A stretch of 64,000 bases of DNA, taken from NCBI GenBank assembly GCA_045107005.1, contig JBGCFP010000101.1, positions 1,374 to 65,373 of the forward strand, read 5' to 3'. The translations under genes were made by a program, and so were the position numbers. Source of the DNA: Gammaproteobacteria bacterium. Lineage in GTDB: Bacteria > Pseudomonadota > Gammaproteobacteria > Steroidobacterales > JBCCMA01. Under the pieces are notes generated by a model. It saw nothing but the letters and a program-made list of their open reading frames with translations. It ran no database searches and was not told where the DNA came from. Position 1 is the first letter of the stretch; each line of letters begins with the position of its first letter. This document shows, in pieces, positions 1-64,000 of the stretch.

Positions 1-2
1 CC

Positions 3-230
3 GGGTCTGCCTTTCTTCGCGTCAACGCAAACCCGGCTTCACCGCTCGTCATCGGCACGCCCGCGACGCCGGTAAACAGCCATGAGCTTTGCGTTGGTCA
101 CGGCTTCGGTCCGTTGGTCACCGGCAATACGCTCAATGGCTCGATCGGTGAAGTGCTGATTTTTGATCGCAGGCTGTCAATCCTGGAAATCCTTTTTGTC
201 GAAACCTATCTGACGCAGAAGTGGTTCTAG
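3..230 (+). CDS. 3' end of a gene entering from upstream; LamG/concanavalin-like C-terminal tail (partial)
   Basis: The frame is open from the window edge to TAG at 228-230. The translation ends ...GNTLNGSIGEVLIFDRRLSILEILFVETYLTQKWF, a pattern typical of the last strands of LamG-type jelly-roll domains. A terminator hairpin follows. Confidence 0.4.
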   Translation, partial: GSAFLRVNANPASPLVIGTPATPVNSHELCVGHGFGPLVTGNTLNGSIGEVLIFDRRLSILEILFVETYLTQKWF

Positions 231-250
231 CCCGCGGGACACCTGCATAG

Positions 251-278
251 CGCCGCCTGAAGTTTCAGGCGGCGTTTT
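251..278 (+). terminator. Rho-independent terminator
   Basis: Perfect 10-bp stem cgccgcctga (251-260) / tcaggcggcg (265-274), 4-nt loop, then TTTT (275-278), 20 nt after the upstream stop codon. Confidence 0.6.
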
Positions 279-297
279 GGGTCTGCGCAAACGGGAT

Positions 298-660
298 TCA
301 GGTGAGAAAAAGCGCCGCCAACGCCAGCAGCGCCGGTATAGCCTGAACGAAGAGAATCTTGCGCGACGCTGTTGCTGCGCCGTACAGACCTGCAACAAGC
401 ACGAACAGTAGAAAACATACCGCCACGTTGTGCTGCCAATGCGGATCGGCAATCAGCACCGACCAGATCAGACCCGCGGCCAGAAATCCGTTGTAGAGTC
501 CCTGATTCGCCGCCATCATTTTGGTCGGTTCAAACAACTCGCGCGGAAACTGGCTGAAAATCTTCGGGCCTTTCGTGGTCCAGCGAAACATTTCGAACCA
601 CAGGATATAAAGATGCAGGGCGGCGATGGCCAGAATCAGAATTTTGGCAGGAATGCTCAC
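298..660 (-). CDS. DUF1304 family small membrane protein
   Basis: Only the last 120 codons of the 176-aa ORF look real. There is a GTG start at 660 (VSIPAKILILAIAALHLYILWFEMF...). The motifs LEMFxW and NQGLYNGFLAAGLIW, plus four hydrophobic helices, match my memory of DUF1304. Confidence 0.75.
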   Translation of the reverse strand: MSIPAKILILAIAALHLYILWFEMFRWTTKGPKIFSQFPRELFEPTKMMAANQGLYNGFLAAGLIWSVLIADPHWQHNVAVCFLLFVLVAGLYGAATASRKILFVQAIPALLALAALFLT

Positions 661-1194
661 TTCGATACCGCGTGATGGTGATTGGCGTGCCCGCGAGCAT
701 GGCACCGTTTTGGTCACGGGTGCAAACACGACCCATGGTTCTTCGCACCATGGTGCAGGACAGGCGGTTACAGAGGCATCCAGATTCGTCGGCCTGAAAT
801 GTGGCGTTGGCTTCTCCTGGATGCACACTTCGACATTTTGCGGTGTCCTGTTCGTGGGGGCGCTTGCTCGCCGTCAGGAAGCCGTTTGGTTTTGAGATGG
901 GAACAACAGAAGATTGATTCCGGTAGCGATGCACCTGAATCCCATTGAGGAAGGCAGCGCTCTGTCGTTCCAAACGGTGACGGGCGACCCGCGGCTGAAT
1001 GATCAGGGTCAGATTTCTCTGCACGGCAATATTTACAGCGCCAGTGTCGGCGGTGCGAAGGAAATGACACTCTCGCGAGCTGATCAGAATGCCCCGCCAG
1101 CTGCTTTTGACAATTATCAAAGAGCACAAATACAAATTGCTATAGCGTGAAATAGGAGAAAACTCCAACAACGCTATCTCTTCGGTGCTTTCGA

Positions 1195-2493
1195 ATGCCA
1201 TCACATTTAGTGACCGAAACCATTTTTGATCCGCAGATTCAGGAATGCCCCTATGCCTATTATTCCAGGATGCATACATTGGATCCTGTTCATTATGATG
1301 AGCAAGCCGATACCTACCTTGTCACAACACATGAGCTAATTACGCAGGCCGCTGCCGATTTCGAAGTGTTTTCGAGCGCCTTTGACCTTAGGCGGGAAGC
1401 GGGCGGCCCGGACAGCGCTTCAAGCGACGAGTTATTCAGAACGAAAGGCTACCTTGTCGAGGATGTGTTAACACAAGTTGATCCACCCAGACACACGGCC
1501 TTTCGCAATATGGTGAAGCCGTTATTCATCGGCCCTGTAGCGAACTCAATGGAGAGTTTTATCGAGCGGCATGTAGATGAACTTCTTGATGGTTTTATAG
1601 AAAAAGAGTCGGTGGAATTTTTCAGCGAATTCGCTACCCCATTACCTTTGGACATGATTAGCGATCAATTGGGCGTGCCACGAAAAGACATAGGGAAATT
1701 CAAGGTTTGGACCGACGCGATCATAGAAACGCTGGGCATAATGCTATCGGAAGAGCGCAAACAGGAGTGCACACAAAGGATTATCGAGTTCCAACACTAC
1801 TTCGTGGCCATCATGGAGCAAAAACGTGCAAATCCCTCCGACGACATTATTTCGTTTATTGCATCCGCACGACTTGATCATGAAGATCGGGAACTTACCG
1901 TCGAGGAGCGCCTGGCTTTAATTCAACAATTACTTGTCGCTGGCAACGAAACAACTCGCAATCATCTCGCGAAGATTATGGTTTTACTTATACAAAATCC
2001 CGAACAGCAAGAGACACTTCGCAACAGACCCGATCTTATCAAGAACTTTGTCGAAGAATCGCTTCGCATTGAATCACCCGTTCAAGGCATTTTTCGGAAA
2101 ACGACGCGCGACGTTACGTTGGGCGGTACATGCATCCCCAAGGATGCAAAGGTACTTCTAATGTATGGCGCTGGTAACAGAGATAACACCATGTTTGCCG
2201 ACGCCGCCAAGCTGGATATAAATCGTGTAAACGCCAAGCGTCACCTCGCTTTTGGTTCTGGACCGCATGCGTGCATCGGATCCATGCTGGCAAGAAAGGA
2301 ACTGCAGGTATCGATCCGCCAAATATTAAAACGCATGAAAGACATACGTTTTGCATCTGCAGATCAAAAACTTAGTCACAAACCAAATTTGATACTCCGA
2401 GCATTGGATGGAGAATTGAACCTACGCTTTACGAAAACTGAAACTAATCGCCAAAGCGAGGTTTGTGCCGATGGGCATAACCAAAAACCCTAA
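1195..2493 (+). CDS. Cytochrome P450
   Basis: 432 aa. Haem-thiolate loop FGSGPHACIGSMLA, I-helix LLVAGNETT and ExxR (ESLR) motifs are present. Confidence 0.9.
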   Translation: MPSHLVTETIFDPQIQECPYAYYSRMHTLDPVHYDEQADTYLVTTHELITQAAADFEVFSSAFDLRREAGGPDSASSDELFRTKGYLVEDVLTQVDPPRHTAFRNMVKPLFIGPVANSMESFIERHVDELLDGFIEKESVEFFSEFATPLPLDMISDQLGVPRKDIGKFKVWTDAIIETLGIMLSEERKQECTQRIIEFQHYFVAIMEQKRANPSDDIISFIASARLDHEDRELTVEERLALIQQLLVAGNETTRNHLAKIMVLLIQNPEQQETLRNRPDLIKNFVEESLRIESPVQGIFRKTTRDVTLGGTCIPKDAKVLLMYGAGNRDNTMFADAAKLDINRVNAKRHLAFGSGPHACIGSMLARKELQVSIRQILKRMKDIRFASADQKLSHKPNLILRALDGELNLRFTKTETNRQSEVCADGHNQKP

Positions 2494-3295
2494 TTGTACG
2501 GACGCGCGAATTACGCGGAATTATCTTGAATGCGACTTTGGCCAGCTTCATTACTATGAAATGGGAAAGGGGCCATGTTTAATATTGATTCATCAATCAC
2601 CGCTCAATGGCAGAGCATTTGAACGCGGCATACCGTTGCTGGCACAAGCGGGACTTCGTGTTGTGGCTGTGGATACGCCCGGTTATGGAAATTCCGACGG
2701 ACCAACCAAAGTACCTACGATTGAAGCGTATGCAAATATTTACCCGCAAGTTCTATCCGGTTTAGGGGAATCGAGCGCTCATTTTTTAGGCCACCATACC
2801 GGTGCCCGCATCATTTGCTCCATTGCATCTCAATATCCCGAATTGATTCGCTCCCCGATATTCAATGGCCCGGTTCTTCTCGACGACGAGGAAGCTAAAA
2901 AATACGACGCGCTTCATTTTGGTACTGAAGCACTGCACAAAGACGGCTCGCATCTCATTCAAACCTGGAAAAAGCGCGAGCATTTCACGCCCGGATGGAC
3001 TGACACTGTTGCCATGCATCGCCGAGTCGTGGATATGCTCTGGGCAGGTGACCATGAATGGTTCGGGCACTATGCAGCCATTAAGTACCCGATGCTTGAT
3101 GATTTCATGAAGCTGACATCACGCGCGATGATCTTTATAAATACGGGTGATATGGCGTATCCGATGGCACTCAAAGCTAAAGCGCTCAGACCTGACATGG
3201 ACTATGCCGAGCTGGAAGGCGGCACCCATGATATCGTCGACGAGAAACCCGAAGACTGGTCCAAAGTGATCCTGGATTTTATTTTTGGTCACTGA
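2465..3295 (+). CDS. Alpha/beta-fold hydrolase with an atypical nucleophile elbow
   Basis: 276 aa. It starts with LILIHQSP (an oxyanion HG-like region) and has the overall alpha/beta hydrolase layout. The elbow reads G-H-H-T-G (2789-2803) instead of GxSxG. It overlaps the P450 stop by 29 nt, so the start may be slightly later. Confidence 0.75.
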   Translation: MPMGITKNPNCTDARITRNYLECDFGQLHYYEMGKGPCLILIHQSPLNGRAFERGIPLLAQAGLRVVAVDTPGYGNSDGPTKVPTIEAYANIYPQVLSGLGESSAHFLGHHTGARIICSIASQYPELIRSPIFNGPVLLDDEEAKKYDALHFGTEALHKDGSHLIQTWKKREHFTPGWTDTVAMHRRVVDMLWAGDHEWFGHYAAIKYPMLDDFMKLTSRAMIFINTGDMAYPMALKAKALRPDMDYAELEGGTHDIVDEKPEDWSKVILDFIFGH

Positions 3296-3902
3296 TTCCT
3301 GTTTTTTGTGTCTCACGCGTTACGACAAATATTGTCGGCCAATAACTGCAACGCCAAACAGCATGTTTCGTTCGTTGGCGTGTGATCATTGATTGGATGC
3401 TGTGGCGAACGTGACGACCGAACAAACGTCAATTGCCGCATGTGTCACGAGCACTAGCCTAGTCACTCGACCCCATTAAATGCTTCCAGAACAAATGCCG
3501 CTCCTGTCACTCAAAGCCGCAATCGTCCTGCGTTACGACCGTCGAATCAAAGCTCCGAGCCGTGCACTGTTTTTGCGTGTCGACAAGTTCTCGCAGAGTT
3601 TCGCGCCCACGCAACGAACATTCGACGACACCCTGCTTTGACGCTTTTTATTGTCCAGACAACCGTTTGCTCTACTTCGCATGTGGGGCGCTTGAGCTTC
3701 CTGACTCTCAAGCCCAAGTGTGGTCAGCCTAAAACAGTACTTTAGAAAATGTAACGAGCAACGCTAATGAGAAAGGGTAGCCAGTGAAAATACGACAAGT
3801 TCTCGCATTTGCAGTCAATCACAATCGATCAGAAAACCTCGGAGCCAGCGCACATCAGTCTTGGCCGGATGTGCGGCTCAATCGCCTGAAGGCGGCTACA
3901 CA

Positions 3903-4268
3903 ATGATTATTTACGGCGTGGCCTTGCTGGCGTTCTGCATGCTCGCAGGCGTAGCAGTCGGCGACGTGCTGGGCTCGCTCATTGGCGTAAAGGCGAATGT
4001 GGGTGGCGTTGGCATTGCCATGCTGCTATTGCTGATACTAACCAACATCTCGATCAAGACATTCAAACTCAATCCAGTGTCAGAGAACGGAATCGCATTC
4101 TGGAGCGCTATGTATATCCCCATCATTGTCGCGATGGCGGCAAAACAAAACGTAGTGGCAGCGGTATCCAACGGTTGGCTCGCTATCGTTGCGGGCGTAC
4201 TCGCAGTCGTTGCGAGTTTCATTATGGTTCCGGTTTTATCCCGCATAGGTAAAGGAGATGAGGGATGA
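3903..4268 (+). CDS. madL: Malonate transporter subunit MadL
   Basis: Internal ATG at 3903 gives MIIYGVALLAFCMLAGVAVGDVLG..., ~121 aa with four TM helices, matching the MadL family. It overlaps madM by 4 nt. Confidence 0.8.
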   Translation: MIIYGVALLAFCMLAGVAVGDVLGSLIGVKANVGGVGIAMLLLLILTNISIKTFKLNPVSENGIAFWSAMYIPIIVAMAAKQNVVAAVSNGWLAIVAGVLAVVASFIMVPVLSRIGKGDEG

Positions 4269-5029
4269 TTATCGAGACGATTTCACAGGTAATGGTCAAG
4301 AACGGGCTGATCACAGCCTTTGTTTTTGTGGGGGTAGTGGTTTGGATTTCGTATTTGATCTCCAACAAGCTCACAAGGGGGCATATTCATGGATCCGCAA
4401 TTGCCATCACACTGGGACTGGTCTTAGCCTACCTTGGTGGATTACAAACCGGCGGCAGTAAGGGGCTCGCCGACTTCCAGTTACTCAGCGGTGTCGGCTT
4501 GCTCGGCGGCGCCATGTTCCGCGATTTTGCGATCGTTGCCACGGCCTTCGGAGCTGATCTCAGCGCAATAAAAAAAGCCGGTTATATTGGGGCTTTGTCG
4601 CTGTTCATTGGCGTTTCACTCTCTTTTTTTACAGGTGCCCTGGTTGCGGTCGCCTTCGGATATTCCGATGCCGTATCCATCGCCACGATTGGCGCCGGTG
4701 CTGCCACCTATATCGTTGGCCCCGTTACCGGCACTGCGCTTGGAGCCAGCTCGGATGTAATTGCATTGAGCGTTGCCGCCGGACTGGTCAAGTCTGTCCT
4801 GGTGATGGTAGGCACCCCATTTGTCGCAAAAAAAATTGGATTAGACAATCCCCGGTCAGCCCTCATCTATGGTGGGCTGATGGGCACGACAAGTGGTGTT
4901 GCAGGCGGTTTAGCTGCTACCGACCCCAAGCTGGTCCCCTATGGCGCCATGACAGCCACTTTTTATACCGGGCTCGGCTGCTTATTGGCGCCCTCCGTTT
5001 TATATCTGGCCGTGACAGTTTTTGTTTAA
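4265..5029 (+). CDS. madM: Malonate transporter subunit MadM
   Basis: 254-aa polytopic membrane protein of MadM size and pattern, immediately after madL and before matB. Confidence 0.85.
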   Translation: MIIETISQVMVKNGLITAFVFVGVVVWISYLISNKLTRGHIHGSAIAITLGLVLAYLGGLQTGGSKGLADFQLLSGVGLLGGAMFRDFAIVATAFGADLSAIKKAGYIGALSLFIGVSLSFFTGALVAVAFGYSDAVSIATIGAGAATYIVGPVTGTALGASSDVIALSVAAGLVKSVLVMVGTPFVAKKIGLDNPRSALIYGGLMGTTSGVAGGLAATDPKLVPYGAMTATFYTGLGCLLAPSVLYLAVTVFV

Positions 5030-5060
5030 CCGTTTGGCCGACAATAATTTAGGGATCTCC

Positions 5061-6578
5061 ATGATGACTGATCACGACTTTAATTTGTACGCTCATTTCC
5101 ACAAGCAATTTCAAAAGCACGCCGACAAAGTATTGCTGACTACTGAGCTCGGTCAAGAGTACCGATACATAGATATACGATTGGAATCCGCTCGCCTCGC
5201 ATGCTTTTTAACAGAAATGGGAATTCAAGTCGGCGATCGTATTTCGGTGCAAGTGCAAAAGTCCCCCCAAGCGCTTTGTTTATATCTGGCGTGCTTACAA
5301 GCCGGCTTTGTGTTCCATCCACTAAATACTGGCTACCAGGAAAGTGAACTCGAATATTTTCTGAACAATGCAGAACCAACACTCGTGGTTTGCGACGAAA
5401 GCGCACTGAGCACGATGCAGCGTTTGGCCAGCACCGCTGGGGTTCCGCATGTGCTGACACTTAACAGCGACGGCACAGGGTCGCTGATCGCACGATCGCG
5501 CAGTGCATCAACAGATTTCACGGCAGTAGTACGTGCAGCAGACGACTTGGCCGCCCTGCTTTATTCCTCTGGCACCACGGGTGTTCCCAAAGGCATCATG
5601 CTCAGTCATGCAAACCTTTTATGCAATGCCGAATCGCTAGTGCAAGCCTGGGGCTTTACGGACGAGGATTGCTTATTTCATGCCCTGCCAATTTTTCATG
5701 TACACGGCCTTTTTGTCGCATTGGGTTGCGTGTTGTTAAGCGGAGCGAGTATGCAGTGGCAACCGGGGTTTAACGCCAAAAACGCCGTGGCGCTATTGCC
5801 CAGGTGCAGCGTCATGATGGGTGTGCCGACTTATTATACTCGCTTGCTAAACGAGGAAAATTTCAACCGCGACACCGTAAAAACCATGCGCCTGTTTATC
5901 TCCGGTTCTGCACCATTGCTGGTCGAGACTTTTAATGAGTTCGAACAGCGTACTGGCCATAGTATTCTGGAACGCTACGGTATGACAGAAACCAATATGA
6001 ATACCTCCAACCCCTTGCAAGGGGAACGCAAGCCCGGCACGGTGGGGCTGCCTCTTCCGGGAGTCACGGTGCGTATTACCGATGAGGAAAACAATGTAAT
6101 TGCGAACGGTGAGGTCGGCAACCTTCAAGTGACAGGCCCGAATGTGTTTAAGGGTTACTGGAAAATGCCGGAGAAGACAGCAGAGGACTTCACTTCGGAG
6201 GGCTTTTTCAATACCGGCGACAAAGGCCGCATCGACGAAGATGGCTATGTAGCGATTGTTGGTCGCGCCAAGGACATGGTGATCACTGGTGGCTTGAACG
6301 TTTACCCCAAAGAAATTGAATTATTGGTCGACGACCTGCCGGGAGTAAAAGAGTCCGCCGTTATTGGTGTACCACATTCCGATTTCGGTGAAGCTGTTGT
6401 GGCCATCGTGGTGAGTAAAGTCGGAGAACAGCCAACAGAAAACGACATTATCTCTGCGGTAAAAAATAGTCTAGCCAATTTCAAAGTACCAAAGCGTGTT
6501 GTATTTGTTAGTGAACTGCCGCGCAATACGATGGGGAAGGTACAGAAAAATGTTCTGCGAGAGCGATATCAAGACTGA
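5061..6578 (+). CDS. matB: Malonyl-CoA synthetase (malonate--CoA ligase), AMP-binding family
   Basis: ATG at 5061 is preceded by AGGGA. The sequence carries LYSSGTTGVPKG, HALPIFHVHGLFVA, ERYGMTETNMNTSNP, GPNVFKGYWKMPEKTA and LPRNTMGKVQKNVLR. These are near-identical to blocks I recall from rhizobial MatB. Confidence 0.9.
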   Translation: MMTDHDFNLYAHFHKQFQKHADKVLLTTELGQEYRYIDIRLESARLACFLTEMGIQVGDRISVQVQKSPQALCLYLACLQAGFVFHPLNTGYQESELEYFLNNAEPTLVVCDESALSTMQRLASTAGVPHVLTLNSDGTGSLIARSRSASTDFTAVVRAADDLAALLYSSGTTGVPKGIMLSHANLLCNAESLVQAWGFTDEDCLFHALPIFHVHGLFVALGCVLLSGASMQWQPGFNAKNAVALLPRCSVMMGVPTYYTRLLNEENFNRDTVKTMRLFISGSAPLLVETFNEFEQRTGHSILERYGMTETNMNTSNPLQGERKPGTVGLPLPGVTVRITDEENNVIANGEVGNLQVTGPNVFKGYWKMPEKTAEDFTSEGFFNTGDKGRIDEDGYVAIVGRAKDMVITGGLNVYPKEIELLVDDLPGVKESAVIGVPHSDFGEAVVAIVVSKVGEQPTENDIISAVKNSLANFKVPKRVVFVSELPRNTMGKVQKNVLRERYQD

Positions 6579-6875
6579 TCCTGCCCGCCAACAACGTACA
6601 CGCCACCAAGCGACCTTCAATACCTCAAGCGCGTCCCGGCTGACGCAGCCGTCAGCGCTGGCACTCATGGACAACTCGAAGTGACTTTCCTCAGAAGTGT
6701 TGACTTGCCAATGCGCACCTGACGCCGTAAATAGCAACCTGGTAACGTTGGCAAAATTTGCGGTTTGCCTTGAACTTGCCCTGTTCCCGACGCTTGGAGT
6801 ATTTTTCACCGACACGTCTTATTCATCGCGTTTACTGACGACAGCGAATGGCCACAACAAAGCTTAGGGACAGGC

Positions 6876-7478
6876 ATGAACAAAATCATAGTCAGATCGC
6901 AGGCCAATGCGTTGGTCAACGAGTCGATTTTTCTTCTTCGTCACCGCAGCTCGACGCCCAACCTCACCGAGGCACTGCGGCAGATTAGCAATCGTTTTTT
7001 CCAGTTGCACAACCAGATCAGGATGGCCCGCTCGCACACGGTCAAGTTGTACAACACGGGAAAATGGAGAGGGGACCGGCAGCAACGCTATCGGCACAAG
7101 CAGCGTTTCGACTCGCAGGATGCAAACCTGGCCGGCATCGACGACATACTTGCTCAAGCGTACGGACGGTTCATTGAGGCGGTACGAAGAGAGTTTGCAC
7201 GGGATCCTTACGACCCATCGGATGATCGCAAGAGCATGACCGAGAAGCTCAACGAGCTGGCCGACGTGATTAACGAATACGCCGATAAACTCGATCCATC
7301 AGGGTTGCAGCAAGCGCCAGTGCCGGACCTGCACGCTACCGCACTCACGGGACCAAGCTTGTCGGCGTATCAGGATCACGTACCAGCACCTGGGCCGGCG
7401 GGCGGCACGCTCCAGGGGCTGTTAGTTGTTTGCGCCATCGTCGTACGCCTGTGTTCACTCATCCCCAGAAACAACTAG
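6876..7478 (+). CDS. Hypothetical protein
   Basis: 200-aa ORF, predicted helical and charged, with no recognisable motif. A competing antisense ORF exists at 6864..7157. Confidence 0.35.
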   Translation: MNKIIVRSQANALVNESIFLLRHRSSTPNLTEALRQISNRFFQLHNQIRMARSHTVKLYNTGKWRGDRQQRYRHKQRFDSQDANLAGIDDILAQAYGRFIEAVRREFARDPYDPSDDRKSMTEKLNELADVINEYADKLDPSGLQQAPVPDLHATALTGPSLSAYQDHVPAPGPAGGTLQGLLVVCAIVVRLCSLIPRNN

Positions 7479-7605
7479 GCAAGCTTCGATCCACTCATTC
7501 GTTCGAGGTGCGATCCTGGGCCAGCTATGGTCCGACCCCAAGCCTTCGTCAATGCGCTGGCAGGACGGATAGCTCCCACCGTGCCGATCAGCCATACTAG
7601 CTTTC

Positions 7606-9855
7606 ATGCAATCCTTCATTGCCGAACTCCAGCGCCGCAATGTCCTCAAGATCGCTGCCGCCTACGCACTGGTCAGCTGGATCCTGATCGAAGCCGGTTC
7701 CGTCCTGCTGCCCACTTTCGGCGCGCCGGAGTGGTTTTTCCGTATCTACGTGCTGATGGTGGCGACGGGCTTCGTTGTGGCACTGATCGTCGCGTGGGTT
7801 TTCGAGATAACGCCTGAAGGGGTCAAGCTGGAGAAGGACGTCGATCGGTCGACATCGATCACCGGGCAGACGGGGCGCAAACTCAACTACAGCATCATCG
7901 GTCTGCTGGCCGTCGCACTGGCGATCTCGATCACATTCAACGTCACCGGCATGCGCCAAGATGATGCCCCAGGCCGTGACGTTGCCCGCGAGGGATCAAT
8001 TGCCGTGTTGCCTTTCACGAGCCGCAGCACCGATCCTGAGAACGCGCTATTTGCTGACGGCATCCATGATGACCTGCTGACGAGCCTGGCCAACGTGCGT
8101 GCACTGAAAGTGATTTCCCGCACCTCGGTTCTGGAATACCGCGACACGACCAAAAACCTGCGCGAGATTGGCACTGAGCTCGGCGTTGCCAACGTCGTGG
8201 AAGGCTCTGTGCAGCGCGCAGGGAACAACGTGCGCATCAATGTGCAGCTTATCGACGCCGGCACTGACGAGCATATCTGGGCGAAGATCTACGATCGTGA
8301 GCTCACCGCGCAGAACATTTTCCGGATCCAGAGCGAGATTTCCGGTGCGATCACCGCCGCACTCAAGAAGCAGTTGACGCCGGCAGAGCAAGACAGAATG
8401 GTGACTGTGCCCACCGAGAATCTGGAGGCTTACCGGTTTTACGTCGCTGGTCGCAACAATGTGTACCAGAGGCGTCTCGAGACGTTGGAACTCGCGCGGC
8501 AGCAGTTCAACAAAGCGATCGAACTGGACCCGGAGTATGTGCAAGCCTACTCTGGTCTGGCCGATAGCCTGTTGTTGCTGCTTATCAACCACAGTGCGAT
8601 AGCGCGCGACAAAGCCTTCGCCGAGGCGCAGGCAGCGCTGGACCAGGCGCTCGAACTGGACAACACCAATGCGAATGCCTGGGCGTCGCTGGGCTTGCTC
8701 GAAATGCACCGTGCGCAGCGAACCACCGACAATCCGGACTACGCGCCGGCTGAGGCCGCGTTTGCGCGTGCCATCGAACTCAGCGGCAATAACGCTGAAG
8801 TCTATTCCTGGTACGCGAGTCTGAAGAGTGCAAAACTCGAGCACGACGCCGCCGTCGATCTTTATCTCAAGTCGCTGGAACTGGACCCGCTGGCACGCAT
8901 TCCCCGTTCGAATCTTGCGCGTGTCTACGCCCGGCTCGGCCGCAACGACGAGGCGCTTGAACAGTTGTTGGAAGCGACGCGTATTTATCCCGAATGGCCG
9001 GTTGCCTACGACAACATCGCCGGGCATCTGGTCGGGCTGGGCCGATTCGACGAAGCCTACGCCTGGGCAGAGGCGGCGCATAAGCTGAGCACCGATTCGT
9101 TGACCGGCCAGTCGCGCATCAGTGTCCTGCTCCAGCTCGGCGAGTACGAGCGCGCGGCAGCTCTGCTCGATGCCATACCCCAAGGGCATCCCTTGAGGCC
9201 GATTGCATTGGCCTTCCAGGCGTTTTTTGTCGGTAATTACGCTGAGGCAATAGAACGTTGGGAAGCCATCGTGAACGCCGACAACAGCACTGTGCAGGGC
9301 ATCCTGATCGACGCGCTCTCAGACGCGACAGTCCTCATCGGGGATTACTCGGCATCGTTAGAGTATTGTCTGCGGCTGACACCGACTTTGACCGATCCGC
9401 AGTTCAAAGTCGATGAGCTCAACGCGCATAACGCGCTCAAGTATGCGTTCCTGTTACAGCTTGACGAACCCGAAAGCGCACGCGCCACAACGCTCCTCGA
9501 CGATTTACGTATGCACTACGAGTCTATGCCCAGATTGGGGACAGCCGGTCACGGCATTCGCGATGTGCAAGTGCTCGCGTTGCAGGGCAAGCAATCACTG
9601 GCGCTGGCGCGGCTGCAGCAAGCCTTCGACGAGGGATTTCGCGGTGTGCGCAATTTCGACAACTGGACGCTGGCACAGGATCCTTACCTCGTTTCGATTC
9701 GAGATACGCCGGCGTTTCGTGACGTGACAGCCCAAATTGCCACGGCTAACGCGCAGATGAAAGCACGGCTCAATGACGCGATCGCGGCGGACGACCTGGA
9801 ATCACTGCTGGACGCCAGCCGTTTGGCTCACAGTCGCAGCAGCGATCAACAATGA
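7606..9855 (+). CDS. Membrane-anchored TPR-repeat protein with a TolB-N-like domain
   Basis: 749 aa. The N-terminus MQSFIAELQRRNVLKIAAAYALVSWILIE has two TM segments. It is followed by IAVLPFTSRSTDPENALFADGIHDDLLTSL (TolB-N-like) and multiple TPR-like A/L/Y-rich repeats. Confidence 0.85.
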   Translation: MQSFIAELQRRNVLKIAAAYALVSWILIEAGSVLLPTFGAPEWFFRIYVLMVATGFVVALIVAWVFEITPEGVKLEKDVDRSTSITGQTGRKLNYSIIGLLAVALAISITFNVTGMRQDDAPGRDVAREGSIAVLPFTSRSTDPENALFADGIHDDLLTSLANVRALKVISRTSVLEYRDTTKNLREIGTELGVANVVEGSVQRAGNNVRINVQLIDAGTDEHIWAKIYDRELTAQNIFRIQSEISGAITAALKKQLTPAEQDRMVTVPTENLEAYRFYVAGRNNVYQRRLETLELARQQFNKAIELDPEYVQAYSGLADSLLLLLINHSAIARDKAFAEAQAALDQALELDNTNANAWASLGLLEMHRAQRTTDNPDYAPAEAAFARAIELSGNNAEVYSWYASLKSAKLEHDAAVDLYLKSLELDPLARIPRSNLARVYARLGRNDEALEQLLEATRIYPEWPVAYDNIAGHLVGLGRFDEAYAWAEAAHKLSTDSLTGQSRISVLLQLGEYERAAALLDAIPQGHPLRPIALAFQAFFVGNYAEAIERWEAIVNADNSTVQGILIDALSDATVLIGDYSASLEYCLRLTPTLTDPQFKVDELNAHNALKYAFLLQLDEPESARATTLLDDLRMHYESMPRLGTAGHGIRDVQVLALQGKQSLALARLQQAFDEGFRGVRNFDNWTLAQDPYLVSIRDTPAFRDVTAQIATANAQMKARLNDAIAADDLESLLDASRLAHSRSSDQQ

Positions 9856-9908
9856 TGAACATTCCACCACGCGATTGAATTTGAATGGCCGCGTCAGTGC
9901 CGCTCCTG

Positions 9909-10379
9909 TTATTTCAGAACGTCGGGCCAGTTGGCGTCAGCTTTTTCGATAAAGGCAGCGCGATCGGCCTGCCATCGCTTACCGATCTTTCGGTTGTAGT
10001 TGACGTATAGCTTGCCATCCACAACGGCCCAGACTTTCGGATCACCCGACGCCGTATAGCCTTCAGAAACAGCCCACGCGCAATAGCCACCGTACTGTGG
10101 CGCGTAATTCTCCGGTGCCTTGGTGAACGCGTTCAGGTTTTCCTCGCTGCTGAATAGCCAGGTAGCGCCGTTCCATTGCGTCGAGAACTGCTTGTTGCCC
10201 TTGACGGGTTTGCCCTCGGAAAAATAGGCCACTGTGTCGTAACCTTTCAATGCCGTACTACTGAGCACACCGGTGTACACGGGTGCTTTATCCGCAAGGG
10301 CAGTGCCAGTTGGCAGTAACATCAGCAACAGCGCGATGAGCATGAAGGGTCGTGAAAAGCTGGCAGGATTAGAAAACAT
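9909..10379 (-). CDS. YHS domain-containing periplasmic protein (Cys form)
   Basis: Internal ATG at 10379 gives the signal peptide MFSNPASFSRPFMLIALLLMLLPTGTALA. The motifs GYDTVAYF, WLFSSEENLNAF and YGGYCAWAV are present. Confidence 0.85.
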   Translation of the reverse strand: MFSNPASFSRPFMLIALLLMLLPTGTALADKAPVYTGVLSSTALKGYDTVAYFSEGKPVKGNKQFSTQWNGATWLFSSEENLNAFTKAPENYAPQYGGYCAWAVSEGYTASGDPKVWAVVDGKLYVNYNRKIGKRWQADRAAFIEKADANWPDVLK

Positions 10380-10398
10380 GATGCGTTCCTCTGTTAGA

Positions 10399-12186
10399 TC
10401 AATAGGGTCGATGAGCGATGTATCGTTTGTGCTTGGCCGCGGGTAGCGCTGACAGATCAACGCTGAGCAACAGACCGGGCGTTGCTGCAAAATTGGAATC
10501 GACGCCGACGGCGTGAAATTCCGCGCCGAGCCCGGCGTAGTGACGCAACAGCACTGGAATACTTTTGCCGTCTTGTTCGCGCGCGGCGACGAGCGCGTTT
10601 AGCAACGCCAGATCGACATCATGACGAAGACAAAAGCGTTGCCATTCCGAACCCAGCACGTCTTCCATCGCCTGCCGCGCACGCACCTTTCTATCACCCG
10701 GCGCAATCAGCGTTGCGGCCATCATGGCGATCGACACAGGATCATACTGGCGGCTCAGTGAGACCGTGCCATACAGCGTGCCGTAGTGCGGGTGCGCCCG
10801 CAGATACCCGCCAATTCCGCGCCACAAAAAATCAAGCGAATGACGAGAGCGCTGGAACGGTGGCGTGACAAACGAACGTCCCAGCTCAAGCGCGGGCGCG
10901 CGCTCGGCAAAAAACGCCGGATCGAAATCAAACATCTGCTCAAGATAGCTGCCAGTGCCTGCGAGCAACCGATCGCGACGACCAATCCTGTAAGCGCCCA
11001 CCAGCGCTTCGCTGCTTTGGTCCCAACAATACAGTTGATCGAAATCCGCATCAAACGCATCGCTATCGGTTGGAGCGCCACTGCCCTCGTCAAGCATGCG
11101 GAACGTTCGCTCGCGCTCACGGGCAATATCTGCCATCAGGTTGGGAAACTGTGCCTGATTGCCAAAACCGACAATGAAGCCACGCGTTTCGAGCACGCGC
11201 TGCGCACGCGGCAACGCTTCGAGCTCGGCCGCAATCAGCGATCGGTCGCCCGCCGGTGCAAGCTTGTACGGCTCAACGGCAGGTCTGGACGGCTGGCTCG
11301 TACGCGCCGGTTGTAGCGTTGTCGTTGCCAGGCGCATGACATCGGTGAGCGTTGCGTCTTCAACGCCAGAGAAAAGCTCAGGATCGAAAGGCCGACCAAC
11401 AACCAGCTCGACGGTCTTATTTCGCGTGTTCAGTAACTCACGGGCCAACATCAAGAGCCGGAATCGATACCAGACATCGCCAAGCCGGTAAAACAGTTTG
11501 CTGTTCCTGCCGGTAAAGCGCATGGGCAAAATCGGCGCGCCCGTCTTGCGCGCCAGAATGGTGGTCGCCCGGCTCCACTCACTGTCTGCGATACAACCAA
11601 GATCAGCCTGATAGAACGATGTCCGCCCTGCCGGGAACATCACAAGTACGCCGCCGCTGCGTAACTGTCGCAAACTCTCGCGCAACCCGCGTCCGTTGGT
11701 CGGGTCGCTGGCATTGAGCGGGTTCACAAACAGAAAGTTGGGGGTGAGCTCCTTGAACACGCCAAGGGCGAGGTTTGCCATGATTTTGACATCGGGGCGC
11801 AACGCCGCGATGAGCTGCACCATGATCAGACCTTCAATGCCGCCGTGCGGATGATTCGCCACAACGATCACCGGTCCCTCGGTCGGCAGACGGTTCGCCA
11901 TATCGTCACCGCCGGCGACCGTTGCACCCAGACTTTGCAATGCCTCAGTGGCAAAACGATGCGGTGGCAAGCCGGCAAGTGCGTTTCTGTGATAGAGCTC
12001 GTCCAGCTCATTGATCCCCAACACGCGATCCAGCAACGGCGCCAACCGACAAAGGCGCCGACCAACCGGTGTGCCCGCATCGACAACACTGCGAACGGAT
12101 ATTCTCCTCGCTCGCGGTGACGCGCTCACGACTGGCGTAGCCCTGACATCGGCTCGCCGCTGGCAGAGCCCAGCGCATAGCAGCAA
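10399..12186 (-). CDS. Two-domain acyltransferase: N-terminal PlsC-like lysophospholipid acyltransferase + C-terminal OlsB-like GNAT N-acyltransferase (OlsF-like)
   Basis: 595 aa. The N-terminal half has VVANHPHGGIEGL and FPAGRTS acyltransferase blocks. The C-terminal half has ALVGAYRIG...ELGRSFVTPPFQRS...LWRGIGGYL, typical of the OlsB / N-acyl amino acid synthase family. The exact start is uncertain. Confidence 0.8.
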   Translation of the reverse strand: MLLCAGLCQRRADVRATPVVSASPRARRISVRSVVDAGTPVGRRLCRLAPLLDRVLGINELDELYHRNALAGLPPHRFATEALQSLGATVAGGDDMANRLPTEGPVIVVANHPHGGIEGLIMVQLIAALRPDVKIMANLALGVFKELTPNFLFVNPLNASDPTNGRGLRESLRQLRSGGVLVMFPAGRTSFYQADLGCIADSEWSRATTILARKTGAPILPMRFTGRNSKLFYRLGDVWYRFRLLMLARELLNTRNKTVELVVGRPFDPELFSGVEDATLTDVMRLATTTLQPARTSQPSRPAVEPYKLAPAGDRSLIAAELEALPRAQRVLETRGFIVGFGNQAQFPNLMADIARERERTFRMLDEGSGAPTDSDAFDADFDQLYCWDQSSEALVGAYRIGRRDRLLAGTGSYLEQMFDFDPAFFAERAPALELGRSFVTPPFQRSRHSLDFLWRGIGGYLRAHPHYGTLYGTVSLSRQYDPVSIAMMAATLIAPGDRKVRARQAMEDVLGSEWQRFCLRHDVDLALLNALVAAREQDGKSIPVLLRHYAGLGAEFHAVGVDSNFAATPGLLLSVDLSALPAAKHKRYIAHRPY

Positions 12187-12362
12187 ACGTCACCGCCATT
12201 TACGTTTCCATCGGTCGTCGACAACACGATCATGCTACCTGTTCCGGTTGAGAGTCTGCGGCGGCGAAGTGTTCGCCCCAGTGTTACAGACCCCGGTCAA
12301 CCCCAAATTATTTCATCGGGCAGTCGAGTGAGCGCGCGCAGCGGCCTATCGGCGATTCAGAA

Positions 12363-13109
12363 TCAGGACTGTAATACCTGCCAGAAGAGCACCAACCCAA
12401 CCAAGAAAATACTGGCGTAGATCGTGTTGTAAAACATCTCGTTGCTGAGTCTTCGGTTGGCCAGTACACCCAGGTAGACGCCGATGGGAGCTAGCGGCAA
12501 AAGCACAAGGGAGGTTGTGAGATTCGCCGGTGCCAGCATTCCCAACATCGCGTAGGGGATGATTTTGATAAAATTGACCGCGGCGAAGAAAACGACCGAC
12601 GTACCCGCATAGATTTTTCTGTCGAGTCGTTGGGGCACCATGTAGAGCTGAAAAGGCGGCGCCCCGGCGTGCGCCAGAAAGCTTGTAAAACCACTAAAGG
12701 CACCGAGAAAAACGCCGCTGGCGCCGCTCGGGTTTTTGACCGTATTCTTAGCGCTGGCTCGAAACCAGTGGTTCAGCGCAAAGACAATCGCGATAGTGCC
12801 GACGATAATTCGAATCCAGTCGTCGTTGATAAACTGTGCGGCGAACGCACCAATGGCAATACCGATGACGGCGCTGGGCAGCAAGAGAATGAGGTTGCGC
12901 TTGTCATACGCCCCGCGGTACGCATACAGGCTTTGAATATCCATCACCAGCAAAATGGGAAGCATGATTCCCGCCGCTTGTACCGGTGATACCACCAGTG
13001 CCATCAACGGCACCGCAAGCAGCGCTACCCCGCCAAAGCCCCCTTTCGAGACACCGGTAATCAAGACCGAGGGAATCGCGGCCAAATAGAAGAGGTAATC
13101 GGTAATCAT
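12363..13109 (-). CDS. TauE/SafE family sulfite/anion exporter
   Basis: 248 aa, polytopic. The N-terminus ...VSKGGFGGVALLAVPLMAL and the internal duplication are typical of TauE/SafE. Confidence 0.9.
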   Translation of the reverse strand: MITDYLFYLAAIPSVLITGVSKGGFGGVALLAVPLMALVVSPVQAAGIMLPILLVMDIQSLYAYRGAYDKRNLILLLPSAVIGIAIGAFAAQFINDDWIRIIVGTIAIVFALNHWFRASAKNTVKNPSGASGVFLGAFSGFTSFLAHAGAPPFQLYMVPQRLDRKIYAGTSVVFFAAVNFIKIIPYAMLGMLAPANLTTSLVLLPLAPIGVYLGVLANRRLSNEMFYNTIYASIFLVGLVLFWQVLQS

Positions 13110-13256
13110 GGGTGGCCGCTATTATGTCACCGGGGATTGTGTCGATTTCAAGGCACTAACACTCTGAATCTGCGTACACGAATCGCCGGCCTGAGCGCCA
13201 CGGGCGTTGTGGCCCTCAATCCTGGTTGGCCGACTCTCCGTAATAATTTCGTCATT

Positions 13257-13274
13257 TTGTAACGAAACTGTCAT
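13257..13274 (+). promoter_or_regulatory. Pho-box-like site upstream of the porin gene
   Basis: TTGTAAC-gaaa-CTGTCAT follows the 7-4-7 layout of the PhoB box (CTGTCAT-N4-CTGTCAT). A further half-site TTCGTCAT lies at 13248-13255. The site is 95 nt upstream of the ATG. Confidence 0.4.
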
Positions 13275-13368
13275 CAAACAGCCTCAAACTCAGCGCCGAC
13301 CTGGACCGCCGCAACGTTTGCTTGCAGGCGGCAGATTTACGTTATTCACCGTCGAAGAGATCCTGGCC

Positions 13369-14784
13369 ATGACCTTATCCCGCGGACTCCCGAAATTCTG
13401 CATTACTTTTTTCAGCGCCGTGCTGTTCCTGTCTGCAAGCCTGACGGCTCAAGCGGCCGACAAGGCGCTACTGGACATGTTGCTTCAAAACGGTGCGCTG
13501 ACGCAGGCCCAGTACGATACGTTGATGCAGCGCGACAGCCTCACCGCTGAGGATTTCGCGGCCGCCAGCGACGAGACCAAGCTCGAAGCCGTGGTCAAGA
13601 CGCAGGTGGAAGAGGCGACGCCGGTCGTCGCCAGCCACAGCAGCAAAGGATTTCGTCTCGCGACGCGCGACGGCGATTGGGAAACCAATCTGCTGTGGCG
13701 CGCCCAGCTGCGCTACACCAACCCGAGCACGGGCGATCCGCGGCGACTGTCCTCATTCGACGACGCCAGCAGCGCGACACTCGAGGCCCGGCGCTTGCGC
13801 ATGAAAATCGGTGGACACGGCTTCAAGCCGTGGTTGAAGTACTATTTTGAAGTGGATCTGCAGCCCAGTCGCGATGTCGACGACAGCTCGTCATCCGCCA
13901 GCGCGCGCGTCATCGATTGGCGTGCCGACGTGGCCAAGTGGTCCTGGGGCGGTATTCGTGCCGGTCAGTGGAAAATTGATTACAACCGCGAGCGCGTCGA
14001 TTCCTCCGGGCGCCAGCAGTTCGTGGAACGCTCCATCGTTAACCGTGTGTTCACCGTCGATCGCCAGGTCGGTGTCCAGTTGCGCGGCCATGCGTTCAAA
14101 GGCACGTCTGCCGATTTGCGTTGGTACGCCGGTGTGTTCAACGGCGAAGGCCGCGGTGTACGCAATGTGGACAACAACCTCATGTACATCGGCAGACTGC
14201 AGTGGAATTTCCTCGGTCGCGATCTTGCACTGCGCCAGACCGATGTCGAATACACTGAATTGCCGACCGCAAGCCTCGCGTTTGGCGGTTCCACCACCAC
14301 CGGCGCCTGCACGCGCTGGTCGTCATCCGGTTGCGGCAATCTGGACGGCTTTACCTCGGCGGGCTCGGCCGGTATCGATCAGTTCGAGGTCGACCAAGCC
14401 GTGCAGGAATTTGCGTACAAGTGGCGTGGGCTGTCGATTCAGCAGGAATACCACCGCAAACAAGTCACAGACAGGATTGGGGGCACCAAGAGTGACCTGA
14501 CCGGCGGGTATCTTCAGGCCGGGTATTTCTTCCACAACCTGTTCCCATCGGTCCCACGGCCGCTCGAACTCGCCATGCGCTACGCATTTGTGGAGGAACC
14601 CAACGCAACGGACATCTCATTCGACAATGATCGGGAAGAGCTCACCCTCGCGGCCAACTGGTTTTTCCGTGGTCACAACAACAAGCTGACTCTGGATGTT
14701 TCGCACCTGAGCCTCGAAGATGGCCTGGTGGGTCGGGGTGAGTCGGAGAACCGCCTGCGCTTCCAGTGGGACGTGTCATTCTGA
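13369..14784 (+). CDS. Phosphate-selective porin O/P family outer-membrane protein
   Basis: ATG at 13369 gives the signal peptide MTLSRGLPKFCITFFSAVLFLSASLTAQA. The protein has an N-terminal helical LLQNGALTQAQYDTLMQ segment, a beta-barrel-type alternating sequence and a terminal ...RFQWDVSF. It is adjacent to the pst operon. Confidence 0.85.
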   Translation: MTLSRGLPKFCITFFSAVLFLSASLTAQAADKALLDMLLQNGALTQAQYDTLMQRDSLTAEDFAAASDETKLEAVVKTQVEEATPVVASHSSKGFRLATRDGDWETNLLWRAQLRYTNPSTGDPRRLSSFDDASSATLEARRLRMKIGGHGFKPWLKYYFEVDLQPSRDVDDSSSSASARVIDWRADVAKWSWGGIRAGQWKIDYNRERVDSSGRQQFVERSIVNRVFTVDRQVGVQLRGHAFKGTSADLRWYAGVFNGEGRGVRNVDNNLMYIGRLQWNFLGRDLALRQTDVEYTELPTASLAFGGSTTTGACTRWSSSGCGNLDGFTSAGSAGIDQFEVDQAVQEFAYKWRGLSIQQEYHRKQVTDRIGGTKSDLTGGYLQAGYFFHNLFPSVPRPLELAMRYAFVEEPNATDISFDNDREELTLAANWFFRGHNNKLTLDVSHLSLEDGLVGRGESENRLRFQWDVSF

Positions 14785-14902
14785 TCTGAGGCGAAACAGA
14801 GGCCGAAAATGGGTCTACGGGCGTCAAGTGACAACTTATCACGATTCGGTAAAGCTTTGTTCTATATATGAATAATGCCGATTCCTTGTAACGCCCGCCA
14901 AA

Positions 14903-14920
14903 GTGAAACATTTTCGTAAC
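14903..14920 (+). promoter_or_regulatory. Candidate Pho box upstream of pstS (weak)
   Basis: GTGAAAC-attt-TCGTAAC in a 7-4-7 arrangement, 50 nt upstream of the pstS ATG. The match to the consensus is degenerate. Confidence 0.3.
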
Positions 14921-14969
14921 ATACGCACCCTAGACTAGCCCCATCAAGAACGACTCGCAGGAGTAAAGC

Positions 14970-16043
14970 ATGAAAAAATTCATCAAGTTAGGCGGTATTT
15001 TGCTGGCCACCGGCTGTGTTGCCGCGAGCTTGCCGGCTCTGGCCCAAAACAGCCGCGACCAGATCAACATTGTTGGCTCGTCGACGGTGTACCCTTTTGC
15101 GACTGTCGTCGCCGAGAATTTCGGCAACGCCACGAAATTCAAGACGCCGAAAATTGAACCCACCGGATCTGGCGGCGGCTTGAAGGCCTTCTGCGCCGGC
15201 ATTGGCGTTCAGCATCCAGACGTCACCAATTCCTCCCGTCGCATCAAGCAGTCGGAAATCGATCTGTGCGCCAAAAACGGCGTAGCGGAAATTGTCGAAG
15301 TCAACATCGGCTATGACGGCATCGTGATAGCAAACTCGATCGAAGCTCAGCCCATCGAGCTCTCGCGACGTGACATTTTCCTGGCGCTGGCCAAACATGT
15401 GCCGAACCCGGACATGAAAGCCGAAACCAAACTCGTCGAGAACCCGTACGAGACCTGGCAGGACGTCAACAGTGCGCTGCCGGCGATCAAGATCGAAGTA
15501 CTCGGCCCGCCGCCAACCTCAGGTACGCGCGACGCGTTTGTGGAGCTCGCTATGGAAGGTGGCTGCAAGACCTTTGACTGGATCAAGGCCATGAAAGGCA
15601 GTGACAAGAACGCCTACAAGGCGCTGTGTCACACGATGCGCGAAGACGGAAAATTCGTGGAAGTTGGCGAAAACGATAACCTGATTGTCACCAAGCTCAA
15701 TCACAACAAGTCAGCACTGGGAATCTTCGGCTTCAGCTTCCTGGACCAGAACAGCGACAGCGTTCAGGGATCCAGGATCGACGGCCAGCCTCCAACATTC
15801 GACGCGATTGCTGACGGCAGCTACCCGGTGTCGCGACCGCTGTATTTCTACGTGAAGAAGGCGCACATCGGTACGATCCCGGGCATCCAGGAATACATCG
15901 ACGAGTTCATCAGCGACAACGCGATTGGCGAAGACGGCTATCTGACGGATAAGGGCTTGATTCCTCTGCCGGAAGACGAGCGCGAGGAAGTTTTGAATGC
16001 TGTGACAGGCCTGATTTCTGTTAAGCTTGCGGCCGCTGACTAG
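14970..16043 (+). CDS. pstS: Phosphate ABC transporter substrate-binding protein
   Basis: 357 aa with a signal peptide and IVGSSTVYPF and TGSGGG motifs of the PstS-type PBP family. It is first in the pstSCAB order. Confidence 0.9.
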   Translation: MKKFIKLGGILLATGCVAASLPALAQNSRDQINIVGSSTVYPFATVVAENFGNATKFKTPKIEPTGSGGGLKAFCAGIGVQHPDVTNSSRRIKQSEIDLCAKNGVAEIVEVNIGYDGIVIANSIEAQPIELSRRDIFLALAKHVPNPDMKAETKLVENPYETWQDVNSALPAIKIEVLGPPPTSGTRDAFVELAMEGGCKTFDWIKAMKGSDKNAYKALCHTMREDGKFVEVGENDNLIVTKLNHNKSALGIFGFSFLDQNSDSVQGSRIDGQPPTFDAIADGSYPVSRPLYFYVKKAHIGTIPGIQEYIDEFISDNAIGEDGYLTDKGLIPLPEDEREEVLNAVTGLISVKLAAAD

Positions 16044-16074
16044 CTTCGCAGACGCTGTCTTAATTTTTGATGCG

Positions 16075-16105
16075 CGGCGGTCTTTGAACAAAGATCGCCG
16101 TTTTT
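16075..16105 (+). terminator. Hairpin + T-tract between pstS and pstC (terminator/attenuator)
   Basis: Arms cggcggtctttg (16075-16086) and caaagatcgccg (16089-16100) pair at 11 of 12 positions. TTTTT follows at 16101-16105. Confidence 0.55.
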
Positions 16106-16177
16106 CGTTTTACACAATGACTGTTCTACGCGGGATTCGCTGGGTCCGTCGATAATCAGGTTTACAAGCGGCAACTC

Positions 16178-17569
16178 TTGAGCACGTTCACCCTTATCTT
16201 ATGTGTCTTGGCGATGACCGCTGTCGGCTACGTTCTGGCGTGGCAGCGCTCGGTTTCCGTGTCTGGGGGACCGGGGCAATCCCGCAAACTCCATTCGCTG
16301 TCGTCCTATCATGGGGCTTATACCGCCCTGTGGATGACGTTGCCGGTGTTCGTGATGGTGCTGGTCTGGGGTATGGCTCAGCAGTATTTTATTGAGAGCA
16401 ATCTGGTTGCTCAATTGCCGCAGAAATATCAGGAGATGACGGCCGATGAGCTGAATCTTGCGCTCAACGAAATCTCCAATCTGGCCACTGGCGGCATTAC
16501 CAACTTTGAACAGCCCGATGAGGCGGCTAAAGCGGCCGCTAACGAATTTAGTCGGCTGTACCAGCGTTCAGCGCTCTATCGCACTCTCTTGGGTTTCGCG
16601 CTGGCGATCGCCGGCTTCGTGCTTTCCTGGCGCCGGATTAGCGTGGAATTTCGTGCGCGCAACCGGGTAGAAAAGATCGTCCGGGGGATATTGCTGGCCT
16701 GTTCCATGGTCGCCATCTTGACCACCATCGGCATTCTTCTGTCGGTCATTTTCGAGGCGATACGTTTCTTCGGAATGGTGCCGCTTACCGATTTCCTGTT
16801 CGGATTACAGTGGTCGCCGCAAACCGCCATTCGCAGCGATCAGGTGGGATCATCCGGATCCTTTGGCGCCATTCCCTTGTTCAGCGGCACTCTGCTCATC
16901 GCCGTGATTGCCATGTTGGTCGCGACGCCGGTGGGGCTAATGACCGCGATCTATTTGTCCGAGTACGCCTCCAAGCGTTTTCGCGCTTTTGCCAAGCCGG
17001 CTCTCGAGGTGCTCGCCGGCATCCCCACCGTGGTTTATGGCTTCTTCGCAGTGGTGACCGTCGGGCCCCTGATCGCCGATACGGCGGCACTGGTCGGTCT
17101 GGAAGTGACACAAGGGGCAGCCCTTGGGGTTGGCCTGGTCATGGGTATCATGATTATCCCGTTCGTCTCATCACTGTCGGACGACGTGATTAATGCCGTG
17201 CCGCAAGCCATGCGCGATGGCAGCTACGGACTTGGCGCAACGCAATCCGAGACCATTCGTCGAGTCGTGATTCCGGCAGCGTTGCCCGGCATCGTGGGCG
17301 GCATATTGCTGGCGCTTTCGCGCGCCATTGGCGAGACCATGATCGTGGTAATGGCGGCGGGACTGTCGGCAAATCTGACGGCCAATCCACTCGAGTCAGT
17401 GACCACCGTTACCGCGCAGATCGTTAACCTGCTGGTGGGCGATCAGGAATTTGACAGTGCCAAGACACTCGCCGCGTTTGCGTTGGGGCTGGTCTTGTTC
17501 GTCTCGACACTCATTCTTAATGTGATTGCGCTGCACGTCGTAAGACGTTACCGCGAGCAGTATGCGTAA
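16178..17569 (+). CDS. pstC: Phosphate ABC transporter permease PstC (long form)
   Basis: 463 aa, TTG start, polytopic. The EAA-loop region is SRAIGETMIVVMAAG. Confidence 0.9.
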   Translation: MSTFTLILCVLAMTAVGYVLAWQRSVSVSGGPGQSRKLHSLSSYHGAYTALWMTLPVFVMVLVWGMAQQYFIESNLVAQLPQKYQEMTADELNLALNEISNLATGGITNFEQPDEAAKAAANEFSRLYQRSALYRTLLGFALAIAGFVLSWRRISVEFRARNRVEKIVRGILLACSMVAILTTIGILLSVIFEAIRFFGMVPLTDFLFGLQWSPQTAIRSDQVGSSGSFGAIPLFSGTLLIAVIAMLVATPVGLMTAIYLSEYASKRFRAFAKPALEVLAGIPTVVYGFFAVVTVGPLIADTAALVGLEVTQGAALGVGLVMGIMIIPFVSSLSDDVINAVPQAMRDGSYGLGATQSETIRRVVIPAALPGIVGGILLALSRAIGETMIVVMAAGLSANLTANPLESVTTVTAQIVNLLVGDQEFDSAKTLAAFALGLVLFVSTLILNVIALHVVRRYREQYA

Positions 17570-17578
17570 AGGGCAGAT

Positions 17579-18880
17579 GTGAACGAGCCTAAAAAAGAGA
17601 AACGCGGGCAAAACGACACCCTCGAACGGGTACGCGCCGGCATCGAAAAGCGCTACAAAAAAGAGCGCCGTTTTCGCCAGATGGGACTGCTCGCCGTTAT
17701 GGTCGGCCTGGTCTTTCTTCTGTTCTTTTTTGGCAGCATTATTTCGCGTGGCTATACCGCGTTCGTGCAAACTGAGCTCCAACTCAACGTTACGTTTGAC
17801 GAAAAAATCATCGACGCCAGCGGCAACCGTGACCCGGAAAAACTGGCGCGCGCCAACTATCGAACGGTGGTGCGCAACGCACTGATGGCCGATCTCGGCG
17901 AAGTCAAAGGACGCAAGGCGCGCAAGGCAATACTCGGGCTGGCAAGCAATAGCGCAGCGTTTGAGTTGCGCGATCGGGTCGTGGCGGACCCGAGCCTCAT
18001 TGGCGGCACGCAAACACTGTGGGTGCTGGCCGACGACGAAGTGGATTTGTATCTGAAATCAGACCAAACGGCGGAGACCTATACGGGTCGGCTGTCGCCG
18101 GAACAAATTGCCTGGATCGACACCTTACGCAGCGCCGGCAAGCTGAAGCTGAAGTTCAACGTTGGGTTTTTGACCAACGGCGATTCACGAGAGCCGGAGC
18201 AAGCTGGCGTTTTGGGAGCGGCGCTCGGTTCTTTCTACATGCTTATTATTACGCTCGCCGTCGCTTTCCCGGTGGGAGTGGCCGCGTCGATCTATCTCGA
18301 GGAGTTCGCGCCGACCAATCGCTTTACTGACTTGATCGAAGTCAACATCAATAATCTGGCGGCGGTTCCGTCGATCGTGTTCGGATTGCTTGGTCTGGCC
18401 GTGTTTATCAATTTCTTTGGGTTGCCGCGTTCAGCGCCTTTGGTTGGTGGATTGGTACTGAGCCTGATGACACTGCCGGTGGTCATTATTGCCGGGCGCG
18501 CGTCGATCAAATCGGTGCCACCGTCGATCAGGGAGGCGGCGTTGGGCTTGGGCGCTTCGCGCAACCAGGTCGTGTTTCACCACGTCCTGCCTCTGGCGAT
18601 GCCCGGCATGCTCACTGGCACCATTATTGGTATGGCGCGAGCGCTTGGCGAATCAGCGCCGCTACTGATGATTGGCATGGTGGCGTTTATTGTCGACAAG
18701 CCGACCGGGCCGCTCGACTCTGCCACCGCACTGCCCGTACAGATTTTCCTCTGGTTTGATATCCCCGAGCGCGCGTTTACCGAACGCACGTCGGGCGCGA
18801 TCATCGTGCTGCTGCTGTTCCTGCTCGCCATGAACGGTACCGCGGTCTGGCTGCGCAAGAAATTCGAGCGTCGTTGGTAG
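17579..18880 (+). CDS. pstA: Phosphate ABC transporter permease PstA (long form)
   Basis: 433 aa, polytopic. The EAA-loop is [14 protein letters not shown]. It follows pstC. Confidence 0.9.
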
Positions 18881-19701
18881 CCACCGGTTTGAACAATCCT
18901 GCTCAGAACGAAGCCTATGAAACCGTCGGCAACATTGAGGCGGCCGAGCCGGTATTTCGTGCGCGCAATGTGGACGTTTACTACGGCGACAAGCAGGCCA
19001 TCGACGCGGTCAACCTCGATTTTGGCAAGAACGAAGTGGTCGCTCTCATCGGCCCGTCCGGCTGCGGAAAATCGACGTTTTTGCGCTGTCTGAATCGCAT
19101 GAATGACTCGATTGAATCGGCTCGTGTGACCGGAGACATCACGATCTACGATGAGGACATTTATGATCGCTCCATGGACGTTGTGCTGCTGCGCGCCCGC
19201 GTCGGCATGGTCTTCCAAAAGCCTAATCCGTTTCCAAAAAGTATTTACGAGAACGTCGCCTATGGTCCGCGCATACATGGTTTGGCGACAGATCGAGCGC
19301 AGCTCGACGACATTGTTTTTACCAGTTTGCGTAAAGCCGGTTTGCTCGAAGAGGTGAAAGATCGCCTTGACGAGCCCGGCACCGGGTTATCTGGTGGTCA
19401 GCAGCAACGGCTGTGTATCGCTCGCACCATTGCCGTTGATCCCGAAGTGATTTTGATGGATGAGCCCTGCTCAGCGCTCGATCCGATTGCCACGGCACGG
19501 ATTGAAGATTTGATCGACGAACTGTCGGCCAATTACACCATCGCGATTGTCACGCACTCGATGCATCAGGCGGCCCGAGTATCACAACGGACCGCCTATT
19601 TTCATTTGGGCAAACTGATTGAGGTTGGGCGTACCGACGATATTTTTACCCACCCGCGACACAAACTGACCGAAGATTACGTTACCGGTCGCTTTGGCTA
19701 G
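18874..19701 (+). CDS. pstB: Phosphate ABC transporter ATP-binding protein
   Basis: Walker [10 protein letters not shown], signature LSGGQQQRL and Walker B ILMDEP, plus the PstB-typical [15 protein letters not shown] and CLNRMND. Confidence 0.95.
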
Positions 19702-19776
19702 TTTGCACGAGCTTCATCGCTGCGTTCCTGTGTATTACGACGGGGCAGACTGCTCTATCCCACCGACAACAAGGAA

Positions 19777-20970
19777 TTGCTCATGCATCGACTTATTCTG
19801 ACCGTTTTGGTTACCTTTTCCTTGCTCGGACTGTGTGCCGCTGCCAATGGCCAGGACAAAGCGCCAGACGCGCTGGCGTTCGACTCGGGCTTGCGCAAGC
19901 TGAAACAACGCGACGATCCGGAGGCCAAGCGCTGGCCACTCAGCAAACGCATGCAGTCTTACGGCACACCTGGGGTGGCAGTGGCAGTACTCAAAGCGAA
20001 TGGTGAGGTGGATGCACGCGGCTACGGTGTTCTCCAGGCAGGCAATGCCGACCCGGTCACCAAGGACACCGTATTTTCGGTGGGTTCGGTGAGCAAAATC
20101 GTAAACGCTGCGCTTGTGCTGCGTCTGGTGCAGGAGGGCACGCTGGATCTGGACGCCGATATCAATGGTTATCTCAAGCGCTGGCAAGTGCCAGCCAACG
20201 AATTCGCAAAGGCTGGCCCGGTAACGTTGCGCCATCTTCTGTCACACACCTCAGGTTTTAGCCAGCACGGTTTTGGCGACTTCAAGCCCGGCGCGAAGCT
20301 ACCATCGGCGCTGGACACGCTCAACGGCACTGGCCCTGCGACCCATCCGCCGGTGACGTTATTGTTCGAACCGGGCACCCAAATGAAATACTCGGGCGGC
20401 GGCATCACCGTGGCGCAGGTCATTGTTGAAGATGTCACCGACATGGACTACGAGGCGGCGGCACGAAAGTACGTGTTTGACCCGTTGGGCATGTCGCGCA
20501 GTACGTTTGTCAATCCGCTGCCCGAGCAGCACGGCAATATTGCCCGAGCTCACAACAAGCGCGGACGTCCCAGAGCCAAACCCCGCGGCTACGAAGCCAT
20601 GCCGGAAATGGCAGCGTCGGGACTGTGGGCCAGTGCTCAGGACCTCGGCGTTTTCCTGCGCGCACTGCTAAGCGATGAGGCTTTCCTGGAACCCGCTGTT
20701 CGTGCCGACATGTTCCGCCGCGAAGCCAATAGCTGGCACGGCCTGGGACCCAGAGTGAACGGCGACGATGCCGGTCACGTTATCCATCACGGCGGCGCCA
20801 ACGACAGCTACCGGGCCTGGCTTGAAGGGCACCCGGCGACGGGTGAAGGGCTGGTCATCCTCACCAATGGTGCGGACGGTCGCGAAATGGGTTACGAGAT
20901 TCGGATTGAGTTGGGCGCGGCGCTCGGCTGGCCGATTCGCTTTCCCAATGATTTTGGTGAGCCGCAGTAA
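19777..20970 (+). CDS. Serine hydrolase, beta-lactamase/transpeptidase-like family
   Basis: 397 aa with a signal peptide, the SxxK motif (SVSK in FSVGSVSKIV) and an HTSG block. Confidence 0.85.
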   Translation: MLMHRLILTVLVTFSLLGLCAAANGQDKAPDALAFDSGLRKLKQRDDPEAKRWPLSKRMQSYGTPGVAVAVLKANGEVDARGYGVLQAGNADPVTKDTVFSVGSVSKIVNAALVLRLVQEGTLDLDADINGYLKRWQVPANEFAKAGPVTLRHLLSHTSGFSQHGFGDFKPGAKLPSALDTLNGTGPATHPPVTLLFEPGTQMKYSGGGITVAQVIVEDVTDMDYEAAARKYVFDPLGMSRSTFVNPLPEQHGNIARAHNKRGRPRAKPRGYEAMPEMAASGLWASAQDLGVFLRALLSDEAFLEPAVRADMFRREANSWHGLGPRVNGDDAGHVIHHGGANDSYRAWLEGHPATGEGLVILTNGADGREMGYEIRIELGAALGWPIRFPNDFGEPQ

Positions 20971-21072
20971 TTACGCGTTAACGGGACACAAGCCGGCAAC
21001 CGCGCTGCGGTTTTCACAACCCATACGCCTGGTTGACCCGTTGCTACCCTATCCGCTCAGTGCCGCCGCCCG

Positions 21073-23835
21073 TCAGTGACGTGGCGGCGCATAGCTGGTC
21101 AGGTTGATGCCTTCCACCGCTGCGGTGTATTCCTGAATACTTGGCGTGCGACCAAGAATGGTTGAGAGCACAACCACGGGTGTGGACGCCAGCAACGACT
21201 CGCCTTTCTTCTCATCCGAGTCTTCGACGACCCGCCCCTGGAACAGACGCGTAGACGTGGCCATAACGGTGTCGCCTTTCTCCGCCTTCTCCTGGTTGCC
21301 CATGCACAGATTGCAGCCCGGTCGTTCGAGGTACATCATGTTTTCATAGGTCGCCCGTGCCGTATTCTTGGGCGCCGCGTCATCAAATTCGAACCCGGCG
21401 TATTTTTGTAGCACGTCCCAGTCGCCTTCCGCTTTGAGCTCGTCGACGATGTTGTAAGTCGGAGGCGCCACTACCAGCGGTGCTTTAAACTCGATCTGGC
21501 CGCCCTGCTTCTCCAGGTTCTGCAGCATCTGCGACAAAATTTTCATGTCGCCTTTGTGCACCATGCACGAACCGACAAATCCCAAATCGACTTTTTTCGT
21601 ACCACCGTAGTAGGAGATAGGGCGAATGGTATCGTGGGTATAGCGCTTGGACACGTCGTCGTTATTGACATCCGGATCGGCGATCATGGGCTCAACAATC
21701 TGGTCGAGGTCAACGACGAACTCGGCCGAGTATTTCGCATTGGCGTCGGGCGTAAGCGCAGGCTTGTCGCCCGAGCGAATCTCCGCGATGCGTTGGTTGG
21801 CTTTGTCGATCAGGCCCTGCAGGACCTGCTTGGCGTTATCCATGCCTTTGTCGATCATGATCTGGATTCGGCTCTTGGCCACTTCCAGAGACTCGATCAG
21901 CGTTTCGTCTTCAGAGATACAGATGGACGCTTTAGCTTTCATCTCGGCAGTCCAGTCGGTAAACGTAAACGCCTGGTCGGCCAGCAGCGTGCCGATGTGG
22001 ACTTCGATGATCTTGCCCTGAAACACGTTGTCACCAAACTGCTTGAGCATCTGCGCCTGCGTCGCGTGCACCACATCGCGAAAATCCATGTGGTCCTTGA
22101 GCGTGCCTTTGAACGTGACTTTCACCGACTCGGGGATCGGCATGGTGGCTTCGCTGGTTGCCAGTGCCAGTGCCACAGTGCCCGAATCCGCACCGAACGC
22201 GACGCCTTTTGACATTCGCGTATGCGAATCGCCACCGATAATCACCGCCCAATCGTCGACCACGATGTCGTTGAGCACTTTGTGGATCACGTCGGTCATG
22301 GCCGGGTAGCCGCCATCTGGATCACGCGCGGTGATCAGACCAAACTTGTTCATGAAACCCATCAGTCTTGGGATGTTGGTCTGTGCTTTTCTGTCCCAGA
22401 CTGAAGCAGTGTGACAGCCTGACTGATACGCGCCGTCGACGGACGGCGAGATCACCGTGGCCGCCATCATTTCCAACTCCTGCGACGTCATCAGGCCCGT
22501 GGTGTCCTGCGAACCGACGATGTTGACCGTGACGCGCACGTCGGATCCCGCGTGCAGCACTTTGCCCGGCGTTACACCCACCGCGTTGCGGTTGAAGATT
22601 TTCTCCACCGCCGTCAGGCCCTGACCTTCGTGCGAGATTTCGCGAGCTGGCGCATAGACCGCTGGTGGCTCAATGCCAAGTGCGGCCGCGGCGATCGTTT
22701 GCAGTTTTTTGCCAAACACCACGGCGTAGGAACCTTCCGCCCGGATGAACTCCACTTTTTGCGGCGTCAGTGCAGATGCGATGTCGCACAGCTCTTTGCT
22801 GCCGTCTTCGTTGTACAGCTTCTTCGTTGTAGTGTTGATCGTGAGTACCGTGCCCGTATCGACCGAGAAGAGCCGCTCGAGAACCGGTTCGTTGTCTTCG
22901 TCGAGCACCGTATTGCCATCGCTGTCGCGCTTCTTCGCCCAGTTTTTAAGATCGATGCCGATACCGCCGGTCACGCCAACCGTGGTCAGGAAAATGGGCG
23001 AGATGCCGTTGGTGCCGCCGACGATGGGGGCGATGTTAATGAAGGGGACATAGGGGCTGGCCTGCATGCCGGTCCACAGCGCCACGTTGTTCACGCCGGA
23101 CATACGCGAAGAACCCACCCCCATGGTGCCTTTGTCGGCCACGAGCATCACGCGCTTGTCGGGATGCTGCGCCTGCAGCTCGCGAATCTTTGCCTGCGCC
23201 GTCGGATCGATCAGGCACTTGCCGTGCAGCTCGCGATCTGACCGAGAGTGCGCCTGATTCCCCGGCGACAGCAGATCGGTGGACACATCGCCAATGGCAG
23301 CCACGTAGGTGACGACCTGGATTTGTTCATCAACGTCCGGAAGCTTGGTGAAAAAGTCGGCGTTGGCGTAGCTTTGCAGAATACCGGTCGCGATGGCGTT
23401 GCCCGCCTTGTGCGCCGCCTCAAGTCGATCCGTGTCCGCTTCGTACAAGAAGACCTGGGTTTTGAGCACTTCGGCCGCTTGGGTTGCGATGGCGGCGCTA
23501 TCACCCAACGCCAGATCGAGCAGAACCTCGACCGACGGCCCACCTTTCATGTGCGACAGAAGCTCAAACGCGAAGTCCGGCGTGATTTCCTCGACCGTCA
23601 CATCGCCCTGGATGATCTGCTTGAGGAACTGCGCTTTCACGCCAGCGGCACTGGTGGTGCCCGGCAAGGTGTTGTAAATGAAGAATTTGAGCGAATCCGC
23701 TCTGTGCTCGTGACCCGCGTCCTTAATCTGCTCGATCAGTTCAACGACCAGCGCCGCATCGTCGATCGGCTTTGGGTGCAGACCCTGCTCTTTGCGGGCA
23801 TCGATTTCATTCAAGTAATCTTTATACAAGCTCAT
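21073..23835 (-). CDS. acnB: Aconitate hydratase B (bifunctional aconitase 2 / 2-methylisocitrate dehydratase)
   Basis: 920 aa. It has the AcnB-type N-terminal HEAT-like domain (MSLYKDYLNEIDARKEQGLHPKPIDD...), IGGDSHTRM and VGSCMVHKGD cluster-ligand blocks. Confidence 0.95.
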   Translation of the reverse strand: MSLYKDYLNEIDARKEQGLHPKPIDDAALVVELIEQIKDAGHEHRADSLKFFIYNTLPGTTSAAGVKAQFLKQIIQGDVTVEEITPDFAFELLSHMKGGPSVEVLLDLALGDSAAIATQAAEVLKTQVFLYEADTDRLEAAHKAGNAIATGILQSYANADFFTKLPDVDEQIQVVTYVAAIGDVSTDLLSPGNQAHSRSDRELHGKCLIDPTAQAKIRELQAQHPDKRVMLVADKGTMGVGSSRMSGVNNVALWTGMQASPYVPFINIAPIVGGTNGISPIFLTTVGVTGGIGIDLKNWAKKRDSDGNTVLDEDNEPVLERLFSVDTGTVLTINTTTKKLYNEDGSKELCDIASALTPQKVEFIRAEGSYAVVFGKKLQTIAAAALGIEPPAVYAPAREISHEGQGLTAVEKIFNRNAVGVTPGKVLHAGSDVRVTVNIVGSQDTTGLMTSQELEMMAATVISPSVDGAYQSGCHTASVWDRKAQTNIPRLMGFMNKFGLITARDPDGGYPAMTDVIHKVLNDIVVDDWAVIIGGDSHTRMSKGVAFGADSGTVALALATSEATMPIPESVKVTFKGTLKDHMDFRDVVHATQAQMLKQFGDNVFQGKIIEVHIGTLLADQAFTFTDWTAEMKAKASICISEDETLIESLEVAKSRIQIMIDKGMDNAKQVLQGLIDKANQRIAEIRSGDKPALTPDANAKYSAEFVVDLDQIVEPMIADPDVNNDDVSKRYTHDTIRPISYYGGTKKVDLGFVGSCMVHKGDMKILSQMLQNLEKQGGQIEFKAPLVVAPPTYNIVDELKAEGDWDVLQKYAGFEFDDAAPKNTARATYENMMYLERPGCNLCMGNQEKAEKGDTVMATSTRLFQGRVVEDSDEKKGESLLASTPVVVLSTILGRTPSIQEYTAAVEGINLTSYAPPRH

Positions 23836-24057
23836 GTTTTTCCAAAAATAGTCGTGATTATGGAAGCCGCGCGCACCGGGTATCCGTTACCGGGCAAGGC
23901 ATGCTCAGCGCTCAGTACCGGAGTATATCAGGCTCGCTTTGCCCGCACGCCGCCGGCTAATGATAGCCGGGGCATAACAGGTCGAAATGGCGAAGGTGGG
24001 GCAGAAAATCCGAAACGACTATTTTCCGGGCCAGCGCTGGTCTGACCCCGAGCTTGA

Positions 24058-24103
24058 GGACCTTCGGGCAGAAGATCGAGACGATCTTTCTGCCCGAAGG
24101 TCC
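24058..24103 (-). terminator. Long perfect hairpin directly after the stop of 24107..25327 (no U-tract)
   Basis: ggaccttcgggcagaa (24058-24073) pairs with ttctgcccgaaggtcc (24088-24103). An inner pair gatcg/cgatc extends the stem. No T-run follows on the minus strand, so terminator function is uncertain. Confidence 0.4.
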
Positions 24104-24106
24104 GGT

Positions 24107-25327
24107 TTAGTTTTCCCAGGTTGTGTAGCCAATAGTGAGCAGCGTTGAGCTCACGACGGTATCGCCGTTGGCGCCGATCACGCTGAATTTAGCGAGGCGG
24201 CCTTCGTCGGTGGTCAGACACAGCCACGAACCCACCTCCAGATCATTGAAGGAAACACTTGTCTCTGACAGCGTCACGGTCTCACAGTCGAGTAACGTTG
24301 GCTCGGTCGTACCGTACAGCGCAATACGCGCACCGTTAAGTGGCCTGAAGAACTTCACGGTCGACGTCTGCGCCTGATAGAAGACGTCGGAAGGCGGGGC
24401 CAGAAGCCCTTGGGCGACAAAGTCATCCAAATCGAACGACCAGGTCTGGCTCAACATGAACTCTCCGCTGTCACGAACGGGAACGCTGCAGATATTGGTT
24501 GCGCTGCCCGGACCGGGCTCGCTGAAGAACGCCGCACGCATGATGCCCAGGTCCACGATGTTGACGGCGCCGTCGCCGTCGAAATCTGCGTCCGGGTCCG
24601 CGCTGAAAAAGCGCGAGCGAAGAATGCCCAAATCCGCGACGTTTACGATGCAATCGTTATTGAGGTCAGCATCGCAAGCGTTGCCAAAGCCGTCGCCATC
24701 GCTGTCTGTCTGGTCTGGGTTAGACACCTCGGCGCAGTTGTCCACGCCCACGTCGACACCGTCGCCATCGAGATCAGCGGTCGAGAAACCCTCCACCACG
24801 ACACGATACTCGCGTTGTTCGAAATCGAACCATCCAAACTGATTGCCACCCATGAAACGCGTTTCCGGGAAGGCCACATTGTTCCTTCTGAGGTTAGCGT
24901 TTTGCCCGTTAGCGCCAAACGCGCCAACGCCAAGCACAATGGCATAGTCGCCGGCGGGCAGTATTACGTCGACGGGCACTAGCGTATCGCTACTGGTATT
25001 GCTGGACGAGAAAACGGCGTGGACCACCGCAACTTCTTCAACGCTGCCCGTTGGCAGTGGGGTCGGCGACGGTAGTGGCACGATGGCCGCAAACATATCG
25101 CCGGTGGACGTCACAATGCCGCCGACGGCGGTTATTTGCATTTCGGTGGACAATGAAAATCGGACGCCTGCCATGCCTCCCTCACTACCCTGCAATTGCA
25201 GGAAGCCGCTCGGAGGGGTTCCACGCTCCGCGGACTCAAACAAGATATCGGCGCTGACCCCGTGGGTAACCGCCATAGCCGTGATTGCAAGGAGGGCGTG
25301 CCTCAAAAGGCGTGGTGTGGTGATCAT
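24107..25327 (-). CDS. Secreted protein with an internal TSP3 + dockerin-like cassette
   Basis: 406 aa with a signal peptide. The cassette is DLDGDGVDVGVDNCAEVSNPDQTDSDGDGFGNACDADLNNDCIVNVADLGILRSRFFSADPDADFDGDGAVNIVDLGIMRAAFFSEPGPGS (24503-24775). I do not recognise either flanking domain. Confidence 0.85.
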   Translation of the reverse strand: MITTPRLLRHALLAITAMAVTHGVSADILFESAERGTPPSGFLQLQGSEGGMAGVRFSLSTEMQITAVGGIVTSTGDMFAAIVPLPSPTPLPTGSVEEVAVVHAVFSSSNTSSDTLVPVDVILPAGDYAIVLGVGAFGANGQNANLRRNNVAFPETRFMGGNQFGWFDFEQREYRVVVEGFSTADLDGDGVDVGVDNCAEVSNPDQTDSDGDGFGNACDADLNNDCIVNVADLGILRSRFFSADPDADFDGDGAVNIVDLGIMRAAFFSEPGPGSATNICSVPVRDSGEFMLSQTWSFDLDDFVAQGLLAPPSDVFYQAQTSTVKFFRPLNGARIALYGTTEPTLLDCETVTLSETSVSFNDLEVGSWLCLTTDEGRLAKFSVIGANGDTVVSSTLLTIGYTTWEN

Positions 25328-25431
25328 GATTATTGCCTATGTGGGTGGACATTTTTGGTCTCTACATACACGCGTAAGGAAACGCGTGAAATTCCCCCAT
25401 AGAATATTTTGCTTTTTTCAGGATCTTCGGT

Positions 25432-25546
25432 TCAGGGCATGAGCCCGCTCGGGCCGGGTGGCAAAAGAACGGCTGACGCAAGAGCCCCAGGTCAACAGTG
25501 TTGACCAAGCCGTCGTCGCACAGATTGCCGAAGCCATCTTGGTTAT
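25432..25546 (-). pseudogene. Relic of a TSP3/dockerin-like cassette (frameshifted)
   Basis: The translation reads NQDGFGNLCDDGLVNTVDLGLLRQPFF. A +1 shift then gives LPPGPSGLMP-stop, the usual cassette ending. No N-terminal domain and no start codon are present. Confidence 0.5.
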
Positions 25547-25552
25547 GTCGCG

Positions 25553-25975
25553 TTAGAATTCTCGCATCCAGATACCGAGCATCCTGACACTCATCGCAAC
25601 GACCGCAATACTGAGCACGACGAAAATGAGCGCCAGAAGGTGATAGGCACCCCTTTTCAGTCGGATTTTCACCCGCGCAAAAAAGCGGGTGCCAGCAGCC
25701 GGTTTTTCCGGGATGACGGCAAAGCCCGATACGAGAACGAAGAACAGAGACGTCCAAAGTACACCCACCACACTTGGCATGAGGAAGACATCGCCATCCA
25801 TCCCGCCAGGTGCGAAAACGCTCACAACGAAAAGCGCCAGGAAAAGAACACCAATGATCGCCACCAAGGGTTTTGACCAACTCAATCTGCGAGCAATGGA
25901 TGCCAGTCTTTCTAGCACTCTATCAACAAGCCTCGCATCAACCCGGTCGCGGCTCACGCGCGACCGGCGGAACAT
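25553..25975 (-). CDS. Small hypothetical membrane protein
   Basis: 140 aa with three hydrophobic helices. It is co-directional with, and overlaps by 38 nt, the end of the oxidoreductase gene. Confidence 0.5.
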   Translation of the reverse strand: MFRRSRVSRDRVDARLVDRVLERLASIARRLSWSKPLVAIIGVLFLALFVVSVFAPGGMDGDVFLMPSVVGVLWTSLFFVLVSGFAVIPEKPAAGTRFFARVKIRLKRGAYHLLALIFVVLSIAVVAMSVRMLGIWMREF

Positions 25976-27191
25976 AGTCCGACAGGTCTTCCTCGGCCAC
26001 TTTGACCGTTTGGCCCAATTCCGCTGAGCGGTAAAGCGCCATCAACGTTCGCACCACGTCAGCACCATCATCAAACGTGAGGTCCGGCGCTCTACCCGCG
26101 AGGAAGCGTTGCACCATGTGCCGGTTCTCAGCCACGTATCCGTACAGATGCGGCTCGTCTTCGGCAATGGGCATCAACCCTTGCTCCGAGTTTTGCTTTT
26201 CGACTAAGTCCTCGCCCTGCTCGCCGGTGACGTTACGCGACAGGAACACGCTGACTCGGTGTTGCAGCGAATCGAACTGCATGGCGTATTCGGGGCCCTG
26301 CAACTCAAGCGCAATGCGCAATCCGGCGCCAACGAAACTCCAGGACGTGCTGACCTCAACGATCAGGCGTTGACCGTCCGGGTCGTCATACTCGAGCGTA
26401 CCGCGTGCGAAATCCTCTGCCGGGAATTGGCGGTAGTCGTAGCCGATGCCCATGTTTTCTCGTAGCTCACGGGCATAGCGTGGCTGGGTCCACTTCAAGT
26501 TAGCGACCGTGGCGTTAGCGCTGACCAGCGTCAGCGCACTGCGCGGTTCGTCCGGTCCGGTGAGCAAATACCGACCCACTTCAACGCTGTGACACATCAT
26601 GTCAGACAGTACGCCGCCGCCCTGCAGATGACCGTCCCAGAACCACGGTTCGTGTGGGCCACCGTGTTCCTCTGCCGCGCGTGCCAGGTACGGCCGCCCG
26701 GCCGACGGAACACCGCGTCGCCAGATCACATCCTTGCCTCGGGTAACCGCCGGGGCAAAGACCTGGTTTTCCAGATACCCGTGCAGCAGACCACTGGCTT
26801 TCACTTTGTCGAGGATCCGCTGTGCCTCGGACACCGAACGCGCCAGCGGTTTTTCGCAAGCCAGTGCCTTGATGCTCGAATCGCCAGCGGCGACGGCGTC
26901 CACGATCTGGTCAATCATCGCGACGCGCGTGTGATTTGGGGCCAGAACCCAAACGGCATCGAGGCCGGGTGCCTGCAACAAGGCATCGAGCGAGTCGTAG
27001 GCGACACACGGGCCGAGGCCAGCGGCTTTCGCCATGGTCGCGAGATGTTCCCGGTGGGCCGGTGTGGGACTGAATACGCCAATCAGATCAACATCCCGCA
27101 CCGACTCCAGCGCCGACAGATGAAACTGCGCAATCAGACCACTGCCGATAAACCCGATGCGCAGCCGTGGCGTCGATGCCAGCTCAGTCAT
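25938..27191 (-). CDS. Gfo/Idh/MocA family NAD(P)-dependent oxidoreductase
   Basis: 417 aa. The N-terminal Rossmann motif is RIGFIGSGLIAQFHL, followed by the EKP block (ACEKPLA). Confidence 0.9.
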   Translation of the reverse strand: MTELASTPRLRIGFIGSGLIAQFHLSALESVRDVDLIGVFSPTPAHREHLATMAKAAGLGPCVAYDSLDALLQAPGLDAVWVLAPNHTRVAMIDQIVDAVAAGDSSIKALACEKPLARSVSEAQRILDKVKASGLLHGYLENQVFAPAVTRGKDVIWRRGVPSAGRPYLARAAEEHGGPHEPWFWDGHLQGGGVLSDMMCHSVEVGRYLLTGPDEPRSALTLVSANATVANLKWTQPRYARELRENMGIGYDYRQFPAEDFARGTLEYDDPDGQRLIVEVSTSWSFVGAGLRIALELQGPEYAMQFDSLQHRVSVFLSRNVTGEQGEDLVEKQNSEQGLMPIAEDEPHLYGYVAENRHMVQRFLAGRAPDLTFDDGADVVRTLMALYRSAELGQTVKVAEEDLSDYVPPVAREPRPG

Positions 27192-28414
27192 GGCAACGCC
27201 TCGTCGCGAGCCGGCGATTTAAACGTGAACAGAAAGACCAGCAGCACAAACAGCGCCATGGCCGCCGGCATGAGCCAGATCGAAGACCAGTCTTTTACGC
27301 CGTCCGCAGATGTCCACAGGCTGACGACGCGACCGGAGACCAAACTGCCGATGAACATGCCAAGGCCGTAGGTGCCCAGCGTCATCAGCGACTGCACCGA
27401 ATTTCGCAGCGCCGGCGGGGAACGTTGATCCGCGTACATCTGACCGGCAACGAAAAAGAAATCGTAGCAGATACCGTGCAGCACGATGCCGGCGTAGAGC
27501 ATCCAGACGCGCCCCGGATCCAGATCGCCCCACGCAAACATCGCGTAACGCGCAACCCAGGCAAACATGCCCGCCGCAATCATCCATTTGATGCCCATGC
27601 GTCGGAACAGCCACGGCATCAGCAGCATGAACAGCACTTCCGAGCCTTGCCCCAACGTCATCTTGCCCGCCGCATTGCTCATGCCCAGTTCATTAAGGAA
27701 CAGATTCGTGAAGTTGTAATAGAACGACAGCGGAATACTGATCAGCACCGAACAAACGAACAACACGAGGAAAGAGCGCTCGCGAAACACCACGAAGGCA
27801 TCGAATCCCAACAGCTGTGCCACCGAGGTTTTCTGCCCGACCGACGGCGCGGGCGTGTGCGGCAGCCACAACGCAAACAGACCGAGCGCCGCTGAGGCAC
27901 CGGCCGCGATGAGCAGCGGTGTGTTCAGCGCCTCAATCCCGAGAAACCCAACCAGCAAACCGGCGACGATCCAACCGATGGTGCCAAGCACACGCACCAG
28001 CGGAAACTCTCGATCCGGCTCGTGCAGATGACGAAACGCAATGCCGTTGGCAAGCGCCAGGGTCGGCATGTAACACAGCGCGTAGATCAGCATGACGACA
28101 TACAGCGCGCCGAACGTGTCCATTTTGCTCGCCACCACGAGCAGCGCCGCGCCGACAAAGTGCAGCACGGCAAACAGGCGTTGCGACGCAAAAAAACGAT
28201 CCGCAATCATGCCGACAAACAACGGCGAGACGATCGCAGCGATGGCCGTCGTGCCGTACACCAGACCGATCTGCACGCCTTCAAACTGAAGTGTTGAGCC
28301 GAGGTAGGTACCCAGTGTCACAACCCAGGCGCCCCAGATGAAAAACTGCAGGAACATCATCAGCGCGAGGCGGCGTGTTGGGGAAGGTTCTGTTGCCAAA
28401 GTTTGGGTGGTCAA
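27188..28414 (-). CDS. MFS transporter, nucleoside:H+ symporter (NHS) family
   Basis: 408 aa, 12 TM. MMFLQFFIWGAWVVTLGTYL...GLVYGTTAIAAIVSPLFVGMIADRF parallels the NupG/XapB N-terminus. It overlaps the downstream oxidoreductase gene by 4 nt. Confidence 0.9.
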   Translation of the reverse strand: MTTQTLATEPSPTRRLALMMFLQFFIWGAWVVTLGTYLGSTLQFEGVQIGLVYGTTAIAAIVSPLFVGMIADRFFASQRLFAVLHFVGAALLVVASKMDTFGALYVVMLIYALCYMPTLALANGIAFRHLHEPDREFPLVRVLGTIGWIVAGLLVGFLGIEALNTPLLIAAGASAALGLFALWLPHTPAPSVGQKTSVAQLLGFDAFVVFRERSFLVLFVCSVLISIPLSFYYNFTNLFLNELGMSNAAGKMTLGQGSEVLFMLLMPWLFRRMGIKWMIAAGMFAWVARYAMFAWGDLDPGRVWMLYAGIVLHGICYDFFFVAGQMYADQRSPPALRNSVQSLMTLGTYGLGMFIGSLVSGRVVSLWTSADGVKDWSSIWLMPAAMALFVLLVFLFTFKSPARDEALP

Positions 28415-28472
28415 AGTCTGATCTCCTGGTGTGCCAGGTTATTGGTGAAATTGAAGCGACAAACCGTCAGCG

Positions 28473-29390
28473 CTAGTCAACAAGCTTGCCCTTGCGAATA
28501 GAGAAATCGGCGAAACGCGCCTTTTCTTCGTCCGCCCGCAAACTGGCCTTGTCCCCGACGGATCGATAGATGCCCCATTTTGGCCGCGAAAAATCACCGC
28601 GCCCTTCCCCTCGCCACATGTCGATTCCGACTTGCTCGATATCAATCAACACTTCGCCTGTTTCGAAGTTCGTCGCTTTCACGATCAGGTGTCCCTCATC
28701 GTGAAACGTGATTTGCACAAAGAACTCGATCCAGTACCCGGTGAAGAGCGCCATGTCCTTTTGCACGAGGTTTGAAAACTTGATGCGCTTGCCATCGGCG
28801 TCAAGGCTTGGACTGTGGCGCACCTGAAACCCATTGCCGCGCCGACCGCCATCAACCCCCGTGAACGTCAGCACCGGGAATTTGTCGCTGTCTTTCGGTT
28901 TACGCCTGCCTCGCTCGTTTCGAGCTTTTATCTGGAAAAAATGGGTAAATCGCTTTGAGAATTCGAAGCCACTATCGATTTTGAATTTCCAACGGTACTG
29001 GAGCGTGTCGTTTTCAAAGGCCTTGAGATCGGTTTTCGATTTATCGTAGACCTTGATTTCATTGCGCTGACGATCGGTCAACGCTTTGTCCCGATCCCGG
29101 TCGGCCTCCAGATGAGAGAGAAACACGAAATGCGGCCCCACCACGTCGTCTTTGTCTTCGATGATGTGTTGAACATCGCGATGATTGGGTCGATACAGAT
29201 CGGGCGATTCAATCGCGCGCGGGCCGAACGCTTTTCGGATCAGCGCATAGCTGTCCTGCCCATGATCGGGCCCGTCGGCGCGGAGTTGATGGTGATGTTC
29301 TTCAACGAATGTCGCCGCGAACGCCGGTGCACCAAGCGAAACCATCCACGCACAAGGGACGGCAGCGGACCAGTGGCGTATTTTTTTCAT
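28473..29390 (-). CDS. Secreted protein, possibly a concanavalin-like/polysaccharide-lyase-like fold
   Basis: 305 aa with a signal peptide. The spaced motifs RNEIKVY, FFQIK and KWGIYR resemble the catalytic strands of jelly-roll polysaccharide lyases. The functional call is weak. Confidence 0.7.
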   Translation of the reverse strand: MKKIRHWSAAVPCAWMVSLGAPAFAATFVEEHHHQLRADGPDHGQDSYALIRKAFGPRAIESPDLYRPNHRDVQHIIEDKDDVVGPHFVFLSHLEADRDRDKALTDRQRNEIKVYDKSKTDLKAFENDTLQYRWKFKIDSGFEFSKRFTHFFQIKARNERGRRKPKDSDKFPVLTFTGVDGGRRGNGFQVRHSPSLDADGKRIKFSNLVQKDMALFTGYWIEFFVQITFHDEGHLIVKATNFETGEVLIDIEQVGIDMWRGEGRGDFSRPKWGIYRSVGDKASLRADEEKARFADFSIRKGKLVD

Positions 29391-29523
29391 GCGCCAAGTT
29401 AGCAGCGCATGCGAAAGCGGGTCAATCTAATTGGGCGTGTTGCACGGGTTTGAGAATGCAAGAAGCGACCACCCCAGCGCACTGCGCGGGACTGGTCGCG
29501 AGGCTCGATAGAACCGGCGAGTG

Positions 29524-30147
29524 CTACGGGCGGTGAATCGACGCAAACACGTTGGCGCAACCACCCGATGGGCAAGCCTCGACAGCCGTGCCAATCTGCT
29601 TCGACACGGGGCCAGCCGCACCGGTCGTACCGTGGGTGCGCAACACCAGGTGAATTTCGGCTCCGACCAGGTTTTGCAGACCATAGTTCTGCGTGCCGGC
29701 AAACAGCTCACGTGATGTGCGACCCGGTGACAGACGGATGTCCGCTTGGCCCAGTCCATAGATATCCGTCAGGAAGCCGCCGCCCCAAAAGACCGATGGC
29801 CTGACGCGTGGGTCGCCGTTGGCACCCAGATCGGCCACGCCACATTCGAACGGCTCGATGCAGAATTCCGGATTGTTGAAAACCGCCCACCAGATGGAAT
29901 AGGCAGTGTCGGGCTCCAGCGCACGGCTGACGATCGACGCGTTCACCTGATTTGAGGCCTGGTCTCGAATCAGTATCGTGGCGCCGTCGACCATCGTGTC
30001 GGTGTTGAAGACGTGGTGGTCGCTGATCTGGACCGATTCTTTATTAAAGATAGGCTCCCCAAGCGCTTGGGCTTGTGCATTGGCGGCCAAAGAGTACGAC
30101 AAAACGGTCAGAGTGCTGATCAGCTTGGTGGTGGTTGAAAACGTCAT
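29524..30147 (-). CDS. Secreted hypothetical protein
   Basis: 207 aa with signal peptide MTFSTTTKLISTLTVLSYSLAANAQA. No recognisable motif. Confidence 0.7.
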   Translation of the reverse strand: MTFSTTTKLISTLTVLSYSLAANAQAQALGEPIFNKESVQISDHHVFNTDTMVDGATILIRDQASNQVNASIVSRALEPDTAYSIWWAVFNNPEFCIEPFECGVADLGANGDPRVRPSVFWGGGFLTDIYGLGQADIRLSPGRTSRELFAGTQNYGLQNLVGAEIHLVLRTHGTTGAAGPVSKQIGTAVEACPSGGCANVFASIHRP

Positions 30148-30523
30148 GATAATTTCTCCTCATTTAATAGTGATGGGGTGTGACCCCCGCGATGACCCGT
30201 CTAAGCGATTGATTTAACGCCAGTCGTTGGGCTTGGGGGAATTATGGTCAGGTGGGCGTCAGAGGTCCTGACTGGAGGATGACCACTGCGTGATCATTCA
30301 ATGACCACGACAAAATGCCCATTTTGGGCTCCAACAAACCGCCTGAATTTCCTGATCCGGTGGCTCAGCATCGCGTCCCGCAATCCGGGGCTTGCACCCG
30401 GGTAACGGATAAATCACGCAGGCATAGCGAAGCGATAACGCCGTTCCATTGAAGTCGCTCTGTGACCTCATGCACCGTGGACATGGCGCAATTGCGCTGC
30501 ATTTTTCACGAGGAATGATTGAA

Positions 30524-31168
30524 ATGAAGACTACATCTCGACGGCTTTTTCTCCTTTTTGCTGCGGTCGGAATGGCCTGCTCCGCAGCCTCCGCTTCGGC
30601 AACGATCGACACCGATGGCGACGGCGTGCTGGACTACTTCGACAACTGTTCGGAAGTAGCAAATCCGGGGCAACTGGACACCAACGGCGACGGATTCGGT
30701 AACATCTGCGATGCGGACTTGAACAATGACGATATCGTCAATTTCATCGATCTCACGCTGTTTAACAACGCCTTTCTGACCACCGATCCTGATGCCGATT
30801 TCAATGGCGACGGCTTCGTCAATTTCCTCGATCTAGCTCTGTTTCAGACTCAGTTCTTGATGCCGCCAGGCCCGGGTGCCGTGGAAGAACCCGTACCAGA
30901 CACGCCGACTCTCACCATTGAATCCGATGAACCGTTTGCCGATTTTGATGGCAACATCGTCGTGAACTATCCGAGCCCGGCAGCGAGCTTTAATTTGAAG
31001 CGGATTCGAGTCCCGAACATCGTCACCATTATTACGACGACCGAAGATTCCAACGATCAAACGAATTTGCCATCGGGTGAATACACTTATTCCGTACAGG
31101 CTTGCAATTCACAAGGAGCATGCAGCGCGTTCAGCGAGCCAGTATTCGTTTCGGTCGGCCTGAACTGA
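30524..31168 (+). CDS. Secreted protein with an N-terminal TSP3 + dockerin-like cassette
   Basis: ATG at 30524 follows GAGGA and gives signal peptide MKTTSRRLFLLFAAVGMACSAASASA. The cassette lies at 30608-30880 and is followed by a ~95-aa beta-rich (Fn3-like) domain. Confidence 0.85.
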   Translation: MKTTSRRLFLLFAAVGMACSAASASATIDTDGDGVLDYFDNCSEVANPGQLDTNGDGFGNICDADLNNDDIVNFIDLTLFNNAFLTTDPDADFNGDGFVNFLDLALFQTQFLMPPGPGAVEEPVPDTPTLTIESDEPFADFDGNIVVNYPSPAASFNLKRIRVPNIVTIITTTEDSNDQTNLPSGEYTYSVQACNSQGACSAFSEPVFVSVGLN

Positions 31169-31486
31169 TCCTGGCCTGGTCTGGAACATCGGGGCGCAGC
31201 CGGGCTGCTGCGTCCCGAATACGTTAGATACTCAGAAGGCGGAGCTGGCGTTCTACAGTAGCGGCGGCCAGGTATCGCTGATGCGATACCCGTCGGGAAA
31301 CGGATCGCGTTCATCCAGCGTCAGCACCCGCCTCTCAGTAAGCCAGGCCCGTCCGGTCACGGACGGACGGATACCGTCTTTCCCGCGTCGGATCGTCCGG
31401 TTTCCAGGTCATGTCTCTATCTCGTTCACGGTGCGGCGCGCCTTTCGAAACGCCAGGTTGATCGCACCAATGTTCTCGGCGACACT

Positions 31487-33307
31487 ATGATTATGCCCAA
31501 AAATAACGTCCTCGCAGTCGCCGCGCTTCTGCTTGTCTCAAGCGCGTGCACATCCGTCAACGAACCTGCCGCGGACACTCGTTCTGCCGAAGTTTTTGCG
31601 TCCAGCGGCCAGCTCCAGCCGCTAACCCAGCTATTCGAAGACGAATGGCAGCACCGCCTGGCGCGCTATCCGCAGCTCGCGACTGCCATGGGCGTGCACA
31701 ATTACAATGATCGTCTGTCCGACGATTCGGCAGAGGCACAAGAGGCGAACCTCGAGGCTGACAAGGCGTTTTTACAACGCTTGCGCGACATTGATCGCGA
31801 CACGCTTAAGCCCGAAGACCAGGTGAACTACGACCTGTTCGATTTCATCGTTGGTCATCGTGTCAAGCTTGGCCAGTATCAAGGCTATCGAATTCCGATC
31901 CTGTCAGACGCTGGCTTCCACATGTCGGTGCAACGACTGCATGAGTCAATGCCACTTCGAACCGTTACTGACTACGAGAATTACATCGCGCGTCTGCGCG
32001 CCATCGGTCCCAACTTCCAGCAGAATATCGACAACATGCGTTCGGGCCTCGCCACCGGCTTTACGCAACCCAAAGAAATTCTGCAAGGCATCGTGCCGTC
32101 CATTGCCGGCTCCATCGTCGAAGACCCTGAGGCTAGCGGTTTCTTCGAGCCGTTCCGCACGCTACCGAGCCACTTCTCACCTTCCGATCAAGCCCAGCTC
32201 ACGGAGGCCGGCCGCCGTGCGATCGCCGATGTGGTCGTGCCGGCCTATCAGAATTTCCTGCGCTTCTTCGTCAAAGAGTACATACCGCAGGCGCGCACGA
32301 CCGTTGGCATCTCATCGGTACCACAAGGCAAGGCTTACTACGAAGATCTGACTCGTTACTACACGACGCTCGACGATGTGACGCCCGATCAGATTCACGC
32401 GTTGGGGCTAAAAGAGGTGGCGCGCATTCGCGCGGGCATGGAAGCGGTGATCGCCGAAGTGAACTTTGACGGCGACCTGGCCGAGTTCATCGAGTTTCTT
32501 CGTACCGACTCTCAGTTCTATGTCACCGAGCCGGAACAACTACTGAAAGAAGCCGCGTACATCGCCAAACGCATCGACGGACAAATGCCCGGCTATTTCC
32601 GCACGCTGCCACGCATGCCCTACGGTGTGCGCGCCGTGCCGGACGACATTGCCCCGAACTACACGACCGGTCGCTACTGGGGTGCCACCGTCGGCGGACG
32701 GCTCGGTGGTTTTTACATGGTCAATACTTACGCGCTCGACAAACGTCCGCTGTATACGCTGCCGGCGCTGACCTTGCACGAGGGCGTGCCCGGGCATCAT
32801 AACCAAAGTTCACTGCGCCAGGAAATGGCCGACTTGCCGATGTTTCGTCGTTCGTTTTATCCGCACGCGTTTGGCGAGGGCTGGGGGCTTTACGCTGAAA
32901 AGCTTGGCGTCGAGATGGGCATCTACCTGACACCGTATGACGAGTTCGGCCGACTGAGCTACGAGATGTGGCGCGCGGTGCGTCTGGTCGTTGACACGGG
33001 CATGCACTACAAAGGCTGGACCCGGAAGCAGGCACAGGATTTTCTGGCCGACAACTCGGCGCTGTCGTTGCACAACGTGCGAACGGAAATTGATCGCTAC
33101 GTATCATGGCCGGGCCAGGCGCTGGCCTACAAGATGGGCGAATTAAAGATTCTCGAGTTGCGCGCACGGGCGGAAGAACGCCTCGGCGAGCACTTCGATA
33201 TCCGGGATTTTCACGACGCTGTTCTTTTGACCGGCGGTGTACCGCTGTCGATGTTGAATTCGACTGTCGAGCGGTGGATTGCCGATCAGCTTGCCGTGAC
33301 AGAATAG
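31487..33307 (+). CDS. DUF885 family protein (putative metallopeptidase-like)
   Basis: 606 aa with a signal/lipoprotein-like N-terminus. It has the DUF885 hallmark LTLHEGVPGHHNQ and a C-terminal DRYVSWPGQALAYKMG block. Confidence 0.9.
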   Translation: MIMPKNNVLAVAALLLVSSACTSVNEPAADTRSAEVFASSGQLQPLTQLFEDEWQHRLARYPQLATAMGVHNYNDRLSDDSAEAQEANLEADKAFLQRLRDIDRDTLKPEDQVNYDLFDFIVGHRVKLGQYQGYRIPILSDAGFHMSVQRLHESMPLRTVTDYENYIARLRAIGPNFQQNIDNMRSGLATGFTQPKEILQGIVPSIAGSIVEDPEASGFFEPFRTLPSHFSPSDQAQLTEAGRRAIADVVVPAYQNFLRFFVKEYIPQARTTVGISSVPQGKAYYEDLTRYYTTLDDVTPDQIHALGLKEVARIRAGMEAVIAEVNFDGDLAEFIEFLRTDSQFYVTEPEQLLKEAAYIAKRIDGQMPGYFRTLPRMPYGVRAVPDDIAPNYTTGRYWGATVGGRLGGFYMVNTYALDKRPLYTLPALTLHEGVPGHHNQSSLRQEMADLPMFRRSFYPHAFGEGWGLYAEKLGVEMGIYLTPYDEFGRLSYEMWRAVRLVVDTGMHYKGWTRKQAQDFLADNSALSLHNVRTEIDRYVSWPGQALAYKMGELKILELRARAEERLGEHFDIRDFHDAVLLTGGVPLSMLNSTVERWIADQLAVTE

Positions 33308-33314
33308 TCACGCC

Positions 33315-33479
33315 TCAAGGCGCAACACCACTGGATCCCGGCGGCGAAAAGAACAGCGCACTCAATATACCCAAGTCCGCCGCATTCACAACGCCATCAA
33401 TATCGGTCTTTGCGTTGCAATCTGGAATGCAAAACCCGTCGCCGAGTGGCTGACCCAACTGGCAATATGTTGGTGGCCA
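33315..33479 (-). pseudogene. Relic of a TSP3/dockerin-like cassette
   Basis: A 54-codon open frame without a start reads ...GDGFCIPDCNAKTDIDGVVNAADLGILSALFFSPPGSSGVAP-stop. It retains one EF-hand segment and the PGxSG tail. Confidence 0.45.
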
Positions 33480-33508
33480 GTTACTGTTTATTTTTGTGGT
33501 CGTGCGTG

Positions 33509-33842
33509 AGATGGGGTCAGACCAACGCTCGGACTGAATATATAGAGCGTGTGTCTTTAAAATCTCATTTCGAGACCTTAGATCCGTTTTTCAGGACCTA
33601 AAACCCACTCTAAGGGACTCGAGACGAGGATCCACGCCGATGGGACTCCAGACAAATACGCGACGCCACCACCGCTTAGAATCTATTTTTAGGTCCTGAA
33701 TCGCATTCTTAAGCGCCAAAAACAGATCGTAAGCCGATTGCTACTTATAGATTAGATTCAGAGGTGGTCTGACCCCGACCATCGCCGACCATCGTAGATT
33801 CAGAGGTGGTCTGACCCCGACCATCAACTGACCCCGACCATC
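33509..33842. repeat. MITE-like element, family B, with iterated subterminal repeats
   Basis: The left end is atggggtcagaccaac (33511-33526). The right end has agattcagaggtggtctgaccccgaccatc twice (33754-33783 and 33796-33825) plus a partial ctgaccccgaccatc (33828-33842). An internal 14-bp inverted repeat ttttaggtcctgaa joins 33587-33603 and 33686-33700. No ORF is present. Confidence 0.6.
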
Positions 33843-33915
33843 AAAAAACCAGACACGAGCGCGTTGCGCAGCGTCTCAATCCCAAGGGGGTGACGCCGTA
33901 GTAACGACAGACACT

Positions 33916-34947
33916 TCAGTTTGGGATCGCCCACAGCCCCTGTTGCCATGTTCCGTCTTGCGAATTCCCTGGACTGCTACAGTCGCCAGGCACGCCGCTC
34001 GGCCCGGGCACGCCAAAAAACACCGACCGCATTATTCCCAGATCAACGGCACTGACCACACCGTCACCGTTGAAGTCAGAATCTTCATCGTCACTGAAAA
34101 ACGCGATTCTTAGCATGCCAAGATCGGAAAAATTGATCAGGCAGTCATTGTCCAAATCGGTATCGCAGACGTTTCCGAAACCGTCATTGTTCGAATCTCT
34201 TTGATCGCTATTGGCAACTTCCAGGCAATTGTCCGCATTGTCCAGAACACCGTCGTTATCGGCATCGCCCACCGGGGCAACTGTTATCTCCCAGTTATCC
34301 GCACCGTGCACGATCGTTAGCAACCCTTCTGCCATCAGTTGATTTTGCATCAGGGCATTTGCCAGACCATAGCCGAATCGAATCTCAGACCCATCAATAC
34401 TGAAATCCGGAGACATACCCGGCTCGTCGATACCGGGATTGACCGCCAATGGCGCCTCGAAGTCCTGGGCGGTCAGACCGTTGAACTGCAGGTTTTCCCA
34501 CGACCCCGTCAAAAATTCGCCTATCGGGCCAAAGTAAAAAATTCCATCTTGTTCGAGTACGACGAAAAACCCTGATGACCCTGAGAGCGACGGATCCTCG
34601 AGAAGATCGATCGACATACTGACAGACCCGATTGCATCCATCTCTGCGGCGGAATAACTTGCCAGCGTATTCAGGCCAACGGTTGCAACAACATCGCCGA
34701 GCTCGACGTTGTGGATCGACTCACGATAAAAACCGGGATTGCCGTTGACGCCCAATAAATCGATGCTGCCGGTGGACGTGCCCGGTCCTTCACCCGGCAC
34801 TGATACATCGTCAAGAATGAAAACATTGTCGACCCATCCCACGCTAAAATCGCCATCGGTAAAGACGACATTCCCCGCGCTCGCGGATTGCCCCGCGCCC
34901 GCCACGCAACCGATTACACAAATAAACGAAAATATTGGTGTGCGCAT
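33916..34947 (-). CDS. Secreted protein with a C-terminal TSP3 + dockerin-like cassette
   Basis: 343 aa with a signal peptide. I do not recognise the N-terminal beta-rich domain. The cassette lies at 33994-34266. Confidence 0.85.
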   Translation of the reverse strand: MRTPIFSFICVIGCVAGAGQSASAGNVVFTDGDFSVGWVDNVFILDDVSVPGEGPGTSTGSIDLLGVNGNPGFYRESIHNVELGDVVATVGLNTLASYSAAEMDAIGSVSMSIDLLEDPSLSGSSGFFVVLEQDGIFYFGPIGEFLTGSWENLQFNGLTAQDFEAPLAVNPGIDEPGMSPDFSIDGSEIRFGYGLANALMQNQLMAEGLLTIVHGADNWEITVAPVGDADNDGVLDNADNCLEVANSDQRDSNNDGFGNVCDTDLDNDCLINFSDLGMLRIAFFSDDEDSDFNGDGVVSAVDLGIMRSVFFGVPGPSGVPGDCSSPGNSQDGTWQQGLWAIPN

Positions 34948-35218
34948 GATTCAATTCATTCCTTTGCGTATGCCGTAGGAGCTTCGAATCTACGCCTGAA
35001 TTTCGGTGCTGACAAATTGGTACTTCCGGGGCGGCAGCTTACCGCCCCACCAGAACAGCGACCCGCGGTCGGTTCGCTGGGCGGATTTAGGTGCCAGGAG
35101 ATCAGTGTTGAGCACGCGCTTGAGGCGCCTGACCCAGGTCATGGCAGCAACCGTCGGGCGGTGGCTTGAAGGTCAGTTAGGTGGGACGCACTAGTACGCG
35201 TTTAAACGTTGGCGTTAT

Positions 35219-36622
35219 TCACGGTGACGGGCGATAACCGAAGAGCTTCCGACTTACGATCGCCTGTGCGACGCAATCGGGCACCATGGCCTGCCACTCG
35301 TCCTTCCCTTCGCCAATCATCTCCAAAACCTGCGGGGAGTGAATGTCCAGGTACTCCTGCCGGATGTTGGCGAGCTCGACGATGCTGCCGCGTTCTTTCA
35401 GATACGCGAAAAGATGCTGTAAACCGTCGTCCAGATGAATGTCGCTCAAGGTATCGAGCTGCTCAGAATCCGGCACTCTCTGCGGGTAGATGAAGAGTTT
35501 GAGCGAGTCTTTGAACAGCCGACCGAGGCTTTCAAGAATGCCGCCATCGAGATGTTCGTAGTGACGCGCATCAAACAGGCTGCGCAACATGCCAATGCCC
35601 ATCGCCATACCGATAGTGCGATCGGTGTAACGACTCAAATACGCCATCAGACGATAGTATTCGGGGAAGTCAGAGATCATGACCGTATGTCCCGTCGCCG
35701 CCAACACGTCTGCGCGGCTGACGAAATCCTGTAAACACACGTCACCATCGCCAGACAGCGAGTGCATCGAAATTTCCATGATGGGCAGAGGATCACGATT
35801 GGCGTCATCCACCACGTCATCGAATTTGGCAATCGCTGACGCCAGCATGTCCATGTTGACGTGGGTCACTGGACGAAAGCGGCCACGCTCGATGATCAGC
35901 GAACGCTTTCGCAGTGCTTGTGACGGCTGCAGTACTGTGCCGTCCGCCGCAAACATCGCGGCGCCCGACAATCCCAGTTCAACGAGCTTCAAGCTCATCA
36001 CTCGATTGTCGACAGCCGCATAACTGGGCCCCTGGAAATCAATCATGTCAATTTCGAGCCGTTGCGCCGACAGACCGTCGAGCAACGAGGCCACCAGTTT
36101 TAGCGGGTCCGCATCGCCTTTCAACGCACCGTGAATCAGGTTAACGCCGACCAGCCCAAGCGCTTCTTGCTGCAACACGTTGGTGTCGTCCAGCATCCGC
36201 ACGTGCACGATAATCGTGTTGTCTTCGCCATGCGATGCTGACTGAAAGCGGATTCCCATCCAGGCATGACAGTTGTTCGTGCCCAGATAGTTGCGTGCCG
36301 ATACGGTATCGGCGAAGGAGAAGAAGCGCGTCGAGTCGCCGCGTGTCTCGGTTAGCCGATCGCGGTTGAGCCGTTGCTCGCAAGCGAGCATCGCTTCAAG
36401 ACGTTCGCGGCAGACATAACGCTGACACGTCCCGTAGATCGCGTCGCTGACTTTCATGTCGTAGGCGGAAATACTCTTTGAAATCGTGCCTGCCGCCGCG
36501 CCAGCGCGAAAGAACCAACGCACCACCTCCTGCCCAGCGCCGATTTCGGCGAAGGTGCCGTACAGGCTGTCGTCCAAATTGACGTCCAGTGCTTTTTCGA
36601 GCGTCGACAAAGGTGGCGACAT
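35219..36622 (-). CDS. Cytoplasmic hypothetical protein of unknown function
   Basis: 467 aa with no signal peptide. The N-terminus is LYGTFAEIGAGQEVVRWFF. Codon usage is coherent. I do not recognise the family. Confidence 0.8.
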   Translation of the reverse strand: MSPPLSTLEKALDVNLDDSLYGTFAEIGAGQEVVRWFFRAGAAAGTISKSISAYDMKVSDAIYGTCQRYVCRERLEAMLACEQRLNRDRLTETRGDSTRFFSFADTVSARNYLGTNNCHAWMGIRFQSASHGEDNTIIVHVRMLDDTNVLQQEALGLVGVNLIHGALKGDADPLKLVASLLDGLSAQRLEIDMIDFQGPSYAAVDNRVMSLKLVELGLSGAAMFAADGTVLQPSQALRKRSLIIERGRFRPVTHVNMDMLASAIAKFDDVVDDANRDPLPIMEISMHSLSGDGDVCLQDFVSRADVLAATGHTVMISDFPEYYRLMAYLSRYTDRTIGMAMGIGMLRSLFDARHYEHLDGGILESLGRLFKDSLKLFIYPQRVPDSEQLDTLSDIHLDDGLQHLFAYLKERGSIVELANIRQEYLDIHSPQVLEMIGEGKDEWQAMVPDCVAQAIVSRKLFGYRPSP

Positions 36623-36900
36623 TGCGAATCTCCAGTTCCAGCTATTCTTATCGTGTAGCGGCAGGTGTCACGAGAACTGAAGGGGAGCGACAAGGGAATG
36701 GTACTGCCAACTTAACTGGCTGGTGTGCCACCTCGTCTAGACAGCTGATAGCTTCCCATTGGACCGGCCACGATCCGGTAGGCACTTCCAGGCTATTCTT
36801 TGGGCTGAGCAGGCTTCGCCAACCGGATGCGACGATGGAGAATCGCCTCATCCGATATCGGTGCCGGTGAGTGGAATTGGAGACAGACCGCGGCTTTCCC

Positions 36901-37107
36901 CTACGGATTCAGCCCACTTGGCCCGGGCGCGCCGAAGAAGCTGGCTCGCAGCAAACCAAGGTCCTGCGCATTCACGATGCCGTCGCCGTTCAGGTCGGCA
37001 TCCTCGTCGGCGGCGAAAAACACCGAGCGCATCAGGCCGAGATCGACCACGTTGATCACGCCATCGTTGTTTAGATCGGCGTTGCACAGGTTGCCAAAGC
37101 CGTCACC
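36901..37107 (-). pseudogene. 5'-truncated gene retaining only the TSP3/dockerin-like cassette
   Basis: GDGFGNLCNADLNNDGVINVVDLGLMRSVFFAADEDADLNGDGIVNAQDLGLLRASFFGAPGPSGLNP-stop. Homology stops at 37107, where the IS256 fragment begins. The rest of the 156-aa ORF is read-through into the IS. Confidence 0.7.
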
Positions 37108-37655
37108 ATGTGTGTGGACGGCCTGACGGGCTTCCCGGACGCCATCGAGACGGTGTACCCGAAAGCGAAAATCCAGCTGTGCATCGTGCACATGATGCGC
37201 AACAGCCTGAACTTCGTGTCTTGGAAGCAGCGCAAGGCCGTTGCCGCGGATCTCAAACGCATTTACAAATCCACGACCGTGGACGACGCCGAGCGCGAGC
37301 TCGACGCCTTCTGCGAACGCCGGGACGATCCGTTGCCGACCATCGGTCTGATGTGGCGGCGCCACTGGCACAACCTCATTGCGCTCTACGATTACCCGAT
37401 GGAAATCCGGAAAATCATTTACACGACTAACGCCATCGAATCGCTCAACAGCCTGATCCGAAAACCGGTTCGCAAACGCAAGCTGTTCCCGAACGAGCGC
37501 GCAGCCTGCCCTTGGGGTATAACGCCGCGCTCAAAGTGGTGTATCTTGCGTCGATGGACGCGGCGAAGAAATGGAAGCGGCCAGTGCGGGACTGGAAGGC
37601 GGCTTTAAATCAGTTCGCCATCCTTTACGATGGCGAGTACGACTTCAACTCATGA
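37108..37655 (+). mobile_element. IS256-family transposase gene fragment (C-terminal half, frameshifted)
   Basis: VDGLTGFPDAIETVYPKAKIQLCIVHMMRNSLNFVSWKQRKAVAADLKRIY...YTTNAIESLNSLIRK. After a frame change near 37505-37520 it continues [36 protein letters not shown]-stop at 37653-37655. The N-terminal half is missing. Confidence 0.8.
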
Positions 37656-37683
37656 ATCGGCGCTTACACAGTTACGTCGACAG

Positions 37684-39351
37684 TCTCGGGATCGCGGACA
37701 GACGTGGCGCCACGTGCGCAACCTGTCGATCACGCAATTTTATCGCATCGCCGCAGATGAAGCCGAACCGCTTTATAACGTGTGTGGCGGCACGCAGGAC
37801 AACAACTCGCTGTGCGCGCCGTCGCGCACCACCGTGGTCCACGGCATCACCAACTCCGACTGGGAAATGGTGCTGGGCGGCGACGGCTACAAGCCGCAGA
37901 TCGATCCGACCGATCCCAATACCATCTACGCTCAGTACCAGTACGGCGGCCTCGCTCGCTACGATCGCCGCACGCAGGAACGCATCTACATCACGCCGCA
38001 CCCAAAGAGCGGGGCGACCGCTTACAAGTGGAACTGGAATACGCCGCTTCTGATCAGCCCGCACAATCCGCGTCGCCTGTACCACGCGGCCGAACGCGTT
38101 TTTCGTTCCGACGATCGTGGCGACTCGTGGAGCGTCATCCGCCCGGATCTCACACGACAGCTTGATCGCAATCAGTTAGAGGTCATGGGCCGCATCTGGA
38201 GCGTGGATGCCGTCGCCAAAAACGACTCGACATCGATGTATGGCAGCATCATTGGCCTCAGCGAAAGCCCGCGTGTCGAAGATCTCCTGTACGTTGGAAC
38301 CGACGACGGTGTGATCAGCGTCAGCGAAGACGGTGACGACAACTGGCTGTACGTGGAAGGCGACCGGTGGGACAACCGGGAAAAAGGCTCGATGGGCAGC
38401 GGTTTCTTTGCCGCCCCCAACCCGGCTTATGGTGCGGTATTCAGCTACTACCTCGCCGATGACTCGCTTACGCAAAAAGAAGCGCGTCGCAAGAAGGAAC
38501 TGGAGATTGAGAAAGACGGCGGCGACACGCCCTATCCTTCCTGGGACACGCTGCGCGCGGAAGATCGCGAAGACAAGGCGCAGCTGGTACTGGTCGTACG
38601 TAACGAAGATGGCGAGGTCGTGCGCCGCATTCCCGCTGAGACCAAAAAAGGCCTGCATCGCTCAGCCTGGAACCTGCGCTTTGTTGCGACAGACCCGGTC
38701 AATCTGAACCCGCCGAAGGACCCACCCTACTGGGAGACGCCACCGATTGGCCCGCTCGCGTTGCCCGGTACCTATTCGGTCACGCTGGCAAGGCTCGGCG
38801 ACAAGGGCTTTGAAGGCCTGACCAAAGCGCAGGAGTTTGACGTGGTCAGCCTCAATGCCAGCCCCGAAATCACGCGCGACCGGGACGCGCTGCTGGCGTT
38901 CCAAAAGGAGACGGCCCAACTGCGGCGTGCGGTCATGGGCGCCTCCGGTCTTACGGGGGAGATGCAGCAGCGGATCGATCACATGAAAGTGGCGCTGCGC
39001 GACACGGCCGCGGCTGAGGATAAACACTTTGCACAACTTCGCGGACTTGAAGCGCGTCTCGACGATCTCAACCGCGCGCTTGCCGGCGACGCCACCGTGT
39101 CGTCACGCAACGAAGCCACGGCGTGGTCGATCGCCGGTCGCATCAACGCCGTTTATCTGGGACAAATCGAATCGCAGTCCGACGTCCCGCAGCTGTACAA
39201 AGAGTCGCTGGCAATTGCTCGCACTGAGTTTGAAACCGCTCAGAATGCCGCGCGCATTTTGCAGCGGAATCTGACGGCGTTTGAGGTGAAGATGGAAGCA
39301 CTGGGTGCGCCGTGGACGCCGGGTCGCACGCCGGTCTGGTCGCCGGAGTAG
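37684..39351 (+). pseudogene. 5'-truncated BNR/Asp-box (sortilin-Vps10-like) repeat protein
   Basis: Homology starts abruptly at the Asp-box SRDRGQTW, right after the IS256 fragment. Further Asp-boxes ([16 protein letters not shown]) follow, and GGTQDNNS is present. There is no signal peptide or N-terminal half. Confidence 0.7.
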
Positions 39352-39364
39352 CGGACACCTCATC

Positions 39365-39406
39365 GAAAAGGAACGGTCGTATCCATCTAAAGGATACGAC
39401 CGTTCC
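39365..39406 (-). terminator. Rho-independent terminator of the giant gene (possibly bidirectional)
   Basis: Perfect 15-bp stem ggaacggtcgtatcc (39370-39384) / ggatacgaccgttcc (39392-39406) with a 7-nt loop (atctaaa, 39385-39391). On the minus strand it is followed by TTTTC (complement of 39365-39369). It lies between convergent genes. Confidence 0.6.
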
Positions 39407-39457
39407 GTCTTGCCTGGCACCGGCCCTGGCGGACGGGCCAAGCATTGGATCAATCGC

Positions 39458-42400
39458 TTACTGCGCCGTCACCCGCACATCGTCGATGCCCGCTTCGATC
39501 AGGCTGGGCACACCCGCGTCCGCCGCCTCGACCAGGATGTAGACGGTCTGTCCGGCGAAACTGCTCAGATCGACAACGGCCTCTTGCCACGCTCCGCCAT
39601 CAATATTGGAGGCGCCGAGTTCTTCGAACACCGTTTGCGTGTTGCTGCCCACAACTTTGACACGCAGGAAGTCGTCGGTCGTGCCGTTGTCGTAATGCGC
39701 AAAGTAGTACGAGAACGACAGCTCACTGCTTGCGCCGGCCGGCAACACAATCTCCGGTGAGCGCATCGACGTGACACCGTTGTCGATGTCGTCGACGCCG
39801 GCTGACGAACCGGCGTTGCCGCCCGTGACCAGATAGTTGGTACCGCTAACGGCGTTGTCCAGCTGGTACGCGACACCGCTGATGGTCGTGGCCTGAGCGT
39901 TCGCTTGTTCCCACAAGCCAGTCGTCGCACTGTCTGTGCCATTGGGGTTGCGCATCCACAGCGATGCACCCTCAAAGTCGTCAATGAACAACTGGTCGCC
40001 AAACGGCGTTGGGTCGCTGTTGTCACCGATGCCATCGCCATCCGAGTCAAGCGTTTCCGTCGGATCGTTCGGGAACGCATCCAGATGATCGGCCACGCCG
40101 TCACCGTCCGAGTCCTGAGCGAAATACTCCGTACCGATTACCGTCAGTGTGCCGTTACTCGGACGCTGCCACGCGACCGCTACATTGTCACCGCCACCGG
40201 CTTCCTTGTGCAGGACCTCGAGGTAGTAAGCCTCACCGGCAACCAGCTCGATGCTGGCGGACTGCTGCTGTGGATACTTCGTCCACAAACGCGATGTGGT
40301 CCAACCCGGCACGCTCGCAATCTCTACCTTGTTCGCAGCGCTGCTGTCCGTGCTGAGATTGAGCTGGACGTTATCGTCGCCCGACACCCAGAACGTGTAG
40401 CTACCCGATTCGGGTGCGAAAAAGATGCCGCGAAGACGCGAACCGTAGTTATCCAGCACGTTAATCGGGCCTTCAAACGAAGCCAATTCTTCGAGCAACG
40501 CCGGGTTGTCCGGGAAATTGGCGGAGTTGGTCAGGTCCGCGACCGCGACACCACCAATGCCGGTGAACACGTCGCGCCAGATACCGGCACTGCGGGTCGG
40601 ATCGTTCGGGAACAAGTCGATGTTGTCGGCCACGCCGTCGCCATCGCTGTCCTGGTTCGGACGATCCGGATCATTCGGGTACGGATCCGCGTTGTCGCCA
40701 ATGCCGTCGCCGTCCGAGTCCGCGGTTTCCGTTGGATCGTTCGGGAACGCATCCGCGTTGTCACCAACTCCGTCGCTGTCAGAGTCGACGGTCTCGGTTG
40801 GATCATTCGGGAACGCGTCGCCGTTGTCACCCACGCCGTCACCATCGGTGTCCGTGGTCTCGGCAGGATCGCTCGGGAACGCATCAGCGTTGTCGCCCAC
40901 ACCGTCACCGTCGGTATCCGCCGACTCGTTTGGATCGTTGGGGAAGGCATCGCCGTTATCACCCACGCCGTCGCCATCCGTGTCCGTCGTTTCCGTTGGA
41001 TCATTCGGGAACGCATCGGCATTGTTGCCCACACCGTCGCCGTCACTATCCACAGATTCGGTCGGGTCGTTAGGGAACGCATCGCCGTTGTCGCCCACGC
41101 CGTCACCGTCGGTGTCTGTGGTCTCCGTCGGGTCATTCGGGAACACATCGGCGTTGTCGCCCACGCCGTCGCCATCGCTATCGGCAGTTTCCGTCGGATC
41201 GTTGGGGAACGCATCGTCTTCGTCCGGGACACCGTCGCCGTCCGAGTCCACAAAGGCAACGCCCTCTTCTCTTCCGATCTGCTCGAGGTAAGCAACGAGA
41301 TTGGTTAAATCAGCACCGCTCACGGTATTGCCATCGTGAGCCGTCACGGCGACCGCCAACGTTGGCGCGCTGCCGTCATGCAGGTACGGCGCCGTCTTCC
41401 ACACATCGCGCAACGTCGGCACGTCAATGCCGGTCAGCGGACCGCCAAGACGCTCGCCGCTGGACGCATTGATAGTGCCGATGTCCGTCAACGTGGTGGC
41501 ATCCTGACTGTTGGTGAAGCGCGTACCACCGTGACAGGTGCCACAGCCGCTGGCTTCGAACACCAGCTTGCCAGCCGCGCCCGCAGTCGTCAGCGAACCG
41601 TCCTGATTGCGGTACGGGCTTTCATCAAACTCGTTCAGCGAGGCCAGGTACGCGGCCAGCGCGTCGAGGTCTGAACTGAAGCCAGCCTTGGTATCGCCCA
41701 GAGGCTCGTTGCGCGTGCCGGCAAAAAAGTCTGCATCGCTCATCAGGCCGGAGCCGGCCGACAGCGTCCGAATCTGACCTTCGAAATCCTGCAGCTCATC
41801 GAAGTTGGCGGACCAATGCAGGAAGCCGTGGCCCGTTGCCGCGCGGCCATTGAGCTCAATCGTGTTACGCAAACCTTCGCCGAAGCTGGTCATGTCCCAC
41901 ACACGGCCGTCTTCACCGCCGTCGTTGTGACAGGACGCGCAACTCATGTAGTTGTCGTGTGCCAGTCGGTCGTCCTCGGCGTCGTAGAACAACTGCTTAC
42001 CAAGGAATACCGGCGCACTCAACGCCTCATTGCTGACGACATCCGTCGTCCCGAGCACGTTGGTCGCGGGCAGATCGGTTTCGATCATCTCGGCCAGATC
42101 AAAGCGCGACACACTGCGATCCATAAAGTTGTGCACGTAAGCCTTGCTGCCGTCGCTGGACAATGCGACACCTTGGGGCGCACGCCCGGTCGGCAGGCGC
42201 ATCACTTCAAAGCCGTTGAGGATGTCGAACACGCCCAGTTCGCGACTGGTCTCCAGTGCCACCAGCAGATATCGGTTGCCGCCGGTGATCGCGGCGCCCG
42301 TACCAAGGCTCGCGTTGTCAAAGTCGATACGCAGTGTGCCTTCGGTTTCCGTTGCCAGTTCAATTCTCGACACGTTACTGCGTACGGTCTGATCAAAGGT

Positions 42401-45400
42401 CATGCCGAAGTTACCGCGCAGCAGACCCGAGTCGATGTTGTCCTTCTTCGATGGCACGAACGCAAACGTGTTGTCGAAGGCGATGACCGGCGCGTTGAGA
42501 TAGTTCGGCAAGCCCGGTCCCTGACTCTCCGATGTGGGCCGGTTGTCGTGCGTCAGAGCAATTGTGTTGCTCAGACTCATGGTAGCCGGGTCGACAGAGA
42601 ACACTTGTGCGCCGCCGCCCGCGAAGTTGATGTCGACCGTCGCCTCACCCGGCACCGGTGGCGTGATGAAGTTACTGACGAGCAGTTTCGCATCGTCGTA
42701 GGTCATCGCGATGTGACGTGGCATACCGGACAACTGGATCTCGCTGATCAACGCCTGCGTTGCCGCATCGCGTTTTTGCACGGTCGCCAGTGCTTCGAGC
42801 ACCACAAAGTATTCGCTGCCGGAGTTGTTGAACACCAAACCATGTGGTTGTGAGCCGTAAGGCAATGCCACCGTCGACTCCACCGCCAACGTTGCAGTGT
42901 TGATGATCGTGATGTTTGCGTCAGCCTTGTTCGCGACAAAGATTCGGGTTGCACTCGGCGCCTTGGCCAGTGACCACGGCTTCTCGCCAACGTCAATCTG
43001 TTGAATCAACGAACCGTCGGCCGACGAAACGGACACCGAGTCGTTGTCCGGGTTTACGTTCCAGATGCGATCACTGCCGCTGCTGTTTTCCACCAGCAAC
43101 GTGGTCGAGTTGCGTGGTGCGGTCGGCAGCGCCACGATGTTCGACCCACCCGTTGGCGTCGAATCGCTGTTGTCGCCATAACCGTCGCCGTCTGAATCGA
43201 GGGTTTCGGTCGGGTCGTTCGGAAACGCGTCGCTATTGTCCCCGACACCATCGCCGTCCGTATCGACGGTTTCAGTCGGGTCGTTCGGGAAGGCATCCGC
43301 ATTGTCACCGACGCCATCGCCATCGGAGTCGGCGGATTCCGTTGGGTCATTCGGGAACACGTCGGCGTTGTCGCCCACGCCGTCGCCATCCGTATCGGTC
43401 GTCTCCGTCGGATCGTTCGGGAACGCATCCAGATTGTCCGGCACGCCGTCGCCGTCACTGTCCACGGCGTCGGCCGCCGTCAGCTTGATATCATCGATGC
43501 CGGCTTCGATCAGACTGCCGCCCGCTGCATCGGCTGCGGACACGAGCAAGTAGATCGACTGGCCTGCAAAGCTGTCCAGATTGACGTTGGCCTGCTGCCA
43601 CGCCGCACCGGCGTCGGTGGTGTTGCCGAGCACTTCGAGTACTGTAACCGTGCTGCTGCCAACCACCTGCACGCGCAGGAAGTCGTCGGTCGTCGCGTTG
43701 GTGAGATGCGCAAGATAGTATTGGAATGACAAGTCAATCGGCGTTGACGACGGCAGGTTGATCGACGGCGACCGGATTGAGGTTGTGCCGTTATCAATAT
43801 CGTTGGTGCCAAGCCCAGCGCCCGCGCTGCCTTCGGTCACCAGGTACTGCGCGCCGCTGGCGGCGTCGGCGGTTTGCATCACGAGGCCGTTGCCGGTTTC
43901 TTCGGCATTCGCCGCTTCCCACAAGCCGGTTGTGGCCGTGTCCGTGCCGTTCGGATTGCGTGTCCAGCCGCTGTTGGTTTCGAAATCGTCCGCGAACAAT
44001 ACGTTACCAAATGGCGTCGGATCGGCGTTGTCGCCTATACCGTCACCGTCTGAGTCCATGGTTTCGGTTGGGTCGTTCGGGAAGGCGTCGAGACTGTCGG
44101 GCACGCCGTCACCGTCAGAGTCGGTGTCGAAGAACTGCCCGCCAATCACCGTAATCGTGTTGTCGCTTGGACGCTGCCACGCCACGGCTAGATTGTCGCC
44201 ACCGGCCCCTTCTTTATGCAGCGCTTCCAGGTAATACGCTTCGCCCGCAATGAGTTGGATCGTCGCGGAACTTTGCTCGGGGAACTTCGTCCACTCACGT
44301 GAACCGGACCAACCAGGCACGCTCGCGATTTCTGTTTTGTTCGCTGGGTTGAAGTTAGAGCTGAGATTGAGCTGGACATTGTCATCGCCTGCTACCCAGA
44401 AGGTGTAGCTGCCCGTCTCGGGCGCAAACAGGATGCCGCGCATGCGCGTGCCGTAGTTGTCCAGAACGTCGGTTGGTCCTTCGAACGACGTCATCTGTTC
44501 AACCGTCGCCGGGTTGTCCGGGTAGTTGGCGGAGTTGGTCAGGTCGGTGACCGCGTTGCCGGCAATGCCGGTAAACACTTCGCGCCAGACGCCGGCACTG
44601 CGATTGGGATCGTTCGGGAACAGGTCAAAGCGGTCGGGTACGCCATCACCGTCCGAGTCCAGAATGGGTCGGGTCGGATCGTTGGGGTATGGATCGGCAT
44701 TGTCGCCCAAACCATCGCCATCGGAGTCCATGGTCTCGGTCGGGTCGTTCGGGAACGCATCGGCATTGTCACCCACGCCGTCGCCATCCGTGTCTGCGGA
44801 TTCCGCAGGGTCATTCGGGAACGCATCGCCATTGTCGCCGACCCCATCACCGTCGCTGTCCGTCGTTTCGTTCGGGTCGTTCGGGAACACGTCGGCGTTG
44901 TCGCCGACGCCGTCGCTGTCCGAATCGCGCCACTCCGTCGGATCGTTCGGGAACGCATCTTCGGAATCCGCGTAGCCATCACCATCGCTGTCGGTGAAGC
45001 TGCGCTGCACCTGAATGGTCTGACCAATGGACGGTGTGTCGTTATCGTTCACAGCAAACAGCCAGTAGTTACCGGCGATCAGTACGTTCGGGTTCGCGTT
45101 CAAAGTTAGCGTAAACGTGCCGTCACCGTTGTTGACCGACGACACGGGCAGATACCGCTGGTCCGTGTTCACATGGTGAGTGGTCGCCGAAAGACGAACC
45201 ATCGAAAAGCGCACCGTATCCGCGCCGGCAGCAACGGTGAACGTACCGCCGGTGCCAATAATTGGTGGCACATTTGACAGGGCCGGTCTCGACGCTGGCG
45301 AACCATCGTCATTGTAAAGATACGGCGGCGTGAAAATCTGGCCGTCAAGGTGGTTGGCTGCACAACCGGTGCCACACGCGCCACCGCCCGCAGAAAGTAC

Positions 45401-46897
45401 GCGGCCGTCTTTCATCAGCAGCGACGTCGAGTGGTAGTTACGCGGAATGGAAATAGAATCCACGACGCGCCAAGTGTTGGATTGCGGACTGTAAATTTCC
45501 GCGGGGAAAATCGAACCGCCGTCGAAAAAGTTTTGACCCGATACGTTGCCGCCAATCACCAGTACCTCGCCGTTCGGCAACGTGACCGAGTTACTCAATG
45601 CACGCGGATAGTTCATCGGCGCACCTTGCGTAATCACCGGCGCCGGGCCGTTTAGGTCCGCCAGAAAGACGTTGGTTACCAAGGTTCTTTCGGTTTCGCG
45701 CGGGTCCATCCCGCCAATCAGCATAACTTTGCCCACGTCGTAGGTGACCACGTTGCCCCATTTTCTCGCGCGCGAGCCCGTCGGCTGTCCAAAGTCCTGA
45801 TTGTTGGCGCCGCTCACCGGATCAAAACTGTGCAATGTGGGCGTGGGCCCGCCGTGGAAAACACGACCGTTTGGCTGCACCGCAAGCTGGGGGAACCACT
45901 CCAAACCACCAATGCTGTTGTGCTCGTCGAGCAGCGTTTGCATGGTCGCGTTCGGCGTGCGGATCCAGCGGTTCTCCAGTGGATCGTATTTCTCCGAGCG
46001 ATTGCCGGCCGACTTGCCGAACGTCGCGAAGATCTGGTTGTTGGGCAGCGTTACACTGGTGGCGTACCAACGCAGGTCAAACATATTGGGTAGCGCCGAC
46101 CAATTCATGTTGGTCGGGTTAAAGGTGCTGGTGCGGCGATCGTCCGGGTTACCGCCCGACGCGACGATGCGACCGTCTTCCAGTGTCGCGACGCCGGCAC
46201 AAAACATGTCGTGGAAATTATTGTCGATGCTGGAGAACGTCTGGGTCACAGGATCAAAAATCGACGAATGGGTAAATTCACGATTGGCCGGGAAAGAGTC
46301 CGTCTCGGTGGAGGACCAGGTCAGCACGCGACCGTCGGGCAGGTTCGCAGCGGAGATCGCGATGTGCGGCCACTGAATAACCGGACCCCACTGGCCAAAT
46401 TCGGCGATGTCCGCCACTTCCAATTCACCGTTGGCCGGAATCGGCAAGAAGCCGCCACTGGATGCGCGGTAAAAGACGTCCAGCACTTCGCCGCCGCCTT
46501 TCTCAAAAAACTCGACGCGCAAATCGTAGACGCCGGGATTCAGAAATACCTGGCCGCTGACGGTGACTGGCGCGTGCAAGCCATCGTTGTCCACTACCAT
46601 CGCACCGTCAATATACAAGCGCGAGCCGTCGTCCGATGTCGTTTGAAACGCGTAGGTGTCGGCCGCGGAGACGGTGATTTGATTGGTGAACACCAAACCA
46701 AACGTCTCAACCTGAGTGGTCACGCCAAGCGTAATAACGTCGCTGGTCCCACTGGCTATCGGAGACAGCGTCGTGAAATCAGGCAGCTGATTGAAGTCAC
46801 CATCGTAGACGGAGTAATTGAATTGTGAAAACGCAAACGGGGCGTAAGCGAAGACACCGAAGAGAACCAGAGCTTTGAGCTCGCTCAATTTATTCAT
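39458..46897 (-). CDS. Giant secreted multidomain protein: PA14, galactose-oxidase-like copper radical oxidase, TSP3 arrays, PA14, MAM/LamG-like, beta-propeller, di-haem CCP/MauG-like, PA14, MAM/LamG-like
   Basis: ATG at 46897 follows AAGGG and gives signal peptide MNKLSELKALVLFGVFAYAPFAFSQ (2479 aa). Oxidase motifs are HDMFCAG, RNYHSTSLLMKDGRVLSAGGG and NHLDGQIFTPPYLY. Haem motifs are CASCH (41927-41941) and CGTCH (41531-41545). Three PA14-like blocks and many DxDxDGxGDxxDxFPNDP repeats are present. Confidence 0.9.
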   Translation of the reverse strand: MNKLSELKALVLFGVFAYAPFAFSQFNYSVYDGDFNQLPDFTTLSPIASGTSDVITLGVTTQVETFGLVFTNQITVSAADTYAFQTTSDDGSRLYIDGAMVVDNDGLHAPVTVSGQVFLNPGVYDLRVEFFEKGGGEVLDVFYRASSGGFLPIPANGELEVADIAEFGQWGPVIQWPHIAISAANLPDGRVLTWSSTETDSFPANREFTHSSIFDPVTQTFSSIDNNFHDMFCAGVATLEDGRIVASGGNPDDRRTSTFNPTNMNWSALPNMFDLRWYATSVTLPNNQIFATFGKSAGNRSEKYDPLENRWIRTPNATMQTLLDEHNSIGGLEWFPQLAVQPNGRVFHGGPTPTLHSFDPVSGANNQDFGQPTGSRARKWGNVVTYDVGKVMLIGGMDPRETERTLVTNVFLADLNGPAPVITQGAPMNYPRALSNSVTLPNGEVLVIGGNVSGQNFFDGGSIFPAEIYSPQSNTWRVVDSISIPRNYHSTSLLMKDGRVLSAGGGACGTGCAANHLDGQIFTPPYLYNDDGSPASRPALSNVPPIIGTGGTFTVAAGADTVRFSMVRLSATTHHVNTDQRYLPVSSVNNGDGTFTLTLNANPNVLIAGNYWLFAVNDNDTPSIGQTIQVQRSFTDSDGDGYADSEDAFPNDPTEWRDSDSDGVGDNADVFPNDPNETTDSDGDGVGDNGDAFPNDPAESADTDGDGVGDNADAFPNDPTETMDSDGDGLGDNADPYPNDPTRPILDSDGDGVPDRFDLFPNDPNRSAGVWREVFTGIAGNAVTDLTNSANYPDNPATVEQMTSFEGPTDVLDNYGTRMRGILFAPETGSYTFWVAGDDNVQLNLSSNFNPANKTEIASVPGWSGSREWTKFPEQSSATIQLIAGEAYYLEALHKEGAGGDNLAVAWQRPSDNTITVIGGQFFDTDSDGDGVPDSLDAFPNDPTETMDSDGDGIGDNADPTPFGNVLFADDFETNSGWTRNPNGTDTATTGLWEAANAEETGNGLVMQTADAASGAQYLVTEGSAGAGLGTNDIDNGTTSIRSPSINLPSSTPIDLSFQYYLAHLTNATTDDFLRVQVVGSSTVTVLEVLGNTTDAGAAWQQANVNLDSFAGQSIYLLVSAADAAGGSLIEAGIDDIKLTAADAVDSDGDGVPDNLDAFPNDPTETTDTDGDGVGDNADVFPNDPTESADSDGDGVGDNADAFPNDPTETVDTDGDGVGDNSDAFPNDPTETLDSDGDGYGDNSDSTPTGGSNIVALPTAPRNSTTLLVENSSGSDRIWNVNPDNDSVSVSSADGSLIQQIDVGEKPWSLAKAPSATRIFVANKADANITIINTATLAVESTVALPYGSQPHGLVFNNSGSEYFVVLEALATVQKRDAATQALISEIQLSGMPRHIAMTYDDAKLLVSNFITPPVPGEATVDINFAGGGAQVFSVDPATMSLSNTIALTHDNRPTSESQGPGLPNYLNAPVIAFDNTFAFVPSKKDNIDSGLLRGNFGMTFDQTVRSNVSRIELATETEGTLRIDFDNASLGTGAAITGGNRYLLVALETSRELGVFDILNGFEVMRLPTGRAPQGVALSSDGSKAYVHNFMDRSVSRFDLAEMIETDLPATNVLGTTDVVSNEALSAPVFLGKQLFYDAEDDRLAHDNYMSCASCHNDGGEDGRVWDMTSFGEGLRNTIELNGRAATGHGFLHWSANFDELQDFEGQIRTLSAGSGLMSDADFFAGTRNEPLGDTKAGFSSDLDALAAYLASLNEFDESPYRNQDGSLTTAGAAGKLVFEASGCGTCHGGTRFTNSQDATTLTDIGTINASSGERLGGPLTGIDVPTLRDVWKTAPYLHDGSAPTLAVAVTAHDGNTVSGADLTNLVAYLEQIGREEGVAFVDSDGDGVPDEDDAFPNDPTETADSDGDGVGDNADVFPNDPTETTDTDGDGVGDNGDAFPNDPTESVDSDGDGVGNNADAFPNDPTETTDTDGDGVGDNGDAFPNDPNESADTDGDGVGDNADAFPSDPAETTDTDGDGVGDNGDAFPNDPTETVDSDSDGVGDNADAFPNDPTETADSDGDGIGDNADPYPNDPDRPNQDSDGDGVADNIDLFPNDPTRSAGIWRDVFTGIGGVAVADLTNSANFPDNPALLEELASFEGPINVLDNYGSRLRGIFFAPESGSYTFWVSGDDNVQLNLSTDSSAANKVEIASVPGWTTSRLWTKYPQQQSASIELVAGEAYYLEVLHKEAGGGDNVAVAWQRPSNGTLTVIGTEYFAQDSDGDGVADHLDAFPNDPTETLDSDGDGIGDNSDPTPFGDQLFIDDFEGASLWMRNPNGTDSATTGLWEQANAQATTISGVAYQLDNAVSGTNYLVTGGNAGSSAGVDDIDNGVTSMRSPEIVLPAGASSELSFSYYFAHYDNGTTDDFLRVKVVGSNTQTVFEELGASNIDGGAWQEAVVDLSSFAGQTVYILVEAADAGVPSLIEAGIDDVRVTAQ
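40596..41248 (-). repeat. Tandem 66-nt (22-codon) thrombospondin type-3-like repeat array, ~10 units
   Basis: The coding repeat is DSDGDGVGDNADAFPNDPTETT, iterated. The antisense frames give artefactual S/P-rich ORFs. Confidence 0.85.
43158..43466 (-). repeat. Tandem 66-nt TSP3-like repeat array, ~5 units
   Basis: Same unit as the array at 40596-41248. Confidence 0.85.
44603..44992 (-). repeat. Tandem 66-nt TSP3-like repeat array, ~6 units
   Basis: Same unit as the array at 40596-41248. Confidence 0.85.
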
Positions 46898-47181
46898 TGT
46901 TGACCCTTGGCAGTCGGACAAATGAGTGCTGTTATGAATCTGACGCTTCTACAGCAACGGCTTGTTGGTGGCCCACGATCTTGGTCGCGGTGCTTTATAT
47001 AAGTATAGACGCAGCAATATTCGTGCCGGGGCCGGAGTTGTTCGCTGATTGTCTAAATGAAACAAAGGCTTAAGCGATATGGCATAACCTCTTCATTTGA
47101 CTAATTTCGAAGTGGGCAACCGGCGAATCCGCAACTGGAAGAATTTTCGACGGCTTGGTGCAGCGCGCGAGGTATCAATGT

Positions 47182-47928
47182 GGTGTTGACAACTAAACTC
47201 CGTCGGAGCCAAAACCGCTTTCGCCCAGATTTAAGCTGCTGCTCTGCTCCATTCCGCGTACGCACTTGTCCTGAGATCACGGTAGTGATTGGCAGCTACC
47301 AAGTGCCTCCCAAGATTGAACAAATTGTAAACAGCAGCATGAGCAATCAGAAATCGCTGGCCCTGTTTGACCGATTTGAATCTTCGCATTACTTCTTCTC
47401 GGGCTCTCGTCGGTTGATGCGACAGTTCAGCTCGGTTGTTGGCGTATTGCGATCTGTCATGGATCGCATCGGGTATGAGCTCTCTGTGCGCGACATCGTA
47501 GCTCCGCAATTTGTCGGTCACAATCTTCCTTGGCTCGCCACCGTGGCTTCGCGGAAGGCGCTTGAAGAAACTCTTTGCGGCACTGCCGTCTCTGCGAGAC
47601 TGAAGAAACACATCAACCACTTCGCCATCCTGGTCCACCGCACGCCAGAGGTAGTGCTGCTTGCCATTCATACGCACGAAGGCTTCGTCGATGAAAAACG
47701 TATCGCCGTACCCGCGATGGTTTTGCTTCAGTCGCCGAGCAAACTTCCGACCAAACTTGTTGCACCAGAGGAGTATTGATTCGCCACTTACTGTAATTCC
47801 ACGCTCAGCCAGCATGTCTTCAATGTCGCGATAGCTGAGATTGAAGCGAAAATACAGCCAAACAGCGTAACTGATGATGCTTGGCGGGAATCTGTGGCGC
47901 TTGTACGTGTGGCTAGCCCCGTCATAAT
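47182..47928 (-). mobile_element. IS6-family element, transposase N-terminally disrupted
   Basis: The ORF 47231..47815 and its in-frame upstream extension read ...YKRHRFPPSIISYAVWLYFRFNLSYRDIEDMLAERGITVS...DEAFVRMNGKQHYLWRAVDQDGEVVD...YANNRAELSHQPTRAREE..., which has an IS6/IS26-like DDE layout. No in-frame start exists, since the nearest ATG is in another frame. The IS3 element abuts at 47929. Confidence 0.75.
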
Positions 47929-47972
47929 TGGTCCAGTTGCTATGTTAGTGTTTCTCGACGCAGGAGAAACCA

Positions 47973-48266
47973 ATGAAAGGAAAGCGATTTACAGACGAGC
48001 AAGTCATTCGGATTTTGCAAGAAGCCGAAGCGGGACTGTCAGTGGCGGATGTTTGCCGGAAGCACAACTGTTCGGAGCAGTCATTTTATCGCTGGAAAGC
48101 AAAGTTCGGTGGCATGGAAGTGTCTGAGGCAAAGCGGCTCAAGGAAATGGAGCGCGAGAACGCGGAGCTGAAGAAGATTGTGGCAGAGCAAACGCTGGAT
48201 ATCCGTATGCTCAAAGACGTCAACAGTCGAAGGTGGTGGGCCTGGCGGAGCGGCGGCGCTGCGTAA
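47973..48266 (+). CDS. IS3-family transposase OrfA (HTH)
   Basis: MKGKRFTDEQVIRILQEAEAGLSVADVCRKHNCSEQSFYRWKAKFGGMEVSEAKRLKEMERENAELKK is a classic IS3/IS407-group OrfA. Confidence 0.85.
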   Translation: MKGKRFTDEQVIRILQEAEAGLSVADVCRKHNCSEQSFYRWKAKFGGMEVSEAKRLKEMERENAELKKIVAEQTLDIRMLKDVNSRRWWAWRSGGAA

Positions 48267-49093
48267 TGTACTTGCGAGAGCATTACGACATCAGCGAACG
48301 GCGCGCCTGCCAGGCCATGCAGATTAACCGCTCGAGCTATCGTTACGTTGGTCAGCGCACGTTGATCGATGCGGGCTATAAGGAAGTGCTTCGATTGTCT
48401 GATGCTTATCGGTAGTTTGGCTATCGAAAGATCTACGACTTGATGCGCGAGAGCTGGTCAATCAGCCGAGAAAGGGTGCGCTTAATCCGTCGTCGAGAGG
48501 GCTTGCAGGTCGTGAAAAAGCGTCGTAAACGTCGGGTACTGAGTATGACAACGCAGTGGGTGAACCAGGCTCGATATCCCAATCATGTCTGGAGTTACGA
48601 CTTTGTTTTTGATCGCACGGATGATGCACGGCAACTGAAGTGCATGACGGTCGTTGATGAGTTTACGAGACAGGGGTTTGAAATAACGGTGGGTCGCAGT
48701 TTGACCGCGGCGGACGTTACCCGGATTCTCGGCAAACTCTTTGAGCAGCACGGGCGCCCAGTTTGCCTGCGTAGCGACAATGGCCCGGAAATGGTATCGA
48801 CCAAGGTCCAGGACTGGCTCAAGGAAAAGCATGTTGATACGCACTACATTGATCCGGGTAGCCCTTGGCAAAACGCGTACTGTGAGAGCTTCAACTCTAT
48901 CTTCCGGAGCACGTGCTTGGATCGATGGCTGTTCGGCTCAATGACCGAAGCGCGAGTGATCATCAAAAGCTGGCTTAATGAATACAACACGGTAAGGCCG
49001 CATGGATCGCTGGGCGGGCTGAACCCGAAGCAATTTCTACAGCGATGGGTTAGCAAAAATACGATTCAAAAACCCGAAACTCTAACAGCGTGA
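48233..49093 (+). pseudogene. IS3-family transposase OrfB (rve/DDE) with an in-frame TAG
   Basis: 48233..48415 and 48440..49093 share one frame (-1 relative to orfA), interrupted by TAG at 48413-48415 (AYR-stop-FGYRKIYDLM). The DDE region is WSYDFVFDRT...LRSDNGPEM...PGSPWQNAYCESFN. Confidence 0.75.
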
Positions 49094-49101
49094 GTGGACC
49101 A

Positions 49102-49330
49102 GAAATCTCGGGCTTGCCAGACGCAGTATCCGATCAATGATCACAGGCCGCACGATGCAGGCGATGATCCTGACTTCACCGCCGCCGTGTTGGCACACTT
49201 CAACGTCAATTCGGAACGCGCGCTTGAGGCGTTCGGCCCAGGTCAGATTGTTACGATTGCCGGGCTTTAGCGTGAATGCCTCCGCGGACGAGCCGCGCGA
49301 GACCTCCGATGACAAGGTGCCTGAGCGCAA
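49102..49330 (-). mobile_element. IS91-family transposase C-terminal remnant
   Basis: LTWAERLKRAFRIDVEVCQHGGGEVRIIACIVRPVIIDRILRL resembles the conserved C-terminal tail of IS91/IS801 transposases. The fragment abuts the IS3 end. Confidence 0.5.
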
Positions 49331-49518
49331 GCCCGAGGCAGCGGTCAGCTGCCCCGCGTGCGGCGGTGGTCACTCCGCTGTCGCGCACGAGGGTATAACC
49401 AGCTACGCCACGATAATGGGGCCCGCCAATGAGCGGGCGGCGGCGCCTGCGTTAGTCACGGTCTGATCGAATGAGTTCGAAGCATCGCTCACGCCTGCCA
49501 ACATCACGAGACGGGACG

Positions 49519-50448
49519 TCAATCACACGCGTTCGTCAACGCACTTGGGCCGGGCGACTGAAAGAAGCGGCTGCGGAGTTCGCCCAAATCCGCGACATTG
49601 ACAATTCGATCGTTATTGAAGTCTGCATTGAGGTCATTCGAAAAAAACACCTTCCGTAGCAGGCCCAGGTCTGCAGCGTTCGTCACACAGTCGTTATTCA
49701 GATCGGTGTCACAGGCGTTTCCGAAACCATCACTATCGGCATCCCGTTGGCTCGTATTTGACGTGACAACGCAATTGTCCTCGCTGTCGAGGAAACCGTC
49801 GCCATCAGCATCGTTGTCCGGCGAAAATATATCCGCTTCATTGAAGAAAAAATACTGGCTGCCGGTAAAGTTGCCTGAATATTCTGTAGCCGTGGTCTGC
49901 CAGTGCGTATTGTTGAAAACCCAAGAACCGATATCGTTATTTGCTTCCCAATAGAGCAGTGATCCAAGGCCTGACAGCTCGGGCACCGAAAAATCCAGTG
50001 CAATAAGGGCCAGGATGTTATTCGAACCGGGAATAAAACCTGAAAACGCCTCGACCAGAATGCCGGAGACCAGCAACTGAGGTTCATCAATGCCTAACTC
50101 AGGAATCGTACCGCGTAGAAAAAACGCGCCGCCGATTGCTTCACCATCGTTATTCACGATGGCATTCAGCGTCGCCTGGGTCGTCACTTCGATCGACACA
50201 ACGACGCCACCAATAGACAGCCCTGTCCCATTGCAGTCACCAGTCTGAGACCACAGAAACGTAGACGCGTTGTATGAGCCGTCCGACGAGCAGCTCGACG
50301 AGCCACCTATATTACCGGTTGAAGTGCCGCGCTGAACACTTGTGAGCGGCATGAAGCCAGAGGCCCCATCTGCCATTGCCATGTTGGCGACAAGAGTAAA
50401 TACCGACACTCCAATTAGTGCGGTTAATGCGAACACGGATCTCAACAT
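49519..50448 (-). CDS. Secreted protein with a C-terminal TSP3 + dockerin-like cassette
   Basis: ATG at 50448 follows GAAGGA and gives signal peptide MLRSVFALTALIGVSVFTLVANMAMA. The cassette is at 49522-49818. I do not recognise the N-terminal domain. Confidence 0.85.
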   Translation of the reverse strand: MLRSVFALTALIGVSVFTLVANMAMADGASGFMPLTSVQRGTSTGNIGGSSSCSSDGSYNASTFLWSQTGDCNGTGLSIGGVVVSIEVTTQATLNAIVNNDGEAIGGAFFLRGTIPELGIDEPQLLVSGILVEAFSGFIPGSNNILALIALDFSVPELSGLGSLLYWEANNDIGSWVFNNTHWQTTATEYSGNFTGSQYFFFNEADIFSPDNDADGDGFLDSEDNCVVTSNTSQRDADSDGFGNACDTDLNNDCVTNAADLGLLRKVFFSNDLNADFNNDRIVNVADLGELRSRFFQSPGPSALTNACD

Positions 50449-50670
50449 TGAATGTTCCTTCAAGATTGCTTGGCAAGGTCTGAGCAGAGAACAGGACGCA
50501 TAAACACCCTACCCGAAGTAGTGCAAACAAGGGATAGATCCGAACAACGAGCGGAAGTTGCGATTCGTCGGACGGGCGTTTGGTAGGCGAGGCCAGGTGA
50601 GTGTAGTGGTCAACACGCGAAACGTTGCAAAGCTGGAGTCAGTTTAAGGCATCAAAGCAATCAGGGTGAA

Positions 50671-50970
50671 CTTTTGGTGCCGAACTTTTGGTGCCGGTCA
50701 TAACCTCATGACTATTGGTGCCGGTCACAACTTTAGAACACTTCATCCTCCGCGAATTATTCTGAAGTTGGGGCTTTGAGTGCCAGTCCAAGACAGTGCC
50801 CTAAGTTATAGTGTTATGACCGGCACCCGATCCCGTAAGTTATATTGTTATGACCGGCACCCGATCTCTTCGATCTCCTGACCGGCACCCGATCTCCTCT
50901 AAGTTATATTGTTATGACCGGCACCCGATCTCCTTGTTATGACCGGCACCCGATCTCGGCACCCGATCTC
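50671..50970. repeat. MITE-like element, family A, copy 1
   Basis: The left end has ttggtgccggtcataac (50688-50704), ttggtgccggtcacaac (50716-50732) and a partial at 50674-50685. The right end has gttatgaccggcacccgatc at 50813, 50847, 50911 and 50936, plus partials at 50878 and 50958. No ORF is present. Confidence 0.65.
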
Positions 50971-51081
50971 CCGAGTTGGGGCATCGAAATCTCTGGTCAA
51001 GAATCGATAGACTTCGAGCCGAGCGGTAAAAGCGGCCGGCCGTGACGGGCGCGGTGCTTTTACCGCCTTGTTGTGAGCGGT

Positions 51082-52086
51082 CTACGGCGCTGCAGAACAA
51101 CCGTTGGGTTGGCCGCTCGGTCCTGGCGGTTGCAAGAAGCGCGTGCGCAGGATACCAAGATCAGCCACATTGACCGATCCGTCACTGTTAAAGTCGGCAG
51201 CCGGGTCGGCGCTGAAAAACACGCTGCGGAAGAGCCCCAGGTCCACCACGTTGGTCACGCAGTCATTGTTCAGGTCGGTATCGCACAAGTTGCCGATGCC
51301 GTCGGCGTCGCCGTCAATCTGGTCAGCATTGGCGACCAGCGTGCAGTTGTCACTAACGTCCGCCACACCGTCATTGTCGGTATCCACGTCGCCGGTCAGG
51401 CCGTAGCGCAGCATGCCGTCAGCGGATAACGTCCACGCGCGCTCGAAGTCCCGCTCGGAGAACTCGCCACCGGAGAACTGATCAAACTCGCGCGCGTAAA
51501 ACGCCAGGGTTTCGCCAACGGTTGCACCGGTCGAAAAGAGTACGACCGAGCCCAGCGATTCGTTAAATGTAGCCGGATTGGTGTAAAACCCGTTGCTGGC
51601 GGGCAGCTCGATCGTGCTCGACAGATTTTCCGCCGGATCCGTGGTGCCAGCCGCCATGTCGTGCGCGGCGGTGAACATCGAAACGGCTGAGTGAATCGCC
51701 TGCAGACTCGTCAGCGGGTCGGTGGGAAAATCAATCGTCGGGCTATTGCTCGTCGTGAACACCGTCAAGAAGCCGCCAAACGAAAAGTTCTCCACGCCGA
51801 CAACCGAGTAGCGCAGATCGCCGGCAGCACTGTCGCCGAACGTGTTGAGGTACAGATCGTCCGGTGAAAATTCGAAGTCGAAATTGCTGAACTGGAAAGC
51901 ATTGAGCGTAATACCGAGATCTCTTGTGTAGGTGATGCCGCGCGACGAATCGTGCACGGTCAGGAACATCTCCGCTGCCGGATCGTCAATGTCCCCCTCG
52001 GTAACGATGGCCGCGGAGGCGCCAGCCGACAGGGCGAGGGTGGTGAGCAGGGTACCGGTCTGCAGCAGGGCTTTGGTTTTTTTCAT
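51082..52086 (-). CDS. Secreted protein with a C-terminal TSP3 + dockerin-like cassette
   Basis: 334 aa with signal peptide MKKTKALLQTGTLLTTLALSAGASAA. The cassette is at 51085-51390. I do not recognise the N-terminal domain. Confidence 0.85.
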   Translation of the reverse strand: MKKTKALLQTGTLLTTLALSAGASAAIVTEGDIDDPAAEMFLTVHDSSRGITYTRDLGITLNAFQFSNFDFEFSPDDLYLNTFGDSAAGDLRYSVVGVENFSFGGFLTVFTTSNSPTIDFPTDPLTSLQAIHSAVSMFTAAHDMAAGTTDPAENLSSTIELPASNGFYTNPATFNESLGSVVLFSTGATVGETLAFYAREFDQFSGGEFSERDFERAWTLSADGMLRYGLTGDVDTDNDGVADVSDNCTLVANADQIDGDADGIGNLCDTDLNNDCVTNVVDLGLFRSVFFSADPAADFNSDGSVNVADLGILRTRFLQPPGPSGQPNGCSAAP

Positions 52087-52825
52087 GATGTTTGTACTCA
52101 GTCTTGCTTGTGTCTACCAGGAAAATGCATTGAGTGGGCTCCAAAAGTCGCGCGAATATAGCGGCTCGATTTAGCCATCGCAACAGGCGATTTACATAAG
52201 CACTTTAGCGGTAACTCAAGATCAACCGCGGTGAACGGAAACCGAAATCCGGCGGTGCCATTCGATCTGTGCAAAGTGTTAGCGAGTCGCTACGAGCCCG
52301 TGCTCTGTTGCGACCAAATATACGCCGCAGCAACGTCCCTGAACCAGTGTTGACTCGTGATCGATTTGTGATTCGCGAAGCGTTGGGCAGCTGAAGGCTT
52401 ATACAGGACGGCACGCGCGTTGTGCCTGGCGTTCGTCGGGAGCTTGGGCCAGCAACTCAATGCCGGGCCCTTTGCCGCTTCTTGGTCATCAACTGGCGAC
52501 AATTTTCTGGCGTGCGCGTCGGCGTAGCGAAAACTCGGGGCGAAAAAAAGCAGGCTTGACGCCAGTGCTTGAACCATTTTCAACATGTAGCCGGGTGCCG
52601 GTCATAACTTTATCACTTATTTCTTGTCATTTGGCGCGCCGCCGTTTCTGGCGATTGCGGATTGAACGGGGACAAAAAAAGCGGGTTCCTTCCCCTGTGC
52701 CCAAACAAGTTATCAGATGCCGAACGGGTTGGAATGCCCCCGTTCTTTGGCCGCTTAGCTTGTTAGGCTTTCAGTTTTTTACGTAGTCCAAAATACGCGA
52801 TCTCTGGCGTGATGTAGTCTTGGAC

Positions 52826-53078
52826 ACGTGGTGCCGGACACGTGGTGCCGGTCATAACTTCATAACACTTCATCCACTGCCAGTGATTCTGATTTTGAGG
52901 CTTTGGATGCCGTTTCAGGACCGTGTCCTAAGTTATATTGTTATGACCGGCACCCGATTTGTTGCATGCCGTTCCAGGACCGTGTCCTAAGTTATATTGT
53001 TATGACCGGCACCCGATTTGTTGTTATGACCGGCACCCGATTTGGGCACCCGATTTGTTATGACCGACACCCGATTTG
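52826..53078. repeat. MITE-like element, family A, copy 2 (same orientation as copy 1)
   Basis: The left end has gtggtgccggaca (52829-52840) and gtggtgccggtcataac (52843-52858). The right end has gttatgaccggcacccgattt at 52940, 53000, 53023 and 53057, plus a partial at 53044. It includes a ~60-bp unit duplicated in tandem (52909-52968 and 52969-53019). A solo left-end motif lies at 52593-52610. Confidence 0.65.
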
Positions 53079-53085
53079 TGGCTAT

Positions 53086-53367
53086 TTGGGCGACGGACTG
53101 GACCTGAGTTCGCACACCGCGATGGTTGACGTCGTCGCACAAGCCGGGCTGGACGCCAACAAGGCCATAGAAATTCTGGAAGGCACCGCGTTTGCCGAAA
53201 GCGTACGTGGCGATGAGCAGCAGGCGCAGCAATACGGCATCACAGGCGTTCCCTTTTTTCTGATTGGGCGTTATGGCGTATCGGGCGCGCAAGAGGCAAC
53301 GACGCTGGCGGATGCCATTCGGCAGGTTGGCGCTGACGGACCGCCGCCAGCCGAACCGCCCGCATAG
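53086..53367 (+). pseudogene. 3' remnant of a DsbA/FrnE-family thiol oxidoreductase gene
   Basis: ...AQAGLDANKAIEILEGTAFAESVRGDEQQAQQYGITGVPFFLIGRYGVSGAQEATTLADAIRQV matches the C-terminal third of DsbA-like (FrnE/HCCA isomerase type) proteins. The CxxC-bearing N-terminus is absent, and homology begins exactly at the end of repeat copy 2. Confidence 0.6.
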
Positions 53368-53485
53368 ATCCAATCTAGCCACTACGATGGCACTTGTTCG
53401 TGTGTTTTACTCTATCGTTACAAACACAGTCGGTTAGCTCGGCTGTATCCTGTTGCAGTCTGTCCCACATTAATCAGGAGCGAAA

Positions 53486-56068
53486 ATGACGATCACAAGG
53501 CACACAAAAATAGCGTGCGCGGCAGTGCTGGTCATGGTCGCAATCGCGTGGTATCTGCAACCTCAAAACAGTGCGCCCGCACCGGCGTATGCCGGGCCCG
53601 ATCTGGCGCCCGGCGATTGGGTGCTCGCGCGTCGGTTTGCAGGCAGTGAACTGAGCCAGGCACGTCTGCGTACGATTGACAGCGACTATTTGGCCTTGCG
53701 CGCCACCACGGCCCAGCGCGCGCCGCGCGCGGCCGCTTCTGCGTGGTCGTTTCTCGGACCCGTGAACATCGGTGGCCGCGTTCTCGACATTGCCGTCGAT
53801 CCGCAACTGCCCGATACCCTTTTCATCGCCAGCGCCAGCGGCGGGGTTTGGAAAAGCACCGACGCCGGCGACACATTTGACTCCGCGTGGCCCGCTGCGA
53901 ATGCGCAGGCCATTGGCGCGCTGGCGATCACCAGCGGCGGGCTGCTCTACGCCGGTACCGGGGAATCGGGGCCCGGCGGCGGCAGCCCCACGTTTGGCAA
54001 TCAGGGCGTCTTTCGATCGGCGGATCGTGGCGCCAGCTGGACCAACATTGGCTTGACCTTAAGCGACCGGATCAGTCGCGTTGTAATTGATCCCAACAAC
54101 GAACAACGACTTTTTGTGGCGGCGACCGGTCCGGTCTACGCCCCGGGTGGCGAACGCGGCGTGTTTCGCAGCGTTGACGGTGGCGACAGTTGGCAACTGG
54201 TGCTGCCCGGTGCCAACGCCACAACCGGGGCATCCGACGTTTACATCGATCCTGTGAACCCGGATCGCGTATACGCGGTGCTGTGGGATCATTTGCGTCA
54301 ACCGTCGCTGCGCCGCTACGGCGGCGTTGGCTCGGGCCTGTTCCGTAGCCTCGACGGCGGCGATACGTGGACGCGACTGGCGAGTGGATTGCCTGGCGCC
54401 GCGCCAGACGTGGGTCGTATTGCACTGGGTGTCGCTCCAACGAATCCCGACAGGCTGTACGCCACCTACTCGGACGATCTGGGCTTCTTCACCACTTTCT
54501 ATGTGTCCGTTAATGGCGGCGACACCTGGGTCGCGAGGCCGTTCAGCCAGGACCTCGCCGATTCACAGGGCCGCGGTGCGTACTGGTACGCAAGGCTATG
54601 GATTGACCCGATGGACGAGACACGTGTATTCAGTGCGGGCGTCCCGTTGCTGCGATCAAGCGATGCGGGAATGAACTGGACAGTCGATTTCAGCGTCCAT
54701 GTCGATCATCACGCGATGGCGTGGGACAGCAAAACCCCAGGCCGGGTTTATCTTGGCAACGACGGTGGCGTGTATCGCTCTGAAAACAACGGCACAGATG
54801 GCTGGGTGTTTGGCAGCGTGCAGCCTTTCACGCAGTTCTACGCCATGGACGTGAGCGAGAGCAATCCGCAGCGCGTGCTGGGCGGCACTCAGGACAATCG
54901 CTGCGTGCGTTCCTACTCGCAGAGCAATCCCGATGACTGGAACCAATGGGGGTTTTGCGGCGATGGCCTGGAGCAGCTCGTCAATCCGTTGGATGACAAC
55001 GTGATTTACGGTTGCAGTCAGTACGGCAATTGCTTGCGCTCGATCAACGGGGGCGAGACCGTGTTTCAGCTCGGTTCGACAGCGCAGCTAAGACGCAATT
55101 GGCAGACGCCATTGGCCTTCGATCCCAGCGATCCAAGTGTAATGTACTACGCCGGGGAGCGGGTCAATCGGTCGGTGGATGGCGGCGGCAGCTGGGCAAC
55201 CATTAGCTCGGACCTGACCGGCGGCGATCCGTTTCCGACACCGATTGACTACTATCCGTTCGGCACCATCACCACGCTGGCAGCCGCAAAGAGCGATCCG
55301 AATACCATCTATGTCGGCACCGACGACTCGCGCCTATGGGTGACGCAGGACCTGGGCCAAAGCTGGACGCAATCCACCGGTAGCAACCTGCCGCAGCGCT
55401 GGGTCACCAAAGTGCTGGTCGACCCTGTCGATGCCAGCGTGGCCTACGCCGCGTATTCGGGTTTTCGCAACGGTGACGACACGCCGTACATCTTTAAGAC
55501 CATCGACGCCGGCTTTACCTGGACTGACATCACCGGCGATTTGCCCGGCGCGCCGATCAATTCACTTGCACTCACCCAGTCGGGCACGCTGATTGCTGGC
55601 AGTGATATTGGCGTGTTCGCGACCATCGATGGCGGCACCAGCTGGAACGTCGTCGGGCAAGACTTGCCACAGGTACCGGTGTTCGACCTGCGCATGCACG
55701 AGCCCTCTGCGACCTTGTTCGCTGCTACTTTCGGCCGCGGCATTTGGAGCGTGCCACTCGTCGCAGAAGACAGCGACGCCGACGGTGTGACGAACGCCAT
55801 CGACAACTGCAGCGAGTTCGCCAATCCCGCACAGGTCGATAGCGACGGCGACAACTACGGCAATGGTTGCGACGCAGATTTCAACAACGACTGCCAGGTA
55901 AATATTATTGATCTTGGCGAGTTTCGCCAAGGGTTCTTCGGCCCGGATCTGGAATTCGACCTGACCGGCGACGGGGCGGTAAACGCTGCTGATCTGGGAC
56001 GTCTGCGGTTACTTTTTTTCCAACCCGTCGGTCCAAGCGGACTGAGCAAAGCGTGTGTTCCTGACTAG
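53486..56068 (+). CDS. Secreted BNR/Asp-box beta-propeller (sortilin-Vps10-like) protein with a C-terminal TSP3 + dockerin-like cassette
   Basis: 860 aa with an N-terminal signal/anchor after AGGAG. At least nine Asp-boxes are present (SADRGASW, SVDGGDSW, SLDGGDTW, SVNGGDTW, SSDAGMNW, SVDGGGSW, TQDLGQSW, TIDAGFTW, TIDGGTSW). The cassette is at 55766-56065. Confidence 0.9.
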   Translation: MTITRHTKIACAAVLVMVAIAWYLQPQNSAPAPAYAGPDLAPGDWVLARRFAGSELSQARLRTIDSDYLALRATTAQRAPRAAASAWSFLGPVNIGGRVLDIAVDPQLPDTLFIASASGGVWKSTDAGDTFDSAWPAANAQAIGALAITSGGLLYAGTGESGPGGGSPTFGNQGVFRSADRGASWTNIGLTLSDRISRVVIDPNNEQRLFVAATGPVYAPGGERGVFRSVDGGDSWQLVLPGANATTGASDVYIDPVNPDRVYAVLWDHLRQPSLRRYGGVGSGLFRSLDGGDTWTRLASGLPGAAPDVGRIALGVAPTNPDRLYATYSDDLGFFTTFYVSVNGGDTWVARPFSQDLADSQGRGAYWYARLWIDPMDETRVFSAGVPLLRSSDAGMNWTVDFSVHVDHHAMAWDSKTPGRVYLGNDGGVYRSENNGTDGWVFGSVQPFTQFYAMDVSESNPQRVLGGTQDNRCVRSYSQSNPDDWNQWGFCGDGLEQLVNPLDDNVIYGCSQYGNCLRSINGGETVFQLGSTAQLRRNWQTPLAFDPSDPSVMYYAGERVNRSVDGGGSWATISSDLTGGDPFPTPIDYYPFGTITTLAAAKSDPNTIYVGTDDSRLWVTQDLGQSWTQSTGSNLPQRWVTKVLVDPVDASVAYAAYSGFRNGDDTPYIFKTIDAGFTWTDITGDLPGAPINSLALTQSGTLIAGSDIGVFATIDGGTSWNVVGQDLPQVPVFDLRMHEPSATLFAATFGRGIWSVPLVAEDSDADGVTNAIDNCSEFANPAQVDSDGDNYGNGCDADFNNDCQVNIIDLGEFRQGFFGPDLEFDLTGDGAVNAADLGRLRLLFFQPVGPSGLSKACVPD

Positions 56069-56386
56069 ATCGGCCTCTGCAAGGGCGCTGTCTCGCGTAG
56101 AGAGCCTCACCGTGAAGGTGGCCGACGCAAAGAACAACATTCTTGCTGATATTGCCTTCAACACTTAAACAGGTTGCAGGCGACCGTTACTACGGGCGAG
56201 ATGAAGGCACCAAAAAATGTGGCCGATATGCGCCATCCTATGCGGCCCCCAAACCAACCAGGAAGCACGAAGACCGACCCGAACAGGAATAGCGCCTGCT
56301 GGCCGCGATCCTCGATGGGCGGATGCATCCCCATGGGCAGTGCCATGACCGTGATCGAGCCGTAAACGCCCCCGAAGACGGTGTCG

Positions 56387-56602
56387 TCAATTTGGCGTGT
56401 CGCTGCTGCCATCTGGCCATTTCGCGTCATAGTGCGACCCATCGCAAAAAGGCTTGTTGTTCGACAACCCACAGCGGCAGAGCGAATACTTGGCGCGGGA
56501 TGCGCCCTCACCGTTGAACTCCGCATTGAGGGTGACGTTGGTGACGTGGAAGGGCCCGTCCTTTTCAACCTCGATGCCCAGAAAATAGGAAGCATAAACG
56601 TC
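56387..56602 (-). CDS. CDGSH iron-sulfur domain protein (no canonical start codon in frame)
   Basis: A 71-codon open frame reads ...GIEVEKDGPFHVTNVTLNAEFNGEGASRAKYSLCRCGLSNNKPFCDGSHYDAKW..., with a complete C-x-C-x2-S-x3-P-x-C-D-G-S-H signature. It is hidden in an alternative frame of the 202-aa ORF 56158..56766. The nearest ATG is out of frame. Confidence 0.5.
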   Translation of the reverse strand, partial: DVYASYFLGIEVEKDGPFHVTNVTLNAEFNGEGASRAKYSLCRCGLSNNKPFCDGSHYDAKWPDGSSDTPN

Positions 56603-56820
56603 CTACACGAAGTATCGCAAACGATCGCTTGATCTGAACAAAGAGTGGAAGTTGCGATTCGGATTTCTGGCGCACCGAGGTTTAGCTCGGGATCAAACGA
56701 CGCATGGCCGATCCAGCCGCCGACTAGCCCACCAACAATGACGCTAATCAACCCTGCCGCTTCCATAGTCTTTCCTCGACGTGTAATTCGTTGGCAATGA
56801 ACAGTGAAAGACAGCGCGTG

Positions 56821-59427
56821 CTACGGCCACGCACCTAGATTTTTCAAATCTTCAATTTCAATTAGCGAGTCCGGTACGCCGTCGCCATTCTTATCGTTAT
56901 CGCATTCATCGCCAACCCCGTCGCCATCTTGATCCTGATGCCCGCTCATACTGTAGATATCCGGACATTTGTCGCACGCGTCGCCACGCAGGTCGCCATC
57001 CTTATTGAACTGAAACGTGTTGGGTTGAGAAACGCAGTTGTCGCTGAGGTCCGGCACGCCATCGCCATCTGAATCGGCTCGATGTCTGACAAGCAACGCC
57101 TCGATGTCGAGATTTTCGCGATGGGAAAACGTGATGTTGTGGCGTCCAGCCTCAAGCACCCGGGTTCTGCCCAGCGATGTTGCGGAGGTCGCCCAGCTCC
57201 AAACCAGTGGCGTGTTGCCGGCCATCGACCACGGTAATGGCACCCCACCGTCTACGGTCATGAAAACAGAATCACAGCAAGGACCGTCAGTGCGTGAAAG
57301 CAATCGAAATTCGTAGACACCCGTACGTACAATGTCGATGTCAAAGTCCAGCCTGTCGGCCGCATCGTCCAACGTCACATACTGATCTTCAATTGGAATC
57401 GTGGTCCCGGGCTGCGTGTGGGCGATGACGTCGACCGACAGCGAGCGACGCGCCTCGGTAGCCAATATCAGCATCTCGCAATCATCACCCTGACAATCGG
57501 CGCGCAGACGAGAGCGCTCGGCTCTGCGGATAGGCAGCTGATGTGTCGTGAGAATGCGCGCTTTGTCACAGTCGTGATTCCAACCCAGGCAGTGGTGGTT
57601 GAGGGTCGCAAGGACTCGCTGATAGTCCAGAGCGCCAATATCGCCATCAATCAAAAAGCGAGAATATCGCCATGACACGAAATCGAAGAATTTGACCATG
57701 TCATGGTGATCGCGCATTTTGCGAATGGCTGAGGTAAACGCGATGTTTGCCAAGCGCACAGCATCCGGATTTTCTTCAATGATCGTTTGGGACTGCGAAC
57801 ACCAGACGCCCGACTGACTACGATAGCCCGTACGGCATTCATTCCATGCAAGCTCCCAGTAAATCGAGGCCAGCACGTCACCGCATGCGTGGGGCGAAGA
57901 CGCAGAATCCGGTGAGCAGACCCGCGAATCACGATCGTAAACCAAATGGCCAAGACCAAAGGTGTCGTGCGTACTGGGCGTCGCGATTCCCCCTGAATGA
58001 TGCCCATACTCAAGGTGCGTGCCATCGTCGTAATTCAGTTCGCTCATCTCGTCAAAGGGACGATTGGCATTTTCCTGAAATCTGAACAGGGCATAGCGCA
58101 GTAGGTTGTGGTCAGCAAAGCCCTCGTCGACCGCCCGTCCGCGCAAGCTGGTGGGTGTACGGTCATACATGAAATGAATGATGTGGCCAAATTCGTGCGC
58201 CATAGAGCTTAGTGAAAAAGCACTGCCCGTGATGGTCGGAAGCAAAATTTTGTACTCAGTCATCCCTGACTTGGCACATGCAGAAGCCAAACCGGGACAC
58301 AGTCCTGAGGGAGCGACAATCACCCGCAGATTCTCCGGGTCGTAAGATCGCCAGGGATAACGCGCGTCGTACGCTGCGTTGGGATGACGTGAAAATTGCG
58401 AGAGGTCGTGGAGCCAGAAATAGGCATTCACGGCATCGTCTGCGATGCCCTCGGCCGATGGCGCAAATCGAAACACCGAGTCGCTGTCGCAATCCCGTCG
58501 CAGTCGAAACGTCGTTGAGCCGTCAGGCCGATACTTGCCGTCCACTTTGATGCCGACTTTGGGCTCCCCCTGATCATGGCTCGATCCGTGATCCAAAGAG
58601 AACAGGCAGTCATCTGCGTTCACGCGGCGCGTTACCTGCACACCGCTTTGTCTCGATCCACTGCGCGCGCTCAACCGATTGTCATAGGCGGCATGCACAA
58701 CATTTTGGTCAACCAATGCGTGATTTTCGTAGGTCAGATCATCGGTCGCTACAATTTGCCGCAACCGTTCATTGATCAGATGCCGAATATGATCCTCATC
58801 GCTGGGCGCCACGCGGAGCATCAATGCGCCCTCAGTGGGATCAAAATATCGTTTATCGACAACGACCGTGTGCCCGAGTCGTTTCTCTACCCATTGCAGC
58901 GCTTCGCGCTCGCTGGAAAACGATGTGATGTCGTCCGCAGCGCTCACCTCCGTTGCGGTTGCCGCACGCCCGATCACTTCCAACACGTTGCCCTGCGCGT
59001 CAAACGTCAGCTCGAGCTCTGTGCCAAGAACCGGGTGACCGCGAACCTCCTGCACCGTCAGAATCTCTCGATAGCCATCCTCATCCGTCACGTCCCGAAC
59101 CAGCTTTCTTGGCAGCAACCGCGATGCATCGTCGACACGCCAAAGCTCGGCAGCGAGAAATTGCGCCACGCAGTCGGCGAGCGCGACGGCGTCGCGGGGC
59201 AGGTCGCCATTGACGGCACAACCGGTACCGATGGCACCCGCGGCGAGATACGTCGCATTGCCGTTTTCGTCGGTGGCGGTATAAAAAACCTCGGGACGCT
59301 CAGCCTCAAGCCGGGTTAGCAGCGCGTCGCCGACGCTATCGGGCCGCGATGCGGACTGGTGGGCGCAACTCGTGCAAAGCACTACGGTCAGCGAGATGAT
59401 CTTGATCAGGTTTCTCGTAAACATCAT
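56821..59427 (-). CDS. Secreted thermolysin-like (gluzincin) zinc metalloprotease with C-terminal TSP3 repeats
   Basis: 868 aa with signal/lipoprotein-like MMFTRNLIKIISLTVVLCTSC. HEFGH lies at 58183-58197, and VDEGFADH 20 residues later supplies the third-ligand Glu. The N-terminal pro-region looks PepSY/FTP-like. The C-terminus has DSDGDGVPDLSDNC...QDQDGDGVGDECD. Confidence 0.85.
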   Translation of the reverse strand: MMFTRNLIKIISLTVVLCTSCAHQSASRPDSVGDALLTRLEAERPEVFYTATDENGNATYLAAGAIGTGCAVNGDLPRDAVALADCVAQFLAAELWRVDDASRLLPRKLVRDVTDEDGYREILTVQEVRGHPVLGTELELTFDAQGNVLEVIGRAATATEVSAADDITSFSSEREALQWVEKRLGHTVVVDKRYFDPTEGALMLRVAPSDEDHIRHLINERLRQIVATDDLTYENHALVDQNVVHAAYDNRLSARSGSRQSGVQVTRRVNADDCLFSLDHGSSHDQGEPKVGIKVDGKYRPDGSTTFRLRRDCDSDSVFRFAPSAEGIADDAVNAYFWLHDLSQFSRHPNAAYDARYPWRSYDPENLRVIVAPSGLCPGLASACAKSGMTEYKILLPTITGSAFSLSSMAHEFGHIIHFMYDRTPTSLRGRAVDEGFADHNLLRYALFRFQENANRPFDEMSELNYDDGTHLEYGHHSGGIATPSTHDTFGLGHLVYDRDSRVCSPDSASSPHACGDVLASIYWELAWNECRTGYRSQSGVWCSQSQTIIEENPDAVRLANIAFTSAIRKMRDHHDMVKFFDFVSWRYSRFLIDGDIGALDYQRVLATLNHHCLGWNHDCDKARILTTHQLPIRRAERSRLRADCQGDDCEMLILATEARRSLSVDVIAHTQPGTTIPIEDQYVTLDDAADRLDFDIDIVRTGVYEFRLLSRTDGPCCDSVFMTVDGGVPLPWSMAGNTPLVWSWATSATSLGRTRVLEAGRHNITFSHRENLDIEALLVRHRADSDGDGVPDLSDNCVSQPNTFQFNKDGDLRGDACDKCPDIYSMSGHQDQDGDGVGDECDNDKNGDGVPDSLIEIEDLKNLGAWP

Positions 59428-62400
59428 GATGACTCCGATTCAAAAGGACCAATGCTTGCCGACGGTTTGTCCTCCAGATAACCCATCACCCATGTTCTGT
59501 CCGACGGATCCACCGCTCCATTGTTTTGCGAGAAATCGGTTGCAAAGACACTGACCAGTTTTCGGAATGCCAATGCTTCCGTTGCCTGCTGCCAGTTTTC
59601 GAGCGCCGCGCTCCACGATTCGCCACCGACCGTCATCGTGGTGTAGTGAATGCGATACGACAGCAAGAGCGAATCGGTTCCCTCCGAATAGGAGTAAGTC
59701 CTCGTAAATTTATCCTCTGGGACGACGATCGTGCTTAAGATCAAATCCCGCAGCCCGGGTGAGTCGGAGAAGCCACTTATCTCGACGCGCGGAGTAATGC
59801 TGGTTCGAAGATCAAAAGAACCAGTGCGGCTTGAGCCATCGTGCAGCCGAACTGCACGTTGGCCCACCCATTTACCTTTGGCATTGCGGGAAAACGATGT
59901 TTCGCCGTCGTTTTCTCGAATGAACTGCGGAATGCTGCTGGAGTATGGCGTCATGCCATCCGGGATCACGGTCAGCGAAGACTCGAGCAAATCTGCCGGG
60001 GTGTTCTGCGAATCCGTGTCAACGTAGAGGAACAAGGCACCGCCTGATTTTTTGGCCTGCGGTGGCTTGACCGACCTTTTGGGCGTCGTTGGCTTTTTGG
60101 CCGCGCCCTCGCCGCTGCTACTTCCGACCGATTCGGACGAGCTCTTGGTACTTTTGTCGGTACTCCCGGCGCTGCTCGAGGTGGCCGGTTTTTGCGCGCT
60201 GGTACTCGCGGCGCTGCTCTTGGCGGCTTTGCTTGTGCCAAGGCTATCGAGGGTCTTGCCCGCCAACGTCGCTTTTTGCTCGGCGGTCAGATCATCGTTT
60301 TCAAATATTTGCTTGAGCAAATCTGACTGCCGCTTGTTCCCGCCCATTGCGTTCACCATGTTTTGCGTGCCCTCAGACAACGAAGTCATGTACTTGGCCA
60401 GCTCCTCTCCCCCTGACATATCACGGAACACATCTGAGGTACCCAGCACTTTGAGGGCGCTTGCCATCGCAATGGGGTCGGGCGCCGCCGGCGGTGCGGC
60501 CATCGATATGATGCTGTTGGGCAAAGCCGTCGGCGTGAGCCCCTGGGCCGCCTGAAAGCGCGAGTTGGTGGACACTGGCGCGATGTCGGGCGCATCGCCT
60601 GGAATTGGCGATTTTTGAAAATCCCAGAACCGTGTGTCGTCGATTTTCTCGCACGATGAACAGTGTCCGAGCTTGCCGTCTGCAAAGACGCCTTTGGTGG
60701 GTACGGTGATCAGATCTTCTACGGAGATGCCGGACGCTTCGAGACGTTCGTCATCATCGGCAACATCCAGCGCCTCACGTGCGTGCCGTTCATTGACCAG
60801 CGGGAATGCGAAAGTCATACCGTCACGTAGCAGGATGCGATTTTCTATCAGGTCAGTCAGCGGCCTGCCGTCGAGTCTCGCCGCTTTCAAAAGTTCGGAC
60901 CGTTGGAGCGGATCTGCACCGGCATAGGCCGCCGCCTGGTAGTACTGACTGAACGCGGCAATGTGCTGCATCAGGCGGTCTCGGGCCGCGACATCCCCTT
61001 CGGACACGAAATCCGTGAGGATCGGGCGAATATCCTGAGGCAAAGAATCCGGCGGGTTGACAGGCACGTTGAGTGACGAGCGACCGCTAAATTTGTGGTT
61101 CACAAGCTTGTCGACCAGTGTTGCCGTGCTTCCGGTTGGCGTGGTCGCCGTCACCTGAAGTCGCTCCAGTAGCCATTCACCTGCGTCGTCCAGAGGACTA
61201 GGCCGCACCCGAAAGCCCACGCGGACCATCGCGATGTCTTGCCATTTCACTGCGGACTCAGGCACCACGACAAACGCATCAATCGAATGCTTACGCCAGT
61301 TGTCGTGACTCGGCGTATCCAGAACGCTCGTGTCACCACCGGCATCCGGATGGATCTGTCGACAGACAATCGTCTGTCCGTCTTTTTTGACGATAGTGAA
61401 ATTGACGCCACGCGCGTGGCTGTCGTTGCCGGTATGAAACAACACGGTGAGTTGCTCGAACGACAAACCAGCTTCCCCCGGCTGCGCTGCACTCGTATCA
61501 AAGCGATCCTGTTCTTCTTTGAGTCGAAGCCGCGCAGCGGCAACACGGTTGAGCGCCTCAAAGCCGGCCAGATAGCGCGAGTCTCGCAACGCAAATTCAA
61601 CGGCAGCACGATGGGCGAGCACCGCGGTCTCCCTGGCCAGCGCGTCCGGATTTGAAAAATCCGGCATGTCCTGCGGCTCAAATTCTACGAACAGTGCCGG
61701 ACGGCGCCCGACAAAGGACGTCAACGTGCGGTAGTGCCGAAGGACCTCATAATAAAGAATGGTCAGCGTATGGCAGTGATTGTGATTGGCCACGCTGCGC
61801 GTCTCATAGCGCCCATCCTCGGACTGGGTAATCTGCGTCACCACCGTAGAGTTGAGCTCGCGCACTGCTGTGGACGCCTGGTGAAACCCGTCGCTCAGAT
61901 CCTGCGTCGTTTCTGCGGCGATTCTGCGAAATCCTTTGCTCGATTTTTTTGCACCACCAAAGCCGAGCGACGAGCCGACGACGCCCGCGCCAATCGGAGC
62001 GGCAACGCTGGCGGCGATCCCGCCCATCATCGAATCGCCACTTTGCTTTTCGCGTATGGAAGCGCGAATGACCTCACCGACCACCCGGTCACGACCTTGC
62101 TCATTGACTAACTCATCACGCGCTTGGGTTGACTCGCTGCGGGATGCCCCATCGGAACGCTTGTAGTCGATAATCGCGAGCTTTACTTTTTCGCCTGGGG
62201 CCAGGGGCAAGCTGTACAGGATGCGACCCAGAGAATGTCCCACGGGAAACCACTGCGTTCGATAGTCCATCACATAGCCAAATCGAACCGCCGCGACTTC
62301 TTTGCTTGGTCGTCTCGGTGTCGATCTACTGACTTGTACAGCTTCGTGAAACGCAAATTGATGCGTCGACAAATCGCCCGGATACAGGTCTTCGCATGCA

Positions 62401-63080
62401 CCATCCCCGATCAACCTCGATGGTGAGATGGCGAACGAGCCCGGCGAATAGCGCCAGTCCTGAATGTCGGGGTTTTGCATCGACGGCAGAGACGGATCAT
62501 CGCCACGCCCTTCCAGCCAGCTCTCCTCAACATGCAGCCGGAGCATGATGTTGCTCGGCGACACGTCACCTTTGTCCAACGCATCGATGGCGAACTGATC
62601 GTCCGAAAACGGCACGACAAGATAGTTCGCCGTCAGGTCCACATCATCAACCGGTATAGAGTCCGGGATCTCACGTGCCAGCGACATAAGAAACCCAATG
62701 TCCTGCAGCGGGCGCAGGTCGAACGACGCATAGCCAACGTGGTCTGTTGCCAGTGACCCGAGCGGAAAGGACACCGTCTTGCGCACTTGAGCAGTCTGAT
62801 CGCCAGGCTCGCGTGTAACGAGGGCCAGTTTCACCAACCCGAAGACGGGAAGACGCGCCACAATATCGTCCGTCTCATACGCTTTGGAAAAAACGGCCAG
62901 CTTCTTGAACTGCATTCTTTGACGCAGTGCAATGACGATCTTCTCTTGATGAGACAGTTCGACATCAATACCGGGTGCGTTATCGAAAAACGGATCGTCC
63001 ATCATATTTTCGGCGGTGCGGATGGAATCGCGCACGCCCAACGGTGCTGTGGCGAAAATACGAGTATGTGAATGCGGCAT
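59424..63080 (-). CDS. Large (1218 aa) orphan protein of unknown function
   Basis: ATG at 63080 is preceded by AAAGGGA at 9 nt. No signal peptide is present. Conspicuous blocks are GHSLGRILYSLPLAPGEKVKLAIIDY, a Gly-rich hydrophobic stretch MMGGIAASVAAPIGAGVVGSSLGFGG, ANHNHCHTLTILYYEVLRHY, and a Ser/Ala/Lys-rich linker at about 60040-60245. Its stop overlaps the protease start in ATGA. Confidence 0.85.
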   Translation of the reverse strand: MPHSHTRIFATAPLGVRDSIRTAENMMDDPFFDNAPGIDVELSHQEKIVIALRQRMQFKKLAVFSKAYETDDIVARLPVFGLVKLALVTREPGDQTAQVRKTVSFPLGSLATDHVGYASFDLRPLQDIGFLMSLAREIPDSIPVDDVDLTANYLVVPFSDDQFAIDALDKGDVSPSNIMLRLHVEESWLEGRGDDPSLPSMQNPDIQDWRYSPGSFAISPSRLIGDGACEDLYPGDLSTHQFAFHEAVQVSRSTPRRPSKEVAAVRFGYVMDYRTQWFPVGHSLGRILYSLPLAPGEKVKLAIIDYKRSDGASRSESTQARDELVNEQGRDRVVGEVIRASIREKQSGDSMMGGIAASVAAPIGAGVVGSSLGFGGAKKSSKGFRRIAAETTQDLSDGFHQASTAVRELNSTVVTQITQSEDGRYETRSVANHNHCHTLTILYYEVLRHYRTLTSFVGRRPALFVEFEPQDMPDFSNPDALARETAVLAHRAAVEFALRDSRYLAGFEALNRVAAARLRLKEEQDRFDTSAAQPGEAGLSFEQLTVLFHTGNDSHARGVNFTIVKKDGQTIVCRQIHPDAGGDTSVLDTPSHDNWRKHSIDAFVVVPESAVKWQDIAMVRVGFRVRPSPLDDAGEWLLERLQVTATTPTGSTATLVDKLVNHKFSGRSSLNVPVNPPDSLPQDIRPILTDFVSEGDVAARDRLMQHIAAFSQYYQAAAYAGADPLQRSELLKAARLDGRPLTDLIENRILLRDGMTFAFPLVNERHAREALDVADDDERLEASGISVEDLITVPTKGVFADGKLGHCSSCEKIDDTRFWDFQKSPIPGDAPDIAPVSTNSRFQAAQGLTPTALPNSIISMAAPPAAPDPIAMASALKVLGTSDVFRDMSGGEELAKYMTSLSEGTQNMVNAMGGNKRQSDLLKQIFENDDLTAEQKATLAGKTLDSLGTSKAAKSSAASTSAQKPATSSSAGSTDKSTKSSSESVGSSSGEGAAKKPTTPKRSVKPPQAKKSGGALFLYVDTDSQNTPADLLESSLTVIPDGMTPYSSSIPQFIRENDGETSFSRNAKGKWVGQRAVRLHDGSSRTGSFDLRTSITPRVEISGFSDSPGLRDLILSTIVVPEDKFTRTYSYSEGTDSLLLSYRIHYTTMTVGGESWSAALENWQQATEALAFRKLVSVFATDFSQNNGAVDPSDRTWVMGYLEDKPSASIGPFESESS

Positions 63081-63308
63081 GTTCTGAGATCCCTTTGCGT
63101 TGTGTCCAACCCAACAATAGGACCCGGCGATGCGAACAAACAGGCCATTTGAACGACTTTCGTGCCGCTTTCGTCGAACTTTCGTTGCCCTCTGGTTCTT
63201 TGCGCCACCTTGCATTCGCCGCAGATGTCGCCACTACTTAATTGAGAGCCGTTTCAACAGGGTCTACACTTAAAAACAGTCACGTCTGGCCACCACTTAA
63301 ACACGTCG

Positions 63309-64000
63309 ATGGTGCAAATTTTGAATCGGTCCACGCCGCACGGAAAGCGTCTGATCTTTGCCGACGCAACGCTTGATCTCGAACGAAGACGCCTTACCCG
63401 GGACGGTACAGACTCACCGCTACGTCCAAAAGCCATGGACTTACTTATCTTCCTGGCCAGTCGGCCCGGAAAGCTGGCAAGCAAAGACGATATTTTGAAA
63501 GCCGTCTGGCGACAGACAGTCGTCACCCCCGATTCGATCACACAATGCGTTATCGAAATCCGTCGTGCGCTGGGTGATGACGATCATGTCATTGTGCGCA
63601 CCGTCCCCACACAGGGCTACCTGCTGGATGTGCCGGTACGCGAGGTGGACGGGCAGAAAGACAAAGTCGATGCAGCCGATGATGGTGGCTCCAAGCCCGA
63701 AGCGCGGCCACGATTTGCCTATGTATTGTCGGCGGCGGTATTCGGTGCGTGCGCGCTAGTGCTGATGGTATTGCTGGGTACGTGGTCAAAAACATCCGCA
63801 CCCTTGAGCGCCGAAGTCATGCAAGCGTCGCCAAGGGCTGCCGGGCTGGCTGTCTTGCCGTTTGAGGACTTGAGTCAAGACGGCGACTACACCTATTTTG
63901 CGGACGGTCTGGCTCACGAAGTCATCCACAAGTTGTCCAGTGATCCCAAGCTGCGCGTCATCGCGAGCAACTCGTCGTTTACGTTTCGTGATCGGCGCCC
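63309..64000 (+). CDS. CadC/OmpR-type winged-helix membrane regulator with a TolB-N-like periplasmic domain (3' partial)
   Basis: This ORF is not in the supplied track because it has no stop inside the window. The ATG is at 63309. LTRDGTDSPLRPKAMDLLIFLASRPGKLASKDDILKAVWRQTVVTPDSITQCVIEIRRALGDDDHVIVRTVPTQGYLL is a Trans_reg_C domain. It is followed by a TM segment FAYVLSAAVFGACALVLMVLLG and then LAVLPFEDLSQDGDYTYFADGLAHEVIHKL. Confidence 0.8.
   Translation, partial: MVQILNRSTPHGKRLIFADATLDLERRRLTRDGTDSPLRPKAMDLLIFLASRPGKLASKDDILKAVWRQTVVTPDSITQCVIEIRRALGDDDHVIVRTVPTQGYLLDVPVREVDGQKDKVDAADDGGSKPEARPRFAYVLSAAVFGACALVLMVLLGTWSKTSAPLSAEVMQASPRAAGLAVLPFEDLSQDGDYTYFADGLAHEVIHKLSSDPKLRVIASNSSFTFRDRR

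Follow-up and report, generated by a model that had tools for sequence, protein, structure and literature searches.

A TSP3–dockerin cassette as a candidate docking tag on secreted proteins of a marine gammaproteobacterium

What is the function of a 91-residue module that recurs on otherwise unrelated secreted proteins in a single 64-kb stretch of DNA (hereafter, the window)? The source organism is an uncultured marine gammaproteobacterium. The original prediction had described nine loci of this cassette and proposed that it is a calcium-dependent docking tag. The six intact cassettes served to build an HMM, with which we searched the entire window translated in all six frames. All nine loci were recovered, between 24.1 and 56.1 kb: six full-length copies (profile 1–91, E 1e-42 to 1e-45), one copy truncated by an IS and two relics. 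No copy was found by the same search in positions 1–24000.

The placement of the copies was also as described, with five C-terminal (the truncated copy included), one N-terminal and one internal. The internal copy (24503–24775, with the cysteine pair described below) lies in a 406-aa protein with a signal peptide (24107..25327, minus strand), ahead of a 131-aa C-terminal domain; in the ortholog at locus L008 it is internal too. The N-terminal copy (30608–30880) stands immediately past the signal-peptide cleavage site of a 214-aa protein (30524..31168, plus strand), precedes an Ig/Fn3-like domain and lacks both cysteines of the pair. Four intact carriers end in a cassette of the Cys subtype: a 343-aa protein (33916..34947, minus; cassette 33994–34266), a protein of ∼309 aa (49519..50448, minus; cassette 49540–49812, tail LTNACD at the stop codon) and a 334-aa protein (51082..52086, minus; cassette 51112–51384), which is identical to NCBI MFK8016374.1, all three with signal peptides, and an 860-aa Sortilin/BNR beta-propeller protein (53486..56068, plus; cassette 55769–56041), whose ortholog at locus L034 is 61% identical. 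Two of the genes probably start at 30524 instead of 30449 and at 50448 instead of 50463.

The truncated copy (36901..37122, minus; HMM match 36913–37122, profile 22–91, E 3e-30) is of the Gly subtype, ends PGPSGLNP at the stop codon and has lost its 5′ part together with the body of its carrier. It abuts a fragment of a Mutator/IS256-family transposase (37108..37608, plus; PF00872, profile 231–361 of 379, E 8e-37), which bears out the proposed IS truncation. One relic (33327–33443, minus; profile 53–91, E 1e-7) retains the second dockerin segment and a Gly-subtype tail, PPGSSGVAP, at the stop codon. The other had been placed at 25432–25546 (minus); it is a relic, but the frame was one base off, and the HMM locates it at 25458–25547 (minus; profile 25–59, E 4e-6), where a single dockerin segment is joined to the end of the TSP3 half (DGFGNLCDDGLVNTVDLGLLRQPFF).

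From Pfam profiles and an AlphaFold model, we observed that the cassette is a thrombospondin (TSP) type-3 repeat fused to a dockerin, in agreement with the predicted homology. Pfam TSP_3 exceeded its cut-off in five of the seven carrier proteins of the window and Dockerin_1 in only two; the carrier with the N-terminal cassette scored 29.6 and 36 bits, respectively. Among relatives, Dockerin_1 reached E ≤ 1e-4 in 16 of 85. The AF2 model of the cassette (pLDDT 96.2) matched dockerins best in the PDB (2y3n_B: probability 1.00, TM on target 0.79, rmsd 1.2 Å). The fold matches also included the thrombospondin T3 repeats 1ux6, which corresponds to the N-terminal half, and 2rhp, as well as the OmpA TSP3 repeats 5wtl. 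Alignment of the copies and column statistics of 105 homologous copies showed that the motifs originally described were correct: the TSP3 half follows DxDxDGxxDxxDNC...NxxQxDxDxDGxGNxCD, with one intra-repeat disulfide, the two dockerin segments have a near-identical consensus, and the tail carries PGP(S/A)G.

The copies fall into two subtypes, one with a covarying cysteine pair and the other ending PGPSG-x-AP. In the 105 copies, a cysteine at profile position 42 (Cys42) and one in the tail covary strongly (55/55 versus 3/50, p = 1e-26), and this covariation implies a disulfide closing the dockerin. The final cysteine that had been ascribed to the cassette therefore holds for copies with Cys42, but not as a universal feature.

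Could the copies share no function and be a mere by-product of an IS-rich island, in which recent duplication, gene conversion or mobile DNA multiplied them? The region does contain three IS-related elements as well as the truncated and relic copies. However, pairwise nucleotide identity among the window copies is only 51–65%, third positions are 29–52% identical and saturated, and the longest exact run is 13 nt. The copies are thus old, with no gene conversion among them. As ∼25 columns are invariant across the 105 homologous copies in spite of the saturated third positions, selection evidently acts on the protein. The cassette also occurs at hundreds of loci in other genomes, where the invariant columns are kept. 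The nucleotide comparison refutes the by-product explanation, to which we give practically no credence.

Next, we considered how the cassette is used. It had been regarded as enriched in this island, whereas each of the related genomes surveyed has at least 28 separate cassette loci, with dozens of copies over many contigs. The original prediction had set such use, as a genome-wide sorting or anchoring signal, against its own docking idea; the cassette is essentially used in this way, which refines the idea and does not contradict it. Among the 105 homologous copies, 90 end 2–11 residues ahead of the stop codon and ∼10 directly follow the signal peptide. Profile searches in the window and in relatives bore out the claim that the partner domains are unrelated. 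The carriers are 100–2000 aa long, mostly with signal peptides, and include proteases, nucleases, BNR/sortilin propellers, oxidases and glycosidases; among the partner domains are ExeM/NucH nucleases, choice-of-anchor B (E 1e-155) and M36 peptidases. Curated sister families of these domains depend on myxosortase, rhombosortase or T9SS, and the cassette-bearing families carry GlyGly-CTERM, MYXO-CTERM or T9SS anchors elsewhere.

This distribution bears on two further explanations. A module that is terminal, calcium-binding and present on every kind of exported protein could serve calcium-triggered folding or stability, or be recognized during secretion across the outer membrane in the manner of RTX or type II secretion aids, with no anchoring involved. 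Seawater calcium would fold the cassette outside the cytoplasm only. The carriers, however, have Sec signal peptides and are therefore not type I substrates, the tag stands at either terminus and once internally, which is easier to reconcile with a binding module than with a directional secretion signal, and on homologous enzymes it takes the place of known surface anchors. We consider this explanation unlikely. We regard as very unlikely a sorting signal cleaved by a dedicated sortase-like enzyme, for example at PGP(S/A)G, with covalent attachment of the cargo as for LPXTG, PEP-CTERM and GlyGly-CTERM. The P-G-P of the tail is invariant, the Gly subtype closes with a fixed three-residue tail, x-A-P, that runs up to the stop codon, and the cassette occupies the same slot as PEP-CTERM, GlyGly-CTERM, MYXO-CTERM and T9SS C-terminal domains on ExeM nuclease, M36 peptidase and choice-of-anchor B proteins, with dozens of client proteins per genome in both cases. 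Unlike all known sortase-type signals, it has no transmembrane helix or basic tail past the motif; it is a folded calcium-binding domain, probably acts non-covalently and is also used at the N-terminus, and the motif is retained in N-terminal and internal copies. No conserved candidate processing enzyme recurred in 758 kb of flanks.

If the cassette is a docking tag, a receptor is expected. As originally reported, the window has no cohesin-like gene, nor did we find a PEP-CTERM gene in it. Two scaffolds had been suggested there. The secreted proteins at 28473..30147 do not resemble cohesins in sequence. The giant TSP3-rich ORF (39458..46921) has no cohesin signal either and encodes a multi-domain oxidase containing ∼25 TSP3-like linker repeats that lack Cys. 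In related genomes, by contrast, a family of ∼195-aa proteins recurs beside cassette genes. A member was present within 6 kb at 8 of the 80 cassette loci examined, which come from 8 of 13 related genomes, six of the eight genes lying directly downstream of the cassette gene on the same strand. These proteins combine a signal peptide, a cohesin fold and a VPLPA-CTERM exosortase signal (above cut-off in three of five members). The AF2 model (pLDDT 94.8) retrieved cohesins as all of its best 50 PDB matches in Foldseek, including 4dh2 and 3ul4, and the family profile matched cohesins among PDB sequences; Pfam Cohesin itself stayed below significance (E 0.12).

A reciprocal test was started from cohesin-like proteins outside the first set. 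Four of them (P0130, P0141, P0165 and P0132) each adjoin cassette genes, and P0129 lies within an exosortase EpsH/EpsI locus; for the distant family members P0159 and P0187, a cassette neighbour was sought and not found. As non-cohesin PEP-CTERM proteins also occur near cassette genes, part of the linkage may be due simply to a tendency of exoprotein genes to cluster. The cohesin-like gene is present in both closest relatives of the window, CAZXCL and JBGCEL (loci L051 and L062), the former being syntenic with it and encoding proteins 87–90% identical, and the genome of the window presumably has one as well. The docking-tag claim thus gains a candidate receptor in related genomes, but not in the window.

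From these results we propose, with a probability of about 0.58, that the cassette is the docking tag of a cohesin–dockerin system for surface retention in Gram-negative bacteria. The tag would be self-contained and calcium-dependent, a disulfide-bonded TSP3 repeat joined to a dockerin with two symmetric loop–helix calcium sites, placed at one free end of Sec-exported proteins, mostly the extreme C-terminus and at times right after the signal peptide. Following export it would fold around calcium, and its dockerin half would bind the small single-cohesin protein. Given the signal peptide and the VPLPA-CTERM (PEP-CTERM-type) sorting signal of the latter, an exosortase probably handles it, and its destination would be the cell surface or the exopolysaccharide matrix. 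The TSP3 half, rigid and stabilized by calcium, may support the dockerin in a role like that of the X-module in type II dockerins. If so, dozens of exoproteins would stay with the cell instead of diffusing away.

Anchoring might also proceed with no receptor, the calcium of the cassette bridging to anionic LPS, to capsular or exopolysaccharide or to a substrate such as alginate, and the cohesin-like neighbours being other surface proteins. The cassette is extremely acidic, with ∼5 calcium sites estimated from its motifs, 72 of the 80 loci have no cohesin-like gene within 6 kb, and TSP3 repeats, 5wtl among the fold matches, are present in bacterial OmpA-type envelope proteins (preprint 10.1101/2023.11.21.568195). 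Against this, what is conserved in the second half is an entire dockerin, both segments and helix face included (columns of the 105 copies, AF2 model and fold search), and cohesin-fold genes are linked specifically and reciprocally to cassette genes. To our knowledge, a cohesin is the partner of the dockerin fold in every characterized case. Receptor-free anchoring is therefore rather unlikely in our judgement, though it keeps some weight.

We compared the proposed docking system with known ones. It shares with the type I and type II cohesin–dockerin pairs of clostridial cellulosomes (2y3n, 1aoh, 2vn5) a dockerin of two duplicated calcium loop–helix segments, the cohesin beta-sandwich, here in the neighbouring ∼195-aa family, and terminal tags on secreted enzymes; its candidate single-cohesin receptor, with predicted anchoring, resembles the cell-anchored OlpA/OlpC. 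It differs in its Gram-negative host, in a dockerin fused to a TSP3 repeat with a very short inter-segment linker and an optional closing disulfide, in a VPLPA-CTERM/exosortase signal in place of SLH or sortase anchoring, and in a cargo mostly of proteases, nucleases, propellers and oxidases and not cellulases. Sequence similarity is under the Pfam thresholds for the cohesin and most of the dockerins, and no multi-cohesin scaffoldin was seen. The TSP3 half has the motif and single intra-repeat disulfide of thrombospondin (1ux6) and OmpA (5wtl) repeats, but it is one unit, always dockerin-fused and terminal, and not a long array.

For the dockerin half, the nearest curated model is NCBIfam NF041540, 'GC-type dockerin domain-anchored protein', whose match covers both segments (profile 1–57/63 of 67) and whose name implies dockerin-mediated anchoring; the model has no TSP3 half. 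Five intact window copies scored 18.6–24.3 bits against its cut-off of 29, the sixth (33973–34164) gave no match at E ≤ 1, and only the truncated Gly-type copy reached the cut-off (29.4 bits); 8 of 85 relatives matched at E ≤ 1e-4. The 'planctosome' of freshwater Planctomycetes is a non-cellulosomal cohesin–dockerin machine hypothesized in silico for a Gram-negative-type cell, with TSP3 repeats, proprotein-convertase P-domains, an LTD domain and reprolysin-type peptidases (Andrei et al. 2019, PMC6461901). The cassette carriers have the same partner domains. In the planctosome, the anchor of a 2,210-aa scaffold is its LTD domain, with TSP3 repeats serving as linkers (PMC6461901), whereas here, in Gammaproteobacteria, a fixed TSP3–dockerin unit is the tag and the candidate receptor is the ∼195-aa PEP-CTERM cohesin.

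Finally, a tenth related locus lies beyond the range of the original prediction (56821..59427, minus). It encodes an 868-aa secreted protein that has TSP3 repeats without a dockerin at its C-terminus (56875–57075) and is possibly a protease, judging from its fungalysin/thermolysin propeptide (FTP) motif.

A profile of the cassette, built from the six intact window copies, was searched against the 64-kb window in six-frame translation. On translation, the same module of ~91 residues was present in each of the six intact genes, and the profile placed full cassettes at 24503-24775(-), 30608-30880(+), 33994-34266(-), 49540-49812(-), 51112-51384(-) and 55769-56041(+) (E 1e-42 to 1e-45). A further copy at 36913-37122(-) lacks the first 21 profile positions (E 3e-30), and two degenerate relics lie at 33327-33443(-) and 25458-25547(-). 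The nine cassette loci of the original prediction were thus recovered as six full copies, one truncated copy and two relics; the six-frame search gave no cassette match in positions 1-24000. A partial tenth relative, having TSP3 repeats at the end of the protein and no dockerin, was located at 56821..59427(-), just beyond the range assigned earlier. The truncated cassette abuts a Mutator/IS256-family transposase fragment (37108-37608(+)), and therefore its description as IS-truncated is correct. Five of the cassettes are C-terminal, one directly follows the signal peptide and one is internal, as had been claimed, and the carriers have the Sec signal peptides ascribed to them, so that the observation of a repeated cassette stands as a whole. 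One of the window proteins is NCBI MFK8016374.1. Directly after the IS256 fragment, we also observed a 573-aa ORF (37630-39351(+)) resembling the C-terminal part of a BNR/sortilin-type propeller, with neither a signal peptide nor a Pfam match; the gene has probably lost its 5' part in the same rearrangement.

The proposed homologies of the module to TSP3 repeats and to dockerins both held, with Pfam matches clear for the TSP3 half and mixed for the dockerin half, and with an AlphaFold model and Foldseek matches supporting both. The gathering threshold of TSP_3 (PF02412; 25 bits; motif DxDxDGxxDxxDNC / DxDxDGxGNxCD) was passed by five of the seven window proteins (26.3-30.9 bits), 63 of 85 relatives matched this family, and the TSP3 motif columns are invariant among the full copies. 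For Dockerin_1 (PF00404; threshold 22.9 bits), two of the seven window copies scored above threshold (36.0 and 25.4 bits), another reached 16.2 bits and four gave no match at E ≤ 0.1; 16 of 85 relatives matched at E ≤ 1e-4. The duplicated architecture of a dockerin is present as two tandem ~22-residue segments, each a DxNxDxxxNxxD loop plus helix, whose consensus sequences are nearly identical (DLNNDCxVNxxDLGLLRxVFF and DFNGDGVVNxxDLGxLRxxFF). The AlphaFold model of the cassette, computed from 126 sequences, has a mean pLDDT of 96.2 with helices at 48-56 and 75-83. In Foldseek searches its C-terminal half superposed best on the type II dockerin 2y3n_B (probability 1.00, TM on target 0.79, rmsd 1.2 Å across 51 columns), with more than 10 further dockerin chains matching, and its N-terminal half matched the calcium-wrapped thrombospondin type-3 repeats 1ux6 and 2rhp. 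The TSP3 half may act as an X-module-like support. The closest curated bacterial family is NCBIfam NF041540, 'GC-type dockerin domain-anchored protein' (cut-off 29 bits): five intact window copies scored 18.6-24.3 bits, below the cut-off, the intact copy at 33973-34164 had no match at E ≤ 1, and only the truncated Gly-type copy passed (29.4 bits).

The codon-aligned window cassettes share 51-65% DNA identity and 29-52% identity at third positions, and their longest common exact run is 13 bases. This low identity, together with the shortness of the exact runs, excludes recent duplication as well as gene conversion, for which a test on the nine copies had been suggested; the window copies are old, with conservation acting at the level of the protein. 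The same values refute the notion that the repetition of the cassette is that of a non-functional repeat, which we regard as having practically no chance of being right. Among 105 full copies from related genomes ~25 columns are invariant, namely every Asp/Asn calcium ligand, both cysteines of the TSP3 half and a P-G-P close to the end. In the first calcium loop of the dockerin, the sixth residue (profile position 42) is Cys or Gly. Each of the 55 copies with Cys at this position has another Cys 3-7 residues past the PGPSG motif, and such a tail Cys occurs in just three of the 50 copies lacking the position-42 Cys (Fisher p = 1e-26 for covariation). Copies without the Cys pair typically end in 'PGPSG-x-A-P' right before the stop codon, and the window copies obey the same rule. 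Because the two cysteines covary, the simplest reading is a putative disulfide stapling the start of the dockerin to the C-terminal tail.

A scan of one genome per species confirmed at least 487 cassette loci. The best 80 of these, which were taken further, come only from 13 uncultured gammaproteobacterial genomes, and 28 of them belong to one relative, SGMAG-48, where they are spread over about as many contigs. Many loci on many contigs in relatives do not bear out an island-specific tag, as had been proposed; the cassette is a genome-wide terminal tag. In the best 80 loci, 90 of the 105 full copies end 2-11 residues ahead of the stop codon and ~10 lie directly after a signal peptide. The explanation of the cassette as a cleaved sortase-type signal has a slim chance. 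The carriers range from ~100 to ~2000 residues and most have signal peptides; in public annotation the cassette proteins are only 'thrombospondin type 3 repeat-containing'. A second cassette lies within ~6 kb in 27 of the best 80 loci, corresponding to an additional copy for every ~22 kb of flanking DNA. Seven cassette genes occupy 32 kb of the window, which places it at the dense end of this clustering tendency in the relatives.

Genes flanking the window cassettes are syntenic with a contig of CAZXCL, one of the two genomes nearest to that of the window, at 87-90% protein identity. Between the same conserved flanks, CAZXCL has one 643-residue carrier; in the window, two different carriers are found there, together with a DUF885 gene and a relic. 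This difference in content therefore indicates a rapid turnover of carriers. A search of a library of 1.84 billion proteins gave only an upper bound on family size, 3,293 clusters at E ≤ 1e-30, being confounded by long multi-TSP3 proteins that match profile positions 2-50 only. In the representative library, the 407-aa protein P0220 has four stretches matching the cassette profile (446 bits in total), one of them full-length at the C-terminus, and may carry several cassettes in tandem. Small carriers of 172-178 aa also recur in the databases (and in one related locus, L076 5767-6282), having a signal peptide, a part of ~75 residues and then the cassette; the ~75-residue part weakly matches the CPR pilus protein PamT (E 9e-7), and these PamT-like proteins are among the commonest cassette carriers in metagenomes.

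The partner domains in the 85 carriers scanned against Pfam and NCBIfam include sortilin/BNR propellers, proprotein-convertase P-domains, and FG-GAP and DUF11 repeats. Among the enzymes are S8, M4 and M36 peptidases, copper amine oxidases, multicopper oxidases and a GH114 glycosidase, and there are also four ExeM/NucH extracellular nucleases and four 'choice-of-anchor B' proteins (E 1e-155). For ExeM and for the M36 peptidases, curated sister families exist whose defining feature is a GlyGly-CTERM, MYXO-CTERM or T9SS signal at the C-terminus, and the name of the choice-of-anchor families refers to the interchange of anchoring signals. Hence, the cassette fills the slot of an anchoring signal on homologous enzymes. 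A role as an aid to folding or secretion appears to us rather unlikely. For the N-terminal domain of one window carrier, the search found only six homologs, three with a precomputed TSP_3 match; none of the six showed another anchor, three of them being without a Pfam match on record.

As had been stated at the outset, no cohesin-like receptor was found in the window: cohesin-family profiles of 5 and of 60 sequences gave nothing better than E 20, and a regular-expression search gave no PEP-CTERM protein. The window thus encodes cassettes only and not a complete docking system. Neither of the scaffolds that had been suggested within it was borne out. The giant TSP3-rich ORF was rejected on its domain content (PA14, glyoxal-oxidase, MAM, CCP/MauG and GLEYA domains, no cohesin), and of the secreted proteins at 28473..30147, the one at 28473..29390 had a weak polysaccharide-lyase match as its sole match and the one at 29524..30147 had none, so that both were rejected as receptors.

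These proteins have some features of their own. The giant secreted protein (39458-46921(-), 2,487 aa) combines oxidase and peroxidase modules in an unusual fusion, with three PA14 domains, a glyoxal/galactose-oxidase-like Kelch propeller plus E-set, two MAM and two GLEYA domains, and a di-haem CCP/MauG and RoxA-like cytochrome c region with two CxxCH motifs; in its linkers a Cys-free calcium-binding repeat of 22 residues, DSDGDGVGDNADAFPNDPTET, recurs ~25 times. Between this gene and carrier 4 lie an IS240/IS6-type DDE transposase (47231-47815(-)) and an IS3-type pair (HTH_Tnp_1, 47973-48266(+); rve integrase, 48440-49093(+)). The 207-aa secreted protein at 29524-30147(-), for which no family or PDB sequence match was found, is 87% identical to its CAZXCL counterpart (L047 153-773), and in both genomes it adjoins the variable carrier-containing segment.

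A candidate receptor was found in the related genomes. Clustering of all ORFs across 758 kb of related cassette loci revealed, beside cassette genes, a family of ~195 residues in which a signal peptide precedes a beta-rich domain and the C-terminus bears the signal 'VP(L/V)PAAxWL...RR'. With the VPLPA-CTERM model TIGR03370 (cut-off 25.35 bits; VP(L/V)PA motif, hydrophobic helix and basic tail), three of five members scored above the cut-off (25.8, 29.4 and 36.7 bits), and the VP(L/V)PA motif is visible in every aligned member. The match of the family to Pfam Cohesin (PF00963; threshold 24.1 bits) is only suggestive, at best 13 bits and E 0.12, below threshold, and spans profile positions 11-132 of 139. 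When the family profile was compared with PDB sequences, the CipA cohesin ranked first (E 0.014), with several other cohesins next, and two database homologs have precomputed PF00963 and PEP-CTERM matches, one being annotated 'cohesin domain-containing protein'. In the AlphaFold (AF2) model (pLDDT 94.8), residues 23-163 form a beta-sandwich and residues 168-196 a transmembrane helix, and the best 50 Foldseek PDB matches of the model are all cohesin modules (top E 2.4e-7, probability 1.00, TM on target 0.6-0.7). Two variants were also noted. One (L089 7085-8404(-), 439 aa) has its cohesin-like domain at the N-terminus and lacks the PEP-CTERM signal; the other (L086 5428-5946(+)) is a divergent additional cohesin-like gene that lies in tandem with the first one of its locus. 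In view of these variants, some genomes may have more elaborate sets of receptors.

In eight of the best 80 loci, from eight of the 13 genomes, a full-length member of this family and a cassette gene are no more than 6 kb apart; these genomes include the two nearest relatives of the window, CAZXCL (cohesin-like gene at L051 127-723) and JBGCEL (L062 6411-7004). Six of the eight linked genes immediately follow the cassette gene on its strand at a distance of ~20-300 bp, and the other two are convergent with it. In the reverse test, the starting point was cohesin-like proteins from the protein database, whose neighbours were checked for cassettes: P0130, P0141, P0165 and P0132 each have one to four adjacent cassette genes. 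P0121 also has cassette neighbours and was left out as non-independent, being identical to the protein of L054. No cassette occurs in the 8 kb of sequence covered for P0129, which is three genes downstream of an exosortase EpsH/EpsI gene and a glycosyltransferase, a context that fits a VPLPA-type sorting signal; two distant members (29-30% identity) also have no cassette neighbour. As non-cohesin PEP-CTERM proteins are likewise found near cassette genes, the linkage may partly reflect a general clustering of surface-protein genes. The cassette might also attach directly to anionic surface polymers through calcium bridges, a reading consistent with its conserved calcium ligands that would need no protein partner; set against the two-way linkage to cohesin-fold genes, we consider it unlikely, if the least so among the alternatives.

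A pairing of cassette and cohesin is predicted, and retention of the tagged exoproteins through it is the most likely mechanism, with a probability of about 0.58. The carriers would be exported via Sec, and the tag would fold around calcium after export. The dockerin half would then bind, presumably in a calcium-dependent manner, the cohesin of the small protein, which the exosortase pathway would have placed at the cell surface or in the exopolysaccharide matrix, and diverse exoenzymes would thereby be retained. We infer that the window's own genome encodes the cohesin. The original interpretation was supported in part: the idea of a docking tag was strengthened and now has a candidate receptor. 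The scaffold candidates within the window, the view of the tag as specific to the island, and gene conversion were not supported.

Cohesin-dockerin pairing is the organising principle of the cellulosomes of Gram-positive anaerobes, in which a scaffoldin with several cohesins assembles glycoside hydrolases. In contrast, we observed only single-cohesin proteins or tandem single-cohesin genes and no multi-cohesin scaffoldin, and the cargo is mainly not carbohydrate-active, consisting of proteases, nucleases, oxidases and propeller proteins instead of cellulases. To our knowledge, cohesin-dockerin occurrences beyond cellulosomes are mostly a list of unexplained domain matches. Non-cellulosomal cohesin and dockerin modules were catalogued earlier (Peer et al., as cited in PMC6461901), an in-silico study of Planctomycetes put forward a 'planctosome' with TSP3 linkers, P-domains, an LTD anchor and reprolysin peptidases (PMC6461901), and dockerin and TSP3 repeats were noted together in giant Omnitrophota proteins (10.1101/2023.11.21.568195). 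Our literature search found no paper joining cohesin, dockerin and PEP-CTERM, none joining dockerin, TSP3 and Gammaproteobacteria, and none mentioning 'GC-type dockerin'. The new elements are a terminal tag that consists of a fixed TSP3-dockerin unit and comes in two subtypes, a candidate single-cohesin receptor with a VPLPA-CTERM signal, and a non-cellulolytic cargo in a Gram-negative marine lineage.

Both partners can be named here, are paired by two-way genomic linkage and are tied to the VPLPA-CTERM/exosortase route in aerobic marine Gammaproteobacteria. More tentatively, and at somewhat less than even odds, this uncultured marine clade may have an undescribed Gram-negative cohesin-dockerin display, in which a small cohesin delivered by the exosortase/VPLPA-CTERM route captures dozens of TSP3-dockerin-tagged exoenzymes and the two subtypes, disulfide-closed and PGPSG-x-AP-ended, may encode specificity. 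If so, free-living marine bacteria would prevent their secreted enzymes from diffusing away, and PEP-CTERM proteins would gain a concrete function. Confirmation of the binding would assign a function to one PEP-CTERM protein family and explain the retention of exoenzymes at the cell or matrix, which has long been a question in the turnover of marine organic matter. Hundreds of 'thrombospondin type 3 repeat-containing proteins' could then be relabelled as dockerin-tagged surface exoproteins, and a compact, calcium-switchable 91-residue tag with a ~140-residue receptor would become available for Gram-negative surface display.

Some other features of the window were observed. Just upstream of the BNR carrier, a DsbA-like thioredoxin-fold ORF (52903-53367(+)) matches only profile positions 112-190 of 191 and may be a fragment or have a mis-called start; a homolog lies ~4 kb from a carrier in another related locus, L046. 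The presence of a DsbA-like oxidoreductase beside putatively disulfide-bonded tag proteins could be relevant or a coincidence. A 1,263-aa protein at 59424-63215(-) has a Ser/Lys-rich low-complexity stretch, with neither a signal peptide nor a Pfam match. Finally, positions 1-734 share 92.5% DNA identity with a segment of SGMAG-48 (L008 7190-7923), compared with 67-81% for the other shared genes. In SGMAG-48 this segment adjoins the ortholog of carrier 1, and in the window the two are 24 kb apart; either high conservation of a gene or mobility of the segment could account for this.

Follow-up and report, generated by a model that had tools for sequence, protein, structure and literature searches.

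A widespread bacterial fusion of a putative copper radical oxidase with a di-haem cytochrome module suggests a built-in oxidase-peroxidase partnership

One gene in a 64,000-nucleotide stretch of gammaproteobacterial DNA (GCA_045107005.1, JBGCFP010000101.1:1374-65373; hereafter the window) was predicted from the sequence alone to encode a giant exoprotein in which an H2O2-producing copper radical oxidase-like domain is joined to a di-haem peroxidase-like domain. This raises the question of whether such a protein exists, whether its two redox domains are what they resemble, and what they might do for each other on a single chain. Translation bears out one uninterrupted open reading frame of 2479 aa that opens with a signal peptide, and Pfam and NCBIfam matches recover the domain order of the original prediction. 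From the N- to the C-terminus these are PA14, Glyoxal_oxid_N/Kelch with GO-like_E_set (the present name of DUF1929), a TSP3 array, PA14, MAM/choice-of-anchor J, a second TSP3 array, a YVTN propeller, CCP_MauG with RoxA-like_Cyt-c, a third TSP3 array, PA14, and MAM/choice-of-anchor J. The motifs HDMFCAG, RNYHSTSLLMKDGRVLSAGGG, NHLDGQIFTPPYLY and GKQLFYD all occur in the translation, and the Cys233 codon and the CASCH and CGTCH motifs lie exactly where they had been placed (Table 1).

The frame is open over 39458..46921 (-), which would give 2487 aa if a TTG start were used; the ATG at 46897 gives the 2479-aa protein, whose first residues, MNKLSELKALVLFGVFAYAPFAFS followed by Q, read as a Sec-type signal peptide. 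Only seven Cys are present in the whole chain: the cofactor Cys, the pair Cys508/Cys512 of a GACGTGC motif, and the four haem Cys. The protein is public at NCBI as [quoted passage not shown] (MFK8016368.1). Of its proposed status as an exoprotein, export is what stands: the Sec signal peptide makes an extracellular location plausible, but by itself is also compatible with the periplasm, where attachment of c-type haem takes place.

Table 1. Features of the fusion gene and its product, in order from the N-terminus, with catalytic and haem-associated residues listed below the domains. Positions are counted from the first letter of the window.
Feature	Residues	Position	Strand	Remarks
Whole gene, oxidase + propeller + di-haem fusion	2479 codons + stop	39458..46897	(-)	NCBI MFK8016368.1
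Signal peptide, MNKLSELKALVLFGVFAYAPFAFS	aa 1-24	46826..46897	(-)	from translation; putative cleavage site
PA14 domain 1	aa ~30-165	46403..46810	(-)	directly N-terminal of oxidase
Putative copper radical oxidase, kelch propeller + GO-like E-set	aa ~170-640	44978..46390	(-)	291 bits to 9g43_A, 239 bits to 1gof
TSP3 calcium-binding repeat array 1	aa ~636-770	44588..44992	(-)	
PA14 domain 2 + MAM/choice-of-anchor-J domain 1	aa ~800-1145	43463..44500	(-)	cassette copy 1
TSP3 array 2	aa ~1146-1235	43193..43462	(-)	
Seven-bladed YVTN beta-propeller	aa ~1255-1625	42023..43135	(-)	abuts di-haem domain
Di-haem cytochrome c domain, CCP/MauG superfamily	aa ~1626-1880	41258..42022	(-)	
TSP3 array 3	aa ~1884-2105	40583..41248	(-)	~ten 22-aa units
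PA14 domain 3 + MAM/choice-of-anchor-J domain 2	aa ~2130-2479	39461..40510	(-)	cassette copy 2
Tyr-Cys cofactor Cys (GAOX Cys228)	Cys233	46199..46201	(-)	invariant in 121/121 + 67/67
Radical/equatorial Tyr (GAOX Tyr272) with GlxA-type stacking Trp	Trp277-Tyr278	46064..46069	(-)	
Axial Tyr and Cu-ligand His (GAOX Tyr495/His496)	Tyr488-His489	45431..45436	(-)	
Cu-ligand His (GAOX His581)	His574	45176..45178	(-)	
Haem motif 1, CASCH, N-terminal haem	C1653-H1657	41927..41941	(-)	invariant; presumed catalytic
Aligned with inter-haem Trp of CCP and MauG	Trp1695	41813..41815	(-)	invariant
Haem motif 2, CGTCH, C-terminal haem	C1785-H1789	41531..41545	(-)	
Aligned with CCP Met axial ligand (3o5c)	His1854	41336..41338	(-)	invariant; putative ligand

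The TSP3 units (66 nt each) share 60-81% mutual identity, and the two copies of the PA14-MAM cassette are 70% identical in nucleotides and 68% in amino acids; at such divergence, collapsed repeats or an assembly chimera are unlikely. A 2391-aa homologue (P0001) from an independent MAG is 88% identical and has the same domain order, and a further homologue (P0002) is 69% identical at 100% query coverage. That the fusion is no real protein, but an assembly chimera or a decaying MAG pseudogene, can be dismissed with near certainty: the metagenome-assembled source, the three repeat arrays and the IS elements immediately upstream would permit it, but the frame stays open across 7.4 kb, its repeats are far from uniform, and the identical order recurs in hundreds of independent assemblies, isolate genomes included.

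Searching databases for the same fusion revealed a very large unnamed family rather than a singular oddity. About 1359 clusters (50% identity) match the propeller and di-haem module, and the fusion spans at least six phyla, including Proteobacteria, Acidobacteriota, Verrucomicrobiota, Myxococcota and Deinococcota; soil and sediment degraders (Steroidobacter, Burkholderiales, Acidobacteriota) are among the hosts. The linkage of oxidase and haem peroxidase-like domain is near-obligate across the family. The order oxidase, YVTN propeller, di-haem domain is kept in all 120 of the closest homologues and in 70 of 80 genome loci that were located via the di-haem domain alone, the other ten being mostly contig-truncated or frame-broken; the fusion is also present in 104 of 136 cluster representatives, the remainder being mostly N-terminal fragments. 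Comparative genomics thus gives strong support to the functional link between oxidase and peroxidase that the fusion had first suggested. No described example had been known at the outset, and a full-text search of the literature on copper radical or galactose oxidases together with CCP, MauG, diheme or c-type haem proteins returned no description of the fusion; nor does it figure in an SSN paper on the CCP_MauG superfamily.

Conservation is uneven along the chain. Identity within the di-haem domain is never below 49%, whereas that of the oxidase falls to 25%; the 80 loci were ranked by di-haem similarity, and this comparison was therefore judged over all three sequence sets. Binding modules are freely exchanged (PA14, NPCBM, malectin, discoidin, ricin). 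A constant di-haem domain beside a variable oxidase and variable binding modules fits a constant partner role, acting on H2O2 or on the cofactor, and not a variable substrate. The linker can be as short as ~40 aa or as long as 1000 aa, a spread that speaks against a fixed geometry for electron transfer.

Residues and fold together place the oxidase module among the copper radical oxidases (CAZy AA5 sensu lato), as judged by alignment. Equivalents of C228, Y272, Y495, H496 and H581 of galactose oxidase all align, as had been anticipated from the signature blocks, and these five copper and cofactor residues are invariant in 121/121 close relatives and in 67/67 distant ones, where oxidase identity is merely 25-40%. 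Glyoxal_oxid_N, Kelch_6 and GO-like_E_set all match, alignments to 1GOF, 9G43 and 6RYV are full-length, and scores against fungal AA5_2 structures (232-291 bits) span the complete catalytic region. The seven-bladed kelch propeller with C-terminal E-set, the domain that provides the last His, is common to these fungal enzymes (1GOF; Colletotrichum AlcOx, 5C86, and AAO, 6RYV; 9G43), and Phe194 and Phe464 are conserved. A carbohydrate-binding domain lies directly N-terminal in both, CBM32 in fungal galactose oxidase and PA14 here, whereas the propeller/di-haem unit and TSP3 arrays are fused to the oxidase only here.

The module is not a galactose oxidase in the strict sense: Ser296 stands in for the stacking Trp290, and the galactose-binding residues are not kept either, with Glu opposite Gln406 and a gap or Gly opposite Arg330. 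The Trp instead adjoins the radical Tyr, as in the Trp288-Tyr289 pair of the bacterial copper radical oxidase GlxA of Streptomyces (PMC11611005). Trp277 is invariant in 121/121 close relatives, and each of the 67 distant relatives has the stacking Trp at either of two alternative positions (57 WY-type, 10 GAOX-type, none with both or neither), which argues for a maintained radical cofactor. GlxA itself is distant: 4UNM is matched with 116 bits, and the score for the GlxA equivalog NF052501 is 150 bits (cut-off 800). Overall, the oxidase is nearest to fungal AA5_2 enzymes, yet without their galactose-binding residues and with a GlxA-type Trp-Tyr pair.

The di-haem domain matches PF03150 with 30.4 bits, above the gathering cut-off of 25.6. 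Its two CxxCH motifs and GKQLFYD lead-in, noted at the outset, are accompanied by the inter-haem Trp of CCP and MauG, and both motifs, Trp1695 and His1854 are invariant across 83-121 sequences. His1854 is proposed as the sixth ligand of haem 2, which would make that haem bis-His. Membership in the CCP/MauG superfamily is thereby upheld, but the domain is neither a canonical CCP nor a MauG, as His takes the place of the Met or Tyr ligand. With bacterial CCPs (Shewanella CcpA, 3O5C; Pseudomonas CCP, 1EB7) it has in common the two CxxCH motifs, the inter-haem Trp and a C-terminal APYxHDGS, and its best PDB profile match, at 83 bits, is to this group. However, the invariant His opposite the 3O5C Met is at odds with His/Met ligation, the GHHW distal-His loop is unmatched, the npkem segment of 3O5C (NPxEM/Gln) has no counterpart in the query, which is gapped there, and a propeller is fused ahead of the domain. 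The score for the MauG model (TIGR03791) is 34.9 bits (cut-off 443.85), and the His lies at the position that we take to be occupied by Tyr294 in MauG. The score against the MbnH family (TIGR04039) is 52.3 bits (cut-off 362.85), limited to the first haem region, with 51 bits to 6E1C.

The second-best PDB sequence match (77 bits) is the gamma subunit of hydrazine synthase from Kuenenia (5c2v_C), and by alignment the module appears nearest to hydrazine-synthase gamma and MbnH. The beta and gamma subunits (5C2V), and beta-gamma fusions, likewise combine a YVTN-type seven-bladed propeller with a CCP-like di-haem domain having a bis-His haem 2, and (V/I)WD...GEG motifs are common to both. Here, by contrast, a copper oxidase is the partner, the alpha subunit and the anammox context are absent, and the third haem-link Cys of gamma (Cys165) corresponds to Ser; the beta-gamma model NF052342 scores 66.8 bits against a cut-off of 1250. 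The AlphaFold2 model of propeller plus di-haem domain (pTM 0.89) predicts one rigid unit, and the propeller resembles hydrazine-synthase beta, with 5c2v_B ranking second among structural matches (TM 0.77) after 1l0q_A. For a short-linker member (P0115, aa 145-1300, comprising oxidase, propeller and di-haem domain), AlphaFold2 gives a pTM of 0.55 and no confident oxidase/haem interface.

Gene neighbourhoods give a further clue. A copper-chaperone-type gene adjoins the fusion gene in 41 of the 80 family loci: Sco is adjacent and on the same strand in 33, and YtkA with a MauG-like gene is near it in a further 8, an arrangement also seen at P0016 and P0029. The 64-kb window is uninformative in this respect and contains no Sco, YtkA or second di-haem gene; what lies around the fusion gene are fragments of IS elements, a number of TSP3 proteins and two ORFs without a Pfam match, and the genomic context of the closest homologue is different.

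Copper radical oxidases lose their radical, and their activity has to be kept up by an oxidant or a peroxidase; galactose oxidase has for decades been supplemented with horseradish peroxidase (HRP) on an empirical basis. To our knowledge, natural activating partners are known in two cases only, the fungal appressorial peroxidase and Streptomyces DtpA. We infer, with about an even chance of being right, that the fusion is a secreted, glycan-targeted copper radical alcohol oxidase and that its di-haem module uses up the H2O2 that it releases, probably sustaining the Tyr-Cys radical. It would be a calcium-stabilised multidomain enzyme with two catalytic units on a variable flexible tether. At the first, the Cu and Tyr-Cys radical would oxidise a primary alcohol to the aldehyde and reduce O2 to H2O2, the substrate most likely being a sugar hydroxymethyl group of a polysaccharide to which the PA14 and MAM modules bind. 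At the second, the rigid YVTN-propeller and di-haem unit, H2O2 would be reduced to water on an open N-terminal haem without a distal His, to which the bis-His haem 2 would relay electrons, most likely taken from the Cu/Tyr-Cys centre of the oxidase itself. In this way the peroxidase unit would restore the active Cu(II)-tyrosyl radical and keep peroxide from accumulating.

By analogy, the fusion probably brings into one chain the kind of oxidase-peroxidase partnership known from fungi and Streptomyces, and would be the counterpart of HRP/galactose oxidase, fungal peroxidase/AlcOx, and DtpA (with Sco)/GlxA. Peroxidases activate copper radical oxidases (PMC11611005), and in the fungal tandem Perox-AlcOx pair (PMC9770985) the peroxidase performs a one-electron oxidation that takes resting Cu(II) to the active radical form (PMC11611005, PMC9770985). 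The Colletotrichum and Magnaporthe pairs, like HRP/galactose oxidase, couple an oxidase to a haem peroxidase as the fusion does, but they are two secreted proteins from head-to-head genes, with a class II b-haem, whereas here one polypeptide carries a c-type di-haem domain and a propeller. In the Streptomyces triad, GlxA depends on a Sco chaperone and on the haem peroxidase DtpA, which uses GlxA-derived H2O2 (PMC4736821); the fusion family has Sco next to the gene in 33 of 80 loci, though not in this window, and a peroxidase-like domain in cis. DtpA, however, is a DyP peroxidase and a separate partner, in contrast to the covalently fused c-type di-haem domain, and the cellulose-synthase-like CslA context of GlxA is not seen with the fusion family. 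With MauG and MbnH the likeness lies in the idea of long-range oxidation of a partner's redox residue, although the presumed partner here belongs to the same polypeptide.

Because the di-haem domain lacks both the CCP Gln/Glu segment and the MauG Tyr, its peroxidase chemistry is assumed from superfamily membership. The Tyr ligand of MauG enables the bis-Fe(IV) state. Hydrazine-synthase gamma, by some measures the closest solved relative of the domain, reduces NO and not H2O2. The potential of a bis-His haem 2 may also be too low for the +0.4 V tyrosyl couple unless a ferryl haem pulls the reaction. The absence of a confidently predicted oxidase/haem interface, and of Sco and YtkA from the window, likewise count against the self-coupled reading. 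We tentatively raise a four-electron alcohol:O2 oxidoreductase, in which Cu/Tyr-Cys would reduce the hydrazine-synthase-gamma-like di-haem domain, two alcohols would be oxidised per O2 with water as the sole by-product, and the radical would be self-regenerated. If true, this would be a previously unknown electron relay from a copper radical to haem, and a bacterial answer to what activates copper radical oxidases in nature.

It is possible, though rather unlikely, that the oxidase merely supplies H2O2 with which the di-haem/propeller unit oxidises a third substrate, be it phenolic or humic in nature, a metal ion such as Mn(II) or Fe(II), or a polymer to be cross-linked, mirroring white-rot glyoxal oxidase and lignin peroxidase. 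A glyoxal oxidase/peroxidase partnership is the classical AA5 role (PMC11611005), the tight conservation of the propeller loops would suit a substrate site beside haem 1, docking between oxidase and haem is not predicted, and soil and sediment degraders are among the hosts. A niche-specific substrate would nevertheless not be expected to leave the di-haem/propeller unit the most conserved part and the oxidase and binding modules lineage-variable; no known substrate-binding motif was found, and the copper-chaperone neighbours bear on the oxidase alone.

Pure self-protection, with the di-haem domain as a CCP-like scavenger of H2O2 that is supplied by an external periplasmic or surface donor (cytochrome c, cupredoxin) and activates nothing, we consider improbable. 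The superfamily, the two haems and the inter-haem Trp would suit such a scavenger, and c-type haem matures in the periplasm, where donors exist. Yet the His/Met electron-entry haem and the catalytic residues of CCP are not conserved, no cytochrome or cupredoxin gene recurs beside the fusion gene among the family loci examined, and the carbohydrate-binding modules, the TSP3 arrays and the PEP-CTERM tails found in relatives point beyond the periplasm, where soluble donors are lacking.

Very improbable, in our estimate, is a dehydrogenase mode in which the haems replace O2 as the acceptor from Cu(I)/Tyr and pass electrons outward without forming H2O2. Cellobiose dehydrogenase and the quinohaemoprotein alcohol dehydrogenases are precedents for an electron-accepting cytochrome domain. 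A bis-His haem 2 would be typical of an electron relay, and c-type cytochromes that reduce bacterial LPMOs are the subject of PMC8981238. Haem 1, however, seems open, with no distal His aligned, and would be a catalytic rather than a relay haem; the structure prediction gives no docking either. We also know of no copper radical oxidase that uses an acceptor besides O2, which counts against this mode.

We give similarly little credence to a MauG/MbnH-like maturase that in a single turnover with H2O2 or O2 installs or completes a cofactor in the oxidase or propeller, whether the Tyr-Cys link or another modified residue. MauG and MbnH do modify partner proteins and the fusion weakly matches both models, maturation of GlxA depends on the peroxidase DtpA (PMC4736821), and a MauG-like gene of its own, together with YtkA, is repeatedly found close to the fusion gene. 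His replaces the MauG Tyr ligand, however, and the scores fall far under both cut-offs. Formation of the Tyr-Cys link in galactose oxidase is, moreover, autocatalytic with Cu and O2, which counts against a dedicated maturase.

Returning to the self-coupled oxidase and peroxidase, covalent fusion in more than a thousand protein clusters across many phyla amounts to a "Rosetta stone" argument that the bacterial partnership of the two activities is general and ancient, and the family offers a single-polypeptide system in which that partnership can be measured. A self-activating, peroxide-neutral alcohol oxidase with swappable binding modules would suit the aldehyde functionalisation of polysaccharides without HRP and catalase. 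The family also extends the hydrazine-synthase beta/gamma-type module far beyond anammox bacteria. Its members are annotated merely as PA14, NPCBM, malectin, discoidin or RICIN domain-containing proteins, and a large family is thus flagged behind generic names.

The fusion gene is a single uninterrupted reading frame whose product opens with a typical Sec signal peptide, as the original prediction held, and the motifs and positions quoted there are all exact. Pfam and NCBIfam models recover the claimed domains in the claimed order: PA14, kelch/Glyoxal_oxid_N plus GO-like_E_set, a TSP3 array, PA14, MAM (= choice-of-anchor J), a TSP3 array, a YVTN propeller, CCP_MauG plus RoxA-like cytochrome c, a TSP3 array, PA14 and MAM. 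Seven Cys occur in the whole protein, namely the cofactor Cys, a Cys508/Cys512 pair in GACGTGC and the four haem Cys; the sole annotation of its public record (MFK8016368.1) is “PA14 domain-containing protein”. That so long an ORF is an assembly artefact, collapsed or chimeric, is unlikely because the repeats within the gene have diverged: its 66-nt TSP3 units are pairwise 60–81% identical, and the two copies of a longer cassette differ to a similar degree (see the table of coordinates). An independent MAG also encodes an 88%-identical protein (P0001) with the same domain order. The duplicated cassette, together with the three MAM copies of another homologue, P0002, indicates that accessory modules expand by internal duplication.

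The oxidase module (residues ~170–640) can be aligned over its full length with copper radical oxidases of known structure, scoring 291 bits with 9G43 (“galactose oxidase”), 246 with Colletotrichum AAO (6RYV), 239 with Fusarium galactose oxidase (1GOF) and 116 with GlxA (4UNM). When the module is aligned to the Fusarium sequence, for which the residue numbering was verified, Cys233, Tyr278, Tyr488, His489 and His574 occupy the positions of C228, Y272, Y495, H496 and H581. All five copper/cofactor residues, for which this alignment had been proposed as a check, are invariant in 121/121 close relatives and, among distant relatives with an oxidase of no more than 25–40% identity, in 67/67. Where galactose oxidase has its stacking Trp290 the window protein has Ser, and the residue immediately before the cofactor Tyr is Trp (R-W-Y), an arrangement matching Trp288-Tyr289 of GlxA. 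Across the distant set (loci L001–L080, found via the di-haem domain) the stacking Trp is at only one of positions 271 and 290 in galactose oxidase (GAOX) numbering, never at both or neither, with 57 WY-type sequences vs. 10 GAOX-type (L002, L028, L034, L037, L050, L051, L052, L067, L075, L076). Such compensation speaks for upkeep of the radical cofactor. Neither Arg330 nor Gln406, which bind galactose in galactose oxidase, is conserved, and the substrate therefore need not be galactose.

Overall, the interpretation as an oxidase/di-haem fusion is supported, with two corrections. The first concerns the di-haem domain (residues ~1626–1880), which follows the seven-bladed YVTN propeller (~1255–1625) and had been called CCP/MauG-like: membership of that superfamily stands, but the domain is neither a canonical CCP nor a MauG. 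Its profile scored 83 bits in the PDB with Shewanella CCP (3O5C), 77 with hydrazine-synthase gamma (5C2V_C), 51 with MbnH (6E1C) and about 34–37 with MauG, and every score against the curated NCBIfam models was far under its cut-off. Both CxxCH motifs, His1854, Trp1695 (aligned at the place of the Trp between the two haems in CCP and MauG) and the motifs DGRxWD, GEGxRNT and HW..NFDE..DFE..IR are invariant in 83–121 sequences. In the alignment His1854 stands where CCP has its Met ligand, which is also the place of the MauG Tyr ligand; the stretch corresponding to the CCP distal-His loop has no His, and the NPxEM catalytic segment of CCP is missing. The domain has (V/I)WD...GEG motifs in common with hydrazine-synthase gamma, but Ser in place of its haem-linking Cys. 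By sequence, the propeller/di-haem unit lies within the CCP/MauG superfamily and outside all of the named families. An AlphaFold2 model of propeller and di-haem domain reached pLDDT 84 and pTM 0.89, with hydrazine-synthase beta as the rank 2 match to the modelled propeller (TM 0.77); from this pTM and this match, the two are predicted to form a rigid beta/gamma-like unit.

The second correction is one of scale, as the fusion is not a curiosity but a large family: when HMMER was used to search exhaustively for the propeller plus di-haem module, 1359 cluster representatives matched at E <= 1e-30. The oxidase is present in 104 of the 136 new top representatives, the rest being mostly N-terminal fragments, and true stand-alone forms of the module are rare among these 136. 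A scan of GTDB species representatives, seeded with the di-haem motifs alone, gave at least 594 stretches; among the best 80, oxidase, propeller and di-haem domain share one ORF in 70, six are cut by a contig end, and two of the other four are frame-broken fusions. The order [PA14]-oxidase-(40–1000 aa spacer)-propeller-di-haem is kept in 120/120 best homologues; accessory carbohydrate-binding modules differ between them (PA14, NPCBM, malectin, discoidin, ricin). Over all three sets of homologues, identity to the window protein is 49–90% in the di-haem domain and 25% to 95% in the oxidase. The family occurs in Cellvibrionales, Steroidobacteraceae, many Burkholderiales, Methylophilaceae, Woeseiaceae, Acidobacteriota, Verrucomicrobiota, Polyangiaceae and Trueperaceae, including the isolates Steroidobacter agaridevorans, Variovorax sp. 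LT1P1, Paracidovorax wautersii and Lentisalinibacter sediminis; the homologues further include proteins of Marinobacter (with the isolate M. changyiensis) and Thalassotalea species. Compact versions of the protein are those of the Variovorax isolate (L007, ~1450 aa) and of S. agaridevorans (L025). A PEP-CTERM-like sorting signal ends homologue P0115 (aa ~1465–1497; …LPEP…hydrophobic…RRRR) and PF07589 is found in P0017, pointing, in some members, to exosortase-dependent attachment to the surface or matrix; the tail is lacking in the window protein. In several genomes there are two paralogous fusion genes, lying in tandem or near each other, and the Methylophilaceae chromosome OZ252007.1 carries three copies (L006, L028, L040).

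Copper-related genes recur beside the fusion gene. A SCO1/SenC copper chaperone adjoins it on the same strand, upstream or downstream, in 33 of the 80 loci. In eight others, never alongside Sco, there is a YtkA-like domain and a separate MauG/MbnH-like di-haem protein of ~410 aa, the former fused to the latter or on a second gene; this pair, reminiscent of MbnH/MbnP-type copper systems, also adjoins the genes of P0016 and the Marinobacter protein P0029. As YtkA/CtaK is a copper-site assembly factor working with Sco in Bacillus (PMC13344008), a copper-trafficking-type neighbour is present in 41/80 loci.

Coordinates of features in the window and in related loci (L numbers)
Feature	Location	Strand	Remarks
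Fusion gene	39458-46921	-	2479 aa from ATG at 46897
TSP3-PA14-MAM/choice-of-anchor-J cassette, two copies	43460-44590; 39461-40600	-	68% identical (aa), ~70% (nt)
DDE_Tnp_IS240 ORF	47231-47815	-	194 aa; transposase fragment directly upstream of fusion gene
rve/rve_3 integrase-core ORF	48440-49093	+	217 aa; transposase fragment upstream of fusion gene
ORF flanking fusion gene 3' end	37630-39351	+	573 aa; convergent; no Pfam match at E <= 0.001
ORF flanking fusion gene 3' end	35219-36622	-	467 aa; no Pfam match at E <= 0.001
TSP3-matching ORF, putative secreted	30449-31168		also matches dockerin
TSP3-matching ORFs, putative secreted	33916-34947; 49519-50463; 51082-52086; 53486-56068; 56821-59427		
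Dockerin/EF-hand ORF	36901-37371		these matches only
Polysaccharide-lyase-like ORF	28473-29390	-	305 aa; weak, sub-threshold match
DUF885 protein	31487-33307	+	606 aa
DsbA-like thioredoxin fragment	52903-53367	+	154 aa
SCO1/SenC neighbours (examples; loci within L002-L079)	L007 5983-6648; L025 11220-11816	as fusion gene	
YtkA-like + MauG/MbnH-like pair	L001 12440-13937; L022; L038; L047; L056; L074; L078; L080		
The same pair, further loci	L082 4100-5729; L083 15576-17256		
Paralogous fusion genes	L064 3215-7750 and ~8144-11914; L079; L084 1-2662 and 6001-11088		

Copper radical oxidases drift to an inactive Cu(II)-Tyr state from which peroxidases reactivate them (PMC11611005). In Colletotrichum and Magnaporthe a dedicated, co-secreted peroxidase performs one-electron oxidation of the resting oxidase (PMC9770985), and Streptomyces GlxA requires both Sco and a peroxidase, DtpA, that acts on the H2O2 which GlxA produces (PMC4736821). 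The same three players come together in this family, where one chain holds both the oxidase and a haem peroxidase-like unit, with a copper chaperone next door. Because they are brought together as in these known partnerships, we propose, with confidence evenly divided for and against, that the fused di-haem unit maintains the radical of its own oxidase. The oxidase would oxidise a glycan alcohol, making H2O2; the open N-terminal haem would reduce that H2O2 with electrons drawn, via the bis-His haem, from the Cu/Tyr-Cys centre; and this withdrawal would hold the oxidase in its radical state and prevent peroxide accumulation. Docking is the strongest reservation: AlphaFold gave a pTM of 0.55 for the three modules together in a family member with a short linker, and the linker between oxidase and propeller/di-haem unit varies widely in length, so that on these predictions contact between oxidase and haem must be transient, or coupling may rest on proximity alone. 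Chief among the rivals is that the haem unit spends the peroxide on a third substrate, which seems to us rather improbable. Other alternatives are that the unit scavenges peroxide with an external electron donor, that the haems serve a dehydrogenase-type electron relay, and that the unit has a MauG-like maturase role.

The kinds of component, and oxidase-peroxidase partnerships as separate proteins, were already known. New are the covalent fusion of oxidase and di-haem unit, the class of the putative peroxidase (by its sequence a hydrazine-synthase-gamma/MbnH-like c-type di-haem domain with a propeller), and the family's size and breadth across the phylogeny. We found none of these in the searchable literature, in agreement with the original prediction, which knew of no described example of the fusion.

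In the window itself, the surroundings of the fusion gene are uninformative (IS fragments, TSP3 proteins and ORFs without a Pfam match), and no SCO1/SenC gene occurs anywhere in the window. The gene of the closest homologue, P0001 (locus L081), lies in a different context, and the window locus may therefore have been rearranged. Putative secreted proteins are unusually frequent in the window, seven further ORFs having TSP3 or dockerin/EF-hand matches; the TSP3 proteins include one of 860 aa with Sortilin/BNR repeats and one of 868 aa with a weak, sub-threshold match to the FTP propeptide motif.

Follow-up and report, generated by a model that had tools for sequence, protein, structure and literature searches.

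REPINs are doublets of REP sequences that form hairpins and are mobilised by RAYT Y1 transposases, and the excisions observed for them leave approximately 6 bp of the invariant end behind (Bertels & Rainey 2011, PMC3116915). In Tn7, the TnsB sites number three at the left end as against four at the right (PMC8649781). The locus described here lies in a window of 64,000 nt (the whole stretch of DNA that was analysed) from a contig of an uncultured gammaproteobacterium, in which a first-pass annotation had proposed a pair of MITE-like elements with Tn7/Mu-style ends. The right end of Tn7 faces the 3′ end of glmS, and truncation of a gene at the element edge is typical of replicative DDE elements. 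In the IS26-type pseudo-compound transposons, direct copies, each with an IS6-family transposase and 14-bp GGCAC... inverted repeats, bracket a segment, target-site duplications are absent, and a neighbouring gene is cut at the boundary.

The motif GTTATGACCGGCACC, with up to two mismatches allowed, has 12 matches in the 64-kb window, every one of them inside 50690-53071; the chance level obtained from shuffles is 0.05, and 12 was reached in no shuffle. For the two copies termed J1 (50668-50970) and J2 (52822-53078), whose shared orientation had been recognised correctly at first pass, this confinement is far above chance. Their alignment runs from 50668/52822 to 50970/53078 with a mean column identity of 77%, BLAST giving 72% over 252 nt, with a 116-nt core that is 83% identical (region 50716-50831 of J1), and the homology stops sharply on both sides, the flanks being unrelated. 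The edge letters read GAACTTTTGGTGCC... and ...CGATCTCCCGAG in J1, and GGACACGTGGTGCC... and ...CGATTTGTGGC in J2. We consider it fairly probable that J1 and J2 represent one small, non-autonomous element of the MITE/REPIN class, bounded by inverted repeats and present in two copies that have diverged, and the earlier term “MITE-like” is apt in that they are small, non-coding, multi-copy inverted-repeat sequences with sharp boundaries and unrelated flanks. This DNA is probably a parasitic mobile element from a family not yet described. The copies in the window are all extragenic except for the right edge of J2, and the ORFs inside J1, J2, and the diverged relative F2 (Table 1) match no family in a Pfam scan.

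Table 1. Features of the locus (positions of the 64-kb window)
Feature	Position	Strand	Basis or detail
J1, copy 1, 303 bp	50668..50970	+	alignment with J2; nhmmer E 3e-33
J1 left end module	50668..50745	-	inverted sites 50690-50704, 50717-50731
J1 spacer	50746..50801	+	degenerate inverted site GTGCCAGTC at 50780-50788, read from sequence
J1 right-hand nested array	50802..50970	+	tandem-unit analysis
J2, copy 2, 257 bp	52822..53078	+	alignment with J1
J2 left end module	52822..52872	-	inverted site 52844-52858
J2 right-hand nested array	52903..53078	+	units 59 nt x2.1, then 24, 13, 21 nt
Fragment of third copy, inverted	52524..52620	-	nhmmer vs J2, E 0.027
F2, diverged relative, 346 bp	33505..33850	+	interior homology to J2 spacer
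Solo F2-type site GGTCTGACCCCGAGC (1 mismatch)	24039..24053	+	
Bracketed gene, 334-aa secreted protein	51082..52086	-	Pfam TSP_3
DsbA/FrnE-type thiol-disulfide oxidoreductase, 3′ half	53074..53367	+	Pfam DSBA; PDB FrnE 5cnw
IS graveyard adjoining J1	47231..49261	.	Pfam; NCBIfam
IS6/IS240 transposase fragment	47231-47905	-	Pfam
IS3-family element, unrelated flanks	~47911-49121		Pfam
ISCR/IS91-family transposase C-terminal stub	49124-49261	-	NCBIfam NF052416, E 2.9e-11

The elements follow a common plan, in which a left module with 1-3 inverted sites of approximately 28 nt is succeeded by a non-coding interior of 70-230 nt and by a right module in which that site recurs in direct orientation; their conserved core is TGACCGGCACC. 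The left end of J1 holds an exact inverted site (50690) and one with a single mismatch (50717), each extending to ~28 nt (GGTGCCGGTCAYAAC..ATAAC..TT), together with a partial GGTGCCGAAC at 50676, and that of J2 holds an exact site (52844) and a partial one at 52830. On the right, J1 carries four exact 15-mers, a truncated CTGACCGGCACC, and a minimal GGCACC, and J2 carries three exact sites, one with 1 mismatch, and one minimal site. The inner inverted pair has a start-to-start spacing of 96 nt in both copies, and the inverted arms of the J1/J2 region, 23-28 nt long, are 83-89% complementary. When folded as single-stranded DNA, both J1 (z = -6.05) and J2 (z = -6.41) are predicted to form strong hairpins by pairing of their inverted ~28-nt end modules; for single units, the fold is no stronger than in shuffled sequences (z = -0.1 to -1.2), which counts against classical REP hairpins. 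No target-site duplication is found at J1, J2, or F2, whose flanks have no direct repeat under any choice of boundary.

The contrast of sparse left-hand and packed right-hand sites drawn in the first-pass annotation is real as an asymmetry, but the packed “sites” are unequal nested units of 9, 13, 19, 21, 24, 25, 34, 36, and 59 nt, in which the outer “tail” is common and the inner start is variable; several are too short for a full site, some retaining only 6-12 nt of core, and it has to be noted that MAG assembly may miscount short tandem units. In J1, the first unit ends at 50834 and is followed by units of 34, 9, 19, 36, 25, and 13 nt, all with the common end CGATC(C/T)C and with differing start points within the master sequence ...CTAAGTTATATTGTTATGACCGGCACC. 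The common end of the J2 units is CGATTTG, and the tandem unit of ~60 bp reported earlier for this copy is a 59-nt unit present 2.1 times at 96% identity. The small palindrome AGGACCGTGTCCT, also reported earlier, does occur twice in that tandem unit but is restricted to J2; a compensatory change between the two copies was considered, but the palindrome of J1 is in another register, and covariation is not claimed. Derivation of the spacer from the DsbA junction, or its repetition after the array, was likewise discarded, the alignment being at chance level. Exact duplications of 13-14 bp are present at four of four outer edges of J1 and J2, among them the 14-bp tandem duplications of the left ends, GAACTTTTGGTGCC x2.1 (50668-50696) and GGACACGTGGTGCC x2.1 (52822-52851). 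Since the tails at these edges differ (GAACTTTT vs GGACACGT; CGATCTC vs CGATTTG), the duplications arose independently, and their identity of 96-100%, as against 72-83% between the copies, makes them younger than the split of J1 and J2, so that the arrays do not represent a conserved design.

The “solo left-end motif” annotated between the two copies is indeed an exact site (52594-52608, minus strand), but its surroundings resemble an inverted right-hand-array fragment of ~100 nt, in which one long unit, with its core at that site, is followed by ~70 nt that look like the beginning of the next right-hand unit; 28-nt arms, 89% complementary, accompany it. Farther away, F2 has a single inverted site (33513-33529), terminal arms of 17 nt (88%), an interior of 230 nt in which 33590-33603 and 33687-33700 form a perfect inverted repeat of 14 nt, and, on the right (33753-33844), a nested array whose units measure 32, 10, 33, and 17 nt and are anchored at GACCATC; this is the same layout and the same type of nested array as in J1 and J2. 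Its segment 33562-33598 is homologous to the J2 spacer at 52887-52922 (local alignment score 31, z ~5.5, exceeding all 300 shuffles), and the 13-nt palindrome of J2 looks like the collapsed base of the F2 hairpin with its 14-nt stem. Gene 24107-25327 is convergent to the solo site at 24039, which lies 53 nt past its stop codon, and an inverted repeat of 17-bp stem is placed between the two. Judged by sequence, the fragment and, more distantly, F2 and the solo site are assigned to the same superfamily as J1 and J2. The first-pass annotation had allowed that the motif might occur only here, as a local duplication; a diverged member and a solo site were found 17-27 kb away, and the related genome L003 has a homologue of F2 (z 5.6 and 7.2 in local alignments; nhmmer E 0.006).

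In unrelated metagenomes, the same 11-nt core recurs in loci of like build, namely in L063, where one inverted site is followed after ~70 nt by two direct sites, and in L093, where it forms arrays of 7 and 19 nested units. The two-site pattern gave more than 120 metagenome hits, nearly all of them coding repeats or simple tandem repeats in which the 11-mer happens to occur; L093/L054 and L063 were retained, L064 is doubtful, and L146, L159/L176, L162, L084, L090, L104, and L143 were set aside. As these relatives were found through the core itself, their resemblance is partly selected for, and beyond the core the element sequence shows no conservation. The L093 arrays directly abut a 490-bp Imm53 segment that is 98% identical to the array-free L187, so that in L093, as at DsbA, the array “tails” are turned towards ordinary flanking DNA. 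In a relative's copy, the GGCACC motif lies in a hairpin loop, and 55 nt from an L093 array there is a 20-aa RAYT-like stub (MGRLARRQLGDGIYHVYNRR, then a stop), which obtains no score in Pfam or NCBIfam. A proposed cut of the L063 DUF433 gene by the element was rejected, the Pfam domain being essentially complete (positions 3-56/56). The exact 19-mer has one chance match, in an archaeal coding sequence (L001), among 185,579 species-representative genomes, and none in the metagenome collection; in viral contigs, the 15-mer has 31 single matches, all chance, and the direct, inverted, and L093-specific patterns gave coding chance matches only in the viral scans. BLAST against plasmids and phages returned no match, and a literature search with the core string returned primers only.

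The gene between J1 and J2 encodes a protein with a TSP3/dockerin-like module at its C-terminus. Its earlier designation as a cassette gene does not hold, homologues of 50-60% identity being found in ordinary chromosomal contexts without arrays; it is an ordinary member of a lineage-wide chromosomal family. Secreted TSP3 proteins, the DsbA fragment, and a BNR protein (Pfam) make up the neighbourhood of the arrays, and the genes next to J1 and J2 have only the common C-terminal module in common. Three of the three intact-flanked array edges or sites in the window lie 53-111 nt past the stop of a convergent TSP3-module gene (distances of 111, 71, and 53 nt), a placement with a hypergeometric P of ~0.006 for nine such genes among ~45 and three sites only, and the same array-to-gene polarity is seen in L003 and L093.

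At the outer edge of J2, homology to the DsbA/FrnE type begins where the first-pass annotation had placed it, at residue 58-61 (53074-53083) of ORF 52903-53367, which aligns to Pfam DSBA positions 112-190/191 and to residues 133-224/260 of PDB FrnE 5cnw (E 4e-18). Since homology sets in only at DSBA position 112 and FrnE residue 133, the CxxC N-terminal half is missing, and the window contains neither the 5′ half nor, in any frame, an N-terminus with CxxC. The gene is thus cut exactly where J2 ends. The truncation is most simply a neighbouring deletion or rearrangement that stops at the element edge, and it is plausible that the element itself caused it. A search for an empty site via synteny with relatives found none, the neighbourhood not being conserved. 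The region also holds IS debris (IS6, IS3, ISCR), which could equally have produced the DsbA deletion. Derivation of the element from the adjacent IS3 or IS6 was rejected, as the ends of neither are similar.

In the mechanism that we propose, the element would be mobilised in trans by an enzyme that recognises the core and is encoded outside the window. Each nested unit is a tandem duplication that consists of the outer tip plus a variable inward stretch, and the nested duplications, being young and independently recurring at four outer edges, are read as probable by-products of repeated end processing. One possible route would be re-insertion beside the element's own end followed by partial excision; alternatively, nested units might arise by slippage at a protein-bound end. 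With a slight lean, a single-strand HUH (RAYT/IS200-like) route is placed first, on account of the missing target-site duplication, the hairpin loop that presents GGCACC in a relative, and the RAYT-like stub beside the L093 array; it is given rather less than half of the probability assigned to a mobile element, and a DDE transposase route, placed second, about a third of it. A RAYT gene was looked for in the window, and the G..YHV..RG motif appears in no frame.

A MITE descended from a DDE transposon like Tn7, Mu, Tn402 or IS21, with the asymmetric ends serving as transposase-binding arrays for a transpososome, would agree with the 1-3 spaced inverted as against 4-6 packed direct sites and with the position of the packed end, which in this window faces a convergent gene at its 3′ end. 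We nevertheless regard this explanation, and with it the Tn7/Mu-style ends of the first-pass annotation, as unlikely. That no transposase is encoded within or between the copies was already stated there and is borne out by the ORF list and Pfam; the whole 64 kb holds no TnsB/MuA/TniA/IstA-like gene, the only rve/DDE domains found by Pfam being those of IS3 and IS6, and no autonomous parent with the same ends was found in the window or in the genome, metagenome, and viral scans. Tips of the form 5′-TG(T)...(A)CA-3′ are missing, as is any target-site duplication, whether of 5 bp or of another length, and in place of evenly spaced full-length sites there are nested truncated units sharing one end, many “sites” being cut to 6-12 nt of core at an irregular spacing of 9-59 nt. 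The 19 units at one L093 end are unlike any described Tn7/Mu end, and the arrays are younger than the copies that carry them. Little probability is likewise given to immobile binding-site arrays (iteron, operator, centromere or roadblock), duplicated locally and expanded by slippage. Tandem duplication by itself can make nested units, arrays flank a gene on both sides in iteron replicons, and the exact motif is limited to a 2.4-kb stretch of the window and absent from public scans bar a chance match; but the unrelated flanks of J1 and J2, together with neighbours that share only a common C-terminal module, argue against a segmental duplication, the arrays have no rep, par or regulator gene beside them, one copy abuts a broken gene, and the window, a related genome, and unrelated metagenomes all have related elements in different surroundings.

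The ~300-bp blocks recall lambda attP in their size and arm asymmetry, and they could be conceived as site-specific recombination sites (attP-like or cassette boundary) between which an external tyrosine or serine recombinase moves modules. The lack of a target-site duplication, the direct orientation of the two blocks around a gene, the position of gene 51082-52086 between the J1 array and the inverted array fragment, and the recently acquired L093 Imm53 gene between inward-facing arrays would all fit. This explanation is nonetheless judged quite improbable, as the window has no integrase or recombinase gene, the L093 junctions share no core repeat of at least 10 nt (their sole shared 9-mer, AAATTACTT, is array-unit sequence), the bracketed gene has ordinary chromosomal genes as its homologues, and GTTATGA misfits the integron GTTRRRY box. 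Moreover, the L093 island reaches past both arrays, which are thus not its borders, and F2, L003, and L063 are free-standing, in the order left-interior-right, with no module attached; the same two observations disfavour “array-gene-array” as the mobile unit, which L093 had suggested. Domestication is the remaining explanation, in which REP-like 3′-flank elements that are not actively mobile would serve the host by transcript-end protection or insulation of convergent secreted-protein genes. The placement of all three intact-flanked edges or sites near convergent TSP3 gene stops (P ~0.006), the like polarity in L003 and L093, and the inverted repeats between stop codon and array speak for it, but the sample is very small, single units lack a significant fold, the sequence is unconserved outside the core, Rfam has no match at E <= 1 in 50300-53500, J2 adjoins a gene that is truncated, and the left modules are positioned upstream of genes; we hold such a role to be very unlikely.

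Returning to a small mobile element as the preferred reading, a wider version of it is put forward tentatively, as a possibility on the doubtful side: J1 and J2 would belong to a previously undescribed hairpin/inverted-repeat superfamily whose ends grow by tip-anchored nested duplication, which inserts at 3′ ends, and whose pairs carry genes. Its core, TGACC..GGCACC, may be presented in a hairpin loop in some members, and the arrays may be the footprint of a form of end-processing not described for DDE, HUH or recombinase elements, such as, perhaps, repeated homing of the element to its own tip with partial excision afterwards. Insertions appear to occur in one orientation, just past genes that encode secreted Ca-binding proteins and on their 3′ side, and pairs of elements may bracket and carry single genes between genomes, such as Imm53 in L093. 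If the arrays are reaction footprints, they record how ends are handled by a transposase or nuclease not yet known, and a new enzyme-element pair of uncultured Gammaproteobacteria could be reached through them; if they are mere slippage at an ordinary MITE, they are routine genome clutter. The family marks rearrangement hot spots, with a DsbA/FrnE gene broken at this locus and, in L093, an immunity gene of foreign origin between arrays, and automated scans could take such arrays for Tn7-like ends, iterons or CRISPR-like repeats.

Compared with known systems, the elements recall REPINs in having two inverted conserved ends, a short spacer, and a long hairpin, in being non-coding and mostly extragenic near gene ends without a target-site duplication, and in their decayed singlets and tandem clusters, with several distinct families per genome being possible; their 6-nt GGCACC stubs recall the ~6-bp remnants of REPIN excision. 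They differ in that the end units neither are palindromic nor fold and have no GTAG-type head, that the arrays are nested outer-anchored truncations and not repeats of whole REPINs, and that the window has no RAYT gene, the only candidate being the unscorable 20-aa stub in L093. With bacterial MITEs they share a size below 350 bp, terminal inverted repeats, the lack of an ORF, dispersed diverged copies, and, as the palindromes of F2 and J2 suggest, a possible relationship by internal deletion, but they have no target-site duplication and no identifiable parent IS, and their ends are lengthened by nested duplications. The ~50% identity of the inverted repeat to those of IS1 or IS26 we take to be no evidence, and the likeness of ..GACCGGCACCA to the 3′ end of tRNA-Thr, over only ~12 nt, was set aside. 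Integron cassettes are set apart by the lack of an IntI integrase, by GTTATGA falling outside GTTRRRY, and by gene homologues that are not in cassettes. As in IS26-type transposons, the copies are in direct orientation, without duplications, next to a truncated gene, and with an IS6-family fragment 3 kb away, but they carry no transposase, are unlike the end of the local IS6 fragment, and are only 72-83% identical. With Tn7, Mu, and Tn402, finally, they have in common few spaced sites at one end, packed and oppositely oriented sites at the other, and a packed end that adjoins the 3′ end of a gene, and they depart from them in having no such transposase, no TGT/ACA tips, no 5-bp duplication, and unequal truncated units, of which there are up to 19 in L093.

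J1 and J2, the two same-orientation copies of a gene-less inverted-repeat element that bracket a gene for a 334-aa TSP3/dockerin-type protein, are a real feature. They are most likely miniature inverted-repeat elements of the MITE/REPIN class that belong to an undescribed family and have unusual, nested ends. The two copies were delimited by repeat finding and alignment. The identity between J1 and J2 is 77% as a column mean, 83% over a 116-nt core and 72% over 252 nt by BLAST. The 15-mer GTTATGACCGGCACC has 12 matches in the 64-kb window (up to two mismatches, against 0.05 expected from shuffles), every one of them within 50690-53071. Consistent with the first-pass annotation, which had described the two copies from the sequence alone, inverted sites stand at the left end of each and the direct-orientation sites form a packed run at the right end of both; the ~60-bp tandem unit with a small palindrome in copy 2 and the solo motif at ~52593-52610 were likewise recovered, as was the lack of anything transposase-like inside the copies or between them. 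An nhmmer comparison widens the solo site to a ~100-nt inverted piece of a right-hand array (E 0.027). A single J1/J2 site is ~28 nt long and bipartite, TAAGTTAT..GTTATGACCGGCACC, and the inverted arms of 23-28 nt are 83-89% complementary. Single-strand folding of the elements is strong (z about -6), as is expected of any inverted repeat, and no curated RNA family in Rfam matches them.

Coordinates and properties of the element copies, their sites and edge duplications, and neighboring features
Feature	Position	Details
J1	50668-50970	same orientation as J2
J1 left-end inverted sites	50690, 50717	partial site at 50676
J1 left-edge duplication		GAACTTTTGGTGCC, 14 bp x 2.1
J2	52822-53078	same orientation as J1
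J2 left-end inverted site	52844	partial site at 52830
J2 left-edge duplication		GGACACGTGGTGCC, 14 bp x 2.1
J2 tandem unit		59 nt, with palindrome AGGACCGTGTCCT; 2.1 copies, 96% identity
Right-edge duplications		CGGCACCCGATCT and GGCACCCGATTTG, 13 bp x 2
Isolated inverted site	52594-52608	
F2 (diverged relative)	33505-33850	one inverted site, 33513-33529; interior of 230 nt, non-coding, containing a perfect 14-nt inverted repeat
Solo F2-type site	24039-24053	like F2, lies just past the 3' end of a convergent gene
IS graveyard	47231-49330	IS3-family element about 47911-49121; ISCR/IS91 rolling-circle stub, NCBIfam E 2.9e-11
Nine TSP3/dockerin genes	24107-25327, 30449-31168, 33916-34947, 36901-37371, 39458-46921, 49519-50463, 51082-52086, 53486-56068, 56821-59427	

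With cuts placed behind the 3' "tail" that the units have in common, the right-hand array of J1 resolves into a first unit running in from the spacer and units of 34, 9, 19, 36, 25 and 13 nt, each ending in CGATC(C/T)C, and that of J2 into units of 59, 59, 24, 13 and 21 nt, each ending in CGATTTG. The units start at different points within one shared master sequence, with the core shortened to 6-12 nt in several of them. Tandem Repeats Finder detects 100% exact duplications at all four outer edges of J1 and J2, composed of 6 nt of core and 7-8 nt of adjoining tail. Since the left tails match within a copy but differ between J1 and J2 at most of their positions, the edge duplications must postdate the divergence of the copies and be of separate origin. 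The identity within arrays (96-100%, against 72-83% between copies) similarly points to arrays that are young and recurrent rather than a conserved design. Such nesting could result from slippage at a protein-bound end, from rounds of insertion next to the element's own tip with partial excision afterwards, or from abortive one-ended events. No target-site duplication was found at J1/J2 under any choice of boundary.

F2 was found through a whole-window tandem-repeat scan, which marked 33811-33844. Its array units of 32, 10, 33 and 17 nt are anchored at GACCATC and contain exact 17-, 10- and 31-nt repeats, and its core, GGTCTGACCCCGACC, is unlike that of J1/J2. An interior segment of F2 (33562-33598) and the J2 spacer (52887-52922) nevertheless align with a score of 31 (z about 5.5), above all 300 shuffles, so that F2 and J1/J2 are diverged members of one superfamily; the conserved interior segment is TCTNATTTNGAGNCNTTNGATCCGTTTTTCAGGACC. 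The 13-nt palindrome of J2 is located where F2 has the base of a long hairpin, a position consistent with an internal deletion. In L003, a contig of a related genome encoding a BNR protein 66% identical to that of the window, 166 nt beside the 3' end of a gene show homology to F2 (z 5.6 and 7.2; nhmmer E 0.006), and the GGCACC motif occupies the loop of a hairpin with an 8-bp stem, GCGTTTTC-GGTGCC-GAAAACGC.

The exact 19-mer is absent from the metagenome collection and, save for one chance hit, from 185,579 representative genomes. With a two-site pattern built on the 11-nt core, >120 loci came up, mostly coding or simple tandem repeats, as expected for any GC-rich 11-mer in such a volume of repeat-bearing DNA. 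L063 and L093/L054 stand out: L063 carries a unit of ~150 bp in which a single inverted site is followed, after about 70 nt, by two direct sites, and in L093/L054 a small gene has 7 nested units on one flank and 19 on the opposite flank, with spacings of 13-66 nt. The L093 arrays lie within a ~1.5-kb island (5880-7400 of metagenome contig Ga0183100_1001638) of 30-40% GC in a host of 65% GC, and the gene between them is an orphan Imm53 immunity gene, which together with about 100 bp of flanks is 98% identical to an array-free low-GC contig, L187. The array starts coincide exactly with the end of this homology, so that the array tails face ordinary flanking DNA. On the inner ("head") side, 55 nt from one L093 array, a 20-codon stub (MGRLARRQLGDGIYHVYNRR-stop) looks like the start of the protein in a Y1 transposase of IS200/RAYT type; the stub gave no score against Pfam and NCBIfam, and as a RAYT-type remnant it is only a lead. 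A 34-codon ORF ending ..RRGRPHI-stop likewise lies on an inner side of the arrays. A further contig, L064, has two 28-nt intergenic units at 3239-3295 and another two at 6338-6394, 3.1 kb away and in the same orientation, each unit being a GAAA-tetraloop hairpin, AACGTgaaaACGTT, then AG and TGACCGGCACC; these may be REP-like relatives, unless the search pattern picked them up by coincidence.

To the left of J1 lies IS debris, comprising an IS6/IS240 transposase fragment, an IS3-family element and an ISCR/IS91-family transposase C-terminal stub. The two flanks of the IS3-family element are unrelated, which suggests IS-mediated rearrangement there. The ends of these elements show no resemblance to J1/J2, and an origin of the latter from the adjacent IS3 or IS6 element was rejected for this reason. 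On the other side, the ORF 52903-53367 matches Pfam DSBA only from residue 61 (base 53083; profile positions 112-190 of 191) and aligns with residues 133-224 of the 260 in the sequence of the FrnE crystal structure; these matches cover the C-terminal part only, indicating a gene without its N-terminal half whose homology starts at the outer edge of J2, just as first annotated. The search proposed there for the missing 5' part returned nothing in the window: the lost half, including any CxxC motif, is absent left of J1, J2 and the solo site and across the whole window. The break is most simply explained by an adjacent deletion or rearrangement that stopped at the J2 edge; J2 may be its agent, though the IS-rich setting offers other culprits. 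As in L093, the DsbA side is ordinary flanking DNA facing the array tail.

The bracketed gene had been labeled a cassette gene, a label that has to be dropped because homologues of its product (50-60% identity) occur in ordinary chromosomal contexts without arrays, e.g. beside rpsI-rplM; an integron cassette was rejected on these grounds and for want of an integrase in the window. The gene and its left neighbor have only the C-terminal TSP3/dockerin-like module in common. This Ca-binding module is found in at least nine window proteins, otherwise unrelated and secreted, several of which end ..PGPS..C. Its DNA is 67-74% identical from gene to gene, and the module has the look of a sorting or anchoring tail specific to the lineage. 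Three right-hand edges or sites in the window have intact flanks, and all of them lie past the stop codons of convergent TSP3-module genes, at 111, 71 and 53 nt (hypergeometric P about 0.006, with 9 such genes among about 45). For the two genes ending in the ..PGPS.. tail, this motif is 144 and 152 nt away from the array edge, and the same polarity is seen in L003 and L093. This 3'-flank bias is a lead only, the sample being too small for a claim of targeting.

Several smaller features accompany these genes. A degenerate single site, CTCACCGGCACCGAT (36860-36871, minus strand), lies 29 nt past the stop of the dockerin-tailed gene 36901-37371, in the orientation opposite to the other sites and with 2 mismatches to a 12-mer, which is within chance expectation. 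A ~96-nt segment occurs at both 50473-50567 and 56565-56661 (81% identical). On the minus strand, each copy lies just upstream of a gene start, that of 49519-50463 in the first case and that of an ORF within 56158-56766 in the second. The two copies may serve as a common leader or regulatory element; Rfam gave no match, at least for the first copy. Upstream of 51082-52086, the apparently non-coding stretch 52609-52826 contains a GAACGGG..CCCGTTC hairpin followed by TTTGG (plus strand, about 52722-52750), and two copies of CGGGG(C/A)(G/C)AAAAAAAGC(A/G)GG are found at 52536 and 52667; the hairpin and repeated motif may be left over from the ends of other genes, or may belong to a small RNA.

J1, J2, F2, L003 and L063 share one plan of inverted site(s), a non-coding interior and direct sites with their tips toward normal DNA. 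Together with the sharp boundaries, the unrelated flanks and the lineage-wide diverged copies, this plan fits a non-autonomous inverted-repeat element moved in trans, an account that is more likely than not. As to the mobilizing enzyme, a DDE route of the Tn7/Mu/Tn402 type would accord with the Tn7/Mu-style multi-site ends proposed in the first-pass annotation. That proposal was not supported, and a Tn7/Mu-type element was rejected: no TnsB/MuA-type gene in the window, TG..CA tips or target duplication were found, the rest of the window likewise encoding no integrase, IstA or Y1 enzyme, and the nested units are truncated and irregular, in contrast to Tn7, which has three and four full sites at its ends (PMC8649781). 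Of the two candidate routes, a REPIN/RAYT-like single-strand HUH route is tentatively placed slightly ahead of the DDE route, although single units here are not palindromic, unlike those of REPINs, and no RAYT gene is present in the window. What would favor it is the likeness to REPIN/RAYT systems in the inverted doublet with a spacer, the singlet remnants, the tandem clusters, the several families per genome and the lack of target duplication, and the 6-nt GGCACC stubs recall the about 6 bp of invariant end that REPIN excisions leave behind (PMC3116915).
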